A DNA stretch of 64,000 nucleotides from an uncultured Verrucomicrobiae bacterium (lineage in GTDB: Bacteria; Verrucomicrobiota; Verrucomicrobiia; Chthoniobacterales; UBA10450). Positions 1 to 64,000 of this stretch are shown piece by piece. Position 1 is the stretch's first letter; each line of letters opens with the position of its first letter. The stretch covers positions 512,001 through 576,000 of the forward strand of contig CAWFGO010000002.1 in NCBI GenBank assembly GCA_963815455.1, in the 5' to 3' direction. Under the pieces are notes generated by a model that was not told the DNA's origin, searched no databases, and saw nothing but the letters and a program-made list of their open reading frames with translations. The position numbers and the translations under genes were made by a program.

Positions 1-540
1 CTCGTTCATGGTCCCGATGGCGCGGTTCATGATTTGTTTTTCTTCCTCCACCCGCTTGTCCTGATAGACGGAAACGATCTTGTTCGCGATATCGGCCGCT
101 TCTTGCGGATCTTGATCGAAAACGCTGATCTGAAGGAGATCGGTATTGCGGACTTCCTCCACCTGCACCCGGTTGCGCAGCATGGCAAAACAGTTCTCGC
201 GGGAGACACGCGGCCCTCCCTTGGCCCACTTGTCCTGCAACTTCAATTCGTCAATGACTGGGTAGAGAATGCTCGTTCGCTTGATCACTTGGAAAACAGT
301 CGGCGCCAGTTGCGGATCGTGAATCGGCTGATTGGAATCGCCACTGAAGATGCGCGGATTTTCGGCGGTAGACTTCACCTCAATAAACACCGAGGACTGA
401 TACTCCCGCGGCTGGAAGTAGGTGACGACCGCGGAGGTCATCAGGACGAGCAGAAAAGCAAGAAGGATCAGGATCCAGCGGACCTGAATAACCCGCCAGT
501 AGTCGAGAAAATGCAGCTTAACTTCGTCATTGTGCGCCAT
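1..540 (-). CDS. Wzc/GumC-family polysaccharide chain-length determinant / tyrosine autokinase, N-terminal part (runs off the left edge)
   Basis: Manual minus-strand translation from ATG at 540: MAHNDEVKLHFLDYWRVIQVRWILILLAFLLVLMTSAVVTYFQPREYQSSVFIEV, a typical Wzz/Wzc N-terminus; lies downstream of an EPS-type beta-barrel gene. Confidence 0.8.
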   Translation of the reverse strand, partial: MAHNDEVKLHFLDYWRVIQVRWILILLAFLLVLMTSAVVTYFQPREYQSSVFIEVKSTAENPRIFSGDSNQPIHDPQLAPTVFQVIKRTSILYPVIDELKLQDKWAKGGPRVSRENCFAMLRNRVQVEEVRNTDLLQISVFDQDPQEAADIANKIVSVYQDKRVEEEKQIMNRAIGTMNE

Positions 541-610
541 AGGGGACCCCAGAGAAGGGAAGGACTCTAGCAAAAGCCCCGCCAAAAGTAAAACCCGAAA
601 GCGGGATACT

Positions 611-2062
611 TCAGAAACTCACGTTCAGCCCGCCGAAATAGCGATTTCGTGAGTATTCCCGAAAGGAGAAATCGGAAGAAATCTGGGTATGGCCGTAGCC
701 CACATCGATGGCAAGGTTGCGCTTGATTTCGTAGCGAAGGCCGAAGGCCAGATCCACCGAATCCTCGGCGAAAGCAGGCGGCCCGGCGAAAACAAAGGGA
801 CCGAATACGACAGGCGGCCCTTCGTCGTATTCGTCGTGAACGTAATAGAATCCCGCGGTGGCACTGATACGCCGGGTAAAGCCGTACCTGGCCTGGAGAC
901 CGGTCCGGAACGTGGAGCGCGACTGGTTTCCCGCCACCCCCGGCTCCTCCAACGAGTACCGGTTTGTCCAACTGACGGAAGTGCGCTTGCCGACGGCGTA
1001 ACTCAAGGTCCCCTCGAAATAAGGCTGGCTGCGATCTTTGCTGTCCTTGAACGAGCGAAATTCAGCGCCGCCGCGAAGCGAAACCGTCGTGCGCGGATTA
1101 AAATTGTGCTCTATCCCGCCAAGCACCAGTTCCGTAATTGAATCTGACGATGCCTGATCGTAGCTGACAATTTGCAATCGGAGATCCGCGATCAATGTCG
1201 TTTCGGGTTTATACAGGAAGCGAAACTCGTTACCCAGAAGGTGCTCGGATCGATCGAGAAACGCTCCAAACGCGCTGCTGTCGTATTTCACCACTGTTAG
1301 CGTGTAACTGGTGGAGGTGGCGAAGCGCGGAAGCCATGCGTAATTGCCGATGAAGCGGTCCTGCGAATAAAAGTAATTTCCGTCCCGGCGATTGGTCCCG
1401 ACGTTGGCGCTGAAATCGGGCTCAGTCTGATATGAGACAAGAGCCACTGCGCTAAGGTTCAGTCGCGCACTGGCCTTGTAGACAAGAGAAAGGCCCACAG
1501 AAACATTGACGTCGTACTCCTGAAAGCTCGGGGCGGGAGTTGGAACAGGCGTGGGTCCCGGGGGCGGAGTCGGGGTTGGCGCCTGGGCCGGCGAGCGGTC
1601 GAAATAGTAGACAACCCCGGCGCTTACCCGAAGACCCATTTGCAGACGGGGATCGCCAAACTTGTAATCCAGGTCGGCGTTGGGACCCACGTAGCCGGAT
1701 CCGTTGCCACGAACATTCGTCGTGATGACATTGTCATCATATCCGCCCCGCACCGAAACCGAGAGCTGAAATGGAAACGTAGCGAATTTGCCGATTCCGA
1801 GATCGCTCCCCTCGTGGCTCTCGTCGGTTTGGCCGCTCCCAGGGACCGGAGTTGCCGCGGACTGCGGGGCCGCGCTCGCCTCCGGCGCCGGGGTTTCGTT
1901 AGGGAAAAAATTACTGAATACCCGCGCCGGCCTTGTCTCTTCATCCTCCTCGGCGGTTGGGTTTCCCTGTTCGTCTTCCGCCCGGCTGATCGCCGGCCCG
2001 GCCACCAAGGTCGCCAGCACCACCGCGATAAATCCGACTCTCGAAAACTTAAACAATGTCAC
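611..2062 (-). CDS. Outer-membrane beta-barrel protein, EPS/PEP-CTERM-system associated
   Basis: 483-aa ORF with signal peptide, 'GGYDDNV' start of barrel, alternating beta strands, C-terminal YSRNRYFGGLNVSF ending in Phe. Confidence 0.75.
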   Translation of the reverse strand: MTLFKFSRVGFIAVVLATLVAGPAISRAEDEQGNPTAEEDEETRPARVFSNFFPNETPAPEASAAPQSAATPVPGSGQTDESHEGSDLGIGKFATFPFQLSVSVRGGYDDNVITTNVRGNGSGYVGPNADLDYKFGDPRLQMGLRVSAGVVYYFDRSPAQAPTPTPPPGPTPVPTPAPSFQEYDVNVSVGLSLVYKASARLNLSAVALVSYQTEPDFSANVGTNRRDGNYFYSQDRFIGNYAWLPRFATSTSYTLTVVKYDSSAFGAFLDRSEHLLGNEFRFLYKPETTLIADLRLQIVSYDQASSDSITELVLGGIEHNFNPRTTVSLRGGAEFRSFKDSKDRSQPYFEGTLSYAVGKRTSVSWTNRYSLEEPGVAGNQSRSTFRTGLQARYGFTRRISATAGFYYVHDEYDEGPPVVFGPFVFAGPPAFAEDSVDLAFGLRYEIKRNLAIDVGYGHTQISSDFSFREYSRNRYFGGLNVSF

Positions 2063-2153
2063 AGGTAAAATCGCGGTTTCTGGATTGGGCTAATGAAGGC
2101 ACAAGCATAATTTGCGCTAAAATCCGCGGCAATAGTTTTTACGGCACTTCTCA

Positions 2154-4097
2154 TCACGCAGTACTCCGGGAAAAACCAGCCGATAACGACGATTGCTTTC
2201 CGCTTTCCTGCCAGTGTCGAAGATGGGCCTCGTACATCTTTCGCAGCACCCACGACTTCGGATCCAGCGCCATCGCCTCCTGGTACATCCATTCTCCCTC
2301 GGCAAAACGGCCCATCGCGTCGTAAACGCGGGCAATCTGGATAAAGAGAATTTCATCCAACGGAGCCAGGTTGTGCGCTTTTTGCAGTTCCACCAGCGCG
2401 GTCTCCAGAAAACGATCACGCAGCAGAGGATCTTGAGCCGCGCCGCCCTGGAGCGCCAGCGAACGGCCGAGATAATAATAGAGGTTCGGATTGCTCCGTT
2501 CATGCTTTAGCCCTTCCAAAGCCAGGAGGGCCGAATCCGCCGCATACATGTCACGGAGGGCCGTGCGCGAACGTTCGGCGAAATATTCGCCCGGGAGCAA
2601 ACGGACCGCTTGAATCGCAACCACGGCGCCAATCGCCGGAAGAAGCAGGCGCCATCCCAGGATCGACATCGCCGGCCGCCGCAGCTCGCCGCCACGCTGC
2701 CTGCCACCATTGGCGAGGATGCCAAACACGAACGCGAGAAGCAGGGCATTGGCCGGAATGTGCAGACTGAAATCGAAAAGCGAGTGAACTGCCGCGGCTG
2801 AGACAGCTGCCAGGGCGCCCAGATTGAGGGCCAGCCCGTTGCTGCGCAGCGCAGGAGAAGGCGACGCCCCAATGCGCCTCGGGCCAAGGCGTTGAAATGT
2901 TTGCCATCCGTGCCGGAGGTGAAGGACTAGAAACAAAAGCAAGCCGACTGCGCCCGCCGCGCCGTACTCAGCCAGAAGCTCCAGATAATCGTTATGCACG
3001 TGGGTTGGGTCCCCCTCCACGCGCTCGCTTCGGAACAGCCGTCCATAATACAAATACGTCCCGCTGCCGGTGCCAAAAGCTGGCTGCAACCGCCATTGCT
3101 GCACCGCCGCGTCCCGCAGGTCGGCTCTCAGTGCCGCCGAAGGATCGTTCAGGTCCTGGCCCAGGACGTTGTCCGCCCGGGCGCCGAGATAATCGCTTTT
3201 GTGAATTGTCGAGACGACCAGCGCGCCAATCACAATCGCGCCCAGCACGAGCGGCACGCCTACCCGCAGGAACACCTTCGCGCTGGCACGGCGCAAAACC
3301 GTCAAGCTCAACAGACCAAACACCAGCAGACTGACGATTGCGCTCAGATACCCAGTCCGGCTCCCGCTCAGCACGACGCCGAGATAGCAAACACCGGCGG
3401 CATACGCCACCAGCAGTTTTCCCCACATCGGAGAACGGCTCCAACAGGCGATGCTCACCCCAAATGCGCCGAGAATTTCCAAGAGCCCGGCCAGATGATT
3501 GGGGCAAACGTAAAAACCACTCGCGCGCCGGCCGTAGTCGAACCTTTGCAGGAAAACAATGGGCATGAAATTATTGCCATCGGTAAACTGAATCGCGCCG
3601 ACAACGACATGGGCCATTGCCAACACGAACAGCGAAATTAAAACGAGCATTCGCGGTTTGGCGTCCGTTAGGATGCACGAGGCAAAAAGATAAACCAGCA
3701 GTGCGGCCAAAACCGAATAGAGGTCCGTGCGCGCCAGATAGGCGTCCGGCGAAAAAAAGGCCCGTCCTAGGAGGTAACCGAAAAACAGTATGGAACTGGC
3801 CAGGCAAACCTGGTCCGGCGTCGGTCGGCGGCGGCGAATGGCAAAGAGCGTCAGAACGCCGGCCAGACCCAGCAAGCCGTAGGCCGGCAGGCTAAACAAC
3901 AACCGGGTGCCGCCGATCAGCACTTGAATGACGCCCAATGCGGCGACGAAGAGCGCGATTGAAACCGCGTTAACAAACTTTCCCGGCAGGACCCTTAACG
4001 CCGCAAGTCCTCGCGACGTTGAAGCGGAGGGCGCGTCAATGTCGATCGATCGAGTGTCAGAGGATCGCAAAACGGGGAAAAAGAAAAGCCGTTGCAC
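2154..4097 (-). CDS. O-antigen ligase (Wzy_C) family membrane protein with C-terminal TPR; start uncertain
   Basis: Multiple TM segments; RASGFYVCPNHLAG, SGSRTG, FGTGSG and HVHNDYLELLAEYG motifs. Confidence 0.85.
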   Translation of the reverse strand: MQRLFFFPVLRSSDTRSIDIDAPSASTSRGLAALRVLPGKFVNAVSIALFVAALGVIQVLIGGTRLLFSLPAYGLLGLAGVLTLFAIRRRRPTPDQVCLASSILFFGYLLGRAFFSPDAYLARTDLYSVLAALLVYLFASCILTDAKPRMLVLISLFVLAMAHVVVGAIQFTDGNNFMPIVFLQRFDYGRRASGFYVCPNHLAGLLEILGAFGVSIACWSRSPMWGKLLVAYAAGVCYLGVVLSGSRTGYLSAIVSLLVFGLLSLTVLRRASAKVFLRVGVPLVLGAIVIGALVVSTIHKSDYLGARADNVLGQDLNDPSAALRADLRDAAVQQWRLQPAFGTGSGTYLYYGRLFRSERVEGDPTHVHNDYLELLAEYGAAGAVGLLLFLVLHLRHGWQTFQRLGPRRIGASPSPALRSNGLALNLGALAAVSAAAVHSLFDFSLHIPANALLLAFVFGILANGGRQRGGELRRPAMSILGWRLLLPAIGAVVAIQAVRLLPGEYFAERSRTALRDMYAADSALLALEGLKHERSNPNLYYYLGRSLALQGGAAQDPLLRDRFLETALVELQKAHNLAPLDEILFIQIARVYDAMGRFAEGEWMYQEAMALDPKSWVLRKMYEAHLRHWQESGKQSSLSAGFSRSTA

Positions 4098-4136
4098 TAC
4101 TTGCGCAACGGCTTTTCGGAAAAAGTTGGTTTCGAG

Positions 4137-4982
4137 TTACGGATTCTGTCCCGAGGTCGGGGGATTAATGATCGCGGACCCGCCCGAGAGATCCAGGCCG
4201 TTATTGATGACCTCGCCGTAGAGAATGCTGCCACCGCTGATCACGACTTTGCGCTGGGTGGCCATCAGAATACCGCTCATCACGTTGGAGCCACCGCTCA
4301 GAGTCGGGTTCTTGCCGGATCCAACTACGTTAAACAGAACGCTGTCCCAGGTCAGACCGCCCGACAAAAGGATTTTCGAGCCGCCGGACAGTGAGAATTG
4401 GTTCGTCACATTGATGATAAATGCCTGGGTTGCCGTTCCCTGCAGGGTCACTGTCGAACCGCCGCTGAGCATGAAGTTAGTCAGTCTGAGCACGGTGCAC
4501 GATCCGGCTGAGGCCAGGATGGTCATTCCGTGGCCCGAAAGGTTGATGTTGGTCAGGCCAGCGTATTGAGGCGAAACCGGCAGAGCAAAAGCCGCGGCCG
4601 AAGCGTTCATGGCATCCATGACCGCCTGGTCCAGCAACGCATCCGTGGCCGCATCTTGAAATCTGTTACCGGTCAAGTTGCCGCCATTATGAAATGTGCC
4701 GCCCGTGTGATGATAAAGGTCTCCGTAAATGCTCGCGCCGCCGCTGAGCGTGACGTTGCCGTTTCCAGCCGCGCCGACGTCGCCCTGAATGTAAGCGCCG
4801 CCACTTTCGTTGTGGATCGAGGTGCCGCCGCCCAACGAGAATGCGCCCCAGGTCTTCGTCCGTCCGGCCAGACCCAGATCGATGCCGCACGAAGTGAACA
4901 GATCGGCCTTCGCTTCAAATGCAGTGAAGGCAGAAAGCAGCGCCACCGCGGCCAAGAGTCGTTTGCTAAGTAAAGATGTCAT
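4137..4982 (-). CDS. Secreted Gly-rich beta-solenoid protein, ice-binding (DUF3494) / choice-of-anchor-A-like
   Basis: Signal peptide from MTSLLSKRLLAAVALL; repeated LSGG(S/A) turns; helix DALLDQAVMDAMNASAAA; C-terminal VLFNVVG...GILMATQRKVVISGGSILYGEVI. Confidence 0.55.
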   Translation of the reverse strand: MTSLLSKRLLAAVALLSAFTAFEAKADLFTSCGIDLGLAGRTKTWGAFSLGGGTSIHNESGGAYIQGDVGAAGNGNVTLSGGASIYGDLYHHTGGTFHNGGNLTGNRFQDAATDALLDQAVMDAMNASAAAFALPVSPQYAGLTNINLSGHGMTILASAGSCTVLRLTNFMLSGGSTVTLQGTATQAFIINVTNQFSLSGGSKILLSGGLTWDSVLFNVVGSGKNPTLSGGSNVMSGILMATQRKVVISGGSILYGEVINNGLDLSGGSAIINPPTSGQNP

Positions 4983-5136
4983 AGACGTTTTTCCCCCGAT
5001 TGATTTGATGCCGATTCTGGTACCTGCGTGTCTAAAGTCAAGAATAAAAAGCACTCGTTTTTGAAAATCCAAAGCCCTTTTTTCCCTCGAGAATTTGCCC
5101 TTCTCATAAAGCAATTTTCGATCCTCTGGCACCACC

Positions 5137-5207
5137 AGCGGGCAACGGGAATCGAACCCGCATGGCCAGCTTGGAAGGCTGGAACTTTACCATTAAGCTA
5201 TGCCCGC
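5137..5207 (-). tRNA. tRNA-Gly (anticodon TCC), CCA not encoded
   Basis: Reverse complement GCGGGCATAGCTTAATGGTAAAGTTCCAGCCTTCCAAGCTGGCCATGCGGGTTCGATTCCCGTTGCCCGCT forms a cloverleaf. Confidence 0.95.
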
Positions 5208-5278
5208 GCGTAATGCCAGTCCGGCTCGGACCTAAACTGCCGCGACCACGCTCAACTGCCAAGTGCTTTTTGTGTAGC

Positions 5279-5362
5279 TGTAGCGGCGGTCTCCGATCGT
5301 CGCATTTTGGATTTCCCCGTTTGGCCGAGGAGAGAATGCGACGGTCGGAGACCGCCGCTACA
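5279..5362. repeat. GTAG-type REP inverted pair
   Basis: TGTAGCGGCGGTCTCCGATCGTCGCATT ... AATGCGACGGTCGGAGACCGCCGCTACA, ~28-bp inverted repeat; a related single unit occurs at 26369-26392. Confidence 0.8.
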
Positions 5363-5427
5363 AGATGCGATGCCCCAAAATCCCGGGCCGGCTTGCTTTT
5401 CGACGGCTGCAGTCTCTACTTCGCAAT

Positions 5428-6147
5428 ATGAACCCCTGGGTTGTTCTGAGTCTTTGCCTGCTTCTCCTCACCGGCCAGATCGCCCGCGCCGATCTCACCA
5501 TTGTTCAGAAGGTCGAGGGCCTCGCCCAGCCGGGCGAGATCACCATGAAAATCAAAGGCGACAAAATGCGCATGCAGCTCTCGCCCCAGGTCACCATGAT
5601 CTTCGACGGAAAAACGGGCGAGATGACCAGCCTGATGAACGATGAAAAAAAGGCCATCCGCATTTCTGCTGACAAAATGAAAGCCGCCACCGAGATGATA
5701 AAAAAGTTTAGTCAGCAAAAAGAGACCGCGGAGAAACCGAAGTTTGTCGCCACCGGCCAAAAGGAATCGGTTAACGGCTACGAGACCGAGCAGTACGTCT
5801 ATGACGGCCCCGACTTCAAGGCCACCTACTGGATCGCGCTCAACTATCCCAATGGCGCCGATATTTTGAAACAGCTTCAGTCCATCAAGTCCGACGCCTG
5901 GAGCGCGGCCAACGCCAAATTGCCCGATTACAATGATCTGCCCGGCATCCCTCTCCGAAGCCACATGATTCTGAAAACCGGCGATCCTTCCGGCCAGGGC
6001 AACGAGATTACCACCACCATCTCTTCGATTAAGACCGATCCCCTCAGCGATGCGGAATTCACCGTTCCCGCCGATTTTACGGAGATGAAGATGCCCGATA
6101 TTTTTAGCGGCAAACACGCTCGGCCGTCGAAATCGCCCAGCCCGTAA
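5428..6147 (+). CDS. DUF4412-like secreted/periplasmic protein
   Basis: Signal peptide ending ARA-D; ATGQKESVNGYETEQY and LSDAEFTVPADF motifs. Confidence 0.7.
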   Translation: MNPWVVLSLCLLLLTGQIARADLTIVQKVEGLAQPGEITMKIKGDKMRMQLSPQVTMIFDGKTGEMTSLMNDEKKAIRISADKMKAATEMIKKFSQQKETAEKPKFVATGQKESVNGYETEQYVYDGPDFKATYWIALNYPNGADILKQLQSIKSDAWSAANAKLPDYNDLPGIPLRSHMILKTGDPSGQGNEITTTISSIKTDPLSDAEFTVPADFTEMKMPDIFSGKHARPSKSPSP

Positions 6148-6158
6148 ACGCGCTGGCC

Positions 6159-6770
6159 GTGGCGACCTCGTTCCTGCTCGCCTCCCGGTCGCCGCGCCGG
6201 ATCGAATTGCTCGCCGCCGCCGGTTTTCGGTTCGACATCGTCGCCCCGAATATCGCCGAACGCGACGATGTCGATTTTACCATGCGCGAGCTGACCGCCT
6301 GGAATGCGCTTCGGAAAGGGATTTCCATCGCGCGCGCGCATCCAGACAAAATCGTCCTCGCCGCCGATACTCTCGTCGCGTTGCATGACCGGATCATCGG
6401 CAAACCGGCCGATCTCGATGAAGCGCGAAAAATCCTGCGCCGTTTGAGCGGGCGAACCCACCAGGTTTGTTCCGCCGTTTTCATTTGTCATCGGGCCGCA
6501 GGAAGATCGACATCGTTTCACGAAATTTCCCAGGTCCGTTTTCGTCGCCTCACCGATGCGATGATCGACAACTATTTCGCCAAAATAAATCCGCTCGATA
6601 AAGCCGGGGCCTATGCCGCCCAGTCTGCCATCGGACGGACTCGCCGTGGCGAGGGAAGCGGCGCCGAGATCATAGAAAAAATCGACGGCTCGTTCACCAA
6701 CGTCGTCGGCCTGCCCATGGAAAAAACCGCTCTCGCCCTGGCCCAATTCGGCGTTCACCCATCCAGGTAG
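6159..6770 (+). CDS. maf: Maf-family nucleoside triphosphate pyrophosphatase carrying an apparent 10-aa insertion
   Basis: LLASRSPRR, ADTLV, GKP, LSGRTHQV, DKAGAY and NVVGLP motifs. Confidence 0.92.
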   Translation: MATSFLLASRSPRRIELLAAAGFRFDIVAPNIAERDDVDFTMRELTAWNALRKGISIARAHPDKIVLAADTLVALHDRIIGKPADLDEARKILRRLSGRTHQVCSAVFICHRAAGRSTSFHEISQVRFRRLTDAMIDNYFAKINPLDKAGAYAAQSAIGRTRRGEGSGAEIIEKIDGSFTNVVGLPMEKTALALAQFGVHPSR

Positions 6771-6838
6771 GGACGCGCCCGTTCGACTTCGCTCAGGGCA
6801 GGCTCTCCGGTCGAAGACTCGCCGTGGCGAGCGCGTCC
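6767..6838 (+). repeat. GTAG-type REP interrupted by two nested micro-insertions
   Basis: Removing 6779-6803 and 6809-6828 restores GTAG-GGACGCGCTC-TCC-GAGCGCGTCC, a perfect 10-bp stem. Confidence 0.7.
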
Positions 6839-7065
6839 GACTAATTCTCCTCGTCCCGATCCGTGAAATCCGCCTAATCAGCGGTTTCCTCCGTCTTGCC
6901 ACGCAAATGTCACCAAAGAGCCCGCAAAAAACCTTCGAAAAGGATTGACTTTCGGGCCCGAGTTTATCAATCTCGGCATCGATAAAAAAGAACCGAGGCA
7001 AGGAGTGTCTTCCAATCGGGGGAAGCAGGAACCACAACGTTATTAATCTTATGAGGAAACGGACA

Positions 7066-8505
7066 ATGAATCAGAAATCGTGTTTCACTTTGGTCGCGTT
7101 AACCGCGCTCGTTCTGGCCGGCAGCGCCAATTTCGCCGCCGCTCAGCGTATTAACGAGGACCGGAACACCACATCGCATCACCGTGAGGACACCCTCCCG
7201 CCGATACCAGTTGTGCCGGCGGATTCGAACTGGACAGGTGGATCGGGGAACTGGGACAGCGATGCCAGTCCGGGATGGAACGGGACTGGTGTTCCGAACG
7301 CCATGGGAGCGGTCGCCAACTTCGGCGATACAGTTACCGGAACTACGACGCAGAATGTTGTGGGCGGCGTGACCGCAGGAACAATCTCGCTCACAAATAA
7401 TTCCAATAACTCCCGAACGATCACCAATACAAACGGCATCACGATGAACCAAGACGGAGGTGGGGCCGGATTCGCGACGATCAGCAATGCGAACGCTGAT
7501 ACTGGTACGAACTCTCTGCAGATTAACACCGGAATTCTCACACTTGCTGATGACCTGCTTATCAGCAACACAGGGGGTTCGACCAACACAACCGGAGCCA
7601 TCCAGATTACTTCCTCGATAGTGGGCGCCGGCAATGTAACGTTTAGCAATGCGAGCAATGCCGTATTGCAAGCTGGATCCATACGACTGCAGACGGGCGT
7701 CAACACGTTCGTTGGCTCGGTGCTTATCCAAAAAGGAACAGTAAGCTATAACCTGGCGACTGCGTTTGGTGGCGTCGGCAATGCTCTCACGCTGGGTCAA
7801 GTCGGTCAGGGCGGCGCAACCTTGATTTCTACGACGGGAGTGGGTGCCTCAAATAATATCACTGTTGCTTCGGGAACCGGGGGAACGCTAACTTTAGGTA
7901 CGGTAAGCACCGCAGCGTCCGGCGGAACATATTCAGGCGGCATTACCCTCAACGGCAATGTCAACATAACGAGTCAAAATACGAATCCCACGAATGGACT
8001 GAAGTTTACCGGTAATATTACCGGTGCGGGCGGAATTACGAAGGTTCAAACCGGCGTGGCCGTATTCAATCCTACAACAGGCGTGAATGATTATGCTGGC
8101 GGCACATCGATCAGCGCCGGACAACTCACGGTGTTGAAGGATAGCGCTCTTGGAACGGGCAACGTTAGTCTTCTGGCCAGCGGCGTCACTCTCCTACTAC
8201 AAGGCGGTGTGGCCAACGACTACATTTCCGATAACGCGACTCTGAGTATCGTCAGCGGTGCTGCGGCAAACCTGAACTTCACTGGCTCGGACAGCGTTAG
8301 TGGCTTGGTCCTTGGCGGTGTGGCGCAGACCGACGTGGGCGCCACTTACGGCTTTACCGGCAGCGGCGCGACCCATGAATTCGCGGATTTCTTCCTCGGC
8401 GCCGGCACGCTCACTTTGATTCCCGAGCCATCGACCTGGGCGATGACGATCATGGGCGCGGGCTTGCTCCTGGGCGTCCAGCGTTTCCGCCGCAAGAAAA
8501 GCTAA
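7066..8505 (+). CDS. PEP-CTERM-sorted protein with autotransporter-associated beta-strand repeats (alternative start 7051)
   Basis: Signal peptide; GAGGITKVQTG...NDYAGGTSISAGQL repeat; C-terminal IPEPSTWAMTIMGAGLLLGVQRFRRKKS. Confidence 0.9.
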   Translation: MNQKSCFTLVALTALVLAGSANFAAAQRINEDRNTTSHHREDTLPPIPVVPADSNWTGGSGNWDSDASPGWNGTGVPNAMGAVANFGDTVTGTTTQNVVGGVTAGTISLTNNSNNSRTITNTNGITMNQDGGGAGFATISNANADTGTNSLQINTGILTLADDLLISNTGGSTNTTGAIQITSSIVGAGNVTFSNASNAVLQAGSIRLQTGVNTFVGSVLIQKGTVSYNLATAFGGVGNALTLGQVGQGGATLISTTGVGASNNITVASGTGGTLTLGTVSTAASGGTYSGGITLNGNVNITSQNTNPTNGLKFTGNITGAGGITKVQTGVAVFNPTTGVNDYAGGTSISAGQLTVLKDSALGTGNVSLLASGVTLLLQGGVANDYISDNATLSIVSGAAANLNFTGSDSVSGLVLGGVAQTDVGATYGFTGSGATHEFADFFLGAGTLTLIPEPSTWAMTIMGAGLLLGVQRFRRKKS

Positions 8506-8523
8506 TTTCACAGGTTAGGTTTC

Positions 8524-8558
8524 AAACGCCTCTTCGGAATTCCCGAAGAGGCGTTTTT
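8524..8558 (+). terminator. Rho-independent terminator after the PEP-CTERM gene
   Basis: AAACGCCTCTTCGG-AATTC-CCGAAGAGGCGTTTTT hairpin followed by a T-run. Confidence 0.8.
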
Positions 8559-8564
8559 GCTTGG

Positions 8565-8732
8565 TGTAGAGGCCGGCGTGCCTGCCGCGCCGGAGTCTGG
8601 CGAAGGCGGGTCGCCCAAAGGGAAATTGCGCCCGACACGGGCGCCGCTACACCGGCTTTGCCGGAGAATGGTGTAGAGGCGGGCGTGTCGCCCGCAAACC
8701 AAGACATTGCGGCCGGCACGGCCGCCACTACA
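8565..8732. repeat. Two GTAG REP doublets left of the RAYT gene (8565-8651, 8672-8732)
   Basis: TGTAGAGGC(C/G)GGCGTG...TCGCCC ... CACGG(G/C)CGCC(G/A)CTACA; the first copy carries a 30-nt insertion at 8581-8610. Confidence 0.85.
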
Positions 8733-8740
8733 CTGGCAGA

Positions 8741-9202
8741 ATGATCAAGGGACGACCTCCCCGGCTTGATCAAATTTATCAATCTTACGATCCGCCGCTG
8801 TTTTTCGTGACGATGGGAACGTTGCATCGCCGCAGGATCGCGAAACTGGGCAAAGCGCATGCTGCGTTTCGCAAGTATGCCCAACGCGCTATCGAATTCA
8901 ATGTGGCTGTCGGCCGATACGTGATCATGCCAGATCATGTTCATTTTTTCGTCCAGGGTAATCAGAGTTTCGAGCTGACCAAGTGGGTAAACGGATTGAA
9001 ACGCACAATCTCGGTGGCGTTGGGCGCGACCAGCGACCGCCCGCTCTGGCAACCCGGCTTCTTCGATCATCTCTTGCGCAACGATGAGAGCTACGCACAA
9101 AAGTGGGACTACATTCGTGAAAATCCGATGCGGGCCGGCCTCGTGCAATCCGTGGATGAGTGGCCTTATCAAGGCGAGATCGTCCTGATCGATCGCGCCT
9201 AA
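8741..9202 (+). mobile_element. REP-associated tyrosine transposase (RAYT, Y1 HUH family)
   Basis: FFVT, YVIMPDHVH (HUH) and WQPGFFDHLLR...YIRENPMRAGLV motifs; flanked by REPs on both sides. Confidence 0.9.
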
Positions 9203-9203
9203 G

Positions 9204-9294
9204 TGTAGAGGCGGGCGTGCCGCCCGCAGAACCAAAATAATTGCGGCCGACACGGCCGCCTCTACATCCTGCGCCCGACACGGCCGCCTCTACA
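9204..9294. repeat. GTAG REP doublet plus an extra half unit right of the RAYT gene
   Basis: TGTAGAGGCGGGCGTGCCGCCCGC...GCGGCCGACACGGCCGCCTCTACA (9204-9266) and TGCGCCCGACACGGCCGCCTCTACA (9270-9294). Confidence 0.85.
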
Positions 9295-9694
9295 CTGAAA
9301 TGACCGGCTTTTCCCGGCAGCAGATTTCCAGCTTGTTCCCGTCAGGATCCTCGAAAAAGAACGCGTAATATCCGGGACTGTATCCCTGGCATACTTCCGG
9401 GCCTTCCATTGTTTTGCCGCCGATCTTGGCCACAAACTTCGCGATCCGATCGACTTCGTCGCGCGTATCCGCCCAAAACGAGATTCGGGTCCCGTTCGGT
9501 TGGTGCTGTCGATCCTCGGTAAACCCAAAAAATTCCGATGGCTTGTCCGGGCCGACCGAATAAAACGTGGCCCATTGGTTATCGGAGCGATTGCAGGTAA
9601 ACCCCAACTCAGGCAGGAGCTTCTCGTAAAATTTCATTGCCCGCTGAAAATCTTTTACCCGCAGATCAATATGATCGAATCGTCGTGTTTTCAT
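9290..9694 (-). CDS. VOC (glyoxalase/bleomycin resistance) family protein
   Basis: FDHIDLRVKD...FYEKLL...YYAFFFEDPDGNKLEIC. Confidence 0.9.
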   Translation of the reverse strand: MKTRRFDHIDLRVKDFQRAMKFYEKLLPELGFTCNRSDNQWATFYSVGPDKPSEFFGFTEDRQHQPNGTRISFWADTRDEVDRIAKFVAKIGGKTMEGPEVCQGYSPGYYAFFFEDPDGNKLEICCREKPVISV

Positions 9695-9770
9695 TTTCGT
9701 GATTGTCGATCGCCCGGTTGAGTGATGTCAACGAATCCCGCGTCGGGGGCAAGCGGCGCAAACACACTCC

Positions 9771-10134
9771 GACATCCTGAGCGGAGCGGCCTGCCCGGCC
9801 GTAGCTTTATGCGAAGGCGGGCCTGCCCGGCCGTAGCTTTATGCGAAGGCGGGAAGGACCCCGCGAGTCGAGGCAACGTTCGCGAGCAATCATGCGATCA
9901 CGCTTCCAGGGTGGTTCGATACGCTTCAGTGCGACTGTGAGGTCCCTCGCTGCGCTCGGGATGACACCGCATCGCGCTCTTTTCTGTCATCCTGAGCGCA
10001 GCGAAGGACCCCGCGAGGAAAGACAACGTTCGCGGGCAATCATGCGATCGCGCTTTCAGAGCGGCTCGGTACAGTGAAATTCGTCCGGGAGGTCCCTCGC
10101 TCCGCTCCCGCCACGGCGGGCAGGCGGGATGACA
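9771..10134 (+). repeat. Doublet of ~132-bp MITE-like palindromic repeats (R1 9771-9966, R2 9985-10134)
   Basis: Termini TGTCATCCTGAGCG-AGCGAAGGACC ... GGTCCCTCGCT-CGCTCGGGATGACA; shared core GTTCGCG(A/G)GCAATCATGCGATC(A/G)CGCTT. Confidence 0.85.
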
Positions 10135-10225
10135 GACGAAGAGCAGCGCGAGACTCGCTGAGTCGCTTAATGGCTGCTTTCCAGTGCGGTCGGGCTCCGT
10201 TAAACTGCGCAAACGCCTTCGCGAA

Positions 10226-10495
10226 ATGAACAAGACGTTCTATGTCTACGTCATGACGAATCGCAGCCGGGTCGTTCTTTATACCGGAGTCACGAATGAC
10301 CTGGCGCGCCGGACATGGGAACACCAAAACGCGGAGGTCAAAGGCTTCACCAAGACTTATCGGGTGAATCGGCTCGTCTATTACGAAGCGTGCGACGACC
10401 CCCGCGTCGCCATTAGCCGGGAAAAAGAAATCAAAGGCTGGCGGCGTAGTAGGAAAAACGCACTGGTGGAAGCAGCTGAATCCAAAATGGAATGA
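10226..10495 (+). CDS. Small stand-alone GIY-YIG nuclease; probable 1-nt frameshift near the 3' end
   Basis: FYVYVMTN...LYTGVTNDLARR...EH...LVYYE...AISREKEIKGWRR; the family motif LNPKWNDLS continues in another frame after ~10473. Confidence 0.88.
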   Translation: MNKTFYVYVMTNRSRVVLYTGVTNDLARRTWEHQNAEVKGFTKTYRVNRLVYYEACDDPRVAISREKEIKGWRRSRKNALVEAAESKME

Positions 10496-10586
10496 TCTTT
10501 CTTCGATGCTTTTTCAACCGGCGCCAAATCCCTCGTCTGTTGCGCAAACGCACAAAATCGAAATGAAGATCTACGCGCTCTTTTTC

Positions 10587-10886
10587 CGTCATCCTGAGCG
10601 GAGCGAAGGACCCCGCGAGTCGAAGCAATGTTCGCGAGCAATCATGCGATCACGCTTTCAGTATTGTTCGGTGCCGTGAACTTCGACTTTGAGGTCCCTC
10701 GCTAACGCTCGGGATGACATCCCATCACGCTTTTTCTGTCGTCCTGAGCGAAGCGAAGGACCCCGCGGGTAGAAGCACCGTTCGCGAGCAATCATGCGAT
10801 CACGCTTTCAGAACGGTTCGGTGCATTCAAGTGCGACTGTGAGGTCCCTCGCTACGCTCCCGCCACGGCGGGCAGGCGGGATGACA
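10587..10886 (+). repeat. Second doublet of the same MITE-like repeats (R3 10587-10719, R4 10737-10886)
   Basis: Same termini and core as R1/R2; R4 carries the same 18-nt insertion as R2. Confidence 0.85.
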
Positions 10887-10902
10887 GAGCGACAGCACGG
10901 AA

Positions 10903-10916
10903 CGTTCGCTTGAACA
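10903..10916 (+). promoter_or_regulatory. Putative LexA (SOS) box upstream of imuA
   Basis: CGTTC-GCTT-GAACA, one mismatch to the Verrucomicrobia LexA motif TGTTC-N4-GAACA; overlaps a -35-like TTGAAC and ends 27 bp before the ATG. Confidence 0.7.
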
Positions 10917-10943
10917 TATTTTAATTGCTGCCAAAATACCGAC

Positions 10944-11585
10944 ATGCCGGCGGCACATCAAATTGTCGATCTTCGGAAGTTTCTGGCCGAGCGATTTCCC
11001 CAAACCCAGGCACCCCGTGCCCCTGCTCGTTTAACTACGGGATGGGATTGTTTCGATCGGGCAACGGGCGGCGGCCTTTCCCAAGGCGCGATCACGGAAG
11101 TAATCACCCCGCGAATCAGCGCCGGCAGCGCATCGCTGATTCACACACTCCTCCGAGGGGCCCAGCGCGACGGCTATTTTATCGCCCTCATTGATGGCAG
11201 CGATTCTTTCGATCCTCAGTCGCTGGACAACGATTGCTTGGGCCATCTCCTTTGGGTGCGCTGTAGCAAAGCCTTCGAAGCGGTCAAAGCGGCCGATCTC
11301 CTTTTGCGCGACGGCAATTTTCCCCTGGTGATTGTCGATCTTGTTTTCAATCCGGCCGAAGAACTCCGCAAAATTCCGCAGACGAGCTGGTACCGGTTGC
11401 AACGGCTCGTCGAATCAGTTCCCACGGCTTGTCTGGTCCTGAGCCGTCAAAACATGGTCAGCAGCGCCCAGCTGAAAATCGTTCTGGAAAATTCTTGGCG
11501 ACTGGAAACTTTGGAAAAAGACTCCGCGATTTCGCAAATGCAATTTCGTGTCCGGCGATCGCATCGCAGATCGGAGGCCAGTTAA
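10944..11585 (+). CDS. imuA: ImuA/RecA-like mutagenesis cassette protein
   Basis: LTTGWDCFDRATGGGLSQGAITEV, degenerate Walker A, ALIDGSDSFDP, ADLLLRDGNFPLVIVDL. Confidence 0.7.
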   Translation: MPAAHQIVDLRKFLAERFPQTQAPRAPARLTTGWDCFDRATGGGLSQGAITEVITPRISAGSASLIHTLLRGAQRDGYFIALIDGSDSFDPQSLDNDCLGHLLWVRCSKAFEAVKAADLLLRDGNFPLVIVDLVFNPAEELRKIPQTSWYRLQRLVESVPTACLVLSRQNMVSSAQLKIVLENSWRLETLEKDSAISQMQFRVRRSHRRSEAS

Positions 11586-11589
11586 ACGA

Positions 11590-12126
11590 ATGTTCGCCAC
11601 GATTTATTTGCCTAATTTTTATTTACAGGCGGCCATTCGACATCAACCAAAACTCCGCGCCCACCCGGTGGCATTGATCGATGCCGCCCAGGCAAAAATA
11701 ATCCAGCTCAATGAGGCCGCCGAAACAGCAGGGATCGGCAAGGGAATGGCCCCCAGCCAGGCGCTGGCGCGTTGTTTGCAGGTCGTCATCAAAACAAGGG
11801 AACAGGTGCAGGAAAATGTGATCGCCGAAATTCTGCTTCAACACGCGTTCACCCTGTCGCCCTATGTGGAGGCAACTGCACCCGGGGTTTGCACCGTCCA
11901 ATTTACCGACCAGCGCAATTTGGGAGCGAAGGTGTCTCGAGCGATCGATCAATTGGCCCGTTGTGAAATTACCGCCCAAGCCGCGATTGCGCCGACACCG
12001 GACATCAGTTTTCTCGCGGCCCACCTGGCTCATCCTCTCCTGCAAATCGAAGAGGGAAAAGAATTCCTCGCTCCGCTGCCGATCGAAACGCTCGCTGTAG
12101 CCGGGATCGTTGATCCCGGTCGTTGA
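11590..12126 (+). CDS. imuB: ImuB-like inactive Y-family polymerase, N-terminal (IMS) domain only, 178 aa
   Basis: MFATIYLPNFYLQA...PVAL...GIGKGMAPSQALARC...LSPYVE...FLAPLPIETL; ends in a REP-derived tail. Confidence 0.65.
   Translation: MFATIYLPNFYLQAAIRHQPKLRAHPVALIDAAQAKIIQLNEAAETAGIGKGMAPSQALARCLQVVIKTREQVQENVIAEILLQHAFTLSPYVEATAPGVCTVQFTDQRNLGAKVSRAIDQLARCEITAQAAIAPTPDISFLAAHLAHPLLQIEEGKEFLAPLPIETLAVAGIVDPGR
12097..12119 (+). repeat. GTAG REP at the 3' end of imuB
   Basis: GTAG-CCGGGATC-GTT-GATCCCGG. Confidence 0.65.
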
Positions 12127-12130
12127 ATCT

Positions 12131-12796
12131 TTACTCGGCCACCGTCGCCGGTTTGGTTTCGATTAGCAGCCGGTAAACCAAGCCGCCCAGTGCCCCGCCC
12201 AGCAACGGGCCGAGCCAATAAACGTAATGCGCTTTCCAGAAACCGGCGACTATGGCCGGGCCCAACACTCGCGCCGGATTCATAGCAGCGCCGGTGAGCG
12301 GTCCCCCGAATAGAGCGTCGAGCGTGACTGTCGCTCCTATTACCAGCCCGGCCACGCGACGCGGCCCCCGCTCATCCACTGCTACACCGTGAACGATGAA
12401 GACCAGAAAGAACGTCAGGATCGCCTCCACCAATATCCCCTGTCCCGGCGTGAGACCGATCGCCAGTTGCGGCGTGCCATTCACAACCACATCGCGTCCG
12501 AACATCCCGAGGCAGATCAAACCCGCGGAAATTCCACCCAGACATTGTGCCATCCAGTAGCGAATGGCGTTGCCCACGCTCATGTGACCGCCGCAGACAA
12601 GACCAAAAGTCACGGCCGGATTCAACTGGCCGCCGGAGATGTGCATCGTCGCGGAAACGAACGCGGCAAACGTCAAACCATTGGCAAGAGCGATGGCGAG
12701 AACGTCGTGCCCAGCGGTTTTCATGGCCCCGATACCGACAAAAACGAATGCGAACGTTCCGATAAATTCTGCCAGAAGCGGACGAAACTTCGTCAT
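12131..12796 (-). CDS. MIP/aquaporin family channel
   Basis: AEFIGTF, HISGGQLNPAVT and GAAMNPAR (two NPA motifs). Confidence 0.92.
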   Translation of the reverse strand: MTKFRPLLAEFIGTFAFVFVGIGAMKTAGHDVLAIALANGLTFAAFVSATMHISGGQLNPAVTFGLVCGGHMSVGNAIRYWMAQCLGGISAGLICLGMFGRDVVVNGTPQLAIGLTPGQGILVEAILTFFLVFIVHGVAVDERGPRRVAGLVIGATVTLDALFGGPLTGAAMNPARVLGPAIVAGFWKAHYVYWLGPLLGGALGGLVYRLLIETKPATVAE

Positions 12797-13069
12797 CCTT
12801 CGATCCAAACAAATTAGCCGCGCGCTGACAACTGTGTTTGTCGCCCCCGTGCGTCCCACCGGGATACAGCTATAGGACGCGAGACAGATATCGATTTAAC
12901 CGCCAGCGGCGTTGTTCCCAGCGCAAGCGCGGAGCGATGGCGGGATCATCGCAGGACCTTCCCAAGGCGGTTCTACAAATGAAAAAAGCGAAGACCTCTC
13001 GCGCATCTTTTACGGTCGAAACGCTCGCGATCGTGACGAGATGTTGCTAGATTCGGACCAGGAAAATTT

Positions 13070-14158
13070 ATGCGAACTGATCAACGCAAACGTCTGGATT
13101 TTTTTGAACGCTACCTGACGGGGTGGGTCTTCGCCTGCATGGTCGCGGGCATTGCCCTCGGGAAATTGTTGCCCGGCCTCACCCGGCATCTCAGCGTGCT
13201 GCAGTTCGGCAGAAATTCGCACGTTAACATCGCCATTGCCGTGCTCATCTGGCTGATGATTTACCCAATGATGTTAAAGATTGATTTTGGTGGTTTAAAA
13301 GACGTGGCCAAAAAACCCAAGGGGCTGCTCATCACCCTTTTTGTTAACTGGTTGGTCAAACCGTTCAGCATGGCTCTGCTCGGGTGGTTTTTCATGCAAT
13401 GGCTATTTTCTTCGTCTCTGGGTTGGATCACGATGGAGGACGCAAAGAATTACACGGCCGGCCTGATCATCCTGGCTGCGGCGCCTTGCACCGCGATGGT
13501 CTTTGTTTGGAGCTACCTAACGGATGGCGATGCTCCTTATACGTTGGCCCAAGTTGCCATTAATGATCTGATCATGATCTTCGCATTTGCGCCGATTGTG
13601 ATGTTCCTGGCCGGCGTGAGCGGCGTCGCCATTCCTGGTGAAGTTCTTCTCGTCTCAGTTCTGATCTTCATCGTCATCCCGCTGGGGGCGGGAGGAATTA
13701 GCCGCGTCATCCTCATTCGGGCCATGGGGCTGGCCTGGTTCGAGAGGAGCTTTCTGCCAAAGTTCCGTCCGGTGACCATCCTTGCACTGCTCGCGACTCT
13801 GACTCTGATCTTCGCATTTCAGGCCGAGAACATCACCACCAACTGGTTCACCGTGGTGCTCATCGCCATTCCTATCCTCCTTCAGGTCTACTTCAATTCC
13901 GGCCTTGCCTATGGACTGATGCGGCTATTCAGAGTACGGCACAACGTCGCAACACCCGGCGCTCTGATCGGAGCCAGCAACTTTTTTGAACTCGCGGTGG
14001 CAGTTGCCATTACTTTGTTCGGACCCACCTCCCCCGCCGCCCTCGCTACCGTCGTGGGAGTACTGGTAGAGGTGCCTGTGATGCTATCGGTCTGCAAAAT
14101 CTGCATCAACTCGAAGAGATGGTACGAGCAAGACTCGCTCTCCCTTGCCAACGCTTGA
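13070..14158 (+). CDS. acr3: ACR3-family arsenite efflux transporter
   Basis: FERYLT.WV, MIYPMMLKIDF, NWLVKPFSM, AAPCTAMVFVW, ASNFFELAVA and GVLVEVPVML motifs. Confidence 0.93.
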   Translation: MRTDQRKRLDFFERYLTGWVFACMVAGIALGKLLPGLTRHLSVLQFGRNSHVNIAIAVLIWLMIYPMMLKIDFGGLKDVAKKPKGLLITLFVNWLVKPFSMALLGWFFMQWLFSSSLGWITMEDAKNYTAGLIILAAAPCTAMVFVWSYLTDGDAPYTLAQVAINDLIMIFAFAPIVMFLAGVSGVAIPGEVLLVSVLIFIVIPLGAGGISRVILIRAMGLAWFERSFLPKFRPVTILALLATLTLIFAFQAENITTNWFTVVLIAIPILLQVYFNSGLAYGLMRLFRVRHNVATPGALIGASNFFELAVAVAITLFGPTSPAALATVVGVLVEVPVMLSVCKICINSKRWYEQDSLSLANA

Positions 14159-14254
14159 ATGACCTAATATGAACAACGTCGCGCGTGCCGATGCAGCGAA
14201 TGCCTGCGAATCCAGCAAGGCGCCGTCTAGTTCGTTCGAGGGAGTGATCTCGAT

Positions 14255-16723
14255 CTAGCCGCCACCGTATTTCGGATACTTTTCTCGCAATTGCCGGCTC
14301 ACGCGATCGGCCTCTTCAGTCTGGCCGGCGCGTTGATACGCCAGCGCAGCTTTTTCCAACGCCCGCGGTGTGATCGCCGGATCGTCGTAAAGCAAAGCGA
14401 CACTCATAAAAGCTTTGCCGGCCTCAGTAAAATTTCCGCGCTCGATCTGGACCTCGCCGGCGAGCAGGCGCGCTTCGGCATTTACCCGGCCTTCCGGTTG
14501 CAACGTCATGATTTGCTCGGCGATCTTCTGCGCGTCGTCCGGCTTATGCGCGCCGATTTTTGCCGCGCCCAGCGCCAGAAGCACCTTCGCCTTCCCGGCC
14601 GGGTCGGTCGCTGTCTGCAAATATTTGGCAAACGCGTCCTCCGCTTCGCCGAAATGTTTCTGTTTGAAAGCGGCGTCGCCGAGATAGAACAGGAAGTCCG
14701 GCTTCACGTTGGCGGGATTGTCGATCTTACCGAGCGCGCTCAGATATTTTTCCGCCGCTTCGTAATTTTTCTCGTTGTAATATTCGATCCCGAGCCACTC
14801 CAGAACTTCGGCCGGAACATTGGCGTCCGGGCTGGACTCCATGAAATTGTTCACTTCTGTGGTCAATGCGGGCCGGTCTTTCAAATAAAAACGACACAGA
14901 ATGAGGCGGAGCGTGGCCTGGCCGTAATATTGTTCGTGGTTGAGCTGACGCGCCTTCTCCAGCGCGGGCATCGCCGCTTTGTAATCTTTCGCGTCAAACA
15001 AACCCTTGCCGATATAATATTGCGCCTGCGCGGCGACCGAGCTCTTCGGATATTCTTTCAAGAGCTGGCGAAATGTTTGCGCCATGCCTTTGGCGTCCTC
15101 CTGTTGCCCAAGAATCAGCGCCTTCAATTGCAGGGCCGCTTCCCGCTCGTGGGCCTTGGGATATTTTGACAGAATCGCGTTCAGGTCCGCGACCGCGGAG
15201 CTGTAATTCTTGTCCTGTTGATAGGCCAGCGCGCGCTGGGCCAGAACAGTAGCCGCTTGCGCGCTGTCGGGAAACGCCTGCAAAAAATAACTGTTGGCCT
15301 CGATCGTGCCGGAAACATTCTTGGTCTGCACGTAACACAGACCGAGCTTGTAAGCGCATTCGGCCCGCAACTTTGGCGACAACTGCGCCACACGCAGCTC
15401 GGAATAAATCGGCGCCGCCTCGGTGTAATTCTGTTGTTTGTAAAGCGCTTCGGCCTTCAAAAGTTTCGCCTGATCCGCGCGGTCGGCCGTTGGGTTCGAC
15501 TCCAGGAAATCATCGACCTCGGCCAAAAGCGCGGACGGATCGGAGTTATAAAGATTGATGAGTCTCTGGTAAGCCGCTTCCTTGGCCTCCTCTCGATCCG
15601 GGAATTCGGAAATGATCTGGCGATAAATTTCCTCCGCTTCCTCGGCTTGACCAATCTGGCGCTGGCTGTTTGCCGCCAGCAACATCACTTCGGCCTGACC
15701 CGCCTCGGGAAGTTTGGAAAGTTCCTTTTTGTATTCGGCCAACAGCTTCTCGTACTGGCCGGTCTGGTATTGCAGCCGGCGAAATGCAACCTGCGCGATT
15801 GCTCGAAACTTTCCCGCATCGGCCGAAGCTCGCCCCTTCTGCAGCAGATTGGTCGCTCTTTCGAGCATCGCTTTGTCGATCTTGTTTTTGTCGGACTGGA
15901 CAAGATCGAGGGCGATCATTCCGCCGCGCACAGCCGCCTCCGCTTTCGCGGCCGGCTTTTGCGCTTCGCTTGCCAGCGCTTCGTATTGTTTGAGCGCCTC
16001 CGCTTTCTTCCCGCGTGACAGAAAAATCGATGCCGCCGCCATTCTTGAGTCTTCCCGATATGGGTTCGGATTCTTGGCGTCGATTACCTGCTGGTAAATA
16101 CCGGCGGCATCATCTTTTCGATCGAGCGTCTCCAGACAACGCGCCTCGAAGTATCTGGCCGAAAGGGCCACGGCGGTTTCCTTCGATTTCGATGCGGCCT
16201 TGTGAAAAAGAGGCAGCGCTTCACCGTAGTTTTTCTGCGTAAACGCCGTCTCGGCCAGGACGTAGGCAGCCGGGCCGGCAAAATCGCTATCGCCGTGATC
16301 GTCGAGGACGTTTTGAAAACTCTTTCGAGCAGCGGTGTTCTTGTTTAGGGCGCGATAAGATTCGCCTAGAAAAAAATAAGCTCCGGCCCGCCCGGACGCG
16401 CCCGTGTATTGGTCCAGATATTTTTCGAACTCAGGAACAGCGAGATCGTAGAGTTTGCGCGAGTAGAGCGCTTTTGCGTATTCGAGCTGGCGGCGGTCGG
16501 GCGATTCCGCTTCCGCGGGCGCGGCTGGCGGGCGTTCGCCTTCACCGGGCGCGATCTGGGGTCTGGCAGCCGAACCCGGAAACGCGGGCTCAGCCCGCGG
16601 CTCCGGAGTTTCTCCGACCGGCAAGGCCCGCCGAACCTCGGGCGTTTGAGAAAGAATGGGACTCGCGCTCAAAACGAGCGCAACCAGTCCCGCGAGACTG
16701 TTCGCGCTGCGCGCCGTTTTCAT
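14255..16723 (-). CDS. Large periplasmic tetratricopeptide-repeat protein (YbgF/BamD-like repeats)
   Basis: Signal peptide and many TPR units; overlaps the exbD stop. Confidence 0.85.
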   Translation of the reverse strand: MKTARSANSLAGLVALVLSASPILSQTPEVRRALPVGETPEPRAEPAFPGSAARPQIAPGEGERPPAAPAEAESPDRRQLEYAKALYSRKLYDLAVPEFEKYLDQYTGASGRAGAYFFLGESYRALNKNTAARKSFQNVLDDHGDSDFAGPAAYVLAETAFTQKNYGEALPLFHKAASKSKETAVALSARYFEARCLETLDRKDDAAGIYQQVIDAKNPNPYREDSRMAAASIFLSRGKKAEALKQYEALASEAQKPAAKAEAAVRGGMIALDLVQSDKNKIDKAMLERATNLLQKGRASADAGKFRAIAQVAFRRLQYQTGQYEKLLAEYKKELSKLPEAGQAEVMLLAANSQRQIGQAEEAEEIYRQIISEFPDREEAKEAAYQRLINLYNSDPSALLAEVDDFLESNPTADRADQAKLLKAEALYKQQNYTEAAPIYSELRVAQLSPKLRAECAYKLGLCYVQTKNVSGTIEANSYFLQAFPDSAQAATVLAQRALAYQQDKNYSSAVADLNAILSKYPKAHEREAALQLKALILGQQEDAKGMAQTFRQLLKEYPKSSVAAQAQYYIGKGLFDAKDYKAAMPALEKARQLNHEQYYGQATLRLILCRFYLKDRPALTTEVNNFMESSPDANVPAEVLEWLGIEYYNEKNYEAAEKYLSALGKIDNPANVKPDFLFYLGDAAFKQKHFGEAEDAFAKYLQTATDPAGKAKVLLALGAAKIGAHKPDDAQKIAEQIMTLQPEGRVNAEARLLAGEVQIERGNFTEAGKAFMSVALLYDDPAITPRALEKAALAYQRAGQTEEADRVSRQLREKYPKYGGG

Positions 16724-17127
16724 TTTGCGGTGGCGAAAGCAACGTTCGTAATTCCCGCTTCGGTGCAGATGTTCAGGACGCCGACGATGTTTTTATAAGC
16801 GCCCTCCTGGTCGCCGCGGATCACCACCGCCTGTTCCGGGTTGAGCTGGACCAGACCTTTGAGGAGCTCGGTCAATTCCGCGTTCGCGAGCGTCCGCCGG
16901 TTCACCACAACAGTGCCATCTGTTTTCACGTTCACGACCACGTCGCCAATGGGCGCGACCTTTTCCTGTGCGGCCGACGCCTTTGGTAATTTCACGTCCA
17001 ATTCGTTTTCATTGCGAGCCGCGTTCCAGGTGAGCAGGAAGAAGATCAACAACAGCAAGAGAACGTCGACCAGCGGCGCGAGCTGAATGCCGGGGTGATG
17101 CAATTGTGCGTGACCACGAAGATTCAT
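16720..17127 (-). CDS. exbD: ExbD/TolR biopolymer transport protein
   Basis: [19 protein letters not shown]...LPKAS...VVIRGD...GITNVAF. Confidence 0.9.
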
Positions 17128-17546
17128 AAGGCGGGATCCGGGATGCGGGATTCAGGATGCGGGGTAGCACGTTTCTCCACGCGGTGCTCGCGTTCAACAG
17201 CCGCGATAAAAACATTTAGCTTTCGGCCCAACAAATCTAATTGAGTTTTCAGTTCATGATGAATGGATTCGTTCGTCAACGAGCCGGTCTCATGCAGAGT
17301 GTCGAGATGATCGATCGTTTCATCACACGAAGCATGAGCAAACACCAGAAACCGGATAAATTCCTGCTCATAGCGCCTACGCCCATAGCCTTCGACGATG
17401 TTGCTGCGGATCGATTTTACCGACCGCCGAATCTGACCACCCTGCTCGTGTATCTCAAACTTTGGCAGATCGCGAAGAGTCGTACGATGCACATCAATCG
17501 CGGCCTGCCGCGACAGCTTCCACACCTCAAGATCACGATGGTTCAT
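17124..17546 (-). CDS. Four-helix-bundle protein (23S rRNA-intervening-sequence / bAvd-like family)
   Basis: [10 protein letters not shown]...LPKFE...[20 protein letters not shown]...FIRFL...ASCDET. Confidence 0.9.
17132..17163. repeat. Heptamer tandem array (GGATGCG-like)
   Basis: CGGGATC CGGGATG CGGGATT CAGGATG CGGG; encodes the [10 protein letters not shown] tail. Confidence 0.75.
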
Positions 17547-17555
17547 CACAATCAT

Positions 17556-17589
17556 GCATCCCGCATCTCGCATCTCGCATCCTGCATCC
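17556..17589. repeat. Heptamer tandem array (CGCATCY), inverted relative to 17132-17163
   Basis: GCATCCC GCATCTC GCATCTC GCATCCT GCATCC. Confidence 0.8.
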
Positions 17590-17591
17590 GT

Positions 17592-18359
17592 CTAAAGTTC
17601 GTCCTCGATCAGCACCGGCGTGCGCTCCGGCCGCCGGTCGAATTGCAAGGAAAGCAACGCCAGCACGTGAGTGGTGGCGGCTTCCAATTCCGAAATTAAT
17701 CTTTGGGCCCGGCCGCGGAAGAAAGCGTAAAAAATCATGGCGGGAATGCCAATCGCCAAACCGGCAGCGGTGTTGACCAGCGCTTCGCTGATTCCCTGCG
17801 AAAGCGCGACGTAACGGGCGGACCCGATATCGGCGCCGAGCGCTCCGAAGGAATGGATAATGCCGAACACGGTGCCCAGCAGACCAAGCAAAGGCGCGAT
17901 CATTCCAATGTCGGCGAGATAAATAACGCGATTGTTCAGACTGGCCGCGACCCGTGTTCCTTCTGTCTGCGCGATCTCGCGGACCTGTTCGAAATTCGCG
18001 TTTGGATTCTTGGTCGTGAAATCCAGAATTTTTTGGACGACCCGGGCGATGGCTTCGCCGTGCCGATTCGACACCGCCAGCAAACCCAGGTAATCGCGTT
18101 TCCGCAAAAGCGCGTCTGCGGTTGCCATGAATCCACTCGAAACCACGGCGCCGCGCCGAATCGTCATCAGATACGTGATCACCAGCATCAGAGAGAAGAT
18201 CGACAGCAGAAACAGCGGGATTATCACCGGGCCGGACTTGAAGAGCGCGTCGAGCACGGTTTTCTGATGCGGCAAATCCGGACCGAGCGCGGGCGCGGCA
18301 TTTTGTGCCAAAACAGGAGTTGCCAGGGCCGCTGCGATCAGCGTGGAGACGATTTTCAT
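17592..18359 (-). CDS. exbB: MotA/TolQ/ExbB proton channel protein
   Basis: IAPLLGLLGTVFGIIHSF and GISEALVNTAAGLAIGIPA. Confidence 0.9.
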   Translation of the reverse strand: MKIVSTLIAAALATPVLAQNAAPALGPDLPHQKTVLDALFKSGPVIIPLFLLSIFSLMLVITYLMTIRRGAVVSSGFMATADALLRKRDYLGLLAVSNRHGEAIARVVQKILDFTTKNPNANFEQVREIAQTEGTRVAASLNNRVIYLADIGMIAPLLGLLGTVFGIIHSFGALGADIGSARYVALSQGISEALVNTAAGLAIGIPAMIFYAFFRGRAQRLISELEAATTHVLALLSLQFDRRPERTPVLIEDEL

Positions 18360-18443
18360 GCCGAGAATCCGATAATCATAGGCGAGCCAGGAAGGGATGC
18401 AATAGCCGCGCACAAAGGTAAGACCGCCTAATGGCGAAGTTGC

Positions 18444-20414
18444 TCAAACGAATCGGTCGCCGCCGGCCCAGCGCCGGACCCGAAAGATATGGGCCGGTTG
18501 TATTTCCGGATCGAGCTCAACGTAATTTCGGCGCCCGCGCCAGATGTAACGCGCCCCGCTGAGAAGATCGTGCACTTGATATGTATCGCCTTCCATCTCG
18601 CCGAACTCATCGATCGGCACATCGACATAGGAATCCTGTTTGCGATGCGGGTCGAGGTTGACCACCACCAGAATGATGTTGTCCCGGGCCGCGGTCATCT
18701 TCCCGTAAAAGAGGATCGAATCATTATCGGCCTCGAAGAAACGAAGATTGTCGTAAAGCTGCAGCGCGCGGTTTTCCTTCCGGATTTGGTTTAAGCGCGT
18801 GATCCAGTCCTTGATATTTCCGGGCGCATCCCAGTCGCGTTCCTTTAACTGATACTTCTCGGAATCGAGATACTCCTCGCGTCCCGGAAGAGCGGCGTTC
18901 TCGCAAAGTTCGTATCCGCTGTAGATGCCGTAAACACTCGACATCGTCGCCGCGAGCACAACGCGAGTCATGAATGCCGGCCGGCCGCCATCCTGCAAAA
19001 TAGGCGGCAAAATGTCCGGCGTGTTTGTCCAAAAATTCGCGCAGAAGTATTCGCTCATCTTGGTTTGCGTCAGCTCGATTCCATATTCGGTGAGCTCGAG
19101 TTTCGAGTTTCGCCATGTGAAATAAGTATAGCTTTGAGTGAAACCGGCCTTGGCCAGGGCTTTCATCATCTTCGGCCGGGTGAATGCTTCGGCGAGAAAA
19201 AGCACATCACGATATTTGGCACGGACGTTCGCGATCAGATATTCCCAGAAGGCAACCGGCTTGGTGTGCGGATTATCAACGCGAAAGATGCGCACACCGC
19301 GATCGGCCCAAAAGATGATAATGCTTACCATCTCGGCCCAAAGTTCGCGCCAGTTTTCGCAACGGAAGTTTAACGGATAGATGTCCTCGTATTTTTTGGG
19401 CGGATTCTCGGCATATTTGATCGTGCCATCGGGCCGTTTGTAAAACCATTCGGGATGCTCGCGAACATAGGGATGATCGGGCGAGCAATTGATCGCGAAA
19501 TCAAGCGCCAGCTCCAGGTTCCGCTTTCGAATCTCGCCCATGAGCCAATCGAAATCCTCCAGCGTGCCGAGCGACGGCTCGACCGCTTTATGCCCACCGG
19601 CTTCACTCCCGATGGCCCACGGCACGCCCGGATCGCCCGGATCGGAGGTAATCGAATTGTTGCGGCCTTTCCGATTGGTGTGACCGATAGGATGGATGGG
19701 CGGGAAATAAATGACATCGAACCCCATCGCTTTGGCATCATCGAGTCGCGGCAAACAATCGCGGAATGTCGACCCTCGATCGCCCCAGCCTTGAGCTGAG
19801 CGCGGGAAAAATTCGTACCAGGCGCCGATACGGGCTGCCGATCGATCGACAATGACGCGCGGATATGGAGCGTATTGGCTGGCGTCGGTGCGGTCGGAAT
19901 ACGTCGCCATCAAGACCTCGAGCTCGCCGGAATGGATGATGCTGTTTACCTTCGCGCTCTTCACGGTGCTGATTTGTTGCGACAGCTCGACCAGGCGTGC
20001 CGTGTCCGTGGGATCGAGCGCGCGTTGCGCGGCGGCGCCGACCAGGGCGGCGCCTTCCAGGGCCTCGCTCGTGAGATCAGCGATGCCGCTTTCGAATTTT
20101 TTGCTGAACTCGACTTGCCATCCGCGAAACGAGTCCGTCCAGGCTTCGACCGTGTATTCGAAGGTGGCGCTTTCGTAAAGCGTGCAGACACCGCGCCAAC
20201 GATCGTTGTCGACCAGCGTCATGGGCGTTTCCTGCCAGCGATTCTCCCCGAGCATTCGCCACTTCAGCACCGCGGCGACAACGTCGTGCCCATCTCGAAA
20301 AATATCTGCCTCCACCGCCAGGTCCTGGCCGGCAATCCGTTTGACTGGATAGCGCCCGCCGTCGACTAACGGCTGCAAATTCTCGATAACAACGGATGGA
20401 AAGGCCCTAAGCAT
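18444..20414 (-). CDS. glgE: Alpha-1,4-glucan:maltose-1-phosphate maltosyltransferase
   Basis: WYEFFPRS, YFPPIHPIG, RKGRNN, YAENPPKKYEDIYPL, FRVDNPHTKP and EEYLDSEKY motifs. Confidence 0.95.
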   Translation of the reverse strand: MLRAFPSVVIENLQPLVDGGRYPVKRIAGQDLAVEADIFRDGHDVVAAVLKWRMLGENRWQETPMTLVDNDRWRGVCTLYESATFEYTVEAWTDSFRGWQVEFSKKFESGIADLTSEALEGAALVGAAAQRALDPTDTARLVELSQQISTVKSAKVNSIIHSGELEVLMATYSDRTDASQYAPYPRVIVDRSAARIGAWYEFFPRSAQGWGDRGSTFRDCLPRLDDAKAMGFDVIYFPPIHPIGHTNRKGRNNSITSDPGDPGVPWAIGSEAGGHKAVEPSLGTLEDFDWLMGEIRKRNLELALDFAINCSPDHPYVREHPEWFYKRPDGTIKYAENPPKKYEDIYPLNFRCENWRELWAEMVSIIIFWADRGVRIFRVDNPHTKPVAFWEYLIANVRAKYRDVLFLAEAFTRPKMMKALAKAGFTQSYTYFTWRNSKLELTEYGIELTQTKMSEYFCANFWTNTPDILPPILQDGGRPAFMTRVVLAATMSSVYGIYSGYELCENAALPGREEYLDSEKYQLKERDWDAPGNIKDWITRLNQIRKENRALQLYDNLRFFEADNDSILFYGKMTAARDNIILVVVNLDPHRKQDSYVDVPIDEFGEMEGDTYQVHDLLSGARYIWRGRRNYVELDPEIQPAHIFRVRRWAGGDRFV

Positions 20415-20488
20415 GAGCCATCAATCAACTGAAATTCGCAGCTAGCGAAAGCGGAAATCGCACCCGGCGGCCGGGATCGGCATTGCCC

Positions 20489-21130
20489 CTAGGTCGCGAA
20501 ATAAAAGGCGCACTCGAACAAGCCGGAGTTGCGCGACTCCTCCCGGCGCACTTGAGTGCCCAGAATGGCCTGGAACATCTGTTCTTCGAGCCGGCCAATA
20601 ATCGGATAGTAATCGAGCAGGTTCATGATCGGCGAATGGCATTCCAGGATGTGCGGGCTGGCCTCTTTCTCGCCGGCAACGAACTGGGCCATGTAGCCTT
20701 CGCCATCGCGGGTGCGGGCAAGCCATTTGGCGCGCTCAGCCACCGTTCCACCTTTAACCTTGGCCTTGAGACCAGCGGTCCTTTTCTCGAAAAGATTATA
20801 AAGAAGTTTTTCTGGCGCGTTGGTTCCGTGAATTTCCTGAATCGATGTCAGCAGTTCGAGCGTAAATTGATTGCTATCGACAGTGAAAAGGTCGTGGCTC
20901 CGGCGGGTGAGCCGGTAAACCATTTCAGGACGGCCCATCTTTTGCGGGCGCCGCCAGGTATCAAGGTAGCCGTCGCGCTGGAGAGTCACGCAATGCTGCT
21001 TGATCCCCATGTAGCTCATCTTCATTCGTTGGACGAGCTCGTTGACCGACATCCCCTTGGTCCGCTTAAGCGAATTAAGAATCTCAAGCCGCTGGGTGCG
21101 GCCAATTTCTGCAAGCAATCGTTGATTCAT
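20489..21130 (-). CDS. Winged-HTH transcriptional regulator, SufR/ArsR-like
   Basis: N-terminal HTH (SVNELVQRMKMSYMGIKQH), GRPEMVYRLT, C-terminal ECHSP...C. Confidence 0.75.
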   Translation of the reverse strand: MNQRLLAEIGRTQRLEILNSLKRTKGMSVNELVQRMKMSYMGIKQHCVTLQRDGYLDTWRRPQKMGRPEMVYRLTRRSHDLFTVDSNQFTLELLTSIQEIHGTNAPEKLLYNLFEKRTAGLKAKVKGGTVAERAKWLARTRDGEGYMAQFVAGEKEASPHILECHSPIMNLLDYYPIIGRLEEQMFQAILGTQVRREESRNSGLFECAFYFAT

Positions 21131-21216
21131 AGCCAGTAAATTGAAACGCGGACTTTACACGCCGACCTCTTCAAAAGGCAACATCGAAATTACGCAACTT
21201 GCCGAGAAGAAGGAAA

Positions 21217-22143
21217 TTACGACACCTTCGATGTCGATCCTGGCCGGAAAGGGAGTGCTACGATTTCGACCGGCGCCCGCGCAACATCCGCTTTCTCCGC
21301 ATCAAACGCCTCCAACTTGCCCCCGACATCGTTGAACCCACGCTTGACGTAGCCCAGCGCAATTTCCTGGCCTTCGCTCCGCGTGGCGCTGGTGACCCAG
21401 CCTGCTTCCTTGTCCCCCCGCTTCAGTCTCATGCCGGGCGAAAGCGGGAGGGCATTCAAAGAAACCAGACCGCATAATCGCTTGTTGGTTTGCCCCGACA
21501 TCTTGATTCGGGAGATCACCTCCTGCCCGATGTAGCAGCCTTTTTCATAATCGACCGCGCGGCTCTCGAGATTCGCTTCAATCGGAATGATCTCTTCCGT
21601 CAACTCCCGCCCCCAACGCGGAATTCCCTGCTTGATTCGGAAGACCTCCGCGGTCGCGTCATCAAAAAATCGAAAGCTGTCCGATAATTCCTGCAGAACA
21701 GAGTCGTGGCGCGACGAATCTATCCATATGTCCCACCCGGATTCGACGAACCGCCGGACGGACACGACGCGACAATCGCTGCCGGCTTTGGGCGGGGCCG
21801 GAGTCAAAACGTGGAAGATCGACAATCGCTCGGCGATGCTCTCGATTTCAACGTCGTCGGCGATTACGTAACGATCGAGCCTGGCCGGGAGGGTCTCTCG
21901 CAACTCGGAGTCGGCATCGACAAAGAAACTGTCGTGGGTGCTGGAGGCGAAAACGTGGGCGTTCATTTTGCCTTTCGCGCCCAAGATGCAGGCTTCAATC
22001 GCGGCGGATTCAGTCGCTTTGCGCACGTCGTTGGTGAGTTGTCCGTTCAGAAAACGCAACCGATCGCTTCCGGTGACGCGGATTTTGGCTCGCGAAGACA
22101 GATCGAAAAGCGAATCGATCGAGCTCTGAGACGGCGCCGTCAT
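21217..22143 (-). CDS. ygfZ: YgfZ/GcvT folate-binding protein
   Basis: VTGSDRLRFLNGQLTNDV and the KGCYIGQE signature. Confidence 0.9.
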   Translation of the reverse strand: MTAPSQSSIDSLFDLSSRAKIRVTGSDRLRFLNGQLTNDVRKATESAAIEACILGAKGKMNAHVFASSTHDSFFVDADSELRETLPARLDRYVIADDVEIESIAERLSIFHVLTPAPPKAGSDCRVVSVRRFVESGWDIWIDSSRHDSVLQELSDSFRFFDDATAEVFRIKQGIPRWGRELTEEIIPIEANLESRAVDYEKGCYIGQEVISRIKMSGQTNKRLCGLVSLNALPLSPGMRLKRGDKEAGWVTSATRSEGQEIALGYVKRGFNDVGGKLEAFDAEKADVARAPVEIVALPFRPGSTSKVS

Positions 22144-22166
22144 TGTCTCTTGGCGCGAATTTCCGA

Positions 22167-23360
22167 TTAGTAGTCGCTCTGACGCCGCAACAAGCGGCTT
22201 AGAAAACCGCGTCGGGGTTCTGATTCCTCCGCGAGGTCTTCCTCAGGCAAATTTGTGTTATCTGCCGCATCGCTGTTTTGAGTTCGCGGCAGGTGTTCTT
22301 CAGCCACAGGGGCAATAGGGGTGAATTCAGGAATCGCGGAAACGACCTCGGCATTACCGCCGGGGACCGGCGCCGCAGGGATGACCGGAACGACCGCGCT
22401 AGCGTGCTCCGGTTGAGGAGCCTCAGGCGAAGGCGGTGGGCTCGGTGGTGGCGGAGCTGGCGGTTGTTCGAACAAACCCAATCCAGCTTCATCACGAGGC
22501 TGCGCTTGGGCCACAGCGAAATATTTCCGGGCGATGGCCGAATAATCTTCGTCTCCATAACCATGCTGCATCTGCTCGAGCAGCCGGTCCCGGGTGGCGG
22601 TCGTCACCGCCAATTCCAGATGATAGGACAACCCCATCCGGGTCGCGATCTGAATGTCTTTAAGCATGTGCTTGATCGAAAAATGCGGATCGAAATTCGT
22701 GTCGATCATTTTCGGCAGCTTCATGGCCAGAGTTTTGGAATTGCTGGCATTGCCGCGCACCGCCTCGACCAGTTTCTGCAAAGGCAGGCCAACCGTGCTG
22801 ACCAGCGCAAGCGCCTCCGCCCCGGCTTGAACGCTCGCGGCGGTAATCATGTTGGTGGCGATCTTAATCGCCGTGGCCTGTCCAATTTCGCCGATCAAAA
22901 TAAATTCCTTGCCGCTGGCTTCGAGAATCGGCCGCGCTTCCTGAAGTGCCATCTCGTCTCCTCCGACATAAAAAATCAGCTCGCCTTTTTCCGCTGCTTT
23001 CTTGCTCCCCGTGAACGGTGCTTCGATAAAACGTGCGCCCCGCCGTTCCACAATGTCAGCCGCCTCCCGCATCGTATATGGGGCCACGGTGGAGTGCGCG
23101 ATGACTACGTGCCGGGGCGCCAGTGCCGATGCCAGTTGCTTGCAGACCTCAAGGAGCGCCTCGTCGTCGGACACAAAAATTTGCACGAAATCGCACATCT
23201 CGGCGATCTCCGCCGGCGCGCCGACGAAGTTCGGTACCGGCCGCGGGGTACGATTCCAAACGAAAACGTGAAACCCCTTTTTGCGAAGGTTTTCCGTCAC
23301 TCGGCTGCCGATAATACCGAGACCGATCACTCCTACATTTTTTCGTGTTCGACGGGACAT
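22167..23360 (-). CDS. NAD(P)-dependent beta-hydroxyacid dehydrogenase (3-hydroxyisobutyrate DH family) with Pro-rich C-terminal tail
   Basis: VGVIGLGIIG, WNRT, EAPFTGSK, KIATN and FSIKHMLKD motifs. Confidence 0.85.
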   Translation of the reverse strand: MSRRTRKNVGVIGLGIIGSRVTENLRKKGFHVFVWNRTPRPVPNFVGAPAEIAEMCDFVQIFVSDDEALLEVCKQLASALAPRHVVIAHSTVAPYTMREAADIVERRGARFIEAPFTGSKKAAEKGELIFYVGGDEMALQEARPILEASGKEFILIGEIGQATAIKIATNMITAASVQAGAEALALVSTVGLPLQKLVEAVRGNASNSKTLAMKLPKMIDTNFDPHFSIKHMLKDIQIATRMGLSYHLELAVTTATRDRLLEQMQHGYGDEDYSAIARKYFAVAQAQPRDEAGLGLFEQPPAPPPPSPPPSPEAPQPEHASAVVPVIPAAPVPGGNAEVVSAIPEFTPIAPVAEEHLPRTQNSDAADNTNLPEEDLAEESEPRRGFLSRLLRRQSDY

Positions 23361-23475
23361 AAGCCTTAGGTTCCCAGCCGAAGCGGGAACCTCCAAACGA
23401 CCAGACTGCAGGCAAAGTCGCTTCCAAGCAATCCGGAAGTTTATGAATTTTACAGAGGCCGCCAGCCCCCTATGG

Positions 23476-24474
23476 CTAAAGCGAAAGCCGCACGAAACGG
23501 GCTTCCCGCACGAGTTTATCCGCCAGGCGCTGAACGATCTCCCGTCGCCTGTCGTTCTCCAGCTTTAGGCGAATTTCGCCCTTCGCTTCCTCGAAATTCA
23601 TCTGCCGTGCCGGACGGGAATCAGTCAATTTAACGATATGAAATCCCAGTAGCGTCTGGATGGGAGCGCTAAGTTGCCCGAGATGCATTTTGTCGATGGC
23701 GGCAATAAAATCGGGCGGCATCCGGGACGACGAGAAAAATCCGAGATCGCCACCTCTTATTTTGGTGGCCTCGTCCTCCGACATCAGACCGACAAGCTCG
23801 GAAAAATCCTCACCGTGACTTAACCGAACGGAAACGGAGTCGATGGTCCGCCGTTTAAGATCGACAACCGGCGCTGGAGTCTCAGCCGGGGCGGCCAGGA
23901 AAAGATGGCTGGCTCGAAAACGCGCCGGCAAGGCAAATGCTGCCTGATGTGCGTCAAAATATCCGGCGCACTCGTCTTCCGTGACTCGTGTTTCGTTCCC
24001 AAGCCGCCGCTCGATCCATTTCTGCGCTCGAAGATTGTCCGCGATATACGCGCGCAAAGATCGAGGCGACAAACGATTCCCTCCCAGCGCGGCGATCCAG
24101 ACGTGCCGGTCGCGAAATTGAGACCGAATGAGATCGAATTCACGATCGATCTGTATTTCTGAAATCTCTTCCGTTTTCGAATGCTGTTTTACGGCAACTG
24201 TTGCGATCAAGCGCGCTAGAACCGCGCGTTTCGCATCGACATCGTCGGGATCGACAGCGTCCCGGCCCTTCGCGTAATCCAATTCCTCGATCTCGCGTTC
24301 AACATCCGTTTCGTAGATTCCCTCCCCACCCGTCAGCGCGAGCAGATGGCCCCGCCCGAATCCGCCTCCGATGACATCACGGCACGTAACCGAATGGCAG
24401 ATCAATTGACCGAGCACGATTCCCGCGGCGCCCGCCGCCACGCACAATCCGGCCACCAGACCAGCGCGGTTCAT
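23476..24474 (-). CDS. Parvulin (PpiC/SurA-type) peptidyl-prolyl isomerase
   Basis: RASHLFL...SEDEATKIRGGDLGFF...GFHIVKL. Confidence 0.85.
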   Translation of the reverse strand: MNRAGLVAGLCVAAGAAGIVLGQLICHSVTCRDVIGGGFGRGHLLALTGGEGIYETDVEREIEELDYAKGRDAVDPDDVDAKRAVLARLIATVAVKQHSKTEEISEIQIDREFDLIRSQFRDRHVWIAALGGNRLSPRSLRAYIADNLRAQKWIERRLGNETRVTEDECAGYFDAHQAAFALPARFRASHLFLAAPAETPAPVVDLKRRTIDSVSVRLSHGEDFSELVGLMSEDEATKIRGGDLGFFSSSRMPPDFIAAIDKMHLGQLSAPIQTLLGFHIVKLTDSRPARQMNFEEAKGEIRLKLENDRRREIVQRLADKLVREARFVRLSL

Positions 24475-25391
24475 TTCAACGCAAATTCCTCCAGATAATA
24501 CGCGGCGACCGTTCCAACGATCTGCAAACTTTCCGCGCTGATCTTGTCCATGGTGTCACCGGGCGTATGCCAAGCGGCGAAATCGAAGTCGATAAGATCG
24601 ATCGTCGGAATTCCGATGGCGTTAAGCGGTGTGTGGTCGTCGGTAATCTCGAAATCGAAATAGGTGAAGTAACTGCGCAATTTCAACGCTTCGGCGGCGG
24701 CGAAAATGTCGTGCACCATTGCGGCGGGCGAATCCGGCGGCACCGTAATGTTCAGATCACGATCCCCCACCATGTCGAAGAGGATCCCGCCGCGAAATTG
24801 CTTTGCGGCTTTGCCTTCAAGTTGCTGGGCAAAATAGCGGCTGCCATAAAGACCGTCCTTGGCCGAAAAACTTTCGTAGGCCTCTTCGCCGTCAAAGAAA
24901 ACCAGCTCAACCTTTGCCGCCAACCGCGGGTGCTGGCCGAGAACTCGCGCCAGTTCCATCAACAGACCCGTGCTGGAGCCACCGTCGTTCGCTCCAACGA
25001 AACGCTTATTATAAAGCGTCTTGGTGTCGTAATGAGAACACAACAAAAACGACGGCGCTGTTTTCTGCGCCGCCGCAAAGCGGGCGATCAGGTTAACAAA
25101 TCGGACTTTTCCCTGGGGCGTGTCACCGGTGAATTCCTGGCGCTCGACCTTCCAACCCGCCTGCCGAAGCTGATTGTCGATGTAACCGCGAGATTTCTCG
25201 ATGGCATCGGAAGCCGGCGGACGCGGCCCGAAATCTACCAGCTGCTGGACGTGGGCGAGCGCTTTTTGGCCGGAAAATTCGCGCCAGATTTTCTGTTCCG
25301 GCGCGACCGGCGATTGCGGACGACGGCAGGACACGAGGAGCAGAGCAAAAAGGAGTAATGGAGCAATGGAGTAATGGGGTAAACGTTTCAT
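24471..25391 (-). CDS. M28-family peptidase / glutaminyl cyclase-like lipoprotein
   Basis: Lipobox LLVSC; SHYDTK, GANDGGSSTG, FFDGEE, DMVGD, DDH and WHT motifs. Confidence 0.88.
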   Translation of the reverse strand: MKRLPHYSIAPLLLFALLLVSCRRPQSPVAPEQKIWREFSGQKALAHVQQLVDFGPRPPASDAIEKSRGYIDNQLRQAGWKVERQEFTGDTPQGKVRFVNLIARFAAAQKTAPSFLLCSHYDTKTLYNKRFVGANDGGSSTGLLMELARVLGQHPRLAAKVELVFFDGEEAYESFSAKDGLYGSRYFAQQLEGKAAKQFRGGILFDMVGDRDLNITVPPDSPAAMVHDIFAAAEALKLRSYFTYFDFEITDDHTPLNAIGIPTIDLIDFDFAAWHTPGDTMDKISAESLQIVGTVAAYYLEEFALK

Positions 25392-25416
25392 TCTTAGACA
25401 GCACTCCATCACTCCA
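25352..25416. repeat. Inverted octamer arrays (GGAGTAAT / CACTCCAT) around the peptidase start codon
   Basis: GGAGTAAT GGAGCAAT GGAGTAAT GGGGTAA ... GCACTCCATCACTCCA. Confidence 0.6.
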
Positions 25417-25426
25417 CCGAGAGCGC

Positions 25427-26329
25427 TTAGCTTTCGCTCGCCTCTAGCCCCAAGGCGGTGACGACCCTTTGAAGATCGTCGTTCCCGTAGTATTCGATCT
25501 CGATCTTTCCTCGCTTTTCTCCATGATGGATTCTCACATGCGTGCCGAGATGCTGTTGCAAACGATTCTGCAAATCTTCGATTGCAGCGGAGCTCGAGGC
25601 CGGTCCGGTCGCGCGCTGTTTTCGACGACTCTTGCCAATTCCTAGCTGTCGCGCCACCAGCCGTTCCGTCGCCCGAACGGTCGCGCTGCGTCGCAAAACC
25701 GTTTCCGCGGCCAGGAGTTGCTCCTCCGGTATCTTTAACGCGAGCAATACCTTGGCATGTCCGACCGAAAGGAGATTCTGCGTAACCCAAATCTGCACCT
25801 GTGGATGCAGATCGAGCAGCCGCATCGCGTTCGCCACCGCGGCCCGGCTGCGCCCGACTTTTTGGGCAATGTCTTCCTGCCGCAGCCGAAATTCGCCGGC
25901 CAATCGCGCGTAACCCTGCGCTTCTTCGATCGGGTTCAGGTCGGCCCGTTGCAGATTCTCGATCAGAGAAATTTCAAGCACCTCGAGATCGCTGGCGGTG
26001 CGAATGATCACCGGTACCTGGCTGAGCCCGAGTTCCTGGGCCGCGCGCCAGCGGCGTTCCCCCGCGATCAACTCCAATCGACCGCCCATTTGGCGGACGA
26101 TGAGGGGTTGAATAATGCCGTGCTGCTTGATCGAATCGACCAGTTCCTGTAGCGCTTCCCGGGCAAAATCCTTCCGCGGTTGTAACGGGCTCGGCACAAT
26201 ACTGGCCAGGCCGACCTCGTGAACTTTCTCCCTTGAATCGGCATCGACCTCGGTCCGAAGCGGCGCAGGCCGGGTCCCGATCAGCGCGCCGAGCCCCTTG
26301 CCGAGACCGGTTTTAGCCATCTTCGCCAT
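25427..26329 (-). CDS. parB: ParB/Spo0J chromosome partitioning protein
   Basis: GLGKGLGALI, QPRKDF, LIAGERRWRA, IENLQRADLNPIEEA motifs. Confidence 0.93.
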   Translation of the reverse strand: MAKMAKTGLGKGLGALIGTRPAPLRTEVDADSREKVHEVGLASIVPSPLQPRKDFAREALQELVDSIKQHGIIQPLIVRQMGGRLELIAGERRWRAAQELGLSQVPVIIRTASDLEVLEISLIENLQRADLNPIEEAQGYARLAGEFRLRQEDIAQKVGRSRAAVANAMRLLDLHPQVQIWVTQNLLSVGHAKVLLALKIPEEQLLAAETVLRRSATVRATERLVARQLGIGKSRRKQRATGPASSSAAIEDLQNRLQQHLGTHVRIHHGEKRGKIEIEYYGNDDLQRVVTALGLEASES

Positions 26330-26368
26330 CGTGCTGAGGCTACCGGAACAGCTCTCACAACGCAAATC

Positions 26369-26454
26369 TGTAGCGGCGGTCTCCGACCGCCGTTCTCCTC
26401 GCCTCTCTGCGCCAGCGCCACAACCCTGCTGTAGCCGCGGGCGCCGACCGCGGC
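26369..26454 (+). repeat. Two GTAG REP units upstream of parB
   Basis: TGTAGCGGCGGTCTCCGACCGCCG and TGTAGCCGCGGGCGCCGACCGCGGC. Confidence 0.65.
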
Positions 26455-26550
26455 CTCTTGGTTCAAATCCGTAATCGCTGACCAGCCTTCGCTCGCGACA
26501 GCATGGCAGGCACCTTCCTCACCCGGAATCCCCCTACCAAATCCGCCAAC

Positions 26551-26580
26551 AAAAAAGCGGAGACTTCTCTCCGCTTTTTT
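26551..26580. terminator. Bidirectional Rho-independent terminator, copy 1
   Basis: AAAAAAGCGGAGA-CTTC-TCTCCGCTTTTTT. Confidence 0.85.
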
Positions 26581-26685
26581 GGTAAAGAAACGCTTCGGTT
26601 CGAATGTGCTTTCACCATCAACTCTCAACTCTCAACGGCTTCTGAGTCCGCCTGGCGAATAGGGAAACGGTCTGCATTATCTAAC
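26571..26685 (-). CRISPR. Candidate orphan mini-array: 38-nt repeat (26648-26685), ~39-nt spacer-like segment (26609-26647), degenerate repeat (26571-26608)
   Basis: Minus strand GTTAGATAATGCAGACCGTTTCCCTATTCGCCAGGCGG; the downstream unit keeps CGTTTC-N12-GCGG spacing; second partial copy at 27381-27407; cas4 relics nearby. Confidence 0.4.
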
Positions 26686-26700
26686 TTTGTCGCAAATGCG

Positions 26701-26927
26701 CTATAGCCTCTCCCAATCTTCAAGGTTGATTTTGCGTTCGATGATTTCTTCAACCTGCCGCACCAGCATTCGGACTTGAGGCACTGAGTATTCGGTGTTG
26801 GTGGGGATCGTCTGACGGTTTGAGCCCAATGTCATGAACTGATGGCGCGTGCCGGAATATGGGCCATCAAAGCAGCGCGCGAAGTTTACGGATAAAATCG
26901 CGACTTAAGTGGGCGCCAGCCGGCCAT
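26701..26927 (-). pseudogene. hicA: HicA-family toxin, frameshifted
   Basis: MAGWRPLK / RDFIRKLRAL / FDGPYSGTRHQFM...TIP...QVRMLVRQVEEI..., split across frames by two small deletions. Confidence 0.75.
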
Positions 26928-27168
26928 TCTTCACCTTGTTCAGATCAATACCGGCAATGACCGGCAGCTTATGACCGAGCCTCAGGCCAACCAGAATCCA
27001 ATCTTCCAAAGTCGAGCGCAATTCGTTTTCGCATTCCCGAAGTGACTTTGCGAAAGCAATTATCCCTTTGAGCTTTGGAATTTCTCCGGAGAAAGAGCCG
27101 TCTTCCAGCTTGTCGTAGCGCGCCAGTCCGAGCGCGGCTTCGAGGTAGGCAGTTAGCGGAAACGCCAT
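26905..27168 (-). CDS. hicB: HicB-family antitoxin
   Basis: LTAYLEAAL...YDKLEDGSFSGEIPKLKGIIAFAKSLRECENELRSTLEDWILVGL. Confidence 0.85.
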   Translation of the reverse strand: MAFPLTAYLEAALGLARYDKLEDGSFSGEIPKLKGIIAFAKSLRECENELRSTLEDWILVGLRLGHKLPVIAGIDLNKVKNGRLAPT

Positions 27169-27310
27169 GTCAACAGAATAGGCCACTCAATTACGGAAAC
27201 AAGCGCGTTCACAACGGCGCCCCCGGATTTGATTGAACCCGGAACCCTAAGCGACACGAATGGGCACGCCGCTGCGAGGTTCCTTTGCGCAGATGACCAA
27301 TTGCCCCAAC

Positions 27311-27407
27311 AAAAAAAGCGGAGACTTCTCTCCGCTTTTTCGGTAAGAAACGCTTTTGAACCGATGTATCTGACTAGCAGATAGGGAAACGGTCTGCGTT
27401 ATCTAAC
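27311..27407 (-). repeat. Second copy of the repeat-plus-terminator unit, without the spacer-like segment
   Basis: Terminator 27311-27340 nearly identical to 26551-26580; ATAGGGAAACGGTCTGCGTTATCTAAC (27381-27407) matches 26659-26685 at 26/27. Confidence 0.8.
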
Positions 27408-27436
27408 TCTTGAATCCCCCAATATGAATCGAATCT

Positions 27437-27516
27437 AACCCAAGCCGGCCTCGAAGCGCAGCCCCGAAAGCATTCGGGGTGCGCCGGTTGCACAACTTTA
27501 GCTATTGTCCATGGCT
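27437..27516 (+). pseudogene. Degenerate duplicate of the cas4 5' end
   Basis: AACCCAAGCCGG...CAGCC...GTGCGCCGGTTGCACAACTTTAGCTATTGTCC parallels 28008-28082 (VRRLHNFSYCP vs VRRLHNFIYCP); hairpin CCCCGAAAGCATTCGGGG at 27462-27479. Confidence 0.8.
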
Positions 27517-27523
27517 GGTTCGC

Positions 27524-27742
27524 CTACCGGAACTCTTCAACATCCAATCCACTTCCGCGCACAATGTTTTTCAATGTGCCGATCGGAATCGGTTTGCTGC
27601 CGTGCATCGGAACAATGACTTGCCGGCCATCTGGATGACGCCATTTCTGATGACTGCCGCGTTGGTCGAGGAAAACGAATTCGTGACGACGAAGAACGCG
27701 AACCACGTCGTGCGCGTTGCAGACGGGAAAACGTCGGCTCAC
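27524..27742 (-). CDS. hicA: HicA-family mRNA interferase toxin
   Basis: DQRGSHQKWRHPDGRQVIVPMH...IPIGTLKNI. Confidence 0.92.
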   Translation of the reverse strand: MSRRFPVCNAHDVVRVLRRHEFVFLDQRGSHQKWRHPDGRQVIVPMHGSKPIPIGTLKNIVRGSGLDVEEFR

Positions 27743-27942
27743 GGAAGAGCCACTTCCACCACCTTGGCTCCGTCGCGTAACTCAACCGGCGATGGTTCAA
27801 ACCACAGGGCCAGAGCTTCCTTCGCATTGGCGATGGCTTCATCTTCCGTATCGCCAGCGGAGCCGCAGCCGGGAAGCTCGGGGAAAACCGCTGACCAGCG
27901 TTCGGTCTCGGCATCGTGTTCCACTACCAGCCGGAATTTCAT
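27739..27942 (-). CDS. hicB: HicB-family antitoxin (short, no DNA-binding domain)
   Basis: MKFRLVVEHD...WSAVFPELPGCGSAGDTEDEAIANAKEALALWF; overlaps hicA by 4 bp. Confidence 0.92.
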   Translation of the reverse strand: MKFRLVVEHDAETERWSAVFPELPGCGSAGDTEDEAIANAKEALALWFEPSPVELRDGAKVVEVALP

Positions 27943-27987
27943 GAAGCACAGGATAACTCCATTCAAGGTGCCCGGCAATCTTCCTTT

Positions 27988-28518
27988 GTGAGCGACGCAC
28001 CGATTCAAACCCAAGCCGGGCTGGAAACGCAGCCGCTTATGCCGGTGCGCCGTTTGCACAACTTTATCTATTGCCCACGGCTCTTTTACTATCAGTGGGT
28101 CGAAAATATTTTTCAGGAGAACGCGGACACGATTGAGGGGTCGCACGTGCACCGGAATGTCGATGCGCCTTCGCGGTTGAGCGAAGAAAAAGCAAAGGCG
28201 CTCAACGAAAGTCTTCCTGAAGGCGCGACCCTGCGCAGTTTGCGTCTGCAAAGCGAATCGCTCGGGCTCATTGGCGTTGTCGATCTTATTGAAGGCGGGC
28301 CGGACGGCGCCGAGATTATTGATTACAAGAAAGGTTCCGCGCGTCGGAACAGCGACGGCGAACGCGTGGCGAAAGAGCCGGATGCGATTCAGGTCGCGAC
28401 GCACGCGTTGTTGTTGCGCGAGCATGGGCTGAGGCGGGAGGAAGCGGTGGCGAATCGGATCGATGCCAGCCGGCTCGCAGTCATCGCGATTTCAGAAAGG
28501 CTGAGGCGGGAGGGTTGA
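27988..28518 (+). pseudogene. cas4: Truncated CRISPR-associated Cas4 domain, resembling the N-terminus of Cas4-Cas1 fusions
   Basis: PVRRLHNFIYCPRLFYYQWVE...EGSHVH...GLIGVVDLIE...IIDYKKG...IQV..HALLLREHG; homology stops at ~28430 before the C-terminal Cys cluster. Confidence 0.85.
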
Positions 28519-28625
28519 TCGAGCGAATTCGGCGGAGCCGAATTCGGTTTAGAAATCAAGTTGTTGCATAGCCCGCTTATGCGCGACTCCTTGCGCAGAC
28601 TAATCCCGAGGATACGGTTTCGCTC

Positions 28626-29507
28626 ATGTCGCCGGATGGGCAAATTTTCACACTCGGACATTCACCCGATCCCGATGATGCGTTCATGTTCTATGCGATG
28701 GCGGAGAACAAGATCGATCTCCGCGGGTACCAGTTCGAACATCGGCTAGAGGATATTCAAACGCTGAACGAACGCGCCCTGCGGGGTGAGCTGCATCTCT
28801 CGGCCATTTCGATCCATGCCTATGCTTATGTGAGCGACAAATACGCATTGCTGCCGTGCGGCGCGAGCATGGGCGATGGATATGGACCGATCCTGGTCAG
28901 GAAAATTCGAAACTCGAAATTCGAAATTCGAAATTCACATCAGGATGTCGATGTTCGCGAGTCGTTACGCGATAACGTGATAGCCGTACCAGGCAAAATG
29001 ACCAGCGCGTTTCTGGCGCTGCAACTTTATCTGGGCGAATTCAATCACGTTGTCGTCCCGTTCGATCAGATTTTCGACGCAGTGAAAGAGGGCCGCGCCG
29101 ATGCCGGACTGATCATCCACGAAGGGCAACTCACCTATGCGCGTTCGGGTTTTGAGAAGATTGTCGATCTTGGGGAATGGTGGAAACGTGAGACCGGTTT
29201 ACCGCTTCCACTTGGCGGGAATGTCTTGCGCAAAGATCTGCCGCCGCCTGTTCGCAGGGATATTTTGGAAATCATGCGGGAAAGCATCGATTACGGTCTG
29301 GCCCATCGCGAGGAAGCCGTGCGCCATTCTCTTCCCTACGCGCGCGATATGGACGCTGCGCTGGCCGGAAAATTCATCGGCATGTACGTAAATGAATTCA
29401 CCCGCGATTATGGGGAAACCGGCCGGGCTGCCATCCGCAAATTCCTCGGCGATGCTGGCGCGGCCCGTTACATCGACAAGGAAGTCGATCTGGAATTTAT
29501 CGAATAA
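28626..29507 (+). CDS. mqnD: MqnA/MqnD-family protein, probably 1,4-dihydroxy-6-naphthoate synthase (futalosine pathway)
   Basis: LGHSPDPDDAFMFY, GASMGDGYGP, GLIIHEGQLTY, LPLPLGGN and MYVN motifs. Confidence 0.88.
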   Translation: MSPDGQIFTLGHSPDPDDAFMFYAMAENKIDLRGYQFEHRLEDIQTLNERALRGELHLSAISIHAYAYVSDKYALLPCGASMGDGYGPILVRKIRNSKFEIRNSHQDVDVRESLRDNVIAVPGKMTSAFLALQLYLGEFNHVVVPFDQIFDAVKEGRADAGLIIHEGQLTYARSGFEKIVDLGEWWKRETGLPLPLGGNVLRKDLPPPVRRDILEIMRESIDYGLAHREEAVRHSLPYARDMDAALAGKFIGMYVNEFTRDYGETGRAAIRKFLGDAGAARYIDKEVDLEFIE

Positions 29508-29509
29508 CG

Positions 29510-29686
29510 CTACTTCTTCGGCTTCTGGGCCTTTTCCGTTTGCTTGACTACGAACGACTTCAGCCGGGTAAATTCCTTTTGGAATCCGTCCGCGAAATCG
29601 TGCGTGCCGTACTCGAAAAGCACGACGAAGCAGAAGGTGAAAAAGACGAACAGAGCGAGCCAAAACAGGCCGCGAATTAATGCCAT
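29510..29686 (-). CDS. Small membrane protein, 58 aa
   Basis: MALIRGLFWLALFVFFTFCFVVLFEYG followed by a basic tail; fills the gap between genes. Confidence 0.65.
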   Translation of the reverse strand: MALIRGLFWLALFVFFTFCFVVLFEYGTHDFADGFQKEFTRLKSFVVKQTEKAQKPKK

Positions 29687-29795
29687 GGGCGGAAGGCTAA
29701 CGCAGTCAGATTGCCGGGTCAACGCTTGAACCAACGGGCGAAGCTGCCATGCTCGCCACTGGACGAGTCCGTCCAACTGGCGGACTTTTCGGGCC

Positions 29796-30980
29796 ATGCG
29801 GGTGCCAATGCTCGATCTCAGCGAACAGTATCGCGTTCTCGCCGGGCCAATCCGGACCGAGATCGAAGAGGTGCTGGCCAGCCAGCGATTCATTCTAGGG
29901 CCAAAAGGTGAGGCACTCGAGCAGGCGATAGCCGCGTACTGCGGTGTTCCGCACGCCATCGGGGTGTCATCCGGCACCGACGCCTTGCTGGCCACATTGA
30001 TGGCATTAGAGATCGGGCCCGGCTATGCAGTCATAACCCCGGCCTACAGCTTTTTCGCCACGGCTGGTTGCGTGGCGCGCGTCGGCGCCACTCCCCGCTT
30101 CATCGACATCGACCCGGACACTTACAATATTTCGCCGTCAGCACTGAAGCGGTACATCCATGAGCACTGCAGCAGGTCCGACGGAAAGCTGGTTGATGGA
30201 AACGGCCAGATAATTTGCGCGATCATTCCAGTCCATCTCTTTGGACTGTGCTGCGAAATGAACGAGATCATGGAGGTCGCGCGGGAAAACAATCTCCTGG
30301 TGATCGAAGATGCCGCCCAGGCCATCGGCGCGGAATACCCCGGATCAAAGGGGACCGCGAGAGCGGGATCGATGGGCGACGCCGGTTGTTTCAGTTTTTA
30401 TCCGTCAAAAAATCTCGGAGCTGCGGGTGACGCCGGTCTGATTACGTGCCGAAACGATGATTTGGCAAAGCGACTGCGGATTTGCCGGCAGCACGGAATG
30501 GAGCCGCGTTACGAGCACCACTTCATCGGCGGAAATTTCCGCCTCGACGAAATACAGGCGGCGATTCTCAAGGTGAAGGCACCGTATTTGGATGGCTGGT
30601 CGGCAGCGCGCCGGACCGCGGCCGATTTTTACCGGCAAGAATTGACCCGGGCCGGCCTGACGAAACGAATCACGCTTCCGGCCGAGCCATATCGTGATCG
30701 CGGTGTCGCGAACTACCATATCTATCATCAGTACGTCATTCGCACACCGGATCGCGACGGGCTGCGGAAGCATTTGGCCGACCGCGAGATTGAGACTGCG
30801 ATTTATTATCCGATTGGGTTGCCCCAACAAAAATGCTTTGAATATCTGGATTACGAGCCGGACGATTTTCCCGAGACCGAGCGCGCCACCCGTGAGACAT
30901 TGGCGCTCCCGATCTATCCGGAAATTTCGCGCGAAGCGCAGCAATTCGTAGTAAAGTCGATCGCGGAATCTTTCGGATAG
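29796..30980 (+). CDS. DegT/DnrJ/EryC1/StrS aminotransferase
   Basis: SSGTDAL, IPVHLFG, IEDAAQAIG, FSFYPSKNLG and NFRLDEIQAA motifs. Confidence 0.93.
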   Translation: MRVPMLDLSEQYRVLAGPIRTEIEEVLASQRFILGPKGEALEQAIAAYCGVPHAIGVSSGTDALLATLMALEIGPGYAVITPAYSFFATAGCVARVGATPRFIDIDPDTYNISPSALKRYIHEHCSRSDGKLVDGNGQIICAIIPVHLFGLCCEMNEIMEVARENNLLVIEDAAQAIGAEYPGSKGTARAGSMGDAGCFSFYPSKNLGAAGDAGLITCRNDDLAKRLRICRQHGMEPRYEHHFIGGNFRLDEIQAAILKVKAPYLDGWSAARRTAADFYRQELTRAGLTKRITLPAEPYRDRGVANYHIYHQYVIRTPDRDGLRKHLADREIETAIYYPIGLPQQKCFEYLDYEPDDFPETERATRETLALPIYPEISREAQQFVVKSIAESFG

Positions 30981-31064
30981 GATCGACAACGTCGTTTCAC
31001 CGGGGCACGGGCAAATTACTTGCGGGGGCGAGTCCGTGCGCTATATCAAAACGCTCGCACTGAC

Positions 31065-31147
31065 GGGTAGGTACCGAAGTGGCCAAACGGGGCAGACTGT
31101 AAATCTGCTGGCTTACGCCTTCGCTGGTTCGAATCCAGCCCTGCCCA
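31065..31147 (+). tRNA. tRNA-Tyr (anticodon GTA), CCA not encoded
   Basis: GGGTAGGTACCGAAGTGGCCAAACGGGGCAGACTGTAAATCTGCTGGCTTACGCCTTCGCTGGTTCGAATCCAGCCCTGCCCA, cloverleaf with long variable arm. Confidence 0.95.
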
Positions 31148-31193
31148 CTCCTTTTCTCAATATTGGAGCGCCGTTGCGGAGCTTCCATTCAAA

Positions 31194-31222
31194 AAAAAAC
31201 GCCCGCCGAAGCGGGCGCTTTT
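31194..31222. terminator. Terminator between the convergent tRNA-Tyr and RRM genes
   Basis: A-run, CGCCCGC-CGAA-GCGGGCG hairpin, T-run. Confidence 0.75.
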
Positions 31223-31241
31223 GATGAAAATTATCTTGGGC

Positions 31242-31628
31242 TTAGCGGCCTCGTCTTCCACCGCCATCCCGGCGACCGCCGCCGTAGCCTCCGCCACCGC
31301 CGCCGCCACCACCGTAACCGCCGCCACCACCACCGCCGCCGTAGCCGCCACGGCCGCCACCGCCACCAGGCGGGCGGGCTTCGCGCGGGCGCGCTTCGTT
31401 CACGGTCAAGGGCCGGCCTTCCACGGTCTTGCCGTTAAACTGGGTGATTGCGTTCTGGGCCTCCTGGTCCGAACTCATCGTCACGAAAGCAAAGCCTCGC
31501 GATTTGCCAGTGAATTTATCCTGCATGAGTGTGACCTCCTGGACGGTGCCAGCTTGCGCGAAGAGCTCCTGCAGTTCGTTTTCTGTCGTGCTGAAAGCAA
31601 GATTTCCGACGTATAATTTAGTTCCCAT
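31242..31628 (-). CDS. RRM RNA-binding protein with Gly-rich tail
   Basis: KLYVGNL (RNP2), SRGFAFVTM (RNP1), VNEARPRE, poly-Gly tail. Confidence 0.95.
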   Translation of the reverse strand: MGTKLYVGNLAFSTTENELQELFAQAGTVQEVTLMQDKFTGKSRGFAFVTMSSDQEAQNAITQFNGKTVEGRPLTVNEARPREARPPGGGGGRGGYGGGGGGGGYGGGGGGGGGYGGGRRDGGGRRGR

Positions 31629-31807
31629 TGAGTTTATTCTACAAACGCAGCTAGGTCACTGTTCCCGCTTATCGGATTTCAAATCGTCGCTGAATAAACT
31701 CAACTGACAATTCACCAACTTCCGAGCTACTGTTTTCGTTTGGCCTCATTAGTAAATGCTTCTTTTGAGAAAGCAACAGGAATCGCGGACGAATTTATGT
31801 TGTAGAA

Positions 31808-33022
31808 ATGCCCAAATCTAACGTTACAAACGGAAAAAAGATCAGGGTCGCAATTGTGGCTGCTGGGGTGGTCAGTCCGCTTGGATTTGGCCGGGACGAA
31901 ACGATGGAATCGCTCCGGCTGGCCCGGGATTGCGTTACCCCAGTGACACGATTTTCGGTCGATCAATGTCGCTGCAAAACCGCCGGGCAAATCCCGGACG
32001 AACGTCTTGGGGAGGGCAACGGCGGTCGTTCTCAACGTTTGCACCGGGCATCCCACATGATGATGTCCGCCTTGCGCGAAGCGCTGACTCAGGTTCCCGA
32101 TTTCGATCCTGACCTGGCGGTAATTGGAACGACCAGCGGCGGCATGTCCTACGGCGAGGATTACTACCGATCGTTGCATCGACATGGCAATACACGCCAC
32201 GCACCGACCTGGATCGCCAATTATCCTGCCCAGAAACCAGTGATCGACGCGCTGGAGGATTCTGAGGTTTCCGCCCCTTGCCGAGTGATCGCGAATGCCT
32301 GTGCTTCGGGGACAAACGCCATTGGTCATGCCTTCGAGTGCGTTCGTTCGGGCCGCTACCAACGCGTTTTGACCGGCGGTTACGATGCGATCTCCGAGCT
32401 GGTCTTTGTCGGTTTCGATTCGCTCCAGGCATCGACGCCGGAAAAGTGCCGGCCGTTCGATCGACAGCGCACCGGTATGGTGTTGGGCGAAGGCGCAGCG
32501 GTCCTGGCCCTGGAAAATCTCGAGACCGCCCGCGCGCGCGGCGTGCCGGTCCTGGCCGAGATAACCGGTTACGGCATTTCCACGGATAATTTTCATCTTA
32601 CTCAGCCGAATCCGTCCGGCGCCGGGCCGCGCCAAGCGATGGAGCAAGCGCTCCAGAGCGCTGGTCTGCCCGCCAAAGCGGTCGATTATATTAATGCGCA
32701 TGGAACGGCCACGGCGTTCAATGACGCGGCGGAGGGCAAGGCCATCGCCGAGCTGTTCGGTCGGGTTCCGGTGAGCTCGACCAAGAGCATGATGGGACAC
32801 TCGTTAGGCGCGGCGGGCGCGATTGAAGCGGTTTTCTGTCTGCTCGCACTCCGGGATCAATTTCTCCCGGCCAACATCAATTTCCGCGCGCCGGATGAAG
32901 ATGTCGATCTTGATATCGTCGCGAACGAAGCGCGTCCGGCGATATTGAGCACCGTCCTTTCGAACTCGTTCGGTTTTGGCGGAACGAATGCTTCAATCGT
33001 TATGCAAAAGTTTGAGGCATGA
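31808..33022 (+). CDS. Beta-ketoacyl-ACP synthase (FabF-like, Cys-His-His intact)
   Basis: ANACASG, INAHGTAT, STKSMMGHSLGAAG and SNSFGFGG motifs. Confidence 0.9.
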   Translation: MPKSNVTNGKKIRVAIVAAGVVSPLGFGRDETMESLRLARDCVTPVTRFSVDQCRCKTAGQIPDERLGEGNGGRSQRLHRASHMMMSALREALTQVPDFDPDLAVIGTTSGGMSYGEDYYRSLHRHGNTRHAPTWIANYPAQKPVIDALEDSEVSAPCRVIANACASGTNAIGHAFECVRSGRYQRVLTGGYDAISELVFVGFDSLQASTPEKCRPFDRQRTGMVLGEGAAVLALENLETARARGVPVLAEITGYGISTDNFHLTQPNPSGAGPRQAMEQALQSAGLPAKAVDYINAHGTATAFNDAAEGKAIAELFGRVPVSSTKSMMGHSLGAAGAIEAVFCLLALRDQFLPANINFRAPDEDVDLDIVANEARPAILSTVLSNSFGFGGTNASIVMQKFEA

Positions 33023-34143
33023 GCCTGAAGATTGCCGGAATGGGGTGGGCCACACCTCTGGGCAGTGGTGTCGATCCTGTCTGGCAACGGCTGCTCCAAG
33101 GCGATGAGCCAATCGCAGAAAAGATCGGAGAACAGTTCAGCGACCGTTCGTATTCGGTTTTTCGCGTGCCGGAGTCCGCGCTCACCAAGTTGACACCTCA
33201 TTCGCGCCTGCGCCGGGCCAGCGCCATTTCCCGTTTCGCCGCCGCGGCCGGACTGGAGGCGCTCGAAGACGCAGGAGTCACGCTTGATCCGGATCAAGCG
33301 AAACGGATCGCTCTGGTTTTCGCCGTCTCAAATGGTGGTGTGGTCTACACGAAACGTTTTTACCGCGACATCGTCGAATCAGGCGCGCAATCAGCCAGCC
33401 CGCTCCTCTTTCCGGAAACGGTTTTCAACGCGCCGGCGAGCCATCTGGCGGCAATTCTCGGCATCACCGGCGCGACCTACACACTAGTTGGTGACGGCGC
33501 GGTCGGGCTCCCGGCTTTAAGCATGGCCGAAGATTTGATGGCGAACGAAGAACTCGATCATTGCCTTGTGGTGGGAGCGGAAGAAGTCGATTGGGTGCTC
33601 TGCGACGCGTATCGAAAATGGCGGCTTCTTCGAATGGACCCGCCGATCGAGCCATTTAGCGAAGTGCCGCGAGGAACGATTTTGAGCGAGGGGGCCGGCG
33701 CGATCGTATTGGCCAGGGACGGCTCGATAAGTATCGAGCAAACTCACGCGAGCACCCATTACGGCAAGCGCACCCAAGTCGAACCGCTCTTAAAGAAACT
33801 GCTTGCCGATCTGGCGGGGACCAGGATCGACATCGTCATCGCGAGTGCCAACGGCACATTCATCGACAAGGCGGAATCGGGCGCAATATCGCGGGTCGTC
33901 CCAGATGCGTCGGTTTACACGGCGAAGCCGGCGCTTGGCGAAAGTGTGGGAGCGGCAGGCTTGTGGCAGGTCATTTTGGGAGCGAAATCCTTGCTCACGG
34001 GGCAACTTCCACCCTCGCTTCATCTCAAGGCAGAGCCCCCGCCGCGCGCTTCAACGGCGATTCCGGCCGCTCAACAGGCGCTCGTCCTGGCCTGTGGCCT
34101 TAATCAGCAGATCGCCGGGCTACGTCTCCGGGGCGGCCAGTGA
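33019..34143 (+). CDS. Ketosynthase-like protein lacking catalytic residues (chain-length-factor-like)
   Basis: ASPLLFPETVFNAPASH and LSEGAGA; catalytic Cys region reads VGDGAVG; overlaps the KS stop (ATGA). Confidence 0.75.
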   Translation: MSLKIAGMGWATPLGSGVDPVWQRLLQGDEPIAEKIGEQFSDRSYSVFRVPESALTKLTPHSRLRRASAISRFAAAAGLEALEDAGVTLDPDQAKRIALVFAVSNGGVVYTKRFYRDIVESGAQSASPLLFPETVFNAPASHLAAILGITGATYTLVGDGAVGLPALSMAEDLMANEELDHCLVVGAEEVDWVLCDAYRKWRLLRMDPPIEPFSEVPRGTILSEGAGAIVLARDGSISIEQTHASTHYGKRTQVEPLLKKLLADLAGTRIDIVIASANGTFIDKAESGAISRVVPDASVYTAKPALGESVGAAGLWQVILGAKSLLTGQLPPSLHLKAEPPPRASTAIPAAQQALVLACGLNQQIAGLRLRGGQ

Positions 34144-34246
34144 GAATCCGGACCGGTTGGGCAGGGCCTGGGGCCCCAATCACAGCAGGCGCACCCGGTT
34201 TTAGCTTTGCAAGGAGACCCTCCTCCGGGTACCTTCGGCGACCGCC

Positions 34247-36493
34247 ATGGGAAGCCCGGTTCGTCTGTTCTTTGCCTTAATTCTGATCGCCAGCGTTGCC
34301 CGGGCGGCGGTCAAGACCCCGGAAGGATCGCCGATGGAAATTACGTCAACCGGGGAAACCAGTTACGAGAGCGGCCTGGCCACAGCGCGAGAGAACGTGG
34401 CTATTCACGTGGGCGATACGGATATTTACTCCGACTACGCGCAGTACAATTCCCGCACCCACGAAATCCTGGCGCGAGGACATGTGCGCATCTACCGCGA
34501 TACCAAGCTCTACCTGGCCGATAGCGGTATTTACAACACGGAGACGAAACAGATTCGGGCCAGCCATCTGCGCACCTCTTCCAATCCATATTTCGTCAGC
34601 GGTGAAGATGTCACCGAGATTTCCCAGAACGGCTACGTCATCAAGAACGGCACATTCACCACGCATGATGCGCCGGTGCCAGATTTCCATCTTCGGGCTC
34701 GAACGATTCGTGTTTACGAAAACGACCGCGTGATTTTCCAAAATGTGACGTTCTTCGTCGGAAAGACGCCGGTGTTTTGGTGGCCTTACCTTTACCAATC
34801 GCTCAACGACGCGTTCAGCTTTACCGTTTCACCCGCCTATCTCACCTCGTGGGGGCCGTCCCTTCTTACCCAGGTCCTCTTTCCGATCCGGGAGAATATC
34901 AAAGGTCGCATTCGGCTCGATTACCGCGAGCGGCGCGGTGTAGCCATCGGTTTCGAATCGGACATCACCTACGGAAAAGACGAAAGCAGTTGGGCGAAGA
35001 TCAAGACTTACTACATCCAGGACCAGGACCCGTTGGTGAATCGAACCGCCTTGCCCCGACATGAGATTCCCACCGGCCGCTACCGGGTCGGTTTGCAAGA
35101 CCTCACCAACTTTACCAGCGACATCTACGGCATCGTGGATGTCACAAAGCTAAGCGATCCGTTCGTGATGCAGGATTTTTACCAGAGCGAGTTCCGGGTC
35201 AATCCCGCGCCCGACAATGTGACTGCGCTAACCAAAAAAGACCCGTTCTACACGCTCACCGCCATCGCCCGTTTTCAGGCGAATCAATTCTTCGAACAAA
35301 CCGAGAGACTGCCGGAGGTAGTATTGGACATCAAACGCCATGGACTGTTTGGCGGCCCGATTTTTTATGAGGGCGAAAGCGGATTGGCCGATTTGCGGCG
35401 CCAATTTCCTGCTGACTCCGGGTTTCAAAACTACGGCGCGCTTCGACTCGACACGTTTCACCAACTGCTTTATCCAAATACCTACTTCGGCTGGCTCTCT
35501 GTTGTCCCGCGAGTTGGCTTTCGCGGAACCTACTACGACGAGACGCGCGATCTCGGGCGAACGATTTTTCCATCGAATTCGAACCAGTTTGTCCCCGATT
35601 TCATTCTGCCGGATCCGACGGCGGACAATCCAATTGTAAACGGCGGCACCGCCTTTCGCGCCATCGTCAACGCCGGCGCAGAGGCCTCGTTCAAAATTTC
35701 CCGGACGTGGGAAAACGTCGAGAGCCGCACTCTCGGCCTGGATGGCCTCATGCACGTCATTCAGCCGTTCACCAATTTCTCTTATGTCGCGGATAACGGA
35801 CTCAATCCGGCGGCGATTTTGCAATTCGACCGATTCGAGCCCAGCACCCAATTGCGGCCGATCGATTTTCCGCAATTCACCACCATCGATTCGATCGACG
35901 ACTGGACGATCTGGCGGGTGGGTGTCAGAAACCGCCTTCAAACCCGGCGTGATGACCAAACGGTTACCTGGCTCGAATTGGACACGTTTTTCGACGTGAA
36001 TTTCGACAGCCCCTACGACAAATCGAGTTACTCAAATTTCTTTAACAATATTCGCTTCTCGCCGCTCCCGTGGATGACACTCAACATCAACTCGCAGGTG
36101 CCGGCCTTCGATCGAGGCTTCACCGAAGTGAATACGAATTTGACGGTCCAACCGTTCCCAGGTCTTCAGGTCGGCGTCGGGCATCGCTATCTGAATGAGA
36201 ACCCATTTTTCCAGAACAGCAGCTTGTTTGTCGTTGGCGGATATTACCGGTTGAATGACAACTGGGGCATTGGCGTTCAGGAGCAGTACGAAGAAAATAG
36301 TGGGGTCCTGGAGCAACAGCGCTATGCGATTTACCGCGATCTGTCCAACTGGGTGGCGTCCCTGGGAGCCGTGGTGCGCGATAATGCTGGAGTGAAGGAA
36401 TACGGCGTGCTCTTCACTTTTACCCTCAAGGCGTTTCCAAAGTTCGGATTCGATCTAAATTTCGACCCCGGCAGCACCGGCGACAACCAATGA
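34247..36493 (+). CDS. lptD: LPS-assembly protein LptD
   Basis: Signal peptide, OstA-like N-terminal domain, TPVFWWPY, ERLPE, HVIQPF, GVRNRLQTRR, barrel C-terminus. Confidence 0.8.
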   Translation: MGSPVRLFFALILIASVARAAVKTPEGSPMEITSTGETSYESGLATARENVAIHVGDTDIYSDYAQYNSRTHEILARGHVRIYRDTKLYLADSGIYNTETKQIRASHLRTSSNPYFVSGEDVTEISQNGYVIKNGTFTTHDAPVPDFHLRARTIRVYENDRVIFQNVTFFVGKTPVFWWPYLYQSLNDAFSFTVSPAYLTSWGPSLLTQVLFPIRENIKGRIRLDYRERRGVAIGFESDITYGKDESSWAKIKTYYIQDQDPLVNRTALPRHEIPTGRYRVGLQDLTNFTSDIYGIVDVTKLSDPFVMQDFYQSEFRVNPAPDNVTALTKKDPFYTLTAIARFQANQFFEQTERLPEVVLDIKRHGLFGGPIFYEGESGLADLRRQFPADSGFQNYGALRLDTFHQLLYPNTYFGWLSVVPRVGFRGTYYDETRDLGRTIFPSNSNQFVPDFILPDPTADNPIVNGGTAFRAIVNAGAEASFKISRTWENVESRTLGLDGLMHVIQPFTNFSYVADNGLNPAAILQFDRFEPSTQLRPIDFPQFTTIDSIDDWTIWRVGVRNRLQTRRDDQTVTWLELDTFFDVNFDSPYDKSSYSNFFNNIRFSPLPWMTLNINSQVPAFDRGFTEVNTNLTVQPFPGLQVGVGHRYLNENPFFQNSSLFVVGGYYRLNDNWGIGVQEQYEENSGVLEQQRYAIYRDLSNWVASLGAVVRDNAGVKEYGVLFTFTLKAFPKFGFDLNFDPGSTGDNQ

Positions 36494-36581
36494 TTGCAAT
36501 CGAGCAAAGCATGCTACCGTTTTCAGCCCTGGCCCACCGGTTGCTTCGTTGTGACTGAGGTGCGACGGCGCTTTTTTTGCT

Positions 36582-37895
36582 ATGGATCTTTCGATTGTTG
36601 GCTCTGGTTACGTCGGACTCGTCACGGGGGCGTGCTTTGCCGACGTCGGGCATAACGTAATTTGCGTCGATAACGATCCGCGAAAAATCGAAACCCTGCA
36701 GGCGGGCAAAGTGCCGATTTACGAACCGGGACTCGAAGACCTGATTCATCGCAACGTCTCCGCAAACCGGCTGCGTTTCACCGGCAGCATCGAAGAAGGC
36801 GTCGATAATTCGCAGATTGTTTTCATCGCCGTTCCCACGCCTCAGCAAGAAAGTGGCGATGTCGATCTTAGTTTCATCGAAAAAGTCGCGCGCGAGATCG
36901 CCCGGGTTCTGAAGAGCTATCGCGTGATCGTCGACAAGAGCACTGTTCCGGTAAAAACAGGTGAAAAGGTCGCCGAATCGATCAAACGCTACAATCGTCA
37001 TGGCGCGGAATTCGATGTCGTCAGCAATCCGGAATTTCTCCGCGAGGGCTGCGCAGTTCGCGACTTGATGCATCCGGATCGCATCGTCATCGGGGCCCAA
37101 AGCGAACACGCCATCGCTCTCATGAAGAAAGTCTATGAGCCTTTCATGGCGCCGATCCTTGTTACCGATATCAATAGCGCTGAGCTCATCAAACACGCAG
37201 CGAACTCGTTCCTGGCATTGAAGATTTCTTATATGAATGCAGTCTCGGCCATTTGCGAGGCCAGCGGCGCCGATGTCGAAAAAGTGGCGGATGGAATTGG
37301 AATGGATCGGCGCATCGGACGCGATTTCTTGAACGCAGGGATTGGATACGGCGGCTCCTGTTTTCCGAAGGATCTGGCCGCCTTTATCACGATTAGCGAG
37401 CAAATCGGCGTTCCGTTTCAATTGCTCAAGGAGGTGCAGCGCATAAACACCGGCCAGAAAGAGCGTTTCCTGAAAGCGATCCGGGACACGCTCTGGGTTT
37501 TGCGGGAGAAAAAAATTGCCGTCTGGGGCCTGACTTTTAAACCCGATACCGATGATATCCGCTCGTCCGTCGCGATTGATCTTGTGGCCGATCTTTTGCG
37601 CGAAGGCGCGCACGTCACTGGTTACGATCCGAAGGGGATGGAAAAGGCACGCGAAGTAAAGGCCATTGCAGGTGCGAAACTTACAGCCTCCGCTCTCGAT
37701 GCGGTGGAAGGCGCCGAAGCGCTGATCATCGCCACCGAGTGGAGCGAATTTGCCAACGTCGATCTCGCGGTGGTGAAAGCAAAGATGACGACGCCGATCG
37801 TGTTTGACGGACGCAATCTGTTTGATCCCGAGACGATGGGGCAGCTCGGCTTTCGGTATCATTCCATCGGCAGACCAAGCGTGAAACCACGCTAA
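36582..37895 (+). CDS. ugd: UDP-glucose/GDP-mannose dehydrogenase
   Basis: GSGYVGLV, FIAVPTP, KSTVPV, SNPEFLREG, GYGGSCFPKD and FKPDTDD motifs. Confidence 0.93.
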   Translation: MDLSIVGSGYVGLVTGACFADVGHNVICVDNDPRKIETLQAGKVPIYEPGLEDLIHRNVSANRLRFTGSIEEGVDNSQIVFIAVPTPQQESGDVDLSFIEKVAREIARVLKSYRVIVDKSTVPVKTGEKVAESIKRYNRHGAEFDVVSNPEFLREGCAVRDLMHPDRIVIGAQSEHAIALMKKVYEPFMAPILVTDINSAELIKHAANSFLALKISYMNAVSAICEASGADVEKVADGIGMDRRIGRDFLNAGIGYGGSCFPKDLAAFITISEQIGVPFQLLKEVQRINTGQKERFLKAIRDTLWVLREKKIAVWGLTFKPDTDDIRSSVAIDLVADLLREGAHVTGYDPKGMEKAREVKAIAGAKLTASALDAVEGAEALIIATEWSEFANVDLAVVKAKMTTPIVFDGRNLFDPETMGQLGFRYHSIGRPSVKPR

Positions 37896-37912
37896 ATTAA
37901 CGGCAATAACGT

Positions 37913-39177
37913 ATGGCGCAGCTCTCTGCTCGCCGCGCGGCCCTCGCCGCCCTTCGAACATGGCGCACGAAGACGCGCTTTGCCGATTCAATTATCTCGA
38001 AGCTCCTCGACGAGACAAACCTGGCAACGCCAGACCGCGGCTTCGTGCTCGAGCTGTTTTACGGCGTATGCGCAATCTGACTCTGCTTGATTTCTGGATC
38101 GACTGCCTGAGGCCGACTGCTGTTGATGTCGATCTTCGAGACATCCTGCGGCTCGGGATCTATCAACTCTTCTGTCTCAAGACGCCGGAGCACGCCGCCG
38201 TTTACGAATCGGTCGAACTCGCTCCCAAGCGCGGTCGGACAGTAATCAATGGAATCCTTCGCGCGGCAGCGCGCCGAAAGACCGAACTACGCTCGCGGGC
38301 GCAGGCGCAACCGCTGTTTGTCCGCACTTCGCATCCGCAATTTCTGGTTGAGCGCTGGCGGCAACAATTTGGCGCCAAGGCCACCGAAGCATTGTGCACG
38401 TGGAATAATGAACCGCCGTCGGTCTATGGCCGCATCAATCGATTGAAGATCGATCCCGAAACATTCCTGCAGCGTCATCCCAATGCGAAGGCGCTGTCAA
38501 ACGATCCAGATTTTGTCGAGTTTCATGCTTTCCCAAGTGATGCGCTTAATCGCGGCGATTGCTATATTCAGGACCCGAGCACCGCGATTGCCTGCCGGCT
38601 TCTCGATCCACGGCCCGGAGAAAAGATTCTGGACGTTTGCGCTGCTCCCGGCGGGAAGACAGGTCACATCGCGGAATTGATGAACAACAGTGGCCTAATC
38701 GTAGCCTGCGACCGCGGACCCGATCGCCTTCGCATCCTTACTGAAAACGTCGCCCGGCTTGGTCTCGGAATCGTCACTGTCCTTGAGAGCGATTGGGAGA
38801 GCGGTTGCGTGCCGGAGGCAATCGCATCGCTTGGTCCTTTCGATCGCATCCTGGTAGACGCGCCGTGCAGCAATACCGGGGTAATGCGCCGTCGCGTCGA
38901 TGTACGGTGGCGGTTACAACCCGCGGATTTCGCCCGCATGGCAAATCGGCAGCTCAAGGTATTGCGCGCGATCTTTCCTTTATTGAAACCTGGCGGCGTG
39001 CTTGTTTACAGCACTTGCAGTCTCGAGCCTGAAGAAAATGGGGAAGTCGTGCGCCATCTTGTTACCGAATTGCCAATCTTGCGCTTGGTGACGGAAAAAT
39101 GTTCCCTTCCGTTTCAAGACGGATTCGATGGCGCTTTCGCGGCCAAACTTATTCACGGCGCACAGGCGTCCCCCTGA
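37913..39177 (+). CDS. rsmB: 16S rRNA m5C967 methyltransferase RsmB/Sun with a 1-nt frameshift near 38068
   Basis: ATG 37913 gives MAQLSARRAAL...DRGFVLELFYGV, joining RNLTLLDFWI in the next frame; IQD, DVCAAPGGKT, DAPCSNTG and YSTCS motifs. Confidence 0.88.
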
Positions 39178-39214
39178 TTTGCATCCGACGCAGCTAGTGG
39201 AATCATAAACCCCT

Positions 39215-40321
39215 ATGCACGACGCCCGCTTTGATAAGCTCGCCAAAGTTCTGGTGGAATACTCCACCCGGCTCAAGCCCAACGAAAATGTCTTAATAGA
39301 GGCATTTGATGTTCCAGATGAGATGACGATTGCCTTGATTCGCGCGGCACGGAGAGCGGGAGCCTCCCCGTTTGTTCAAGTCCAGCGCGGCCGAATCAGT
39401 CGCGAACTGGCGATGGAGGCATCGGATCGACAACTGAACCTTGCCGCCCGCCACGAACTGGCCCGGATGAAAAAAATGGACGCATATATCGCGCTGCGGG
39501 GGAGTAACAACATTACCGAGCTATCCGATGTGCCGGTGGAGAAGCTCAAGCTGGTCGCGAAAAAAATGCGCCCGGTGCAGGACCATCGAGTCAAGAAAAC
39601 GAAGTGGGTGGTTTTGCGCTGGCCGACACCCTCGATGGCCCAGCTTGCCGGAATGAGCACGGAGGCGTTCGAGGATTTTTATTTCGATGTCTGCACACTG
39701 GACTACCGCAAGCTTCAACCCGGGATGAAGACCCTGAAGGCGCTAATGGAAAAGACCAATCGGGTCGTCGTGAAAGGACCGGGCACCGATCTCCGGTTCA
39801 GCATTAAGGGAATTGCCGCTATCATTTGCGGGGGCGATCGCAATATCCCCGACGGCGAGGTTTTCACCTGCCCGGTAAAGGACTCTGTTCAGGGACATGT
39901 GACATTCAACGCGCCGAGCATTTATCAAGGAACCGGTTTCGACGGGATCCGGCTGGAGTTTCGGGACGGCAAGATTGTCGATGCAACCAGCAACGAGACG
40001 AAAAAGCTGAACAAGATTCTCGATTCCGATCCCGGCGCGCGTTACATCGGAGAATTCTCGCTCGGATTTAATCCGCGAATCCTGCAACCAATGCGCGATA
40101 TTTTGTTCGACGAGAAGATTGCCGGCTCATTCCACTTTACGCCGGGACAAGCCTACGAGGAAGCGGACAACGGAAACCGCAGCCAGGTCCACTGGGACAT
40201 GGTCAGCATCCAGCGACCGGAATACGGCGGCGGCGAGATTTACTTCGACGGCAAGCTCATCCGGCGAAACGGCGAGTTTCTGCCGAAGCAATTGCGTTCG
40301 CTAAATCGAAGCAGATGGTAA
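39215..40321 (+). CDS. M29 aminopeptidase (AmpS/PepS-type)
   Basis: [41 protein letters not shown] motifs. Confidence 0.92.
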
Positions 40322-40334
40322 GCGCTCTGTTCGC

Positions 40335-43300
40335 TTAACCGCGTCTCTGGCCGTGTCCCGCCAGATTAAGCTGCATCATTCCGATATCCCCGCTGCCAGT
40401 CAGCTGGAGGTTGGCGATTTCGAACATCGGGGCACCTTCTCCGGCCGTTGGAGCCGGGCCAGGCAGCTGCACCAGGACCTGTTTCGAATTCGAATTCAGG
40501 ACAATGGAAGCAATCTCAAACGAGGGCGAAAATTCGACCGTTGTGATCTGGAAAGGCGCCGTTACCAAAACGGAAGCAGCTTGTCCTGACGGAGTGAGTT
40601 GGACCGGTGCAGCCTCGAAATTTACGAGCTGCAACCCAGCGACCGTAAACGAAGGCGAACCAGTTTGGGTTGGACGTTGTGCTTGAGTTGGGGTCAATCG
40701 GATGCTGCCAAGGGCTCCGCCCGCTGGCTGAATTTTCCCAATCTCGAATGTCACTTGCAGATTCATTCCCGGCTGTGGCTGCTGCGAAGGCGCCAAGCGC
40801 ATGGTAACGATCTTGGACGTCGGTCGCACTTGCAGCGCACCCATTTTGAATGTGGGTGTCAATTGCATCGAGGCGATCTCGAACGTGAAAGTGAGCTGCA
40901 CGGCAGTGTGCATTGCGCCAGCAGGCTGCGGCGCGCCACCAGCGGCTGGTCTGACGGTTGGGATTTGGATCGGTTCAGGCATGGTTACAGTTGTTATTGT
41001 TTGCTCTATTAAGGGCTCAGTGGAAAGGACACTCGTGTCAAACGCCGGGGTGTCAACTACCGCTTCGGCCGCGGACGTTTCCTCCCAAACGGGCATTTGG
41101 TAGGGGATTGGCTGCCCCTGTCCGATCGGTTCCAGTTCCGGCTCGATCGCGGGCTCGAAAACAGGCGACGCAATTGCCGATTCAACGACCGGCTCAGGCT
41201 CGATAAAAGGCGAGGGCGCAAATTCTGTGGCAGCCGGCATCTCGGTAGCCCACGAAACCGGCTCAGCCACGTCTGAAACTGCGGGCCATGTCGCCTCCAG
41301 CGCTTGGTCCACGACCGGTCCGACCGACTCGACCGCCAGCTCCTCGGCCGGCGGCATTTCGACGGCAGGCTCGGGCGCACGATAGGCGGGTTCTACGGTC
41401 CGACGAACAACCGGCTCCGGCGCGCGATAGGCAACCGGTTCCGCAACAGCACCAGCCGCAGCCGATGCGCCCCCCAGAGCGCGAGTAGCCTTGCCGGAAG
41501 GCAAAACACTGCGCCGCAAAGAAGGCTCCGACGCTTTCAATTGCAGCGAGACCTGGCGCGGTCCACCGCTCAGACGCTTGGCCACCGCGGGTCGATTCCC
41601 GGCTGCCGCGACCGGCAACGAGCCAACGCTAGGCCCCGAGGCCGGGGCAGTTTGGCCAAAAACTGGCACTTGTATGACGCCACGGCGATTCAATTCGGGA
41701 ATAATTACCCAGGCTAACAAAAACGTAGCGGCCAAAAGCGATCCGACGATGAGCAGCGTTCGTGGCGCCGTCATTCGATTCGCAGTCGCGGCAGCCTGTG
41801 ACGGTTCTGCCACGCGCGCGGGAGCGAGCGTTGTGGCGGGCGTGGCCGCGACCGGCGGCGCGGATTGCTCGGCTGCGGGGCTCGATTCCGCCACCGCCAA
41901 CTGCTCAGTTTCCGCCGCTGGCGAGGCTTCCGCCGCAACAGGAGTCGTTTCCACCATTGGCGACAAAGTGGGTGCGGGAGCGGCTGGCACCTCTTCCGGA
42001 CTTGCCGGCGTGCCCGCGGCTGAAGCGCTTCCCAGGTTTAGTCCCAACGCGGGAGATTCGGTTGCTTGCGATGTCGTTCCCTCTTTCCAGCTAACCAGCG
42101 GACTCACCGAAGATGCAGCTTTTGTTTCAGGCTTAGACTCCGGCTTGGATTCGATCTTCTCCGCTGTTGCCTCCGCCTTCGTTTCTTTCGGCAGTTTATT
42201 GGCCGCCAAAGCCGCGCCGGGAATCGGGCTGGGCTCGATCGCCGGGCTGGCTTCAGTTGGCGCCGACATGACAGTCGCGGCTTCGGCCGCAGGCGCGGGC
42301 CCTGCCGCAATGGCCGGCGTTTGCATCCAGCCCAAATCATAAAACGAATCCGCGAAAACATTGTTCAGCGCCGGCGAGTAAATCTTCTTGGCCGATGTCA
42401 CCCAGTCGCTCGCCTTGTTGGGATTGTTGTGCTTAAACTCCCAGGCCGCCTGCGCATAATAAAGAGCGGGCGTGTCGCCGGTAAATTGGAACTGCTCCAT
42501 CATCTTTTGCGCCCGGCTGTCCTTGCCTTCGAGCAACAGGGTCATGAAGATTTTGAACTTGAGGATTTGCGATGCCTGGTTCTTGTCGCCCCCTGGAGTT
42601 TGCTTCAACAGCGCTTCAAACCGGTCGCGGGCCTCCGCGTAGTCTTTTTTCTTGAATGGAATTTGCGCGAGATTGTATTGCGCCTCCCGGAATTTTGGAT
42701 CGATCTTGGCCGCCTTTTTGAAACTCGATTCCGCTTCGTCGAATTCGCTCTGCTCCACCAAAATTTCGCCGCGCAAATTTAGCGTGGCCGGCTGATTGGG
42801 TTCCGCCGCATCGGCTTCATCGATAAATTTTCGCGCCGACGTCAAGTCGCGTTGCTGAAAAGCTTGCTGCGCCTGTTCGAACCGCGACCGCGCAAACGCT
42901 TTCGTTTTTTCCGTCCGCTCCGCTGCGCTCGTCAACGGGATCGACGCGCGGGCCTGGCCGGCCGGCTTTTCCATCCAACCCACTTCGTACAACGATTCGG
43001 CAAACAGCTTGTTCAATTGCGGCGAAAAATTCTTCTCCGCCGCCGTCATCCAATCTTTGGCTTCTTTGGAATTGTTATGCTGAAACGCCAGGGCGGCATT
43101 CGCATAGTGAACGGCCGGTGTATCGGGCGAGAGTTCGAACTTGGCCAGAATCGAATCGACCATGTTCTCTTTGCCTTCGAGCAAATACGTTAGCAAAATT
43201 TTGTACTGAATCAGTTGGGCCGCTTCCCCTTCCAAATCCGATACGTTGCTGGAAAGCAATTTCTGAAAACGATCCCGCGCTTCCGGCCAGTCTTTTTTCA

Positions 43301-43625
43301 GGAACGGAATCTCAGCCAGGTTAAACCGCGCATTCCAAAACTTCGGATCGATCCGGACCGCTTCCTGCAGAGCTGTTTCCGCTTTGTCGTAAATGCCCTG
43401 CCGCATCAAAATAACGCCGCGCAGATTGTGCGATTCCGCCACGTCGGGTTGGCGCGCATCGATTTCGTCGAGTTGCTTTAAAGCCTCGGCGAAATTGTTC
43501 GCGTCAAACTCGCGAAACGCCTTCCCGTACATCGACTCCAGTTCCGATTTTGACGGAGCCACATTACTGGCCGCGAAGGAACTGAAAACCAATACCGTGA
43601 TTGCCGCGATTTTCCGAATCTTCAT
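40335..43625 (-). CDS. TPR membrane protein: duplicated TPR module, Pro/Ala linker, TM helix and repetitive beta-rich C-terminal domain
   Basis: Two similar TPR blocks (NLRG...IDPKF..A..NLA.IPF.KKD...DTPA..YA.AA), TM LLIVGSLLAATFLLAWVII, FEI-type repeats at the C-terminus. Confidence 0.8.
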   Translation of the reverse strand: MKIRKIAAITVLVFSSFAASNVAPSKSELESMYGKAFREFDANNFAEALKQLDEIDARQPDVAESHNLRGVILMRQGIYDKAETALQEAVRIDPKFWNARFNLAEIPFLKKDWPEARDRFQKLLSSNVSDLEGEAAQLIQYKILLTYLLEGKENMVDSILAKFELSPDTPAVHYANAALAFQHNNSKEAKDWMTAAEKNFSPQLNKLFAESLYEVGWMEKPAGQARASIPLTSAAERTEKTKAFARSRFEQAQQAFQQRDLTSARKFIDEADAAEPNQPATLNLRGEILVEQSEFDEAESSFKKAAKIDPKFREAQYNLAQIPFKKKDYAEARDRFEALLKQTPGGDKNQASQILKFKIFMTLLLEGKDSRAQKMMEQFQFTGDTPALYYAQAAWEFKHNNPNKASDWVTSAKKIYSPALNNVFADSFYDLGWMQTPAIAAGPAPAAEAATVMSAPTEASPAIEPSPIPGAALAANKLPKETKAEATAEKIESKPESKPETKAASSVSPLVSWKEGTTSQATESPALGLNLGSASAAGTPASPEEVPAAPAPTLSPMVETTPVAAEASPAAETEQLAVAESSPAAEQSAPPVAATPATTLAPARVAEPSQAAATANRMTAPRTLLIVGSLLAATFLLAWVIIPELNRRGVIQVPVFGQTAPASGPSVGSLPVAAAGNRPAVAKRLSGGPRQVSLQLKASEPSLRRSVLPSGKATRALGGASAAAGAVAEPVAYRAPEPVVRRTVEPAYRAPEPAVEMPPAEELAVESVGPVVDQALEATWPAVSDVAEPVSWATEMPAATEFAPSPFIEPEPVVESAIASPVFEPAIEPELEPIGQGQPIPYQMPVWEETSAAEAVVDTPAFDTSVLSTEPLIEQTITTVTMPEPIQIPTVRPAAGGAPQPAGAMHTAVQLTFTFEIASMQLTPTFKMGALQVRPTSKIVTMRLAPSQQPQPGMNLQVTFEIGKIQPAGGALGSIRLTPTQAQRPTQTGSPSFTVAGLQLVNFEAAPVQLTPSGQAASVLVTAPFQITTVEFSPSFEIASIVLNSNSKQVLVQLPGPAPTAGEGAPMFEIANLQLTGSGDIGMMQLNLAGHGQRRG

Positions 43626-43747
43626 AGAACGTCTATTACAACCCTTTCGCCCGACCCCTGACAAGCCTAAATTTGCCCTCGGGGGCAGGAAATTTTGGGT
43701 CCATTATAGACAGCACAAAACAGGCCTGCAACATTTTTACCATCCCA

Positions 43748-44548
43748 TCATAAAATCGGCCCTTTCTTCCCGGCGCTACCCCCTCCATCCCCATTGGCAC
43801 TTAAGAAGTTCAGGTTCGCCACAATCCGTAGCCCTTCCAGCGTCAGATTCGGCCGAATTACATCGATTTCCGGCAGCTTCGCCGCGAGCAACTTTGCGTA
43901 ACCGCCAGTCGCCGCGACGTGGACTTTTTGCCTCGGAAATTCCTCCGTCTTGATCCGCGTAATAATCGCGCGCACCAGCCCGCGATAACCAAACACCGCA
44001 CCGGATCGCATGGCCTCGATTGTCGATCTTCCAACCGCCCGGCGCGGCTCGCGCAAGGACAACCTGGGCAACAAGGCCGTGCGCTGATAGAGAAAATTCG
44101 TCATCGCTTCCAACCCGGGCGCGATGACTCCGCCGATGTAATTCTTGCGATTGGAAACAATATCGAACGTCACCGCCGTACCGAAGTCGACCACGATCGC
44201 GGGCCAGCCATACAGGGCCGCAACCGCTGCGGCATTCGCCAGCCGGTCCGCCCCGATGGTTTTCGGCGCCGGATAATCGATCCCGACGCCAAGCTTCAGT
44301 TTCCAGCCCAGCCAAAGCACTTTCGTTTTTCCGGCACCTTTTTTAACGACGCGATTTTTTTTCGGCACGACCGATGAGACAACAAGCATGTCGATCTTCC
44401 GTCGTCTTAGGATGCGGCGAAGATAATCGGCCGTCAGGTCATCGGTCGCGATCCGGACTGGGGGCGCCAGCCGCCGGCGAGAAGAAAAGGCCAGTTTCGT
44501 GAATGAATTGCTGATGTCGATCAACAGGTAACTCGACGCGCGCGCCAT
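43748..44548 (-). CDS. coaX: Type III pantothenate kinase
   Basis: LLIDISNS, SSVVP, IGADR, VVDFGTAVTFD, GGVIAPG and ATGG motifs. Confidence 0.93.
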   Translation of the reverse strand: MARASSYLLIDISNSFTKLAFSSRRRLAPPVRIATDDLTADYLRRILRRRKIDMLVVSSVVPKKNRVVKKGAGKTKVLWLGWKLKLGVGIDYPAPKTIGADRLANAAAVAALYGWPAIVVDFGTAVTFDIVSNRKNYIGGVIAPGLEAMTNFLYQRTALLPRLSLREPRRAVGRSTIEAMRSGAVFGYRGLVRAIITRIKTEEFPRQKVHVAATGGYAKLLAAKLPEIDVIRPNLTLEGLRIVANLNFLSANGDGGGSAGKKGPIL

Positions 44549-44662
44549 CTGTGCAATGCAGACACGGAACGCGGCACCACGTCAAGCCCGGTCGCCGCCG
44601 CGGAACACGCTTACCTGTCAGCAAACTTGCAGCGCTTGGACGCAACGCGTAGCCTCGATGCC

Positions 44663-45649
44663 GTGAGAAAATTGGTTCATCGGCCGCGCCGGTTGCGCCG
44701 CTCGCCGGCTTTGCGCAATCTGGTTCGCGAGACGACTCTGACCGCTCACGATTTTATCCTGCCCCTGTTTATCAGCGAAAAAATCGATAAGCGCCGCCCG
44801 ATCGCCAGCATGCCAGGTGTTTTTCAATTTTCAGTAAAGGAAATTGTCGATGAAGCACAACGCGCGCAGGACCTCGATCTCCAGGCGGTTTTGCTTTTTG
44901 GAATACCGGAAAAAAAGGACGAGCGAGCCAGCGGGGCCTATGCGAAGAACGGCGTCGTTCAACAAGCGCTGCGGGCGATCAAATCAAAATGTCCCGACCT
45001 CGTGGTGATCACCGATGTTTGTTTGTGCGAATACATGAGTCACGGTCACTGCGGCGTGACGCGCATCGACGGCGACCACTTTCATGTTCTAAACGATGAG
45101 ACTGTCGATCTTCTCGTCAAAACCGCGATCTCCCACGCCGAAGCTGGCGCAGACATGGTTGCGCCGAGCGACATGATGGATGGTCGCATCGGCGCGATTC
45201 GCCAGGGCCTCGATGCGAGCGGCTTCGATCAGACCGGCATTTTGAGTTACGCCGCCAAGTTTGCCTCGGCATTTTACGGTCCATTTCGCGAAGCGGCAGA
45301 AAATTCGCCGCAACTTGGCGATCGCCGTTCTTATCAGATGGACTATGCCAATGCCGACGAAGCATTGCGCGAGGTCGGTCTCGATGTCGATGAAGGCGCG
45401 GACATCGTGATGGTCAAACCGGCGTTGCCTTACATCGACATTCTCTGGCGCGCGCGCGAGCGCTTCGGCAAACCCACCGCCGTTTTTCACGTCAGCGGCG
45501 AATACGCAATGGTCAAAGCCGCTGCCGAGAAAGGCGTTGTTGATGAACGCGCGGCTGTGCTCGAGATCGCCACTGCGCTCAAGCGTGCGGGCGCCGATAT
45601 TATTGTCACCTATTGGGCCGCGGAGCTGGCGGAATGGACGCGGCAATAG
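44663..45649 (+). CDS. hemB: Porphobilinogen synthase
   Basis: RPRRLR, DVCLCEYMSHGHCG, APSDMMDGR, SYAAKFAS, MVKPA and VSGEY motifs. Confidence 0.95.
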   Translation: MRKLVHRPRRLRRSPALRNLVRETTLTAHDFILPLFISEKIDKRRPIASMPGVFQFSVKEIVDEAQRAQDLDLQAVLLFGIPEKKDERASGAYAKNGVVQQALRAIKSKCPDLVVITDVCLCEYMSHGHCGVTRIDGDHFHVLNDETVDLLVKTAISHAEAGADMVAPSDMMDGRIGAIRQGLDASGFDQTGILSYAAKFASAFYGPFREAAENSPQLGDRRSYQMDYANADEALREVGLDVDEGADIVMVKPALPYIDILWRARERFGKPTAVFHVSGEYAMVKAAAEKGVVDERAAVLEIATALKRAGADIIVTYWAAELAEWTRQ

Positions 45650-46362
45650 AGATCCGTCGCGGCGAAACAGCCGCCCACAGCCGTCTAAAGCGGATCGCGT
45701 TTCTTTGGGCCCAGGCTCAGCGCTATCGCGCGTGCGCGATTGAAGTGAGTTTACCGCAATGCCGCTATCGCGCTGACGTTGCGGCTTATCGAGCTGACCC
45801 GAACGGATCCGACTTAACTGCGATCTTCGAATGCAAACAAGCGTTGCCTGACTTGCGCCGGGACAATTGCCAGAGCGACGCGACGCGTCAGCGTCTCGAG
45901 ACCGTTTGCCAGCGCCGGCAAGTTCTCGAAAAACATCTGCGAATACACTTTCCAAATCTGCGCATCGCCGATTCTCTCTTCCCCGAATTTGATTCGCACG
46001 ATTTCGCCGCGATTCAGCACCACGGTTACGCTCGTGTCTTGCGCGAACTGAACGCGCTGCAAAATCGGCTATACGATTGCACGAAGTTCGACAAGTTAGT
46101 TCGTTATCGTTGCGCCAATCTGTTTTTTCTGGTTCTGCCTCACGAACTGTTTCGCGATTCGGAGATTCCAGTCGGCTGGGGAGCACTCGTCGAATCCGAC
46201 GGCACGCTCACGCTGGCTCGCAAACCTACGTTTCAGGAAAACACTCCCGAAGCTCGCTTGCGCCTGCTGCAACGAATCGCCGTCACCGGTACGCGCGCTT
46301 TGAATCGACAATTGGAGATCACGTTCGACGACGTGGTCGCGGTCCGTTCTCGATGTTGTTGA
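45634..46362 (+). CDS. Hypothetical protein with PD-(D/E)XK-like motif (MmcB-like)
   Basis: H..LK...EV.L...YRADVAAY...IFECKQ..PDL.RD; overlaps the hemB 3' end. Confidence 0.55.
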   Translation: MDAAIEIRRGETAAHSRLKRIAFLWAQAQRYRACAIEVSLPQCRYRADVAAYRADPNGSDLTAIFECKQALPDLRRDNCQSDATRQRLETVCQRRQVLEKHLRIHFPNLRIADSLFPEFDSHDFAAIQHHGYARVLRELNALQNRLYDCTKFDKLVRYRCANLFFLVLPHELFRDSEIPVGWGALVESDGTLTLARKPTFQENTPEARLRLLQRIAVTGTRALNRQLEITFDDVVAVRSRCC

Positions 46363-46370
46363 TGTCGACG

Positions 46371-47903
46371 CTAAACGCGCACTAATAAATTGCGGCCGGT
46401 CATTTCCTTTGGCGGCGCCATCCCGAGCAAAAACAACAATGTCGGGGCGACATCGGCCAGGATCCCGTTTTCAACTTTAAACTGCGCAGCGTCCTGGGCC
46501 ACGTAAATGCAATGCACGAGATTTGTTGTGTGTGCTGTATTGGGTGAGCCGTCGGGGTTGCGCATTTGTTCGCAATTGCCGTGATCGGCGGTGACGAGGC
46601 ATTTTCCATCGAGCTCAAGGAGTTTTGGGATAATTCGGCCACAGCATTCATCCACCGTCTCGACCGCTTTGATTCCTGCTGCCACGATTCCGGTGTGACC
46701 GACCATGTCGGGATTGGCGAAATTTAAGATGATGAGTTCGTAATTCGCCATGCACCCGATGAGTTGTTCGGTAAGCTCGCGCGCACTCATTTCCGGTTTG
46801 AGATCGTAAGTCGCGACTTTGGGGGACGGGACAAGCTTACGGTCTTCGCCAGGAAATGGCCGCTCGATCCCGCCGTTAAAGAAATATGTAACGTGGGCGT
46901 ATTTTTCCGTCTCGGCGATCCGCAGTTGCTTCTTTCCAGCTGTGCTCACGACGTCGCCCAAAAGGTGAACCAGTTTTTCGGGCGAGAAAATGAACGGCGA
47001 AGGATAGGTCGAATCATATTGCGTGAGCGTAACGAAGTGGACTTGCGGCCATTTCTCTCGATCGAAGCCATTGAAATCCTTGAGTAGGAAAGCTTGAGAC
47101 AGTTGTCGCGCGCGATCGGCGCGGAAATTGAAAAACAAAACCGTGTCACCGTCGCGAACGCGTTGTTCGTTCGCGTGAGCGAAAACCAGCGGCGGAAGAA
47201 ACTCATCGGTCTTCCCGTCTTTGTATAGTCGATCCACCGCGGCCGACGGCGACGACTGGCCCCTTTCGCCCCGGCCCAACACAATCGCATCCCACGCTTT
47301 TTTGGTTCGATCCCAGCGGTGGTCTCGATCCATCGCGAAGTACCGTCCTACCACGGTGACGATCTCAGCGCCGCTGTTCCGCAACTGTTCCTCGCATGTT
47401 CGCAAAAATCCGGCCCCCCCGGTCGGCGAGGTATCGCGTCCGTCGGTAAAGGCGTGGACGAAAATCTCGGTAACGCCCGCGGCATGTGCCGCGTTAGCCA
47501 GAGCGATAAGATGGGAGTAATGGCTGTGCACTCCGCCATCGGAAACGAGACCTAACAAGTGGAGGCGTCGGCCACGCGCCGAAGCGAATGCTTCCTGAAC
47601 CACTCGATTGCGCTCCAATTCGCCTTCCGCGATCGCCTTGTTTATCCGGGTCAGGTCCTGGTAAACAATCCGGCCCGCGCCCAGATTTAGATGGCCGACC
47701 TCTGAGTTGCCCATTTGTCCATCCGGCAAACCCACATCCGCTCCGCTGGCGCTCAATGTTCCCCCGGGATATTCGCGATAGAGCCGATCATGAAATGGCG
47801 TGCGGGCAAGCAAAGTGGCGTCGCCGTTTTCCGTCCGCTTCTCTTTTCCGCCCGGATTGATGCCCCACCCGTCTCGAATCAAGAGCATTACCGGAGCTGC
47901 CAT
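46371..47903 (-). CDS. gpmI: 2,3-bisphosphoglycerate-independent phosphoglycerate mutase
   Basis: DGWG, GQMGNSEVGH, SDGGVHSH, DGRDT, AETEKYAHVT, NPDMVGHTG and TADHGN motifs. Confidence 0.96.
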   Translation of the reverse strand: MAAPVMLLIRDGWGINPGGKEKRTENGDATLLARTPFHDRLYREYPGGTLSASGADVGLPDGQMGNSEVGHLNLGAGRIVYQDLTRINKAIAEGELERNRVVQEAFASARGRRLHLLGLVSDGGVHSHYSHLIALANAAHAAGVTEIFVHAFTDGRDTSPTGGAGFLRTCEEQLRNSGAEIVTVVGRYFAMDRDHRWDRTKKAWDAIVLGRGERGQSSPSAAVDRLYKDGKTDEFLPPLVFAHANEQRVRDGDTVLFFNFRADRARQLSQAFLLKDFNGFDREKWPQVHFVTLTQYDSTYPSPFIFSPEKLVHLLGDVVSTAGKKQLRIAETEKYAHVTYFFNGGIERPFPGEDRKLVPSPKVATYDLKPEMSARELTEQLIGCMANYELIILNFANPDMVGHTGIVAAGIKAVETVDECCGRIIPKLLELDGKCLVTADHGNCEQMRNPDGSPNTAHTTNLVHCIYVAQDAAQFKVENGILADVAPTLLFLLGMAPPKEMTGRNLLVRV

Positions 47904-47989
47904 ACCGAGGCACTCTGCCGACGATTAGCATTATCGACAAGGCGTTCTTTCGTTTGACAACGCCGGTGGCGCGCATTCACATCGCCTTC

Positions 47990-49255
47990 GTGAAGTGGCG
48001 CAACCAGTTACTGGCCCTTTTTTGTCTCATTGTCTTTGCCGGATTGGGAGTTCTCTATTTTCAGCACTGGGTCGTCCAAAAACCTTTCGGCATCATCTTG
48101 TTCGTCGGGGAAGGCCTGGCTCCAGGCCGGCTGGCTGCGACGCGTCTTTATCTGGGCGGGAGCGACACGCGGTTGGCGCTCGATTCGATGCCCCATGTGG
48201 CATTGCTCCGGAATCACTCAAAAGATTTTGCCACACCCGACCAGGCGGCAGCCGCGACAGCGATTGCGACCGGGGTAAAAGTAAATAATCGCTTGCTTGC
48301 CGTCGATGGCGATAAAAAGCAACTCACCAGCATTATCGAATTGGCCCGCGAACAAGGACGTGCCACTGGACTTGTCACCGATGCAAAGCTGACCAACCCG
48401 ACGAGTGCCGCGTTCTACGCGCATTCGGCGGACCCAAACGACGTTGACAGTATTGCCAGCAGCTTTGTCGACGGCGGGAGGATCGACATCGCCATGGGCG
48501 GTGGGCTCGCCCAATTTCTTCCGGCAGAAAAGGGCGGTTCGCGACAAGACGGGCGCGATCTTCTGCTCGAATTGCGCCGGGGGGGGTTCGATGTCGTCCG
48601 TACCCGAGCGGAACTGGAGGCGATTCCGGCGTGGCGGCGGTCGAAATTGTTCGGCGCCTTTAGCGACACCGAGCTGGCGTTCACAAATGAGGTCGAAGAG
48701 CGGGGACAGCAACCGAGCCTGTCCGACATGGTTAGGCGAGCGATTGAGCTACTTCAGTATAATCCCGGCGGATATTTGCTGGTAGTCGATGCGGGATTGA
48801 TGCGCAATGCTGCGCAGGAGAACAACGGCGAGCGAACGCTAAGCGAAACAGCGGAATTAGATCGCGCCGTTGCGGTGGCGCGGCGTTACGCCGGGGAAAG
48901 ATCGACAATTGTTGTTTGTGGCGACATGGCCATTGGCGGCATGAACTTGAATGGTTTTCCCTTTCGCAACGATAGCGGTATCGCGGTGTTCGGTCTGAAT
49001 TCCGCGGGACAGCCTTGGATCACATGGGCAGCCGGGCCAAATGGGGCACGATCGTACGGTGCGGCAAGGGTTCCGAATGAGCCGGCTAACGATCAGGAAA
49101 ACGTGGAACAGCCCGAGCCCGGATCGTTTTATACGAGGTGGGCCCTGCCAACTGTCGATGATACCATTGCCTTCGGCAGCGGCCGAGGAACCGAGCAGCT
49201 GCAAGGCTCACTGGATAACACGGCTGTCTTTGAGATCCTCCGCGACGAGCTTTAG
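47990..49255 (+). CDS. Alkaline-phosphatase-fold membrane-anchored protein with degenerate active site
   Basis: IILFVGEGL, PDQAAAATAIATGVK, ATGLVT, MGGG, LFGAF, PSLSDMVRRAIELL and GYLLVVDAG motifs. Confidence 0.8.
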   Translation: MKWRNQLLALFCLIVFAGLGVLYFQHWVVQKPFGIILFVGEGLAPGRLAATRLYLGGSDTRLALDSMPHVALLRNHSKDFATPDQAAAATAIATGVKVNNRLLAVDGDKKQLTSIIELAREQGRATGLVTDAKLTNPTSAAFYAHSADPNDVDSIASSFVDGGRIDIAMGGGLAQFLPAEKGGSRQDGRDLLLELRRGGFDVVRTRAELEAIPAWRRSKLFGAFSDTELAFTNEVEERGQQPSLSDMVRRAIELLQYNPGGYLLVVDAGLMRNAAQENNGERTLSETAELDRAVAVARRYAGERSTIVVCGDMAIGGMNLNGFPFRNDSGIAVFGLNSAGQPWITWAAGPNGARSYGAARVPNEPANDQENVEQPEPGSFYTRWALPTVDDTIAFGSGRGTEQLQGSLDNTAVFEILRDEL

Positions 49256-49285
49256 GCAACGGCATTTCGCCAATCGCAGAAAAAC

Positions 49286-49325
49286 AAAAAGCCCGTCGAC
49301 CAGATATTCCGATCGACGGGCCTTT
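49286..49325. terminator. Terminator between convergent genes
   Basis: AAAAAGCCCGTCGA...TCGACGGGCCTTT. Confidence 0.65.
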
Positions 49326-49338
49326 GGAAAGGAAACTG

Positions 49339-50682
49339 TTATGGGCCCGGGCTAACCGGCGTCACCAATGGAACAAACGTGAAGGGCGGTGGTGGCGGCA
49401 GCGGCGTCAGCGGGCCTTCGGCCGGTGCTGGCTCTTCAGCCGGAGTTTCTTTGCTATCTTTGAAATCCTTGCCCTCCGCTACCTCTTTGCCGTCGCCGAA
49501 ATCCTTGCCCTCATAGGTCTCAGAATTTTCTCCGCGACCGGTGCTGGTCATGTTAGCAGCGATGAGATTTTGCGGTTCGCCGCCACCAAAGCCGGCGATC
49601 TCCGCAACTGAGAATGTCGTATCCTCCTGCGCTGCCGGAGTCCACTTCACCATGATATAACGACCGGCTGTAACCGGAAAATCGACCGCTGCTCGTCCGC
49701 TGCTGTCATCAACGACAGAGCCCACGGGCTTCAATTCCGCCAGCAGGTTTTCATCGAGATGAAGCGTCTTAGGCGCAGCGTCCGAACCGGGCAGTGACTG
49801 GAGCACATAAAAATCCATGGTTCCCTGACGTCGCGAATACAGCGCGGAAATTCGGCGAACGGGCACCACCTTGCCCAGATCGACGATCGCGATCGGCGCG
49901 CTATCGGTAGACGAGAACGTAAAACCCGTCGCCGGTTGACTGTCGATCATGTTATTGGCCAGGTTCAGATCGTCGCCCGAGCTCACGTAAAGCACGCGAG
50001 ACTTTGAGTGCAGATCGGTGAGATTATAGCTGATCAGCGCGAAGCTGTCGGACCGGTTTTGCAGACTGACCTTGCGCAACCGCGGCATGGTAAAATCAGA
50101 CACGGCCGGCGTCGAGTACACACCCAATCCAGCCATGCGGCCGGGCTCGGTTATATCAAACGTCAGTCGAACGTACTTCGCTTCGCTTGGGCCGATTTTC
50201 GCCTTCACGATATCAGAGTTCAGTTCCTGCTGTGAAACGTCGTGCCATTGCGGGCTGTCCGCCGGCAGTTTCGCGCTCGCCGTGGCAATGTTGACACTGC
50301 CTTTGGCGCCGCGGTTCAGAAAGGAAATGCTGTCGACGTTTTCGATTTTTGGAAAGGAAATGAGCAATCTAGTCGCGCCGCTTGGCAGCGCATAACCAAC
50401 AGTCGGGTCGTCGCACAGGAGCGCTGCTTCAGCCGTATTGGTGTCTTCAGAATTGGAGCTGAGCTGCAAACCGGTAATCGAAGTGCTTTGCGGGGCGGCC
50501 TCAACTTCCGCTCCGAGGTGGTACCGGGCCAGATTTTCCGGATATGCCGGGGCTTGAGCCACGGTAAGCGGGGGAACCTTTTGCAACACTAATTCTGCCG
50601 CAATTAGTCCAGAGGCGTTCGCGAGAATCACGCCGCAGAAAAGACCACCGGCCTTGACGAAGAAAGAAGAAGGTGCGTTCAT
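49339..50682 (-). CDS. Secreted hypothetical protein with two discoidin/galactose-binding-like domains and a Lys/Asp-rich plus Pro-rich tail
   Basis: Signal-like N-terminus; NLAR...AKYVRLTF and NMID...IVDLGKVVPVRRI...GRYIMVKW; tail YEGKDFGDGKEVAEGKDFKDSKE. Confidence 0.6.
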   Translation of the reverse strand: MNAPSSFFVKAGGLFCGVILANASGLIAAELVLQKVPPLTVAQAPAYPENLARYHLGAEVEAAPQSTSITGLQLSSNSEDTNTAEAALLCDDPTVGYALPSGATRLLISFPKIENVDSISFLNRGAKGSVNIATASAKLPADSPQWHDVSQQELNSDIVKAKIGPSEAKYVRLTFDITEPGRMAGLGVYSTPAVSDFTMPRLRKVSLQNRSDSFALISYNLTDLHSKSRVLYVSSGDDLNLANNMIDSQPATGFTFSSTDSAPIAIVDLGKVVPVRRISALYSRRQGTMDFYVLQSLPGSDAAPKTLHLDENLLAELKPVGSVVDDSSGRAAVDFPVTAGRYIMVKWTPAAQEDTTFSVAEIAGFGGGEPQNLIAANMTSTGRGENSETYEGKDFGDGKEVAEGKDFKDSKETPAEEPAPAEGPLTPLPPPPPFTFVPLVTPVSPGP

Positions 50683-50930
50683 AATTTCCATAGTTTCAAA
50701 AAAGATGATATTACGCCGGTCTTCCTTTGGCAATACAAATCTTCGTCACCCCGGGATTTTTTTTCCGCCCCATCCCAACCCCAATCCTCACTCGCCTTTT
50801 GTAACTCAAATGGCCTCGCTTGTCGATCTTTCAATGACGCCAGGAGTGCAAAAAACCAGCCCTCAATTGAATCAATGGGGACGAACAGCTAAAGCCAGGT
50901 TTCTAGACGGACTCGGCGTCCGACCAAAGT

Positions 50931-51506
50931 CTAATTGCTCGCGTAAAGCCCGGTGCTAATAGCGCGATATTTCCGGGGACCGGAATAGGCGTAGAGCGGA
51001 ATGTAAGATCGGGTTCCCAAGCGATCGGAGCGGCAGGCCGCCCGTTTAATGGTAGGATCGAGCACGTACTTTCCCGAATCGGTCGTCCATTCCAGCCAGG
51101 CGTGTGTCTTGCGGCTCGTCCATGAGCGCTTGCCAATGACCAGCCGCACATTCTCGGCGCCTTGGGCTTGCATTCGATAATAGAGGGCAACCGCCTTGCC
51201 CTTGCAGTCTGCCGCCGGGCTCGCTTCAACCTCGGAGGGGGTCTTCCACTGAGGGCTAAACCCGTAAGGAATCGCCCGGAGATCCTTGATCCAGTGATTA
51301 ACAATGGCCAGGGAAAGGTTGTGGTTAGGGGCTTCAGGCTCGGTAAAGAGGACCGGTCGGATTCGAGTCATTTGCCTGTCGTAGGGTGTAGAATTCACAC
51401 TGAGGTAGAAAGCGTCCGCGAAACAGGAAGCGGAGAGACAGATCAAACCGGCGATAACGAGGAGGATCTTTTTGACCGGGTAAGGATAGATGCTTATTAG
51501 AATCAT
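50931..51506 (-). CDS. Bacterial transglutaminase-like cysteine peptidase (BTLCP/LapG-like); start uncertain
   Basis: WKTP.E...ADCKGKA...HAWL...VLD (Cys-His-Asp); hydrophobic N-terminus. Confidence 0.7.
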   Translation of the reverse strand: MILISIYPYPVKKILLVIAGLICLSASCFADAFYLSVNSTPYDRQMTRIRPVLFTEPEAPNHNLSLAIVNHWIKDLRAIPYGFSPQWKTPSEVEASPAADCKGKAVALYYRMQAQGAENVRLVIGKRSWTSRKTHAWLEWTTDSGKYVLDPTIKRAACRSDRLGTRSYIPLYAYSGPRKYRAISTGLYASN

Positions 51507-51580
51507 AGAATCTATGGTTCTTATAAGCACCGCCCGTGCCAAGCCCTTTGCCGTGCCCGCGCGACCAGGCCTATTCGACA

Positions 51581-51718
51581 GGAAGAACGGCTCTAAACCC
51601 CGAGCCGGCGCTGCCGGGCCCTACCAATAATGCGACTGTTGCTCGCGATGGAAGAACGGCTCTAAACCCCGAGCCGGCGCTGCCGGGCCCTACCAATAAT
51701 GCGACTGTTGCTCGCGAT
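51581..51718. repeat. Perfect 69-bp tandem duplication covering the 3' end of the epimerase gene
   Basis: 51581-51649 is identical to 51650-51718. Confidence 0.9.
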
Positions 51719-52685
51719 AATAGGCTACGGTCCGAGGCAGCCCCTCTCTTAGAGAAATCTCTGGTCGCCACCCAAGCGCCCTGTCGATCTTCCGATAATC
51801 GCTGTAGTAATCGCCGATATCGATCGCTTCTCTGTCGGCGGGGAAGGGAACAACTTCATAGTCGCCGCTTCCGTTTAGCTCGATCAATAGCGCTGCCAAC
51901 TCTCGCAAGCTGATCTGCTCATGGTGACCCAGATTGAAGACGTGACCTTCCGCCTCCCTCTTTGCCGCCGACATCAGCAGCGCTTCAACCACGTCATCGA
52001 CAAAGTTGAAGTCGCGCCGCTGCTCGCCTGTTCCGAAAACCTGAATGGGCTTGCCTTCAATTAGATTGCGGATCCAGACTCCGAGAAATGTCTGGCGCGC
52101 ATCTTTCACCCTCATGCCGGGCCCGTAGGTGTTGGTCAGGCGCAGGGCGCAGGCGCGGATTCCGTAAACATGATTGTAGAGCAGGTGGTACCATTCGCCG
52201 GCGAGTTTGTTGATGCCATTCACATCGATTGGGTTGAGAGGATGCTTCTCGTCCACCGGCAGATACTGTGGACGGCCATAAACTTGCCGGGTGCTGGCGA
52301 ATACAATTTTTACGTTCCGATTGTGGAGGCGGCAGGCCTCGAGGATCGACAACTGCGCCGCCGCGTTGATGTTCAAATCGGTCAGCGGATCGGTCATAGA
52401 ATCCAAATGGCTGGTTTGGCCGGCGAGGTTAAAAAGAAAATGGCGGCCCTCGATCAGGGAGGACATGGCCCGCGCATCCCGAACATCGGAAAGCTCCACG
52501 GTTACATCCTCTCGAATGTCGTGAATATTGAAGAGGTTGCCGCCGTACTCCGGGATCAAGCTGTCCACCAAAGTAATTTTCGCGCCCAGACCGAGAAGAC
52601 GCCGCGCCAGCGAAGAACCGATGAAACCGAGGCCGCCTGTGATGAGCACATCCGCCTCGGAAAATATCTTGTCATCGAAGGGCAC
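51690..52685 (-). CDS. NAD-dependent epimerase/dehydratase
   Basis: ITGGLGFIGS, FNLAGQ, ASTRQVYG, RLTNTYGP and RDFNFVDD motifs. Confidence 0.9.
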   Translation of the reverse strand: MPFDDKIFSEADVLITGGLGFIGSSLARRLLGLGAKITLVDSLIPEYGGNLFNIHDIREDVTVELSDVRDARAMSSLIEGRHFLFNLAGQTSHLDSMTDPLTDLNINAAAQLSILEACRLHNRNVKIVFASTRQVYGRPQYLPVDEKHPLNPIDVNGINKLAGEWYHLLYNHVYGIRACALRLTNTYGPGMRVKDARQTFLGVWIRNLIEGKPIQVFGTGEQRRDFNFVDDVVEALLMSAAKREAEGHVFNLGHHEQISLRELAALLIELNGSGDYEVVPFPADREAIDIGDYYSDYRKIDRALGWRPEISLREGLPRTVAYYREQQSHYW

Positions 52686-52773
52686 AGTGAATTGTAGGTT
52701 TGAGATGAAAAGATTTTCGATAACTTTTTCGCGCTTTTTTTGCGAAAATCCGCCAAACTCGCTCTTCGAGCCA

Positions 52774-53785
52774 ATGAATCACCAACCAGCAGCCCAACGG
52801 ACTCCAGAGTTGTCCCTGGTAATTCCTGTTTACAACGGGAGCCAGACTATCGAATCGCTGGTCGAGCACATCCACGTCGTTTTCGCCTCGATGGAGATCG
52901 AAGTCATACTTGTAAATGACGGTTCAAAGGACGACAGCGAAGGCGTTTGCGCGGCACTGGCTCGGAAATTTCCGGCGACAATAACGTTCGTCCATTTGAG
53001 TAGAAACTTCGGCGAACACAACGCGGTTCTCGCGGGGCTGAGTCTATACGCGGGGCAAATATGTAGCGGTGCTCGACGACGACGGTCAGAACCCGCCGGA
53101 AGAAGTGCAGCCGATGCTACTGGAACTGAAGCGAGGAAATTACGACGTCGTTTATGGCCATTACATCGACAAGCAACATTCGTGGTTTCGTAATGCCGGA
53201 AGCCTGTTCAACGACCGGATAGCCTCTCTGATGCTGGACAAGCCCAAGGAGATCTATCTTTCCAGTTTCAAAGTGATGACTCGCTTTGTTGTCGATGAAA
53301 TCGTCAAATATCGAGGGCCATTTCCCTACATTGATGGCCTGATTTACCGCACGATCCGCAAGATCGGCCAGATACCGGTGGAACATCGGGCCAACACCAG
53401 CGGGCCATCTCGCTACACGTTCCGAAAGCTGGTCGGGCTTTGGTTAAACATGTTCCTGAACTTCTCCGTCGCGCCGCTGCGGGTTGCAGTTTACGTCGGC
53501 CTGACCACCTCGTGCCTGAGCGTCTTAGCTCTCCTCTACATCTTGATCGACAAGCTTTGGATCACCCCGGGCGTAACTGTAGGAATTCCGACCGTGCTTG
53601 GCGCTATTATTTTCCTTTCCGGCGTTCAATTGATGGTGCTCGGTCTGGTGGGCGAATATCTCGGCCGGCTCTATCTGGATCAGACCGGCACGCCTCAATA
53701 TGTCGTACGCTACGCGGCCGGAGCCAATGCAAAAAATCGGATGTCGCGAGCCGTGCAGGCAGATGTCGACCCTGTCGGAGGATGA
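52774..53785 (+). CDS. GT2 glycosyltransferase (ArnC/GtrB-like), frameshifted near 53045
   Basis: SLVIPVYN, VNDGSKD, SRNFGEHNAVLAGL, then in the next frame LDDDGQNPPE...GLVGEYLGRLY. Confidence 0.85.
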
Positions 53786-54392
53786 AGAGCGGATTGCTGT
53801 TCAACTGTATCCAAGAACTGTTTTCCAAGGGATACGGTCTGATAACAGGAGCCGATCCATACCCGTTACGTTCTCTCCTAAGGAAAGAATATGAAGAACG
53901 TCGTCCGGAAAGGATCCTCGATGTCGGCTGCGGCAGCGGTTGTTACGCTGTGTCCGGCTATGATTATCTCGGGATCGATCCGAACGCACACTACGTCGCC
54001 TTTTGCCGTCGTAACCGGCCCGGCCAATTCGAGCAAATGTCGGCCGAACATCTCGATCTTCCCGACCGAGCGTTCGATGTCGTGCTCTGCCTGAGTGTGG
54101 GCCACCATCTTCCCGACGATTCACTTCGGCGCGTATGCCGCGAAATTAAGCGAGTCCTGACCGATGACGGCGTTTTGATTTTTCCGATCCCGTCCGGCCA
54201 ATTGTGCGATTACGGCCGATCGCCGCCCTTCTCGAATGGCTTGATGAGGGGAATTGGTTTCGTGAAGAAAAGGATTATGTCGATCTGCTTCGCCATGAAT
54301 TTTTGATCGAGCGGAAACAAAAGATTACCGATCAGTTCTATCAAACGCTGGTTATTTTCTGCCGAAAAGAAACAACCTATGCGACCCGCTGA
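53782..54392 (+). CDS. Class I SAM-dependent methyltransferase, frameshifted
   Basis: ILDVGCGSG, GIDPN, FDVVLC...HHL...RVL; C-terminus continues in another frame. Confidence 0.75.
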
Positions 54393-55123
54393 ATACGAAA
54401 TCATGTTTCGGGGGAGGAAACGCATTGGTGGTATCGTGCCTTGCATCGGTTGATTTTTGACATCTGGACAAAGAACTCCCTCTCTGGCGCGACCACGCCA
54501 TTCTGGACGCGGGCTGCGGCACGGCATGATTTTGCAACAGCTCGGGAAATCCGGTAAAAAATGTCGGGGATCGATCTTGCCCCGGAGGCGATTGAGTTCT
54601 GTCGTCGGCGCGGGTTGACCAATGTTCAACAAGCCGATATCTGCGCCCTGCCTTTTGCGAAGCCACCTTCGATGTCGTTATCTGCTCGAGCGTGCTTTAC
54701 CACCAATGGGTGAAGGACGTGGAGGGTGCATTGCGCGAGTTTCGGCGCGTCCTTCGTCCGGCGGATTATTGCTTGTGAATGTCCCAGCTTTTCGGTTTCT
54801 CTACAGTGCGCATGACGATGCCGTAATGACGGCGCATCGTTTCAAAAAGACCGAAATACGTTCGTTGCTGCTTTTGAAGAACCAGATTTGCGATTCGCGA
54901 ATTGACCTACTGGACGACCTCTTTTCCCATTCGCAGTCATCGCGCGGACCCTGGGTGGATCGAAGCACGGGACGGGACTTTCAGACATCCGGCCGTTGAC
55001 AAATCGTCTATTCGCGAGCGTTATGGCGGTGGAGCTCTGGCTCCTGCAGCGGATCGGTCTGCCGTTGGGAGTCGCACTTTTTGCATTGCTGAAAAACGGA
55101 ACGCCGCTTCTGCAACCGTTTGA
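54379..55123 (+). CDS. Class I SAM-dependent methyltransferase, multiply frameshifted; end approximate
   Basis: MRPAEYEIMF / HWWYRALH / ILDAGCGT / FDVVICSSVLYH / LLVNVPAFRFLYSAHD fragments in different frames. Confidence 0.7.
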
Positions 55124-57590
55124 TGATCGGCGACCCGAAAGACGAAGATCGAATCGCACGGGACTACCGCCGGAGGTCGCCAACAGATCGGCGATCGACT
55201 CGCTCTCGTTCGCGAACCTCCCGCTGAGTGCTCTGCTATTGCTTCTCCTCGGCCTGCTGGTCTTTCGCGATTTCGTCTTTGGAGACAAGGTCCTCCTGTA
55301 TAAGGAAGTCGGCAGCGACTCTCTGAACGATTACTTCCCGACTTTCGCCCATCTTTCTGATTACCTCCGCACAAGCGGGCTTCCCTCCTGGTCTTTTTCG
55401 GTCGGGATGGGCCAAAATCTTATCTATCTCATCGGTTATCTCGTGTTGGACCCGGTGGTGTGGCTTCCAAAAATCGATCATTCCCCTATGCTCTCGTGTT
55501 TCAGCATCTGGCAAAGAGCGTCGTCGCTGGTTGCTATTTTTGAGATTTCTTCAACTGCGTGGCCTGATCTTTCGAGCCTCGCTGGCGGGTTCTCTGCTGC
55601 TCTCTTTTTCGGCTTTCATGTGCATTGGAGCTGCTGGATCGTTTTTGCCGACGAAATTGTTTGCTTTACTTTTGTGCTATTCGCCGTGGAAGACGGCAAT
55701 TCGGGCGGCCGATGGGTTCTGTTCGCTACGCGGTCGCGTCTTGTCAGCTTGATCACTGTTTTTCATCTTTATCTTTGCGCCGTATTGCTCAGCTTCTATC
55801 TGCCAGCTTCGGCTGATCGAACTATATGGCTGGAAACCGGCAGGGCTATTATCGCGTCTTGCGCTCAGCTCGCGGCCGTATGCTTTCCTTGGCGATTGGT
55901 CTGGCGAGCGTAATCTGTCTTGGACAATGCCTACAGCGATTCTGAACAGCTCCTCGCGGTTCGGGTCACAATTGCCACACAGCTGGGCAGTCCCCGCGCT
56001 CAGTCTCCAGCTTGAATCGGCCAGCTCACTACATCACAGCCGGCTTGAGGGCATTCTCCAACGATATGTTGGCCGGGAATGATTTTCACGGCTGGGGAAA
56101 TTATCTCGAAGCCCCTATTCTGTATTGTGGCCTCTTCTGTCTGCTCATGCTTCCGCAGGTGTTCGTTGCTGCAACGCACGGCAGCGCCTTCTCTATGGCG
56201 GATTCCTCTGCTTCATGATTGTGCCTATTCTATTTCCCTGGTTCCGATATCTTTTTTGGCTTTTCCAAGGCGGATACTTATCGGACATTTTCGCTATTCT
56301 CGGTCTTCGGGCTCATCACTTTGAGCATGACGGCCTTCTCACGCTATAGCGAAGGCCGCGGCTTCAATCTTTGGGTTCTGGGCGTCACGTTGTTGGTCTT
56401 GGTTGGATTTCTTTACCTGCCGGTGGCTCAAATACAGAGCTTCATTGATCCAACCCTTAGGCAAACGGCGGCGATTTTTCCTGCTTGGATATGGCGGCCC
56501 TCCTGGCGGCAGGTCAGTTACTCAAAAGACAAGGCATTGCTGCCTGGATCATCCTGGCTCTGATCGGCGGCGGAACTGATTCATTTTGATCAAATCACAG
56601 TTTCCAGTCAGCCAACGGTCACCAAACAGGAATTAAAACAACGCGTCGGCTACAATGACCAAACCGTCGATGCCGTTCGCGATCTCAAGCAGAACGACAA
56701 GAGCTTCTTCCGAATCAGGAAAACGTGGCCTCCGAGTCCGGCAGATCTATCCGAGTTTCAATGATGCAATGGTGTTCGGCTACTACGGAACTTCCTCCTA
56801 CAGCTCCTTCAACAATGTCAATTACATCAAATTTCTGATGGCCGTGGATGCCGTCTCCAGGTCGGACCTCGCGACCGAGACGACAGTGGTCGACGCGGAT
56901 TGATCGGTCAGCCGCTACTCTCGACTTTCGCCTGCGAAAAATATGTGCTCACAAAAAACCCGATTCCCTTCAAAACTGCGGATTACTACGAATTGGTTCG
57001 ATCGCTACGGAGACGTATATCTTTTCCGAAATCAGCTCTTCTTACCCCTGGGCCTGACTTTCAGCCATTATATCTCCGAAGGAGATGTTTATGCAGTTGC
57101 CCAGCGACTGGGCCAAGCCGTTGGCCTTGCTTCATTCCGTGGTGCTTTCGGATAAAGACGCCAGAGACGGGCAAGGTCTTTCACCGCTGGGCACGCAGGA
57201 ATTAAAGCGGAAGATGATCGAAACCCCACTTCCGGACATTGTCGCCGGAGCGCAGGAGCACGGCCCTTAATACTCGCTCGTTCAGCCAGACACGAATCGA
57301 GGGAACCGTCCGCGCCGATCGAGAAAGTATTCTGGTGCTTCAGACCCCATTCGATCCCGGCTGGCACGCCTTTATTGATGGTCAGCCGGCGCCCACGTTA
57401 AGGGTGGACATCGGACCTGCTCGGTGTCGCATCGGTCAGGGCGAGCACACGAGTTGAACTGCGCTATCGCCCTCCCTTGCTTTACGCCGGGCGCCGCCGT
57501 GACACTGCTCTCCTGCTGTCATCTTTTTCTGGAGCTTGTGGAAGTGGCCCCGGATTCGCCTGCCTTCATCTCCGAAAATGAAAATTGTTA
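55120..57590 (+). CDS. YfhO-family (GT-C) membrane protein, heavily frameshifted; ends approximate
   Basis: FRDFVFGDKVLLYKEVGSDS...WSFSVGMGQ, NYLEAPILYCG, FGYYGTSSYSSFN, LVLQTPFDPGWHAFIDG fragments. Confidence 0.65.
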
Positions 57591-59188
57591 AGCTGGCAGA
57601 GTGGATCGTCGCGAGACTGCTGACCATTACGGTTCTGGCCCTTTTGATTGTCCGGGCACAGCATGCCGGGGGATTGTGGCGGGATGAATGCGCCTCCGTT
57701 CAGGTGGCAGTAATGCCGACAGTGGACGAGCTGCTTCAAAAATTATCAACGCGAGTCTTTTCCGGCCTTTTTCTATCTGATCCTGCGCGGCTTGGACGGC
57801 AGATATTTGGAACAGGTGACGCGGCTTTTCGATGCTTCGGTTTCGCCGTCGGTATTATTCTGCTGGCAGCCATCTGGACTAATTCGAGACTTTTGGCCGG
57901 AGGAGCCCCCCCTTATTCGCTCGCGCCTCCTGGGATTGAACACCACGTTTCTGTTCTGGGGAACAACCATTCGAGGATACGGCATAGGAAGTGCCCTTAT
58001 TCTTCTCACCTTCGGCCTTATCCTGAAAATTCTGCGCGATCCCAGTCGATTGGGGATTATTGCCGGGCTTACCGTCGCCTTGCTGAGTGTGCAGGTGCTG
58101 CTCTACAACTCGGTCATTCTTTTCGCGATCGGCGCCGCAGCGGCCGTCTATTTGTTTGATTCGTCGGAGATTTGCGCCCGGGCTCACCATCATTGGCATC
58201 GGGGTTGTTTGTGCAATTTCAATCCTTACCCTACGTCGCTCCATTTTGGAATGAGAGCCAGGCGACCGTTGTCTTGCGAAGTGATGTAGATCTACTCTGG
58301 TTTTGCAGCCAGCTCCGATTAGCTCTCGGAAATCCGTCCACCGTAATGACTGCTGCATGGGTGGCCCTTTTTTTGGGAGCAATCACCGGTGCCCTGTTCT
58401 GCGGCGGAATCCTTCCATCCAAACTGACCATTCCCGACTCAGAACGGCTTTTCTTCGGATGTTTGGTCGCGGTTTTTTCGGTAATTGCATACCTGGGATT
58501 CCTCCGGATCGTCGCCTACGGGGCGAGGGAGTGGTGACTATCTCGCACTCCTGGCGATCGTTGTTGCTGCCATCGATGTGTCCATTGCCGCGCTAGCCCA
58601 GGTCAAGTGGGTTCGTCTAGCCCGCCTTGTTCTGGCGATCATTGGGTTGATCGGTCTGCCGATCGTCGCGTGGCCCCAAGTGTTGCAACGCCAGACAAAC
58701 ATCGATCTAGTTGCGAAAGAACTGGAACAAACCGCGCAGCCGCGGGATCTGATTGTTGCCAATCCGTGGTATTTCGGCGTCGCCTTTAATTGGACTATCA
58801 CGGCCAGACGCTCTGGGTCACTGTTCCGACGATGCGCGATCATCGAGTACATCGCTTTGATCTGCTTAAGCAAAAAATGGCCTCGCCGAACACGATCGAT
58901 GACCTGCAGGAACTGATCAGCGGCACGCTCAAAGCGGGCGACCGGGTTTGGTTTGTCGGCGGCGTCGAGTTCAGACCGCCGGAGGAAGGCGCGCCCTACT
59001 TGCCGCCTGCGCCCTATTCTTACTTCGGTTGGCAGATGGACGCGTATGCCGAATTATGGTCGCAGCAAATCGGTGTCTTTCTACGCCATCATGCGTCTGG
59101 GGGTGAGCTTCTCCGCGTCGGAACCGGCGGCCGCGTGAATGAACTAGAAAAAGTCGATCTTCTGGTTATTGAGGGTTGGCACGAATGA
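57578..59188 (+). CDS. GT-C/ArnT-like multi-pass membrane protein, frameshifted
   Basis: HAGGLWRDE, TIRGYG, RQTNIDLVA...DLIVANPWYFGVAFN fragments across frames. Confidence 0.6.
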
Positions 59189-59550
59189 CCTCGGCCCGAG
59201 CAGGGAGGAGAGATTTCGCAGATGGCTAAGATGGGAAACAAATGCGAAAGCGCGAAAGGCCGTTGCCTGGCAACTCGCGAGATCGGCGCCTTCAAACGCG
59301 AAATCTCTTCATCATCTGCATCGGTCTTATTACGATCGCGTGGCTCGTCTTTGGCCAAACGCTTCGGCATGATTTCATAAACCGCAGAAGAGGCGCGAGA
59401 ATTGGCAACCGCCCCATGAGAATTCCCAATTAGCTGATGAGTTTGAGAAAGAAATCGCTCTTTATCGGGACGGCCTCCCCGCTGCGCGCGCCTCCCGTCC
59501 CGGCGGTGGCGTTTCCGGGCAGTAATATCAGAAACAACACGCGATCAGCG
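59185..59550 (+). pseudogene. Internally deleted TMTC-like (TM plus TPR) gene remnant
   Basis: N-terminal LFIICIGLITIAWLVFGQTLRHDFIN joined directly to a C-terminal TAEEARELATAHENSQLADEFEKEIALYRDGLP. Confidence 0.55.
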
Positions 59551-61634
59551 CCGAGTTTTGTGATACGATGATCCGCTTTCGTAAAGCGCGATCTCCTTCT
59601 CCAGCGCAGCAACGAGAGTCGCGTCATGGGCGGACTCCGCTAGCTGGAGCGCGTGACGCGCGACCTGCCTTGCATTTGAAAAATCACCAGCTTCAGCGTA
59701 GGCGGCGGCGAGGATGCGAAGCACCACGGGCTGATTTTCCCCAGAGAGATAATTCGCTCTTTGAGCCGCCCGAAGCGCTTCCGCCCCGTTTCTAAGAGAT
59801 GAATCGGACGAAGTTGCCAGCAGCCAGGCGAGATTGCTCAGCGCCGTCATATCGTCGGCTGATATCTGAAGAGCGCTCTTGTATTCCGCGATCGCGTCCT
59901 GCGTCCGGCCCGTCTGAACAAGAGCATTTGCCAGTTGTGTGTGAAGTTCCGCAACGCCGGGACGCAATTCGAGCGCCTTTTGATAGTAAACGATTGCCTG
60001 CTCGGGTTGGCCGCTTCGGCTCAACGCCTGCGCCAGATTAGACGTTGCATCCATGTAATCGGGTCGGATGGCCAAAGCTTTTTGGTAATGAGTTATTGCC
60101 TCCGCAACCCGACCAGCTCGAAAAAGGGTTGCCCCGAGATTGTTGTGCGCTTCGGCATCATCGGGGTTGACCGCCAACGCTTTCTCGTAATGGAGATCGC
60201 GTCCTCTAACTCGCCTTTCTGAACCAGGAGGCGGGCCAGATTGTAATGCGCTTCCCCGTAATCGGGTTTTAGCGCGACGGCCTCGCGATAATGGCGAATT
60301 GCCTCGTCGATCTTCTCGTCTTCGCGAAGAGTAATGGCCAGATTGTAATGCGCCATCCAGCACGCGGGGTTCTTTTCCAGCGTGTCCTGATAAAGGGTGA
60401 CGACGTCGCTGTAGTCGCAGTTTGTCGCCAGGTCAGACGGCACCCAGAAAGCAACAGGACACGCGCCAGCCGCGGCCTTCACGGCTGGCTGCCATTCCAG
60501 CGCGGCCAAGCCGGATGTGATTCCGGCAGCCGGCCAGAACAGCGGTCCGATGCTGGCGAGATACTGAAAATGATCGCTGACAAAGGAGTAGCGGAAAAAA
60601 TAGACGCTGAACAGGCCGAGAATCGGAAACAGTGAAATTACAAAATATGCGGCGGCAAAGAATACCGGGCGGAGCCATGTCTTGCGTTTGAACCACAAGA
60701 TCGACAAAGCGATCATCGCTGCCAGCAGTGGCAAGTAAGCGACCGGTCGCGATGAATCGATGGACCACCGCGGGTAAATGAAAATGAGCGGATGCGGCCA
60801 GACGAGTTTCCCGAGATAAAACCAGATTCCGTGTCCGGCGATGATGAGTCGCTCGGGCCAGGTTTGCGCCCATTCCAAGCCGGTCGCGCCCGAGTGAACT
60901 CTCTGTTCCCAAATTGTCCACCCACTGGCCGCAATCGAGAGCAGAAAAAATGGCGCCAGGCTCGCGCGCATCGCGCCAGTGCCAGCGGTGATTGCGCCAC
61001 CAAAGACAGAGCACGAGGACAACGGGCATCACGACAGTGGACGGCTTGCTCGTGATCGCCATGGCGAAGAGAGAGATAAACAACAGCACGGTGCAAGGCC
61101 CCGAGAGCCGCGACCAAGCTTCTCCGTCGCCGCCTCTCCGCTGCCGGCAAGTCCAGCTTCAAGAACAATAGGATCGACAACAGATAGAAGAGACACGATT
61201 CGGTATTCTTTAGCTCGGTCACCCAGGCGACCGATTGCACCATCACCGGGTGCAGAGCCCAAAGGGCAGCGCCCAGCCACGCCGCCGCGAACCCCAAGCA
61301 TGCGCAAGACTCGCCAGAGCAATACGGCGTTCGCTCCGTGAATCAACACATTCAGGACGTGATATGGCAGCCGGCGTCAGGCCGACGATCTTGTGCAGGC
61401 CCAAAAGGTCGTCAGCACCAGCGGATAATAGACCGCTTGCGGGCTGGTCCAGATTTCTTCAGGCCGGCGGCCCAATAACGACCGGGTTCTCCGTGTCAGA
61501 TGTGACTCGTCGTCCCAGATGAATCCGGCATGGCTGACGCGCGCGTAGGCGATGAGAACAAGACCGATCAGGAAGAGACCCCAGAGCAACTCCGAAGGCT
61601 TCCTTCGAAGTTCAATCCTCTGCTGGGACGCCAT
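59545..61634 (-). CDS. TMTC-like TPR-containing glycosyltransferase, frameshifted
   Basis: AGFIWDD, YYPL, LHPVMVQSVAWVTELKN, SKP, FYLGKLVWP, VSDHFQYLAS, TPRs, NLAWLLATS. Confidence 0.75.
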
Positions 61635-61723
61635 GTCGGAGCGGTCGCACGCACTCAATAAAAAGCAAACGGCCGGGCCCCGCTTTGGGACCCGGCCGCT
61701 GTTAGTTAAGCTTTCAGATTCGG

Positions 61724-64000
61724 TTAGAACTTTTTCGTAAGCGCGACGTACCAGAACCGGCCTTTAACGTCCGCAGCGGCTTCGTCGTAGCCGTTTTCGA
61801 AGGAGCTGGCCACGAACGGCGGATCGAGATCCATCACATTGTTCATACCAAGGGTGATCGAGACCCCATTCAGCCACGCTCTGAAGCCGCACGGGTTGTA
61901 CTCCGCGGTTGAGACCGGCATGACGTTCTTCTCCTTGCCGTCCTTCATCATCACGCTCTTGCCGCCGTCCTTGGAGTAGCCGGCGACCTCGCCTGCAGGC
62001 GCCGGCGGAGGCAGATTGAAGGTGTAGCTGACCTGGAGATCGAATGGTCACCCATTCGCGAACCTTGCGATCATCGGCTAGGTGAATCCTTGCCTGCCAC
62101 GTTAAGGGATACGATCCGCATGCCCGGAGGTGCAGGTTTGAAAAGCTCCGACGATGAAGCTCGGTCCCTGGTGATCCTTCCGCCATCGTATACTGTCCGG
62201 TGTAGTGAACAGTGACCCCGAGCTCGAGGCCTTCCATCCAGGTGCCCTTCGGGCCATTCCAGAAGACGTTGGCGTAGCCGCGCCAATGCGGCAGCGAGCC
62301 GAAATCGGCGTAATCACCCGCCACATTGAACGCGTCGTTTCTGGTGGCTCCATCCCCCTGCGGGCCGAACCTGGAACACGAATCTCGTTATGTATGTGCG
62401 TTCGCGGTGAGCGTGAGGGTTCCGAAATCGCCGTGCCCGAAGAGCGTGGTATCGATGATTTGGGAGGCTTCGAAATCGAAGTCCTTCAGTCATCACGCTG
62501 CCCAAATTGAAAGCTCTGATTGTTGACTTGAACAACCGATTGCCCGCCACATGCTGAACACGTACTGCCGTCTTCGAAAAGAACCTTACCGGGGAACTGG
62601 TCGCAGTTCATCGCGATAAAGTTGAAGCTGAACGGCGAAACCAGATCGCGCTCGTGAATGTGCCAGTACTCGGCGGACAGGGTCAGCCCCTTCACGAAAT
62701 ACTTCGGCGTCCAGACAGCGCCATAGCTCCAATCGTAAGCAACTTCGGGCCGCAGCGCCGGATTACCGCCGACCAAGTCCGCGGAACTGATACGTAGCCC
62801 GAGGTGGAGTTTACGTTGGAGGCCGGGAACGTCTCGGCGCCCTGCGGGCTCAACTCGTTCAAGTATGGCACGTGGAACGCCTCGCTATAGCTGGCCCGAA
62901 GCGTCAGGAATCATCGAACGGATTCCAACGGACCGAGAACTTCGGCCGTTGCGTGTTGTTCTGGCTCCGCTTCGGTGTGAACTGCCCCTGAATGCCATAC
63001 ACGCTCGAGGCATACCATTCCTCGCGCTCGGCCACATCGAACTCCAGGTTGTAGAGAACGTAAGGAATATTCCAGGTAGGGCTCGTGATCGGTATGCGCA
63101 CTTCCTGAAAAGTGCCCCACACATCTCGATTGCCCCTGGACGCCTGAATATCGGTCGAGCCGATGGTGCTGAAGCTGGTGTTCAGCGAATCGGGGTTATT
63201 CTTGTAGCGCTCCCGGCGGTGCTCCACACCAACCGCGAAGCCGATCTCACCCGCCGGCAGTTTCCAGAGGTCGCCGGTCATTTTCCAGTCTTCCAACTCC
63301 AAAGTGGTATTGGCGGTGTCATGCAAAGTGACGAACACCCTGTTCTTGGCCGCAGGCGTGTTGCGGAACGGGGGACCCGCGGTGCCCTTCGGGATCTGCA
63401 CTGTCGAATTGCCGGGGGTTCGAGGGTATTCCGAAGACATTGAACGCCGTCGCCGGGTCGGTATCGGCCAGAGCGTCGCGCAGACCCGGTCTTGCTGACC
63501 GCGTTGATGAAAAGATTCGACCATTGCACGTCGTTGTATCGGAAGTTGGTCTCCCAGTTCCAAGTCTTAAAGTAGTCGCCCATCCAGCCCATCTCGCCCT
63601 TCAAGCCAAAATCGACCATGTAGGTGTTGGTGGTGTCCTTGGAAAAGCGGCGCGGCACATCGCCAAGACCGCGGTATTTGACACCCGTGGTCACTGGCAG
63701 CCCGGCATAAACCCCAGCGCCAGCAGGCAGAACACAGTCCCCCCGATGTAAACGGATTGAAGGCGTTCTGGGTCGGCACACTAACGCCAACTGCCGAAAG
63801 CGGCGTGCCCAGCGAATTGGTGACGAATGGATCGGGCACGAACGGCACCGGCGCCAACGCCGCGTTAAAGAACGAGCGCGAGAAACTGAAGTCAGCGAAA
63901 ACAGTCAGGTATTTGTCGCAGATATCGTGCGTGTATGAAGCATACAGGTTTTCCTTATCTCCACCCGGGATGGCGGGAGTGAGACGAGCGAAATTGAAGA
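61724..64000 (-). CDS. TonB-dependent receptor, C-terminal part (runs off the right edge), frameshifted
   Basis: GFAVGVEHRRE, EVRIP, RPKFSVRW, GGNPALRPEVA...YGAVWTP, GMNNVMDLDPPF...GRFWYVALTKKF. Confidence 0.8.

Follow-up and report, generated by a model that had tools for sequence, protein, structure and literature searches.

How repeats of less than 40 bases, such as the SDRs and the CGTC REPs, spread without a transposase is to our knowledge a long-standing open question. The SDRs of the Nostocaceae are reportedly about 21-27 nt long and nested in other repeats, and we know of no partner enzyme for them. The window analyzed here (the whole stretch of 64,000 nucleotides from an uncultured Verrucomicrobiae bacterium) raises the question anew: very small units lie inside its repeats and genes. 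An initial annotation had assigned these units to one family headed by CCTGCC and inserted by one enzyme. Are the insertions real, do they form one family, and which enzyme could have mobilized them?

Verification of the Insertions

The features of the window are collected in Table 1. All seven insert sequences reported before were found in place, and the very small insertions are genuine, with precise filled and empty sites. The insertion in maf adds ten codons in frame and is absent from all 25 relative genomes that can be read there (27 relatives have a maf match, two of them unreadable at the insertion site); its boundary can shift 1-2 nt leftward. The 18-mer of family B is present in R2 and R4 and absent from R1 and R3. 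The R4 unit occupies the site that is also filled in R2 and was probably copied along with its host repeat. The insert at 8581-8610 interrupts a GTAG REP of which seven other copies run directly from GGCGT into G, five of them reading GGCGT followed by GTCGCCCG. Two lengths had to be corrected: the two tandem 32-mers in R1 are real and form with one added G an insert of 65 rather than 64 bases, and the insert annotated at 6779-6803 measures 26 nt against its sibling, one base more than reported. A sibling of the REP at 6767..6838 (G000, C3:782138) holds the D2 unit only. The copy at 26482-26511 is related, as annotated, namely as a degenerate family A unit; an empty sibling was looked for and none was found. 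An origin of this unit as a relic of a tRNA end was rejected, as no tRNA end matched among 50 tRNA calls. An Rfam search of positions 5000-28000 of the window returned tRNA alone above the cut-off.

The strict family A core occurs 64 times, compared with 1, 1 and 0 times in three Markov simulations. Family C (7-8 occurrences) and family D (8+5) were both absent from simulated sequences. Single 30-nt in-frame family A insertions were also found in three single genes whose relatives lack them.

Table 1: Inserts, host repeats and neighboring genes in the window.
Position	Strand	Feature	Basis
6159..6770	+	maf gene (PF02545), host of a family D unit	
6624..6653	+	Family D unit: GTC..GAC hairpin and TCGCC-GT-GGCGA hairpin; 30-nt in-frame insertion in maf	
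6767..6838	+	GTAG-type REP with two unlike inserts (C and D2)	sibling comparison
6779..6804	-	Family C unit: GCC-TGCC leader and CTGAGC..GTCGAA core, plus one extra 5' base	
6810..6830	+	Short family D unit (D2) without CCTGCC head; overlooked in the initial annotation	
8580..8610	+	Family A unit (30 nt and shared G) in GTAG REP, upstream of RAYT gene	
8741..9202	+	RAYT (NF047646, above cut-off)	
9771..9966	+	R1, host, CGTC-type repeat dimer	
9788..9852	+	Tandem pair of family A units and one extra G (65 nt) inside R1	
9985..10134	+	R2, host, CGTC-type dimer	
10108..10125	-	Family B unit (18 nt) inside R2	
10184..10495	+	Stand-alone GIY-YIG of the clade accompanying CGTC-type repeats, not clade K	
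10587..10719	+	R3, insert-free CGTC-type dimer serving as empty control	
10737..10886	+	R4, host, CGTC-type dimer	
10860..10877	-	Family B unit inside R4, position matching that in R2	
26482..26511	-	Degenerate family A unit	

Four Families and the Anatomy of Family A

The inserts are four separate families (A to D) and not one CCTGCC-tagged family. The hexamer, which had been taken for the common tag, is not enriched genome-wide (2073 observed, 2201 expected; for GCCTGCC 758 and 700). Nor do all units start with (C/T)CTGCC: GCCTGCC heads just 34 of the 81 family A units, family D begins with GTC...GAC, and the TCTGCC in maf is a variant of TCCGCC. Each family ends in a hairpin whose last base is the right junction, usually with an overlap of one purine. 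The earlier statement that no target-site duplication is visible is nearly right, except that in 62 of 76 A units the first base beyond the unit is identical to the one 3 nt ahead of the tag; the overlap at family A sites is one purine.

Family A is present in 81 copies in this genome. It consists of a 3-nt leader, a YGYC tag, a covarying stem and a GNA/GNA inner loop, and the last stem base forms the right end. Of the 24 sites having at least three empty siblings, 20 have the left end of the unit 3 nt ahead of the tag (counted by eye). The tag is TGCC/CGCC in 61 and of the TGTC type in 15 of 76 units. Its third base covaries with the last base of the dispersed unit (60 C-G, 13 T-A and 3 other pairs, n=76). 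DNA folding with ViennaRNA slightly favoured the tagged strand; sheared G.A pairs are outside its model. Unlike MITEs, with their terminal inverted repeats and target-site duplication of at least 2 nt, family A has an unpaired 5' leader and at most sites an overlap of one purine.

A Nuclease Clade Associated with Family A

GIY-YIG proteins had been named among the possible enzymes, and a GIY-YIG protein is indeed the best candidate. This does not hold for the one encoded in the window, which is Ssn-like by context and has R1-R4, the host repeats, as its partner. It was rejected as a partner of family A: of 11 A-positive relatives 6 have a match, and so do 6 of the 19 A-negative ones. The candidate, clade K, is encoded elsewhere in this genome (C5:75709-75942 and C1:1431226-1431456) and is a stand-alone GIY-YIG protein of 78-80 aa (PF01541, above cut-off).

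Clade-K loci from several phyla were inspected, namely the 80 best among at least 580 loci confirmed by genome scanning, and one viral locus (L190 duplicates L184). A family A half-site was detected within 250 nt upstream of the gene at 78 of the 81 loci compared with 3 of 76 control windows, and both halves lay upstream at 72. A tRNA or tmRNA was located upstream at 69 loci, in 63 of which the unit ends exactly on CCA. In these cassettes the stem covaries as well: tag base 3 and the last base form 37 C-G, 20 T-A and 2 other pairs, and the inner stem is swapped among GCC/GGC (38), GGC/GCC (8) and GTC/GAC (5). Downstream half-sites were found at 12 of 80 loci only. As the hairpins are mostly one-sided, the clade-K gene does not look like a two-ended transposon. 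On this genomic evidence family A is the partner hairpin of clade K, whose genes are sited at tRNA/tmRNA 3' ends.

Tyr, Arg, His and Glu are conserved in clade K and are likely catalytic. The predicted model of the protein is confident and GIY-YIG-like and resembles the GIY-YIG domains of Slx1 and UPF0213; a Foldseek search with it returned nothing at E≤0.001 (best 0.007). In the tree a starred branch parts clade K from the CGTC-linked GIY-YIG clade. We take the latter to be cd10448, the CDD family of the Ssn proteins, and clade K to be cd10449. Other GIY-YIG clades also have their own hairpin, of the CGTC type at 14 of 15 loci and of the CCCCGAAAG type at 11 of 12.

Comparing the occurrence of enzymes and inserts across genomes had been proposed before, and clade K does track the dispersed A copies. 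Of 30 relatives, 11 are A-positive, and 9 of these have intact clade-K copies; none of the 19 A-negative relatives has one. In a 120-genome sample of the class, at least three A copies occur in 10 of 25 genomes with a clade-K profile match versus 1 of 95 without (9/22 versus 2/98 at a stricter profile cut), and at least five in 5 of 25 versus 0 of 95 (1/98 without a match at the stricter cut); kin are not independent in these samples, so that Fisher values overstate the association. The pairing is imperfect: 8 of the 25 genomes with a clade-K match have no strict A match, and 10 of the 95 without a clade-K match have at least one. A clade-K gene was searched for in the A-rich relatives G007 and G011 and none was found, and the A-negative relative G002 carries a broken copy.

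Separate nuclease partners are also probable for families B, C and D, with a candidate for B only. Family B is missing from G087 and G082, the genomes richest in A, and has 19 copies in G049, where no clade K was found among 8 GIY-YIG matches. At 16 of the 22 metagenome sites that could be read, its units carry one base more (4 nt) ahead of the tag. The candidate clade for B occurs in 1 of 201 genomes, with weak viral matches only; no GIY-YIG gene was found within 500 nt of 119 metagenome B loci. Likewise, none lay within 500 nt of 28 viral C loci, none was found in 30 C and 30 D loci, and family D was not detected in viral contigs.

Target Sites and Copy History

The reported preference for repeats was borne out for family A: a repeated 14-mer is present at 42 of 81 empty sites versus 217 of 5000 random sites. 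In addition, A units prefer GATCGAC motifs, and GTCGAT follows 10 of 81 of them (0.28 expected). Variants of the insert are grouped according to the host site (none of 2000 permutations was equally extreme), so independent events are far fewer than 81. From this pattern we infer that many A copies multiplied later as composites of host and insert. All 20 A units in CGTC-type hosts lie on one strand at two positions, and sites share flanks of 4.5 and 3.9 nt versus 2.8 nt at random. A predicted homology bias of the 3' flank was not found (p=0.45), and copying primed by the 3' flank was rejected, as the flanks showed no left/right asymmetry. Proximity to four-helix-bundle genes (PF05635) and to RAYT genes was also rejected as an explanation, as 0 of 81 catalogued A units lie within 700 nt of 16 and 14 such genes, respectively.

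Mechanism

In the reading that we somewhat favour, a single-strand nuclease similar to Ssn would cut next to its own hairpin, and host repair would paste the unit into repeats and GATCGAC motifs. By analogy with SsnA, clade K would bind family A as single-stranded DNA and cut it 3-4 nt upstream of the YGYC tag, producing the left junction; the junction geometry of A and B is compatible with cleavage of single-stranded DNA 5' of the tag. GIY-YIG enzymes hydrolyse DNA only, and the joining step would need another activity. Conceivably, host polymerase and ligase would join the unit at nicks or short homologies via the one-purine overlap, after which many copies would spread with the host repeat.

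Alternatively, clade K may bind the hairpin for a local job, either regulating the clade-K gene itself or holding the cassette in place at tRNA ends, and the dispersed copies would move by gene conversion among sibling repeats and by hitch-hiking on hosts moved by RAYT or Ssn. The grouping of insert variants by host site, the sharing of both flanks above random, the uniform strand and positions in CGTC-type hosts and the incomplete co-occurrence all agree with such passive spread. We nevertheless consider it unlikely: precise lone insertions are found in single genes unrelated to one another, which calls for de novo integration with only a few bases of similarity, and genomes with at least five A copies are concentrated among those with a clade-K match.

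HUH enzymes are able to join DNA, and their chemistry involves no real target duplication, a single-stranded hairpin with a 5' tag, and tandem copies, which fits the units described here. With 16 Y1 transposase matches in the genome, a RAYT/TnpA-type enzyme guided by the YGYC tag could in principle excise and insert them. This is still less probable, since the RAYT genes viewed carry their own REPs at the flanks rather than A units, 0 of 14 have a catalogued A unit within 700 nt (the looser unit at 8581 does adjoin one) and the conserved partner gene encodes a GIY-YIG protein. A role of the tag base as HUH guide was rejected, as its covariation is explained by the stem pair between tag base 3 and the last base. 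The RAYT encoded in the window pairs with the GTAG REPs, and no link to the inserts is claimed for it.

The single enzyme of the initial annotation, reading a CCTGCC tag and inserting all bodies, is very unlikely. Families A, B and C do have a common leader-tag frame (GCY-YGYC) and right-end rule, B resembles A minus its inner loop, and in family f1 the 6 relatives with B and the 6 with D all have A too. Against it, CCTGCC is not enriched, D and D2 lack the head, A, B and C differ in their class-level distribution, B-like hairpins adjoin another GIY-YIG clade at three loci (L533, L534, L554) and a distinct hairpin goes with every stand-alone GIY-YIG clade that was inspected. Assembly chimeras or chance matches are practically negligible as an explanation: although the insert sites are known from the assembly alone (the one DNA run on record, with a share of 0.06, does not span the region, and no RNA run containing the genome is on record), the same units recur in many other taxa and in 11 of the 30 relatives, compensatory base pairs are preserved and the frame is kept by the insert in 17 of 21 long ORFs.

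Cutting by an Ssn-like nuclease followed by host repair offers one candidate pair of enzyme and substrate, for which the strand, the position of the cut and a rule for the junctions are predicted. Clade K would add another clade to the candidate sequence-specific ssDNA nucleases; it occurs in several phyla, and its search pattern is estimated to match about 4100 stretches. The hairpin inserts are also a source of 10-residue insertions in housekeeping proteins. More tentatively, stand-alone nucleases of about 80 residues might mobilise the whole class of 18-32-nt elements, one clade per hairpin family, without transposase, recombinase or reverse transcriptase, a possibility to which we give less than even credence. 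If true, GIY-YIG cutting and host repair would explain the spread and mutual nesting of SDR-like and CGTC-type repeats that lack a transposase.

Comparison with Known Systems

It had been stated that no mechanism for such inserts was described. For the integration step this agrees with our literature search, which covered few subscription papers and found no description of it or of the pairing of clade K with family A; Ssn cutting beside cognate hairpins and SDR micro-repeats are described.

The CGTC/GTAG REPs are, in the accessible text of Di Nocera et al. 2013 (PMC3733652), tagged hairpins of 20-40 nt, some in ORFs and some regularly within other palindromes. The CGTC REPs are said there to "lack a dedicated transposase", and GIY is not mentioned in that portion. 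Unlike them, family A has an interrupted stem, no CCA tail and mostly single copies. Compared with the terminal CGTC/TGTC tag, the third base of its tag is C in 61 units and T in 15 (n=76). Instead of a stem of 8-9 bp opening with AT, a 4-5-nt loop and a CCA tail, it has a stem that opens with YC, is interrupted by a 3x3 inner loop and stops at the junction. A terminal GTAG as in the GTAG REP/RAYT systems is absent, and the RAYT genes viewed are flanked by other REPs.

SDR5 is reported to insert in the over-represented palindrome HIP1, as cited from Elhai et al. 2008 (Genome Res 18:1484) in the available parts of two later papers (PMC5861425, PMC3116915). Compared by description only, and from partial texts, family A is alike in that very small units are placed precisely in over-represented palindromes (GATCGAC for A, HIP1 for SDR5) and in other repeats. 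According to the accessible text, SDR-like repeats were not found outside the Nostocaceae among HIP1-rich cyanobacteria (PMC5861425); the present genome belongs to a different phylum.

A further likeness is to Ssn/NTS, as far as the available portion of Chenal et al. 2025 (PMC11893778) describes it. In both, a small single-domain GIY-YIG gene adjoins its own oriented hairpin, which is also dispersed many-fold, and a 4-letter tag lies 5' of the stem. SsnA releases a 20-nt 5' fragment of NTS75, by count 4 nt before CGTC; a cut a few bases 5' of the tag corresponds to the left junction here. Mobility of the hairpins is raised there as a hypothesis, and filled/empty sites, nesting and in-gene insertion of single units are not described in that portion. 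Unlike Ssn, clade K stands on a branch separate from the CGTC-linked clade, its predicted structure best matches UPF0213/Slx1 and its cassette has the hairpin on one side, joined to the CCA end of a tRNA. None of the 81 family A units fits the SRM search pattern; the pattern is narrow, as none of 225 host CGTC-type repeats fits it either. Family A with clade K would work like Ssn/NTS and the Nostoc SDRs, yet falls outside the published SRM pattern.

Families and Anatomy of the Micro-Insertions

The micro-insertions of the source genome (G000; 3.6 Mb, 90% complete) fall into four families of short hairpins. Family A counts 64 strict matches and 81 units in the set scored on head and tail, family B 18 copies, family C 7-8 copies and family D 17 core matches; in Markov simulations, the strict search patterns of A, C and D gave 0-1 matches. 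All seven sequences listed in the initial annotation were recovered at their given positions in the window, which spans C2:512001-576000. The tandem copies reported in R1, one of the CGTC-type repeat dimers R1-R4, are indeed an insertion, but their size had to be corrected, with 65 extra bases in R1. The 18-mer described for R2 and R4 is common to both and missing from R1 and R3.

Features of the window and of related loci (positions without a prefix refer to the window, L numbers to loci of the genome scan)
Position	Feature	Remarks
6810-6830	Additional insertion unit	Overlooked by the initial annotation
7051-8505	PEP-CTERM protein gene	484 aa; distinct composition; between repeat clusters
10944-12126	RecA-like ORF, then a second ORF, presumably ImuB-like	Adjoins R4
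26551-26690 and 27305-27420	Near-identical pair of terminator-like hairpins	Common downstream motif; bracket a gene pair which we take to be possibly HicA/HicB-like
27462-27479	Micro-hairpin CCCCGAAAG..TTCGGGG	Takes the place of the anticodon arm where incomplete tRNA copies surround genes of the GIY-YIG clade with CCCCGAAAG hairpins
	maf, RAYT and glyoxalase-family gene	
	Stand-alone GIY-YIG gene	Four repeat dimers R1-R4 on its flanks
G000 C3:553128, C3:491045; L194, L195, L213	GIY-YIG genes immediately 3' of tRNA-Pro	Behind most of these genes the tRNA 3' half recurs, with a GTCGCC..GGCGAC hairpin at its head
L209, L240	Small GIY-YIG clade 3' of tRNA-Met	GC-rich hairpin downstream within repeated tRNA 3' end; at L209 it contains CCCGCCGTGGCGGG, the family B stem

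In family A units, a leader of 3 nt precedes the YGYC tag; the stem reads GCC-GNA-GC-loop-GC-GNA-GGC and is lengthened by further pairs. The GNA/GNA inner loop presumably forms sheared G.A pairs in single-stranded DNA. Base 3 of the tag covaries with the last base of the unit (C-G in 60, T-A in 13 and other combinations in 3 of 76 units, five units without a readable tag being omitted), and two of the three exceptions, read by eye, are nested units. Where three or more empty siblings were available for comparison, removal of the stretch from leader to GG exactly restored the sibling at 20 of 24 sites. The same purine stands before and after the unit in 62 of 76 cases. Metagenomic family B units have a constant right junction. 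At their left junction, 16 of the 22 readable hosts showed one additional base, 3 showed none, and 3 showed three, the assignment of these last being ambiguous.

A 14-mer present at least six times was found at 42 of the 81 empty A sites versus 217 of 5000 random sites. GTCGAT follows 10 of the 81 units (0.28 expected) and is a component of the most frequent 14-mers of the genome. These 14-mers, which occur as often as 95 times, are built on CGATGTCGATCTT/AAGATCGACATCG, an over-represented motif of HIP1-like character that serves as a landing site for A. No left-right asymmetry was found in the flank sharing between A sites. Twenty-one of the 81 units lie within ORFs of at least 200 codons, 17 of them with a length divisible by three. 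Judged by eye, these 21 units are mostly antisense to the gene, and same-strand units are often TAG-codon-free variants. At three of five fetched sites, checked against relatives, the 10 residues of the in-gene unit were absent (5/5, 3/3 and one displayed row).

A GIY-YIG Clade Accompanies Family A

The genome contains eight GIY-YIG matches and one more in a long ORF, which we take to be UvrC. Two of these genes have an A-type hairpin just upstream, one of them behind tmRNA. Their homologs form a starred clade of the tree (15 rows), termed clade K; in the 14 other rows this arrangement was not seen, and several have a different hairpin. Among the matches listed, the nearest named relatives of the G000 clade K protein are Verrucomicrobiae/Chthoniobacterales records. 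A genome scan with a 13-sequence alignment as query provided 81 loci (the best 80 of 580 confirmed, plus one viral) from Verrucomicrobiota, Acidobacteriota, Alphaproteobacteria and others. An A half-site lies within 250 nt upstream at 78 of the 81 loci versus 3 of 76 control windows, and downstream of the gene at only 12 of 80. A tRNA or tmRNA is located upstream at 69 of 81 loci, and at 63 of these 69 a reversed A unit ends exactly on CCA. A C stands next to the end of the reversed unit in 58/58 cases and is part of a CA in 36/58, which would fit insertion into C^CA with the tRNA end restored.

Among 30 relatives, intact clade K occurred in 9 of 11 A-positive genomes, including the unpublished G015, but in none of the 19 A-negative ones, of which G002 carries a disrupted copy. 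In a class sample of 120 genomes, where a single A match may be the cassette itself and related genomes are non-independent, at least one A copy was present in 17/25 genomes with a clade K hit versus 10/95 without, and at least three in 10/25 versus 1/95. The borderline hit of G049 belongs to another clade. A stricter cut yielded 15/22 versus 12/98 and 9/22 versus 2/98, respectively.

Proposed Mechanism and Alternatives

According to PMC11893778, the GIY-YIG nuclease SsnA binds its own hairpin as single-stranded DNA, on one strand only, and releases a 20-nt fragment of NTS75. Counted here from the NTS75 oligo sequence of that source, the cut lies 4 nt before the CGTC tag; for an SsnA homolog the site is given there as one base off. 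In the micro-insertions, 3 or 4 nt separate the left junction from the tag, and on this agreement cutting of A by clade K is proposed. Clade K would bind family A in single-stranded DNA and cut 5' of the tag. Host repair may then copy or ligate the freed end into a target that is nicked or has a short stretch of similarity, the joint falling on the shared purine; this is the weakest step. The RecA-like and presumed ImuB-like pair next to R4 would represent a repair polymerase cassette and could bear on this joining. Composites of host repeat and insert would then multiply together, a pattern that is observed. Taken as one reading, cutting by clade K, joining by host repair and composite spread appear rather probable.

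A variants group by host site (edit distance 4.5 within versus 6.2 between; 0/2000 permutations with 36 units in five classes), and therefore many A copies descend from few founder events. Passive spread of the copies, the nuclease having a local role, gains support from this clustering; overall we consider it unlikely. HUH transposition of the units is doubtful to a greater degree. Four-helix-bundle proteins (PF05635) have 20 matches in this one genome, 16 over the cut-off.

A single CCTGCC tag had been claimed for all inserts. This claim fails because the hexamer is not enriched genome-wide (2073 versus 2201 expected) and family D opens with a GTC..GAC hairpin; a GCY-YGYC head is common to families A, B and C. 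CGTC-type repeats adjoin 14/15 genes of the clade containing the GIY-YIG of the window, the CCCCGAAAG hairpin 11/12 genes of another clade, and B-like hairpins a further clade at three loci, this last clade not being found in G000. No partner gene was found near the C and D loci examined. One enzyme for all families is very improbable. The CCCCGAAAG..TTCGGGG micro-hairpin has 47 pattern matches genome-wide, both strands counted. The maf insert is clean, 30 nt long and in frame, and it was absent from all 25 relatives readable at the site (including the unpublished G003 and G008; two unreadable matches were left out). An artefact can practically be dismissed.

Comparison with Known Systems

The literature search returned no account of the pairing of clade K with A or of the joining step in the texts available; Elhai 2008 and the remainder of PMC3733652 may bear on it. 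Family A and clade K would work like the Ssn nucleases and their NTS hairpins (PMC11893778). Family A does not show the SRM pattern of Ssn hairpins as presented there, and for this reason the pair is not classed as Ssn. Family A also looks similar to the small dispersed repeats (SDR) of Nostocaceae (Elhai 2008, as cited in PMC5861425 and PMC3116915) and to the REPs nested in palindromes or ORFs of PMC3733652.

Follow-up and report, generated by a model that had tools for sequence, protein, structure and literature searches.

Type II-C tracrRNA relics beside V-B remnants and toxin–antitoxin pairs mark a likely landing pad for CRISPR-Cas systems

Two non-coding elements in the genome of an uncultured Verrucomicrobiae bacterium are almost certainly copies of a type II-C Cas9 tracrRNA gene, and they lie among the remains of a type V-B locus and two hicBA pairs. 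The island that holds them is a palimpsest of two dead class 2 systems and not a regulatory V-B mini-array. In relatives, the same tracr/terminator segment, which we call the arm, precedes cas9, cas12b, cas3 (type I-C), a scrap of cas3g (type I-G) or toxin–antitoxin genes. This suggests that the arm likely acts as a fixed landing site at which one whole immune system takes the place of another. Switches between CRISPR types are, as a rule, deduced from gene trees. At these loci the junctions themselves are preserved at base level, and a non-coding relic appears to mark the spot where Cas12b, Cas3 or toxin cassettes replaced a Cas9 system, with four states at one site.

An island of CRISPR remnants between parB and mqnD

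The window is the whole 64,000-nt stretch of contig CAWFGO010000002.1 that was analysed. Its parB–mqnD interval measures 2.2 kb and carries both tracr copies, both hicBA pairs and the cas4 pieces (table 1). We compared it with 12 mqnD loci of relatives, leaving out the unpublished G003; none of our claims depends on unpublished genomes. parB lies about 100 bp from mqnD in nine of them, while the remaining three comprise one with a 570-bp insert without cas genes and two with no parB within 1.5 kb. By this comparison, the parB–mqnD stretch is an insertion relative to other mqnD loci. The earlier note on this DNA had proposed looking for an intact V-B locus in the parB–mqnD interval of relatives, and none was present among the 12 loci.

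Table 1. Features assigned in and around the island (window coordinates).
Feature	Position	Strand	Basis or remark
Two GTAG-headed REP-like hairpins	26368..26455	+	left island edge, just upstream of parB start
tracrRNA relic 1 (type II-C)	26549..26691	-	model R1 49.2 bits; 36/38 identity to G005 tracr
hicA, pair 1	26701..26927	-	frameshifted in assembly; aligned to intact L184 homolog (PF07927 E 5e-4)
hicB-like antitoxin, pair 1 (UPF0150)	26905..27168	-	PF21748 E 5.6e-26
tracrRNA relic 2 (type II-C)	27310..27421	-	model R1 89.5 bits with alignment
cas12b first codons (MNRI)	27424..27437	+	matches cas12b starts of G021, G159, scrap in G342
Decayed cas4/1 5'-end duplicate	27433..27516	+	repeat families D5, D9; alignment
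hicA, pair 2	27524..27742	-	open frame; PF07927 E 3.7e-17
hicB, pair 2	27739..27942	-	open frame; PF15919 E 1.2e-11
Cas4/Cas1 fusion N-terminus, 146 codons	27988..28426	+	87-88% identity to G021, 86% to G159 Cas4/1
V-B array relic	28427..28509	+	matches G021 array repeats
Right-end hairpin after array	28515..28552	+	single copy in host genome

The proposal that a V-B locus had once stood here was borne out. G021 has a locus made up of cas12b, cas4/1, cas2 and an array, and the truncated cas4 noticed earlier is closely related to its V-B Cas4/1. A V-B repeat is still present behind the fragment. The fragment matched NF049935 (positions 1-124), and in a Cas4 tree of 18 rows with long branches it grouped with the V-B fusions and apart from the starred I-G and I-C groups. 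The cas4 deletion ends inside a V-B repeat: the break runs into the last 11 nt of a partial repeat (28427-28437), which is followed by a 36-nt spacer (28438-28473) and a full repeat (28474-28509) that is 34/36 identical to the G159 repeat. A second cas4 5' piece had also been described and was recovered in decayed form, with a genome-wide hairpin at 27461-27479 inside it.

Two features had been missed in the earlier reading, namely the array relic and the start of cas12b. The latter follows closely on tracr copy 2, at the place of the cas9 start in intact loci, and is joined to the cas4 duplicate. It shares its start-codon context with cas9 of L189, and the cas12b scrap of G342, of which twelve codons are left, has the same start. 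As the cas12b start in the window is only 14 nt long, its assignment rests on comparison. Relative to the V-B loci of G021 and G159 (cas12b, cas4/1, cas2, tracrRNA, array), the island shares the N-terminus of Cas4/1, the repeat, the gene order and the strand, but cas12b is reduced to four codons, the Cas4/Cas1 fusion to its N-terminal fragment and the array to one full repeat, one partial repeat and one spacer. Neither the Cas1 domain nor cas2 nor the V-B tracrRNA is left. No match to the spacer seed next to a TTN motif was present in the island, and a 22-nt core of the spacer had no exact match in viral contigs.

The host genome is an incomplete assembly of seven contigs, 90% complete. No Cas1, Cas9 or Cas12b was found in it, a search by repeated words returned no CRISPR arrays, and the II-C, I-C and I-G repeats of relatives were absent within six mismatches. 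The island is predicted to have no CRISPR activity today and to be immunologically dead.

Both hicBA pairs reported earlier are present and unrelated to each other. In pair 2, adjacent hicB and hicA frames are open, while hicA of pair 1 is frameshifted in the assembly by two 2-nt deletions relative to a close homologue; the same two indels were seen against a relative's contig. The stop of this hicA lies 9 nt before tracr relic 1. Directly duplicated CRISPR DNA lies on the two sides of each pair. Each pair is oriented into a tracr terminator, and both likely now end their transcripts at these terminators. The pattern is repeated in G159, where a cas4 5' duplicate flanks a PIN toxin–antitoxin pair. 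The block of pair 1, from hicA through hicB and spacer to terminator, is 86% identical over 663 nt to the metagenome contig L184, where it stands at rpsB. This suggests that arm and cargo move together between sites.

The duplicated unit and the type II-C tracrRNA

A duplicated non-coding unit on the minus strand had been described and was confirmed: two copies are present, 85% alike in a 40-nt block and 97% alike in the terminator block, and the host genome holds no third. The 38-nt 'repeat' that the earlier note read in this unit turned out to be the nexus/stem-loop of a II-C tracrRNA, 36/38 identical to the tracr beside cas9 in G005. Compared with a true repeat from the V-B loci that we fetched, the 38-mer reached 15/38 identity, which was equalled by 303/1000 shuffles and is thus at chance level.

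In a DNA search of 61 relatives, G005, G048, G038 and G046 had the unit immediately upstream of a cas9 that is encoded on the other strand, and all three neighbouring proteins that were scanned exceeded the cut-off of TIGR01865. The core motif was found at 104 genome loci, mostly titled Verrucomicrobiota, with a cas9 start within 500 nt on the opposite strand at 83. The other 21 comprise seven chance matches without the rest of the element, nine contig ends within 200 nt and five orphan or other loci. We aligned 58 of 65 extracted cas9-adjacent copies and built from them a covariance model (R1), keeping the window copies outside the training set. The nested stems covary: both sides have changed in 62 cells, compared with 11.6 in shuffles and a maximum of 25 in slid controls. 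Both window copies have the conserved fold of nexus and stem-loops, at the scores given in table 1. They share sequence, stems, terminator and orientation with the 58 copies of this Verrucomicrobiota clade, but are followed by a cas12b start or a hicA end and not by cas9. An Rfam scan gave nothing near a gathering score.

For the 5' end of intact tracrs, the predicted duplex with the II-C repeat has an energy of -22 to -27 kcal/mol, compared with -10.6 to -13.9 kcal/mol for the window copies. Copy 1 retains the lower anti-repeat stem and has lost the upper one. Its '39-nt spacer', as it had been called, is a 38-nt insertion (26609-26646) inside a stem-loop, and the heptamer repeat of this insertion has 35 near-copies genome-wide. 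The terminator hairpin of copy 1 (26551-26579) folds on both strands at about -21 kcal/mol. Copy 2 is nearly full length, with its terminator at 27312-27340 and a 4-nt deletion in the lower anti-repeat stem; its predicted duplex with the II-C repeat is -13.9 kcal/mol, compared with -24 to -27 kcal/mol for intact tracrs. We call both copies relics because their anti-repeats are broken, by deletion or by loss of the upper stem. No cognate cas9 or II-C array was found in the locus or elsewhere in the host genome at its 90% completeness.

What stands behind the arm in relatives

The arm is carried by 12 of 355 family genomes; a thirteenth match, in G378, was dropped as a chance 21-nt match within a gene. 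Behind the arm stand cas9 in three genomes (G005, G211, G224), V-B genes or remnants in three (G000, G159, G342), cas3 in two, and toxin–antitoxin-like open reading frames or hsdR in four. G159 has a near-complete V-B locus behind the terminator part of the arm only, and G342 has its cas12b scrap and one V-B repeat. In G375 the arm precedes a near-complete I-C locus, and in G368 a cas3 scrap and I-G-type repeats that match the G009 array. Toxin–antitoxin-like cargo consists of a HEPN–nucleotidyltransferase pair in G330, a nucleotidyltransferase open reading frame in G014 and small open reading frames in G062, while in G289 the arm meets the end of hsdR. No cas9 was found in G159 or G375. With cas12b of G159 and cas8c of G375 split, the two systems may be inactive or affected by errors of assembly.

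Metagenome contigs were found with a pattern of the terminator, so that conservation of the terminator among them is partly a matter of selection. The 12 contigs among the matches listed hold cas9 (three), an intact tracr at a contig end (one), a Cas9d-like gene (one), cas3 (one), a cas3g scrap (three), a V-B repeat (two) or a contig end (one). The cas3g scrap is a weak profile match, with 45-53% identity to the N-termini of I-G cas3 of three relatives. Four states are seen at the rmlD site, where different assemblies have cas9, cas3g, cas3 or cas12b behind the arm. At the rpsB site, it is followed by cas9 or by a Cas9d-like gene. The latter case (L184) was set aside as ambiguous and not taken as a swap, since in G547 an intact tracr of the same family precedes a similar protein.

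Among 19 Cas4-bearing, non-Cas9 loci fetched from 18 family relatives, some on short contigs, two have the arm, which indicates that most systems in the family do without it. Outside the family, cas9 lies behind 38 of 44 model matches, and none of the 44 has Cas12b, Cas3 or Cas4/1 behind it. A strict model search of 151 family genomes returned only intact-like copies, in three genomes, and a pattern search gave no further arm site. Several contigs come from near-identical strains (L183/189/192, L187/190/191 and L186/188), and G368 and G375 share one junction, so that independent events are few. We estimate their number at perhaps five to eight.

Junctions, a proposed mechanism and its alternatives

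At most junctions the new gene is joined to the arm at its own start codon. The start codon is retained for cas12b in G000, G342 and G159, for cas3 in G375 and G368, and for cas3g in the L187 group. Only 6-9 nt separate the anti-repeat from the start of cas9 in loci of the family, and the hairpin at the distal end of the arm folds as a terminator on both strands; a cas promoter would consequently lie inside about 90 bp of tracr DNA. A consensus scan found no promoter in the arm, and the same scan also missed the long terminator hairpins. cas9 and cas12b share a short identity at their starts.

The island is probably a layered wreck: two damaged type II-C tracrRNA genes remain as left arms, a V-B system likely replaced cas9 at the start codon and was later lost, and HicBA transcripts likely end at the terminators that remained. 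How the incoming system was expressed is more likely than not explained by promoter capture. An incoming operon would recombine in at the cas9 start, inherit the promoter of the arm, and so be expressed and kept. After the swap, the useless anti-repeat would decay. Deletions at short homologies, from the cas12b start to the cas4/1 start and from cas4 codon 146 to the repeat, would then have removed the V-B system; such later deletions of incoming systems may often end in a repeat. Each HicBA pair would have arrived with a piece of a related CRISPR locus, creating direct duplications on both sides, of the tracr in one case and of the cas4 5' end in the other. In G159 and G342 the arm is reduced to its terminator end, and for these two the promoter argument does not hold as it stands. 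The mechanism makes a testable claim on the expression of an incoming immune system, i.e. that it captures the resident's promoter inside the tracr gene.

Plain decay at a hot spot would require no promoter capture: defence genes would accumulate at the same places, and deletions would spare the tracr end since its two-way terminator serves the neighbouring genes. The terminator is the best-kept part of the arm in G159, G342, G330 and G289, genes such as trpA, hsdR or toxins point into it, and the failure of the scan to find a promoter fits this explanation as well. We nevertheless consider it unlikely. Random deletions in loci of kilobase length would seldom leave the new gene's start codon at or near the position of cas9, yet this is seen at six effector junctions, which represent four or five independent configurations. 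Nearly full tracr bodies (45-85 bits) precede cas3 and cas3g. That the duplications arose when related strains were merged in assembly is very improbable: the genome is indeed incomplete and split over seven contigs, but the copies diverge by 10-25% and are set apart by specific insertions, and the same junction types recur in other genomes and contigs. Among sequencing runs, none with RNA was listed for the stretch, and one DNA run with a small share contained only contigs of relatives.

The relic RNAs could alternatively still act, if the 3' ends of hicBA transcripts bound an incoming Cas9, as a decoy or natural single guide, or bound HicAB. A hicBA pair precedes each copy on the same strand, all but two of the base pairs in the model stems are intact in copy 2, and precedents exist in tracr-L and viral sgRNAs (10.64898/2026.06.01.729453) and, as far as the accessible text goes, in a crRNA that binds HicAB in a Cas13a–HicAB system (PMC13448076). 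By eye, the 9 nt before copy 1 can be drawn as a six-pair stem that mimics the lower stem of the repeat, but this stem is absent from the predicted minimum-energy fold. With hicA of pair 1 frameshifted, both anti-repeats broken, no Cas9 found in the genome, and none of 44 core-motif matches in viral contigs being a real tracrRNA (all lack tracr context and cas genes), such activity is very unlikely. Less credible still is the mini-array of the earlier note, in which a solitary V-B repeat–spacer unit would guide or inhibit a Cas12b in trans. A V-B relic does lie 1.7 kb away, and the 38-mer and the V-B repeat share their last few bases. The model scores and the 38-mer comparison, however, refute the identity of the unit as a V-B repeat, its 'spacer' is an insertion of a genome-wide repeat, the real spacer lacks a TTN-flanked seed match in the island, and no cas12b was found for it to act on. 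The layered wreck is the reading that we prefer.

In situ exchange of effector modules at one locus, across subtypes and types, is already known (Koonin and Makarova 2019, PMC6452270), and the wider arm pattern is a variant of this known process that can be tested. In the exchanges described in the accessible part of that review, the fixed part consists of the adaptation genes, the array or cas6. At arm loci, in contrast, effector, adaptation genes and array all change, across classes 1 and 2, and what stays in place is a non-coding RNA gene that belonged to the lost system. Standalone repeats, mini-arrays and CreTA (10.1101/2023.03.03.530964) resemble the island, judging from the available part of that work, in that a repeat-related RNA gene stands beside toxin–antitoxin genes in a CRISPR locus. 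The window element is instead the anti-repeat RNA of another system, with neither a toxin-promoter guide nor a cognate effector; the longest matches to the island were 9 nt for the spacer and 7 nt for the insertion. Like the tracr-L and viral single-guide RNAs, in so far as their report could be consulted, the window copies are tracr-derived RNAs away from an intact cas9 locus, but they are chromosomal, have no predicted guide–repeat stem, and were seen with no phage or anti-CRISPR context and no Cas9. We found no published case in which swaps across classes take place around a relic tracrRNA that stays fixed, and none of the same tracr sequence; subscription papers and bioRxiv supplements may hold such cases. 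The island also carries a warning: a repeat-like element close to cas12 or cas3 can be the fossil of a different system and not a regulatory mini-array. The analysis also yielded a tracrRNA model, supported by covariation, for a Cas9 clade that is widespread in Verrucomicrobiota, as well as a few unusual Cas12b loci.

More tentatively, the Cas9 tracrRNA gene may in this family have been exapted as an integrase-free expression platform, an arm of about 120 bp with promoter and two-way terminator that moves between parB, rmlD, rpsB, trpA, ku and other housekeeping loci, perhaps by REP/RAYT activity, with CRISPR-Cas systems of both classes (II-C, V-B, I-C, I-G) and toxin–antitoxin cassettes swapped in at the start codon. 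We regard this extension as possible but doubtful. The GTAG-headed, REP-like hairpins at the left island edge each have about 35 near-copies in the host genome. Of 2747 TGTAG sites, 235 have a hairpin behind them, compared with 20-33 for four control motifs. These hairpins stand at the left edge only, and the genome has 16 matches to Y1_Tnp (HUH, Y1 transposase); together, this makes REP/RAYT activity a lead for the movement of the arm. The right-end hairpin element is also found 3' of V-B repeats in G342, L186 and L188 and of I-G repeats in G368.

V-B loci and duplication-flanked cargo

The V-B locus of G021 is intact, with a Cas12b of 1438 aa and an array of about 30 repeats; upstream of it the II-C arm (tracrRNA gene plus two-way terminator) is absent. 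That of G159 (L049) is near-complete: cas12b is split, an ORF6N gene lies within the locus, and the duplicated cas4 5' end encloses a PIN toxin-antitoxin pair. Its array has six repeats with hicAB 3' of it, and a V-B anti-repeat is located between cas2 and the array. In G043, a Cas12b-like frame of 1688 aa has ahead of it a short N-terminal scrap that resembles cas12b but is read in a different frame. The HEPN-nucleotidyltransferase pair of G330, which has a duplicated trpA 3' end on both sides, shows the same pattern of cargo between duplications.

tracrRNAs in other settings

Repeat-like insertions in L048 and the metagenome contig L184 occupy the same tracr stem-loop region as that of window copy 1. 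A tracrRNA of the modelled II-C family is followed by a Cas9d-like protein in L307 (G547) and L184, the latter protein matching profile NF049971. Either the tracr is common to both effector kinds, or this is one more effector swap. Downstream of orphan tracrRNAs outside the family (L066, L122, L144, L304) come a short scrap and an array, other genes and cas1, or an array directly. In G362, a tracr-terminator-like sequence (E 0.074) has the same orientation as the type I-C array that it follows.

Y1 transposases and hairpins

The whole source genome (3.6 Mb) holds 16 Y1_Tnp (HUH) matches and about 230 hairpins with a TGTAG head.

Locations of the features discussed
Feature	Genome	Location
Near-complete V-B locus	G159	L049:4495-14070
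Intact V-B locus	G021	L021:7548-16522
Cas12b-like frame	G043	L027:11612-16834
HEPN-nucleotidyltransferase pair with trpA duplication	G330	L037:34-1551
tracr stem-loop insertion		L048:15847-15910
tracr stem-loop insertion		L184:780-845
tracr-terminator-like sequence	G362	L258:4393-4440
Y1_Tnp (HUH) / TGTAG hairpin	source genome	whole genome; window 8870-9085
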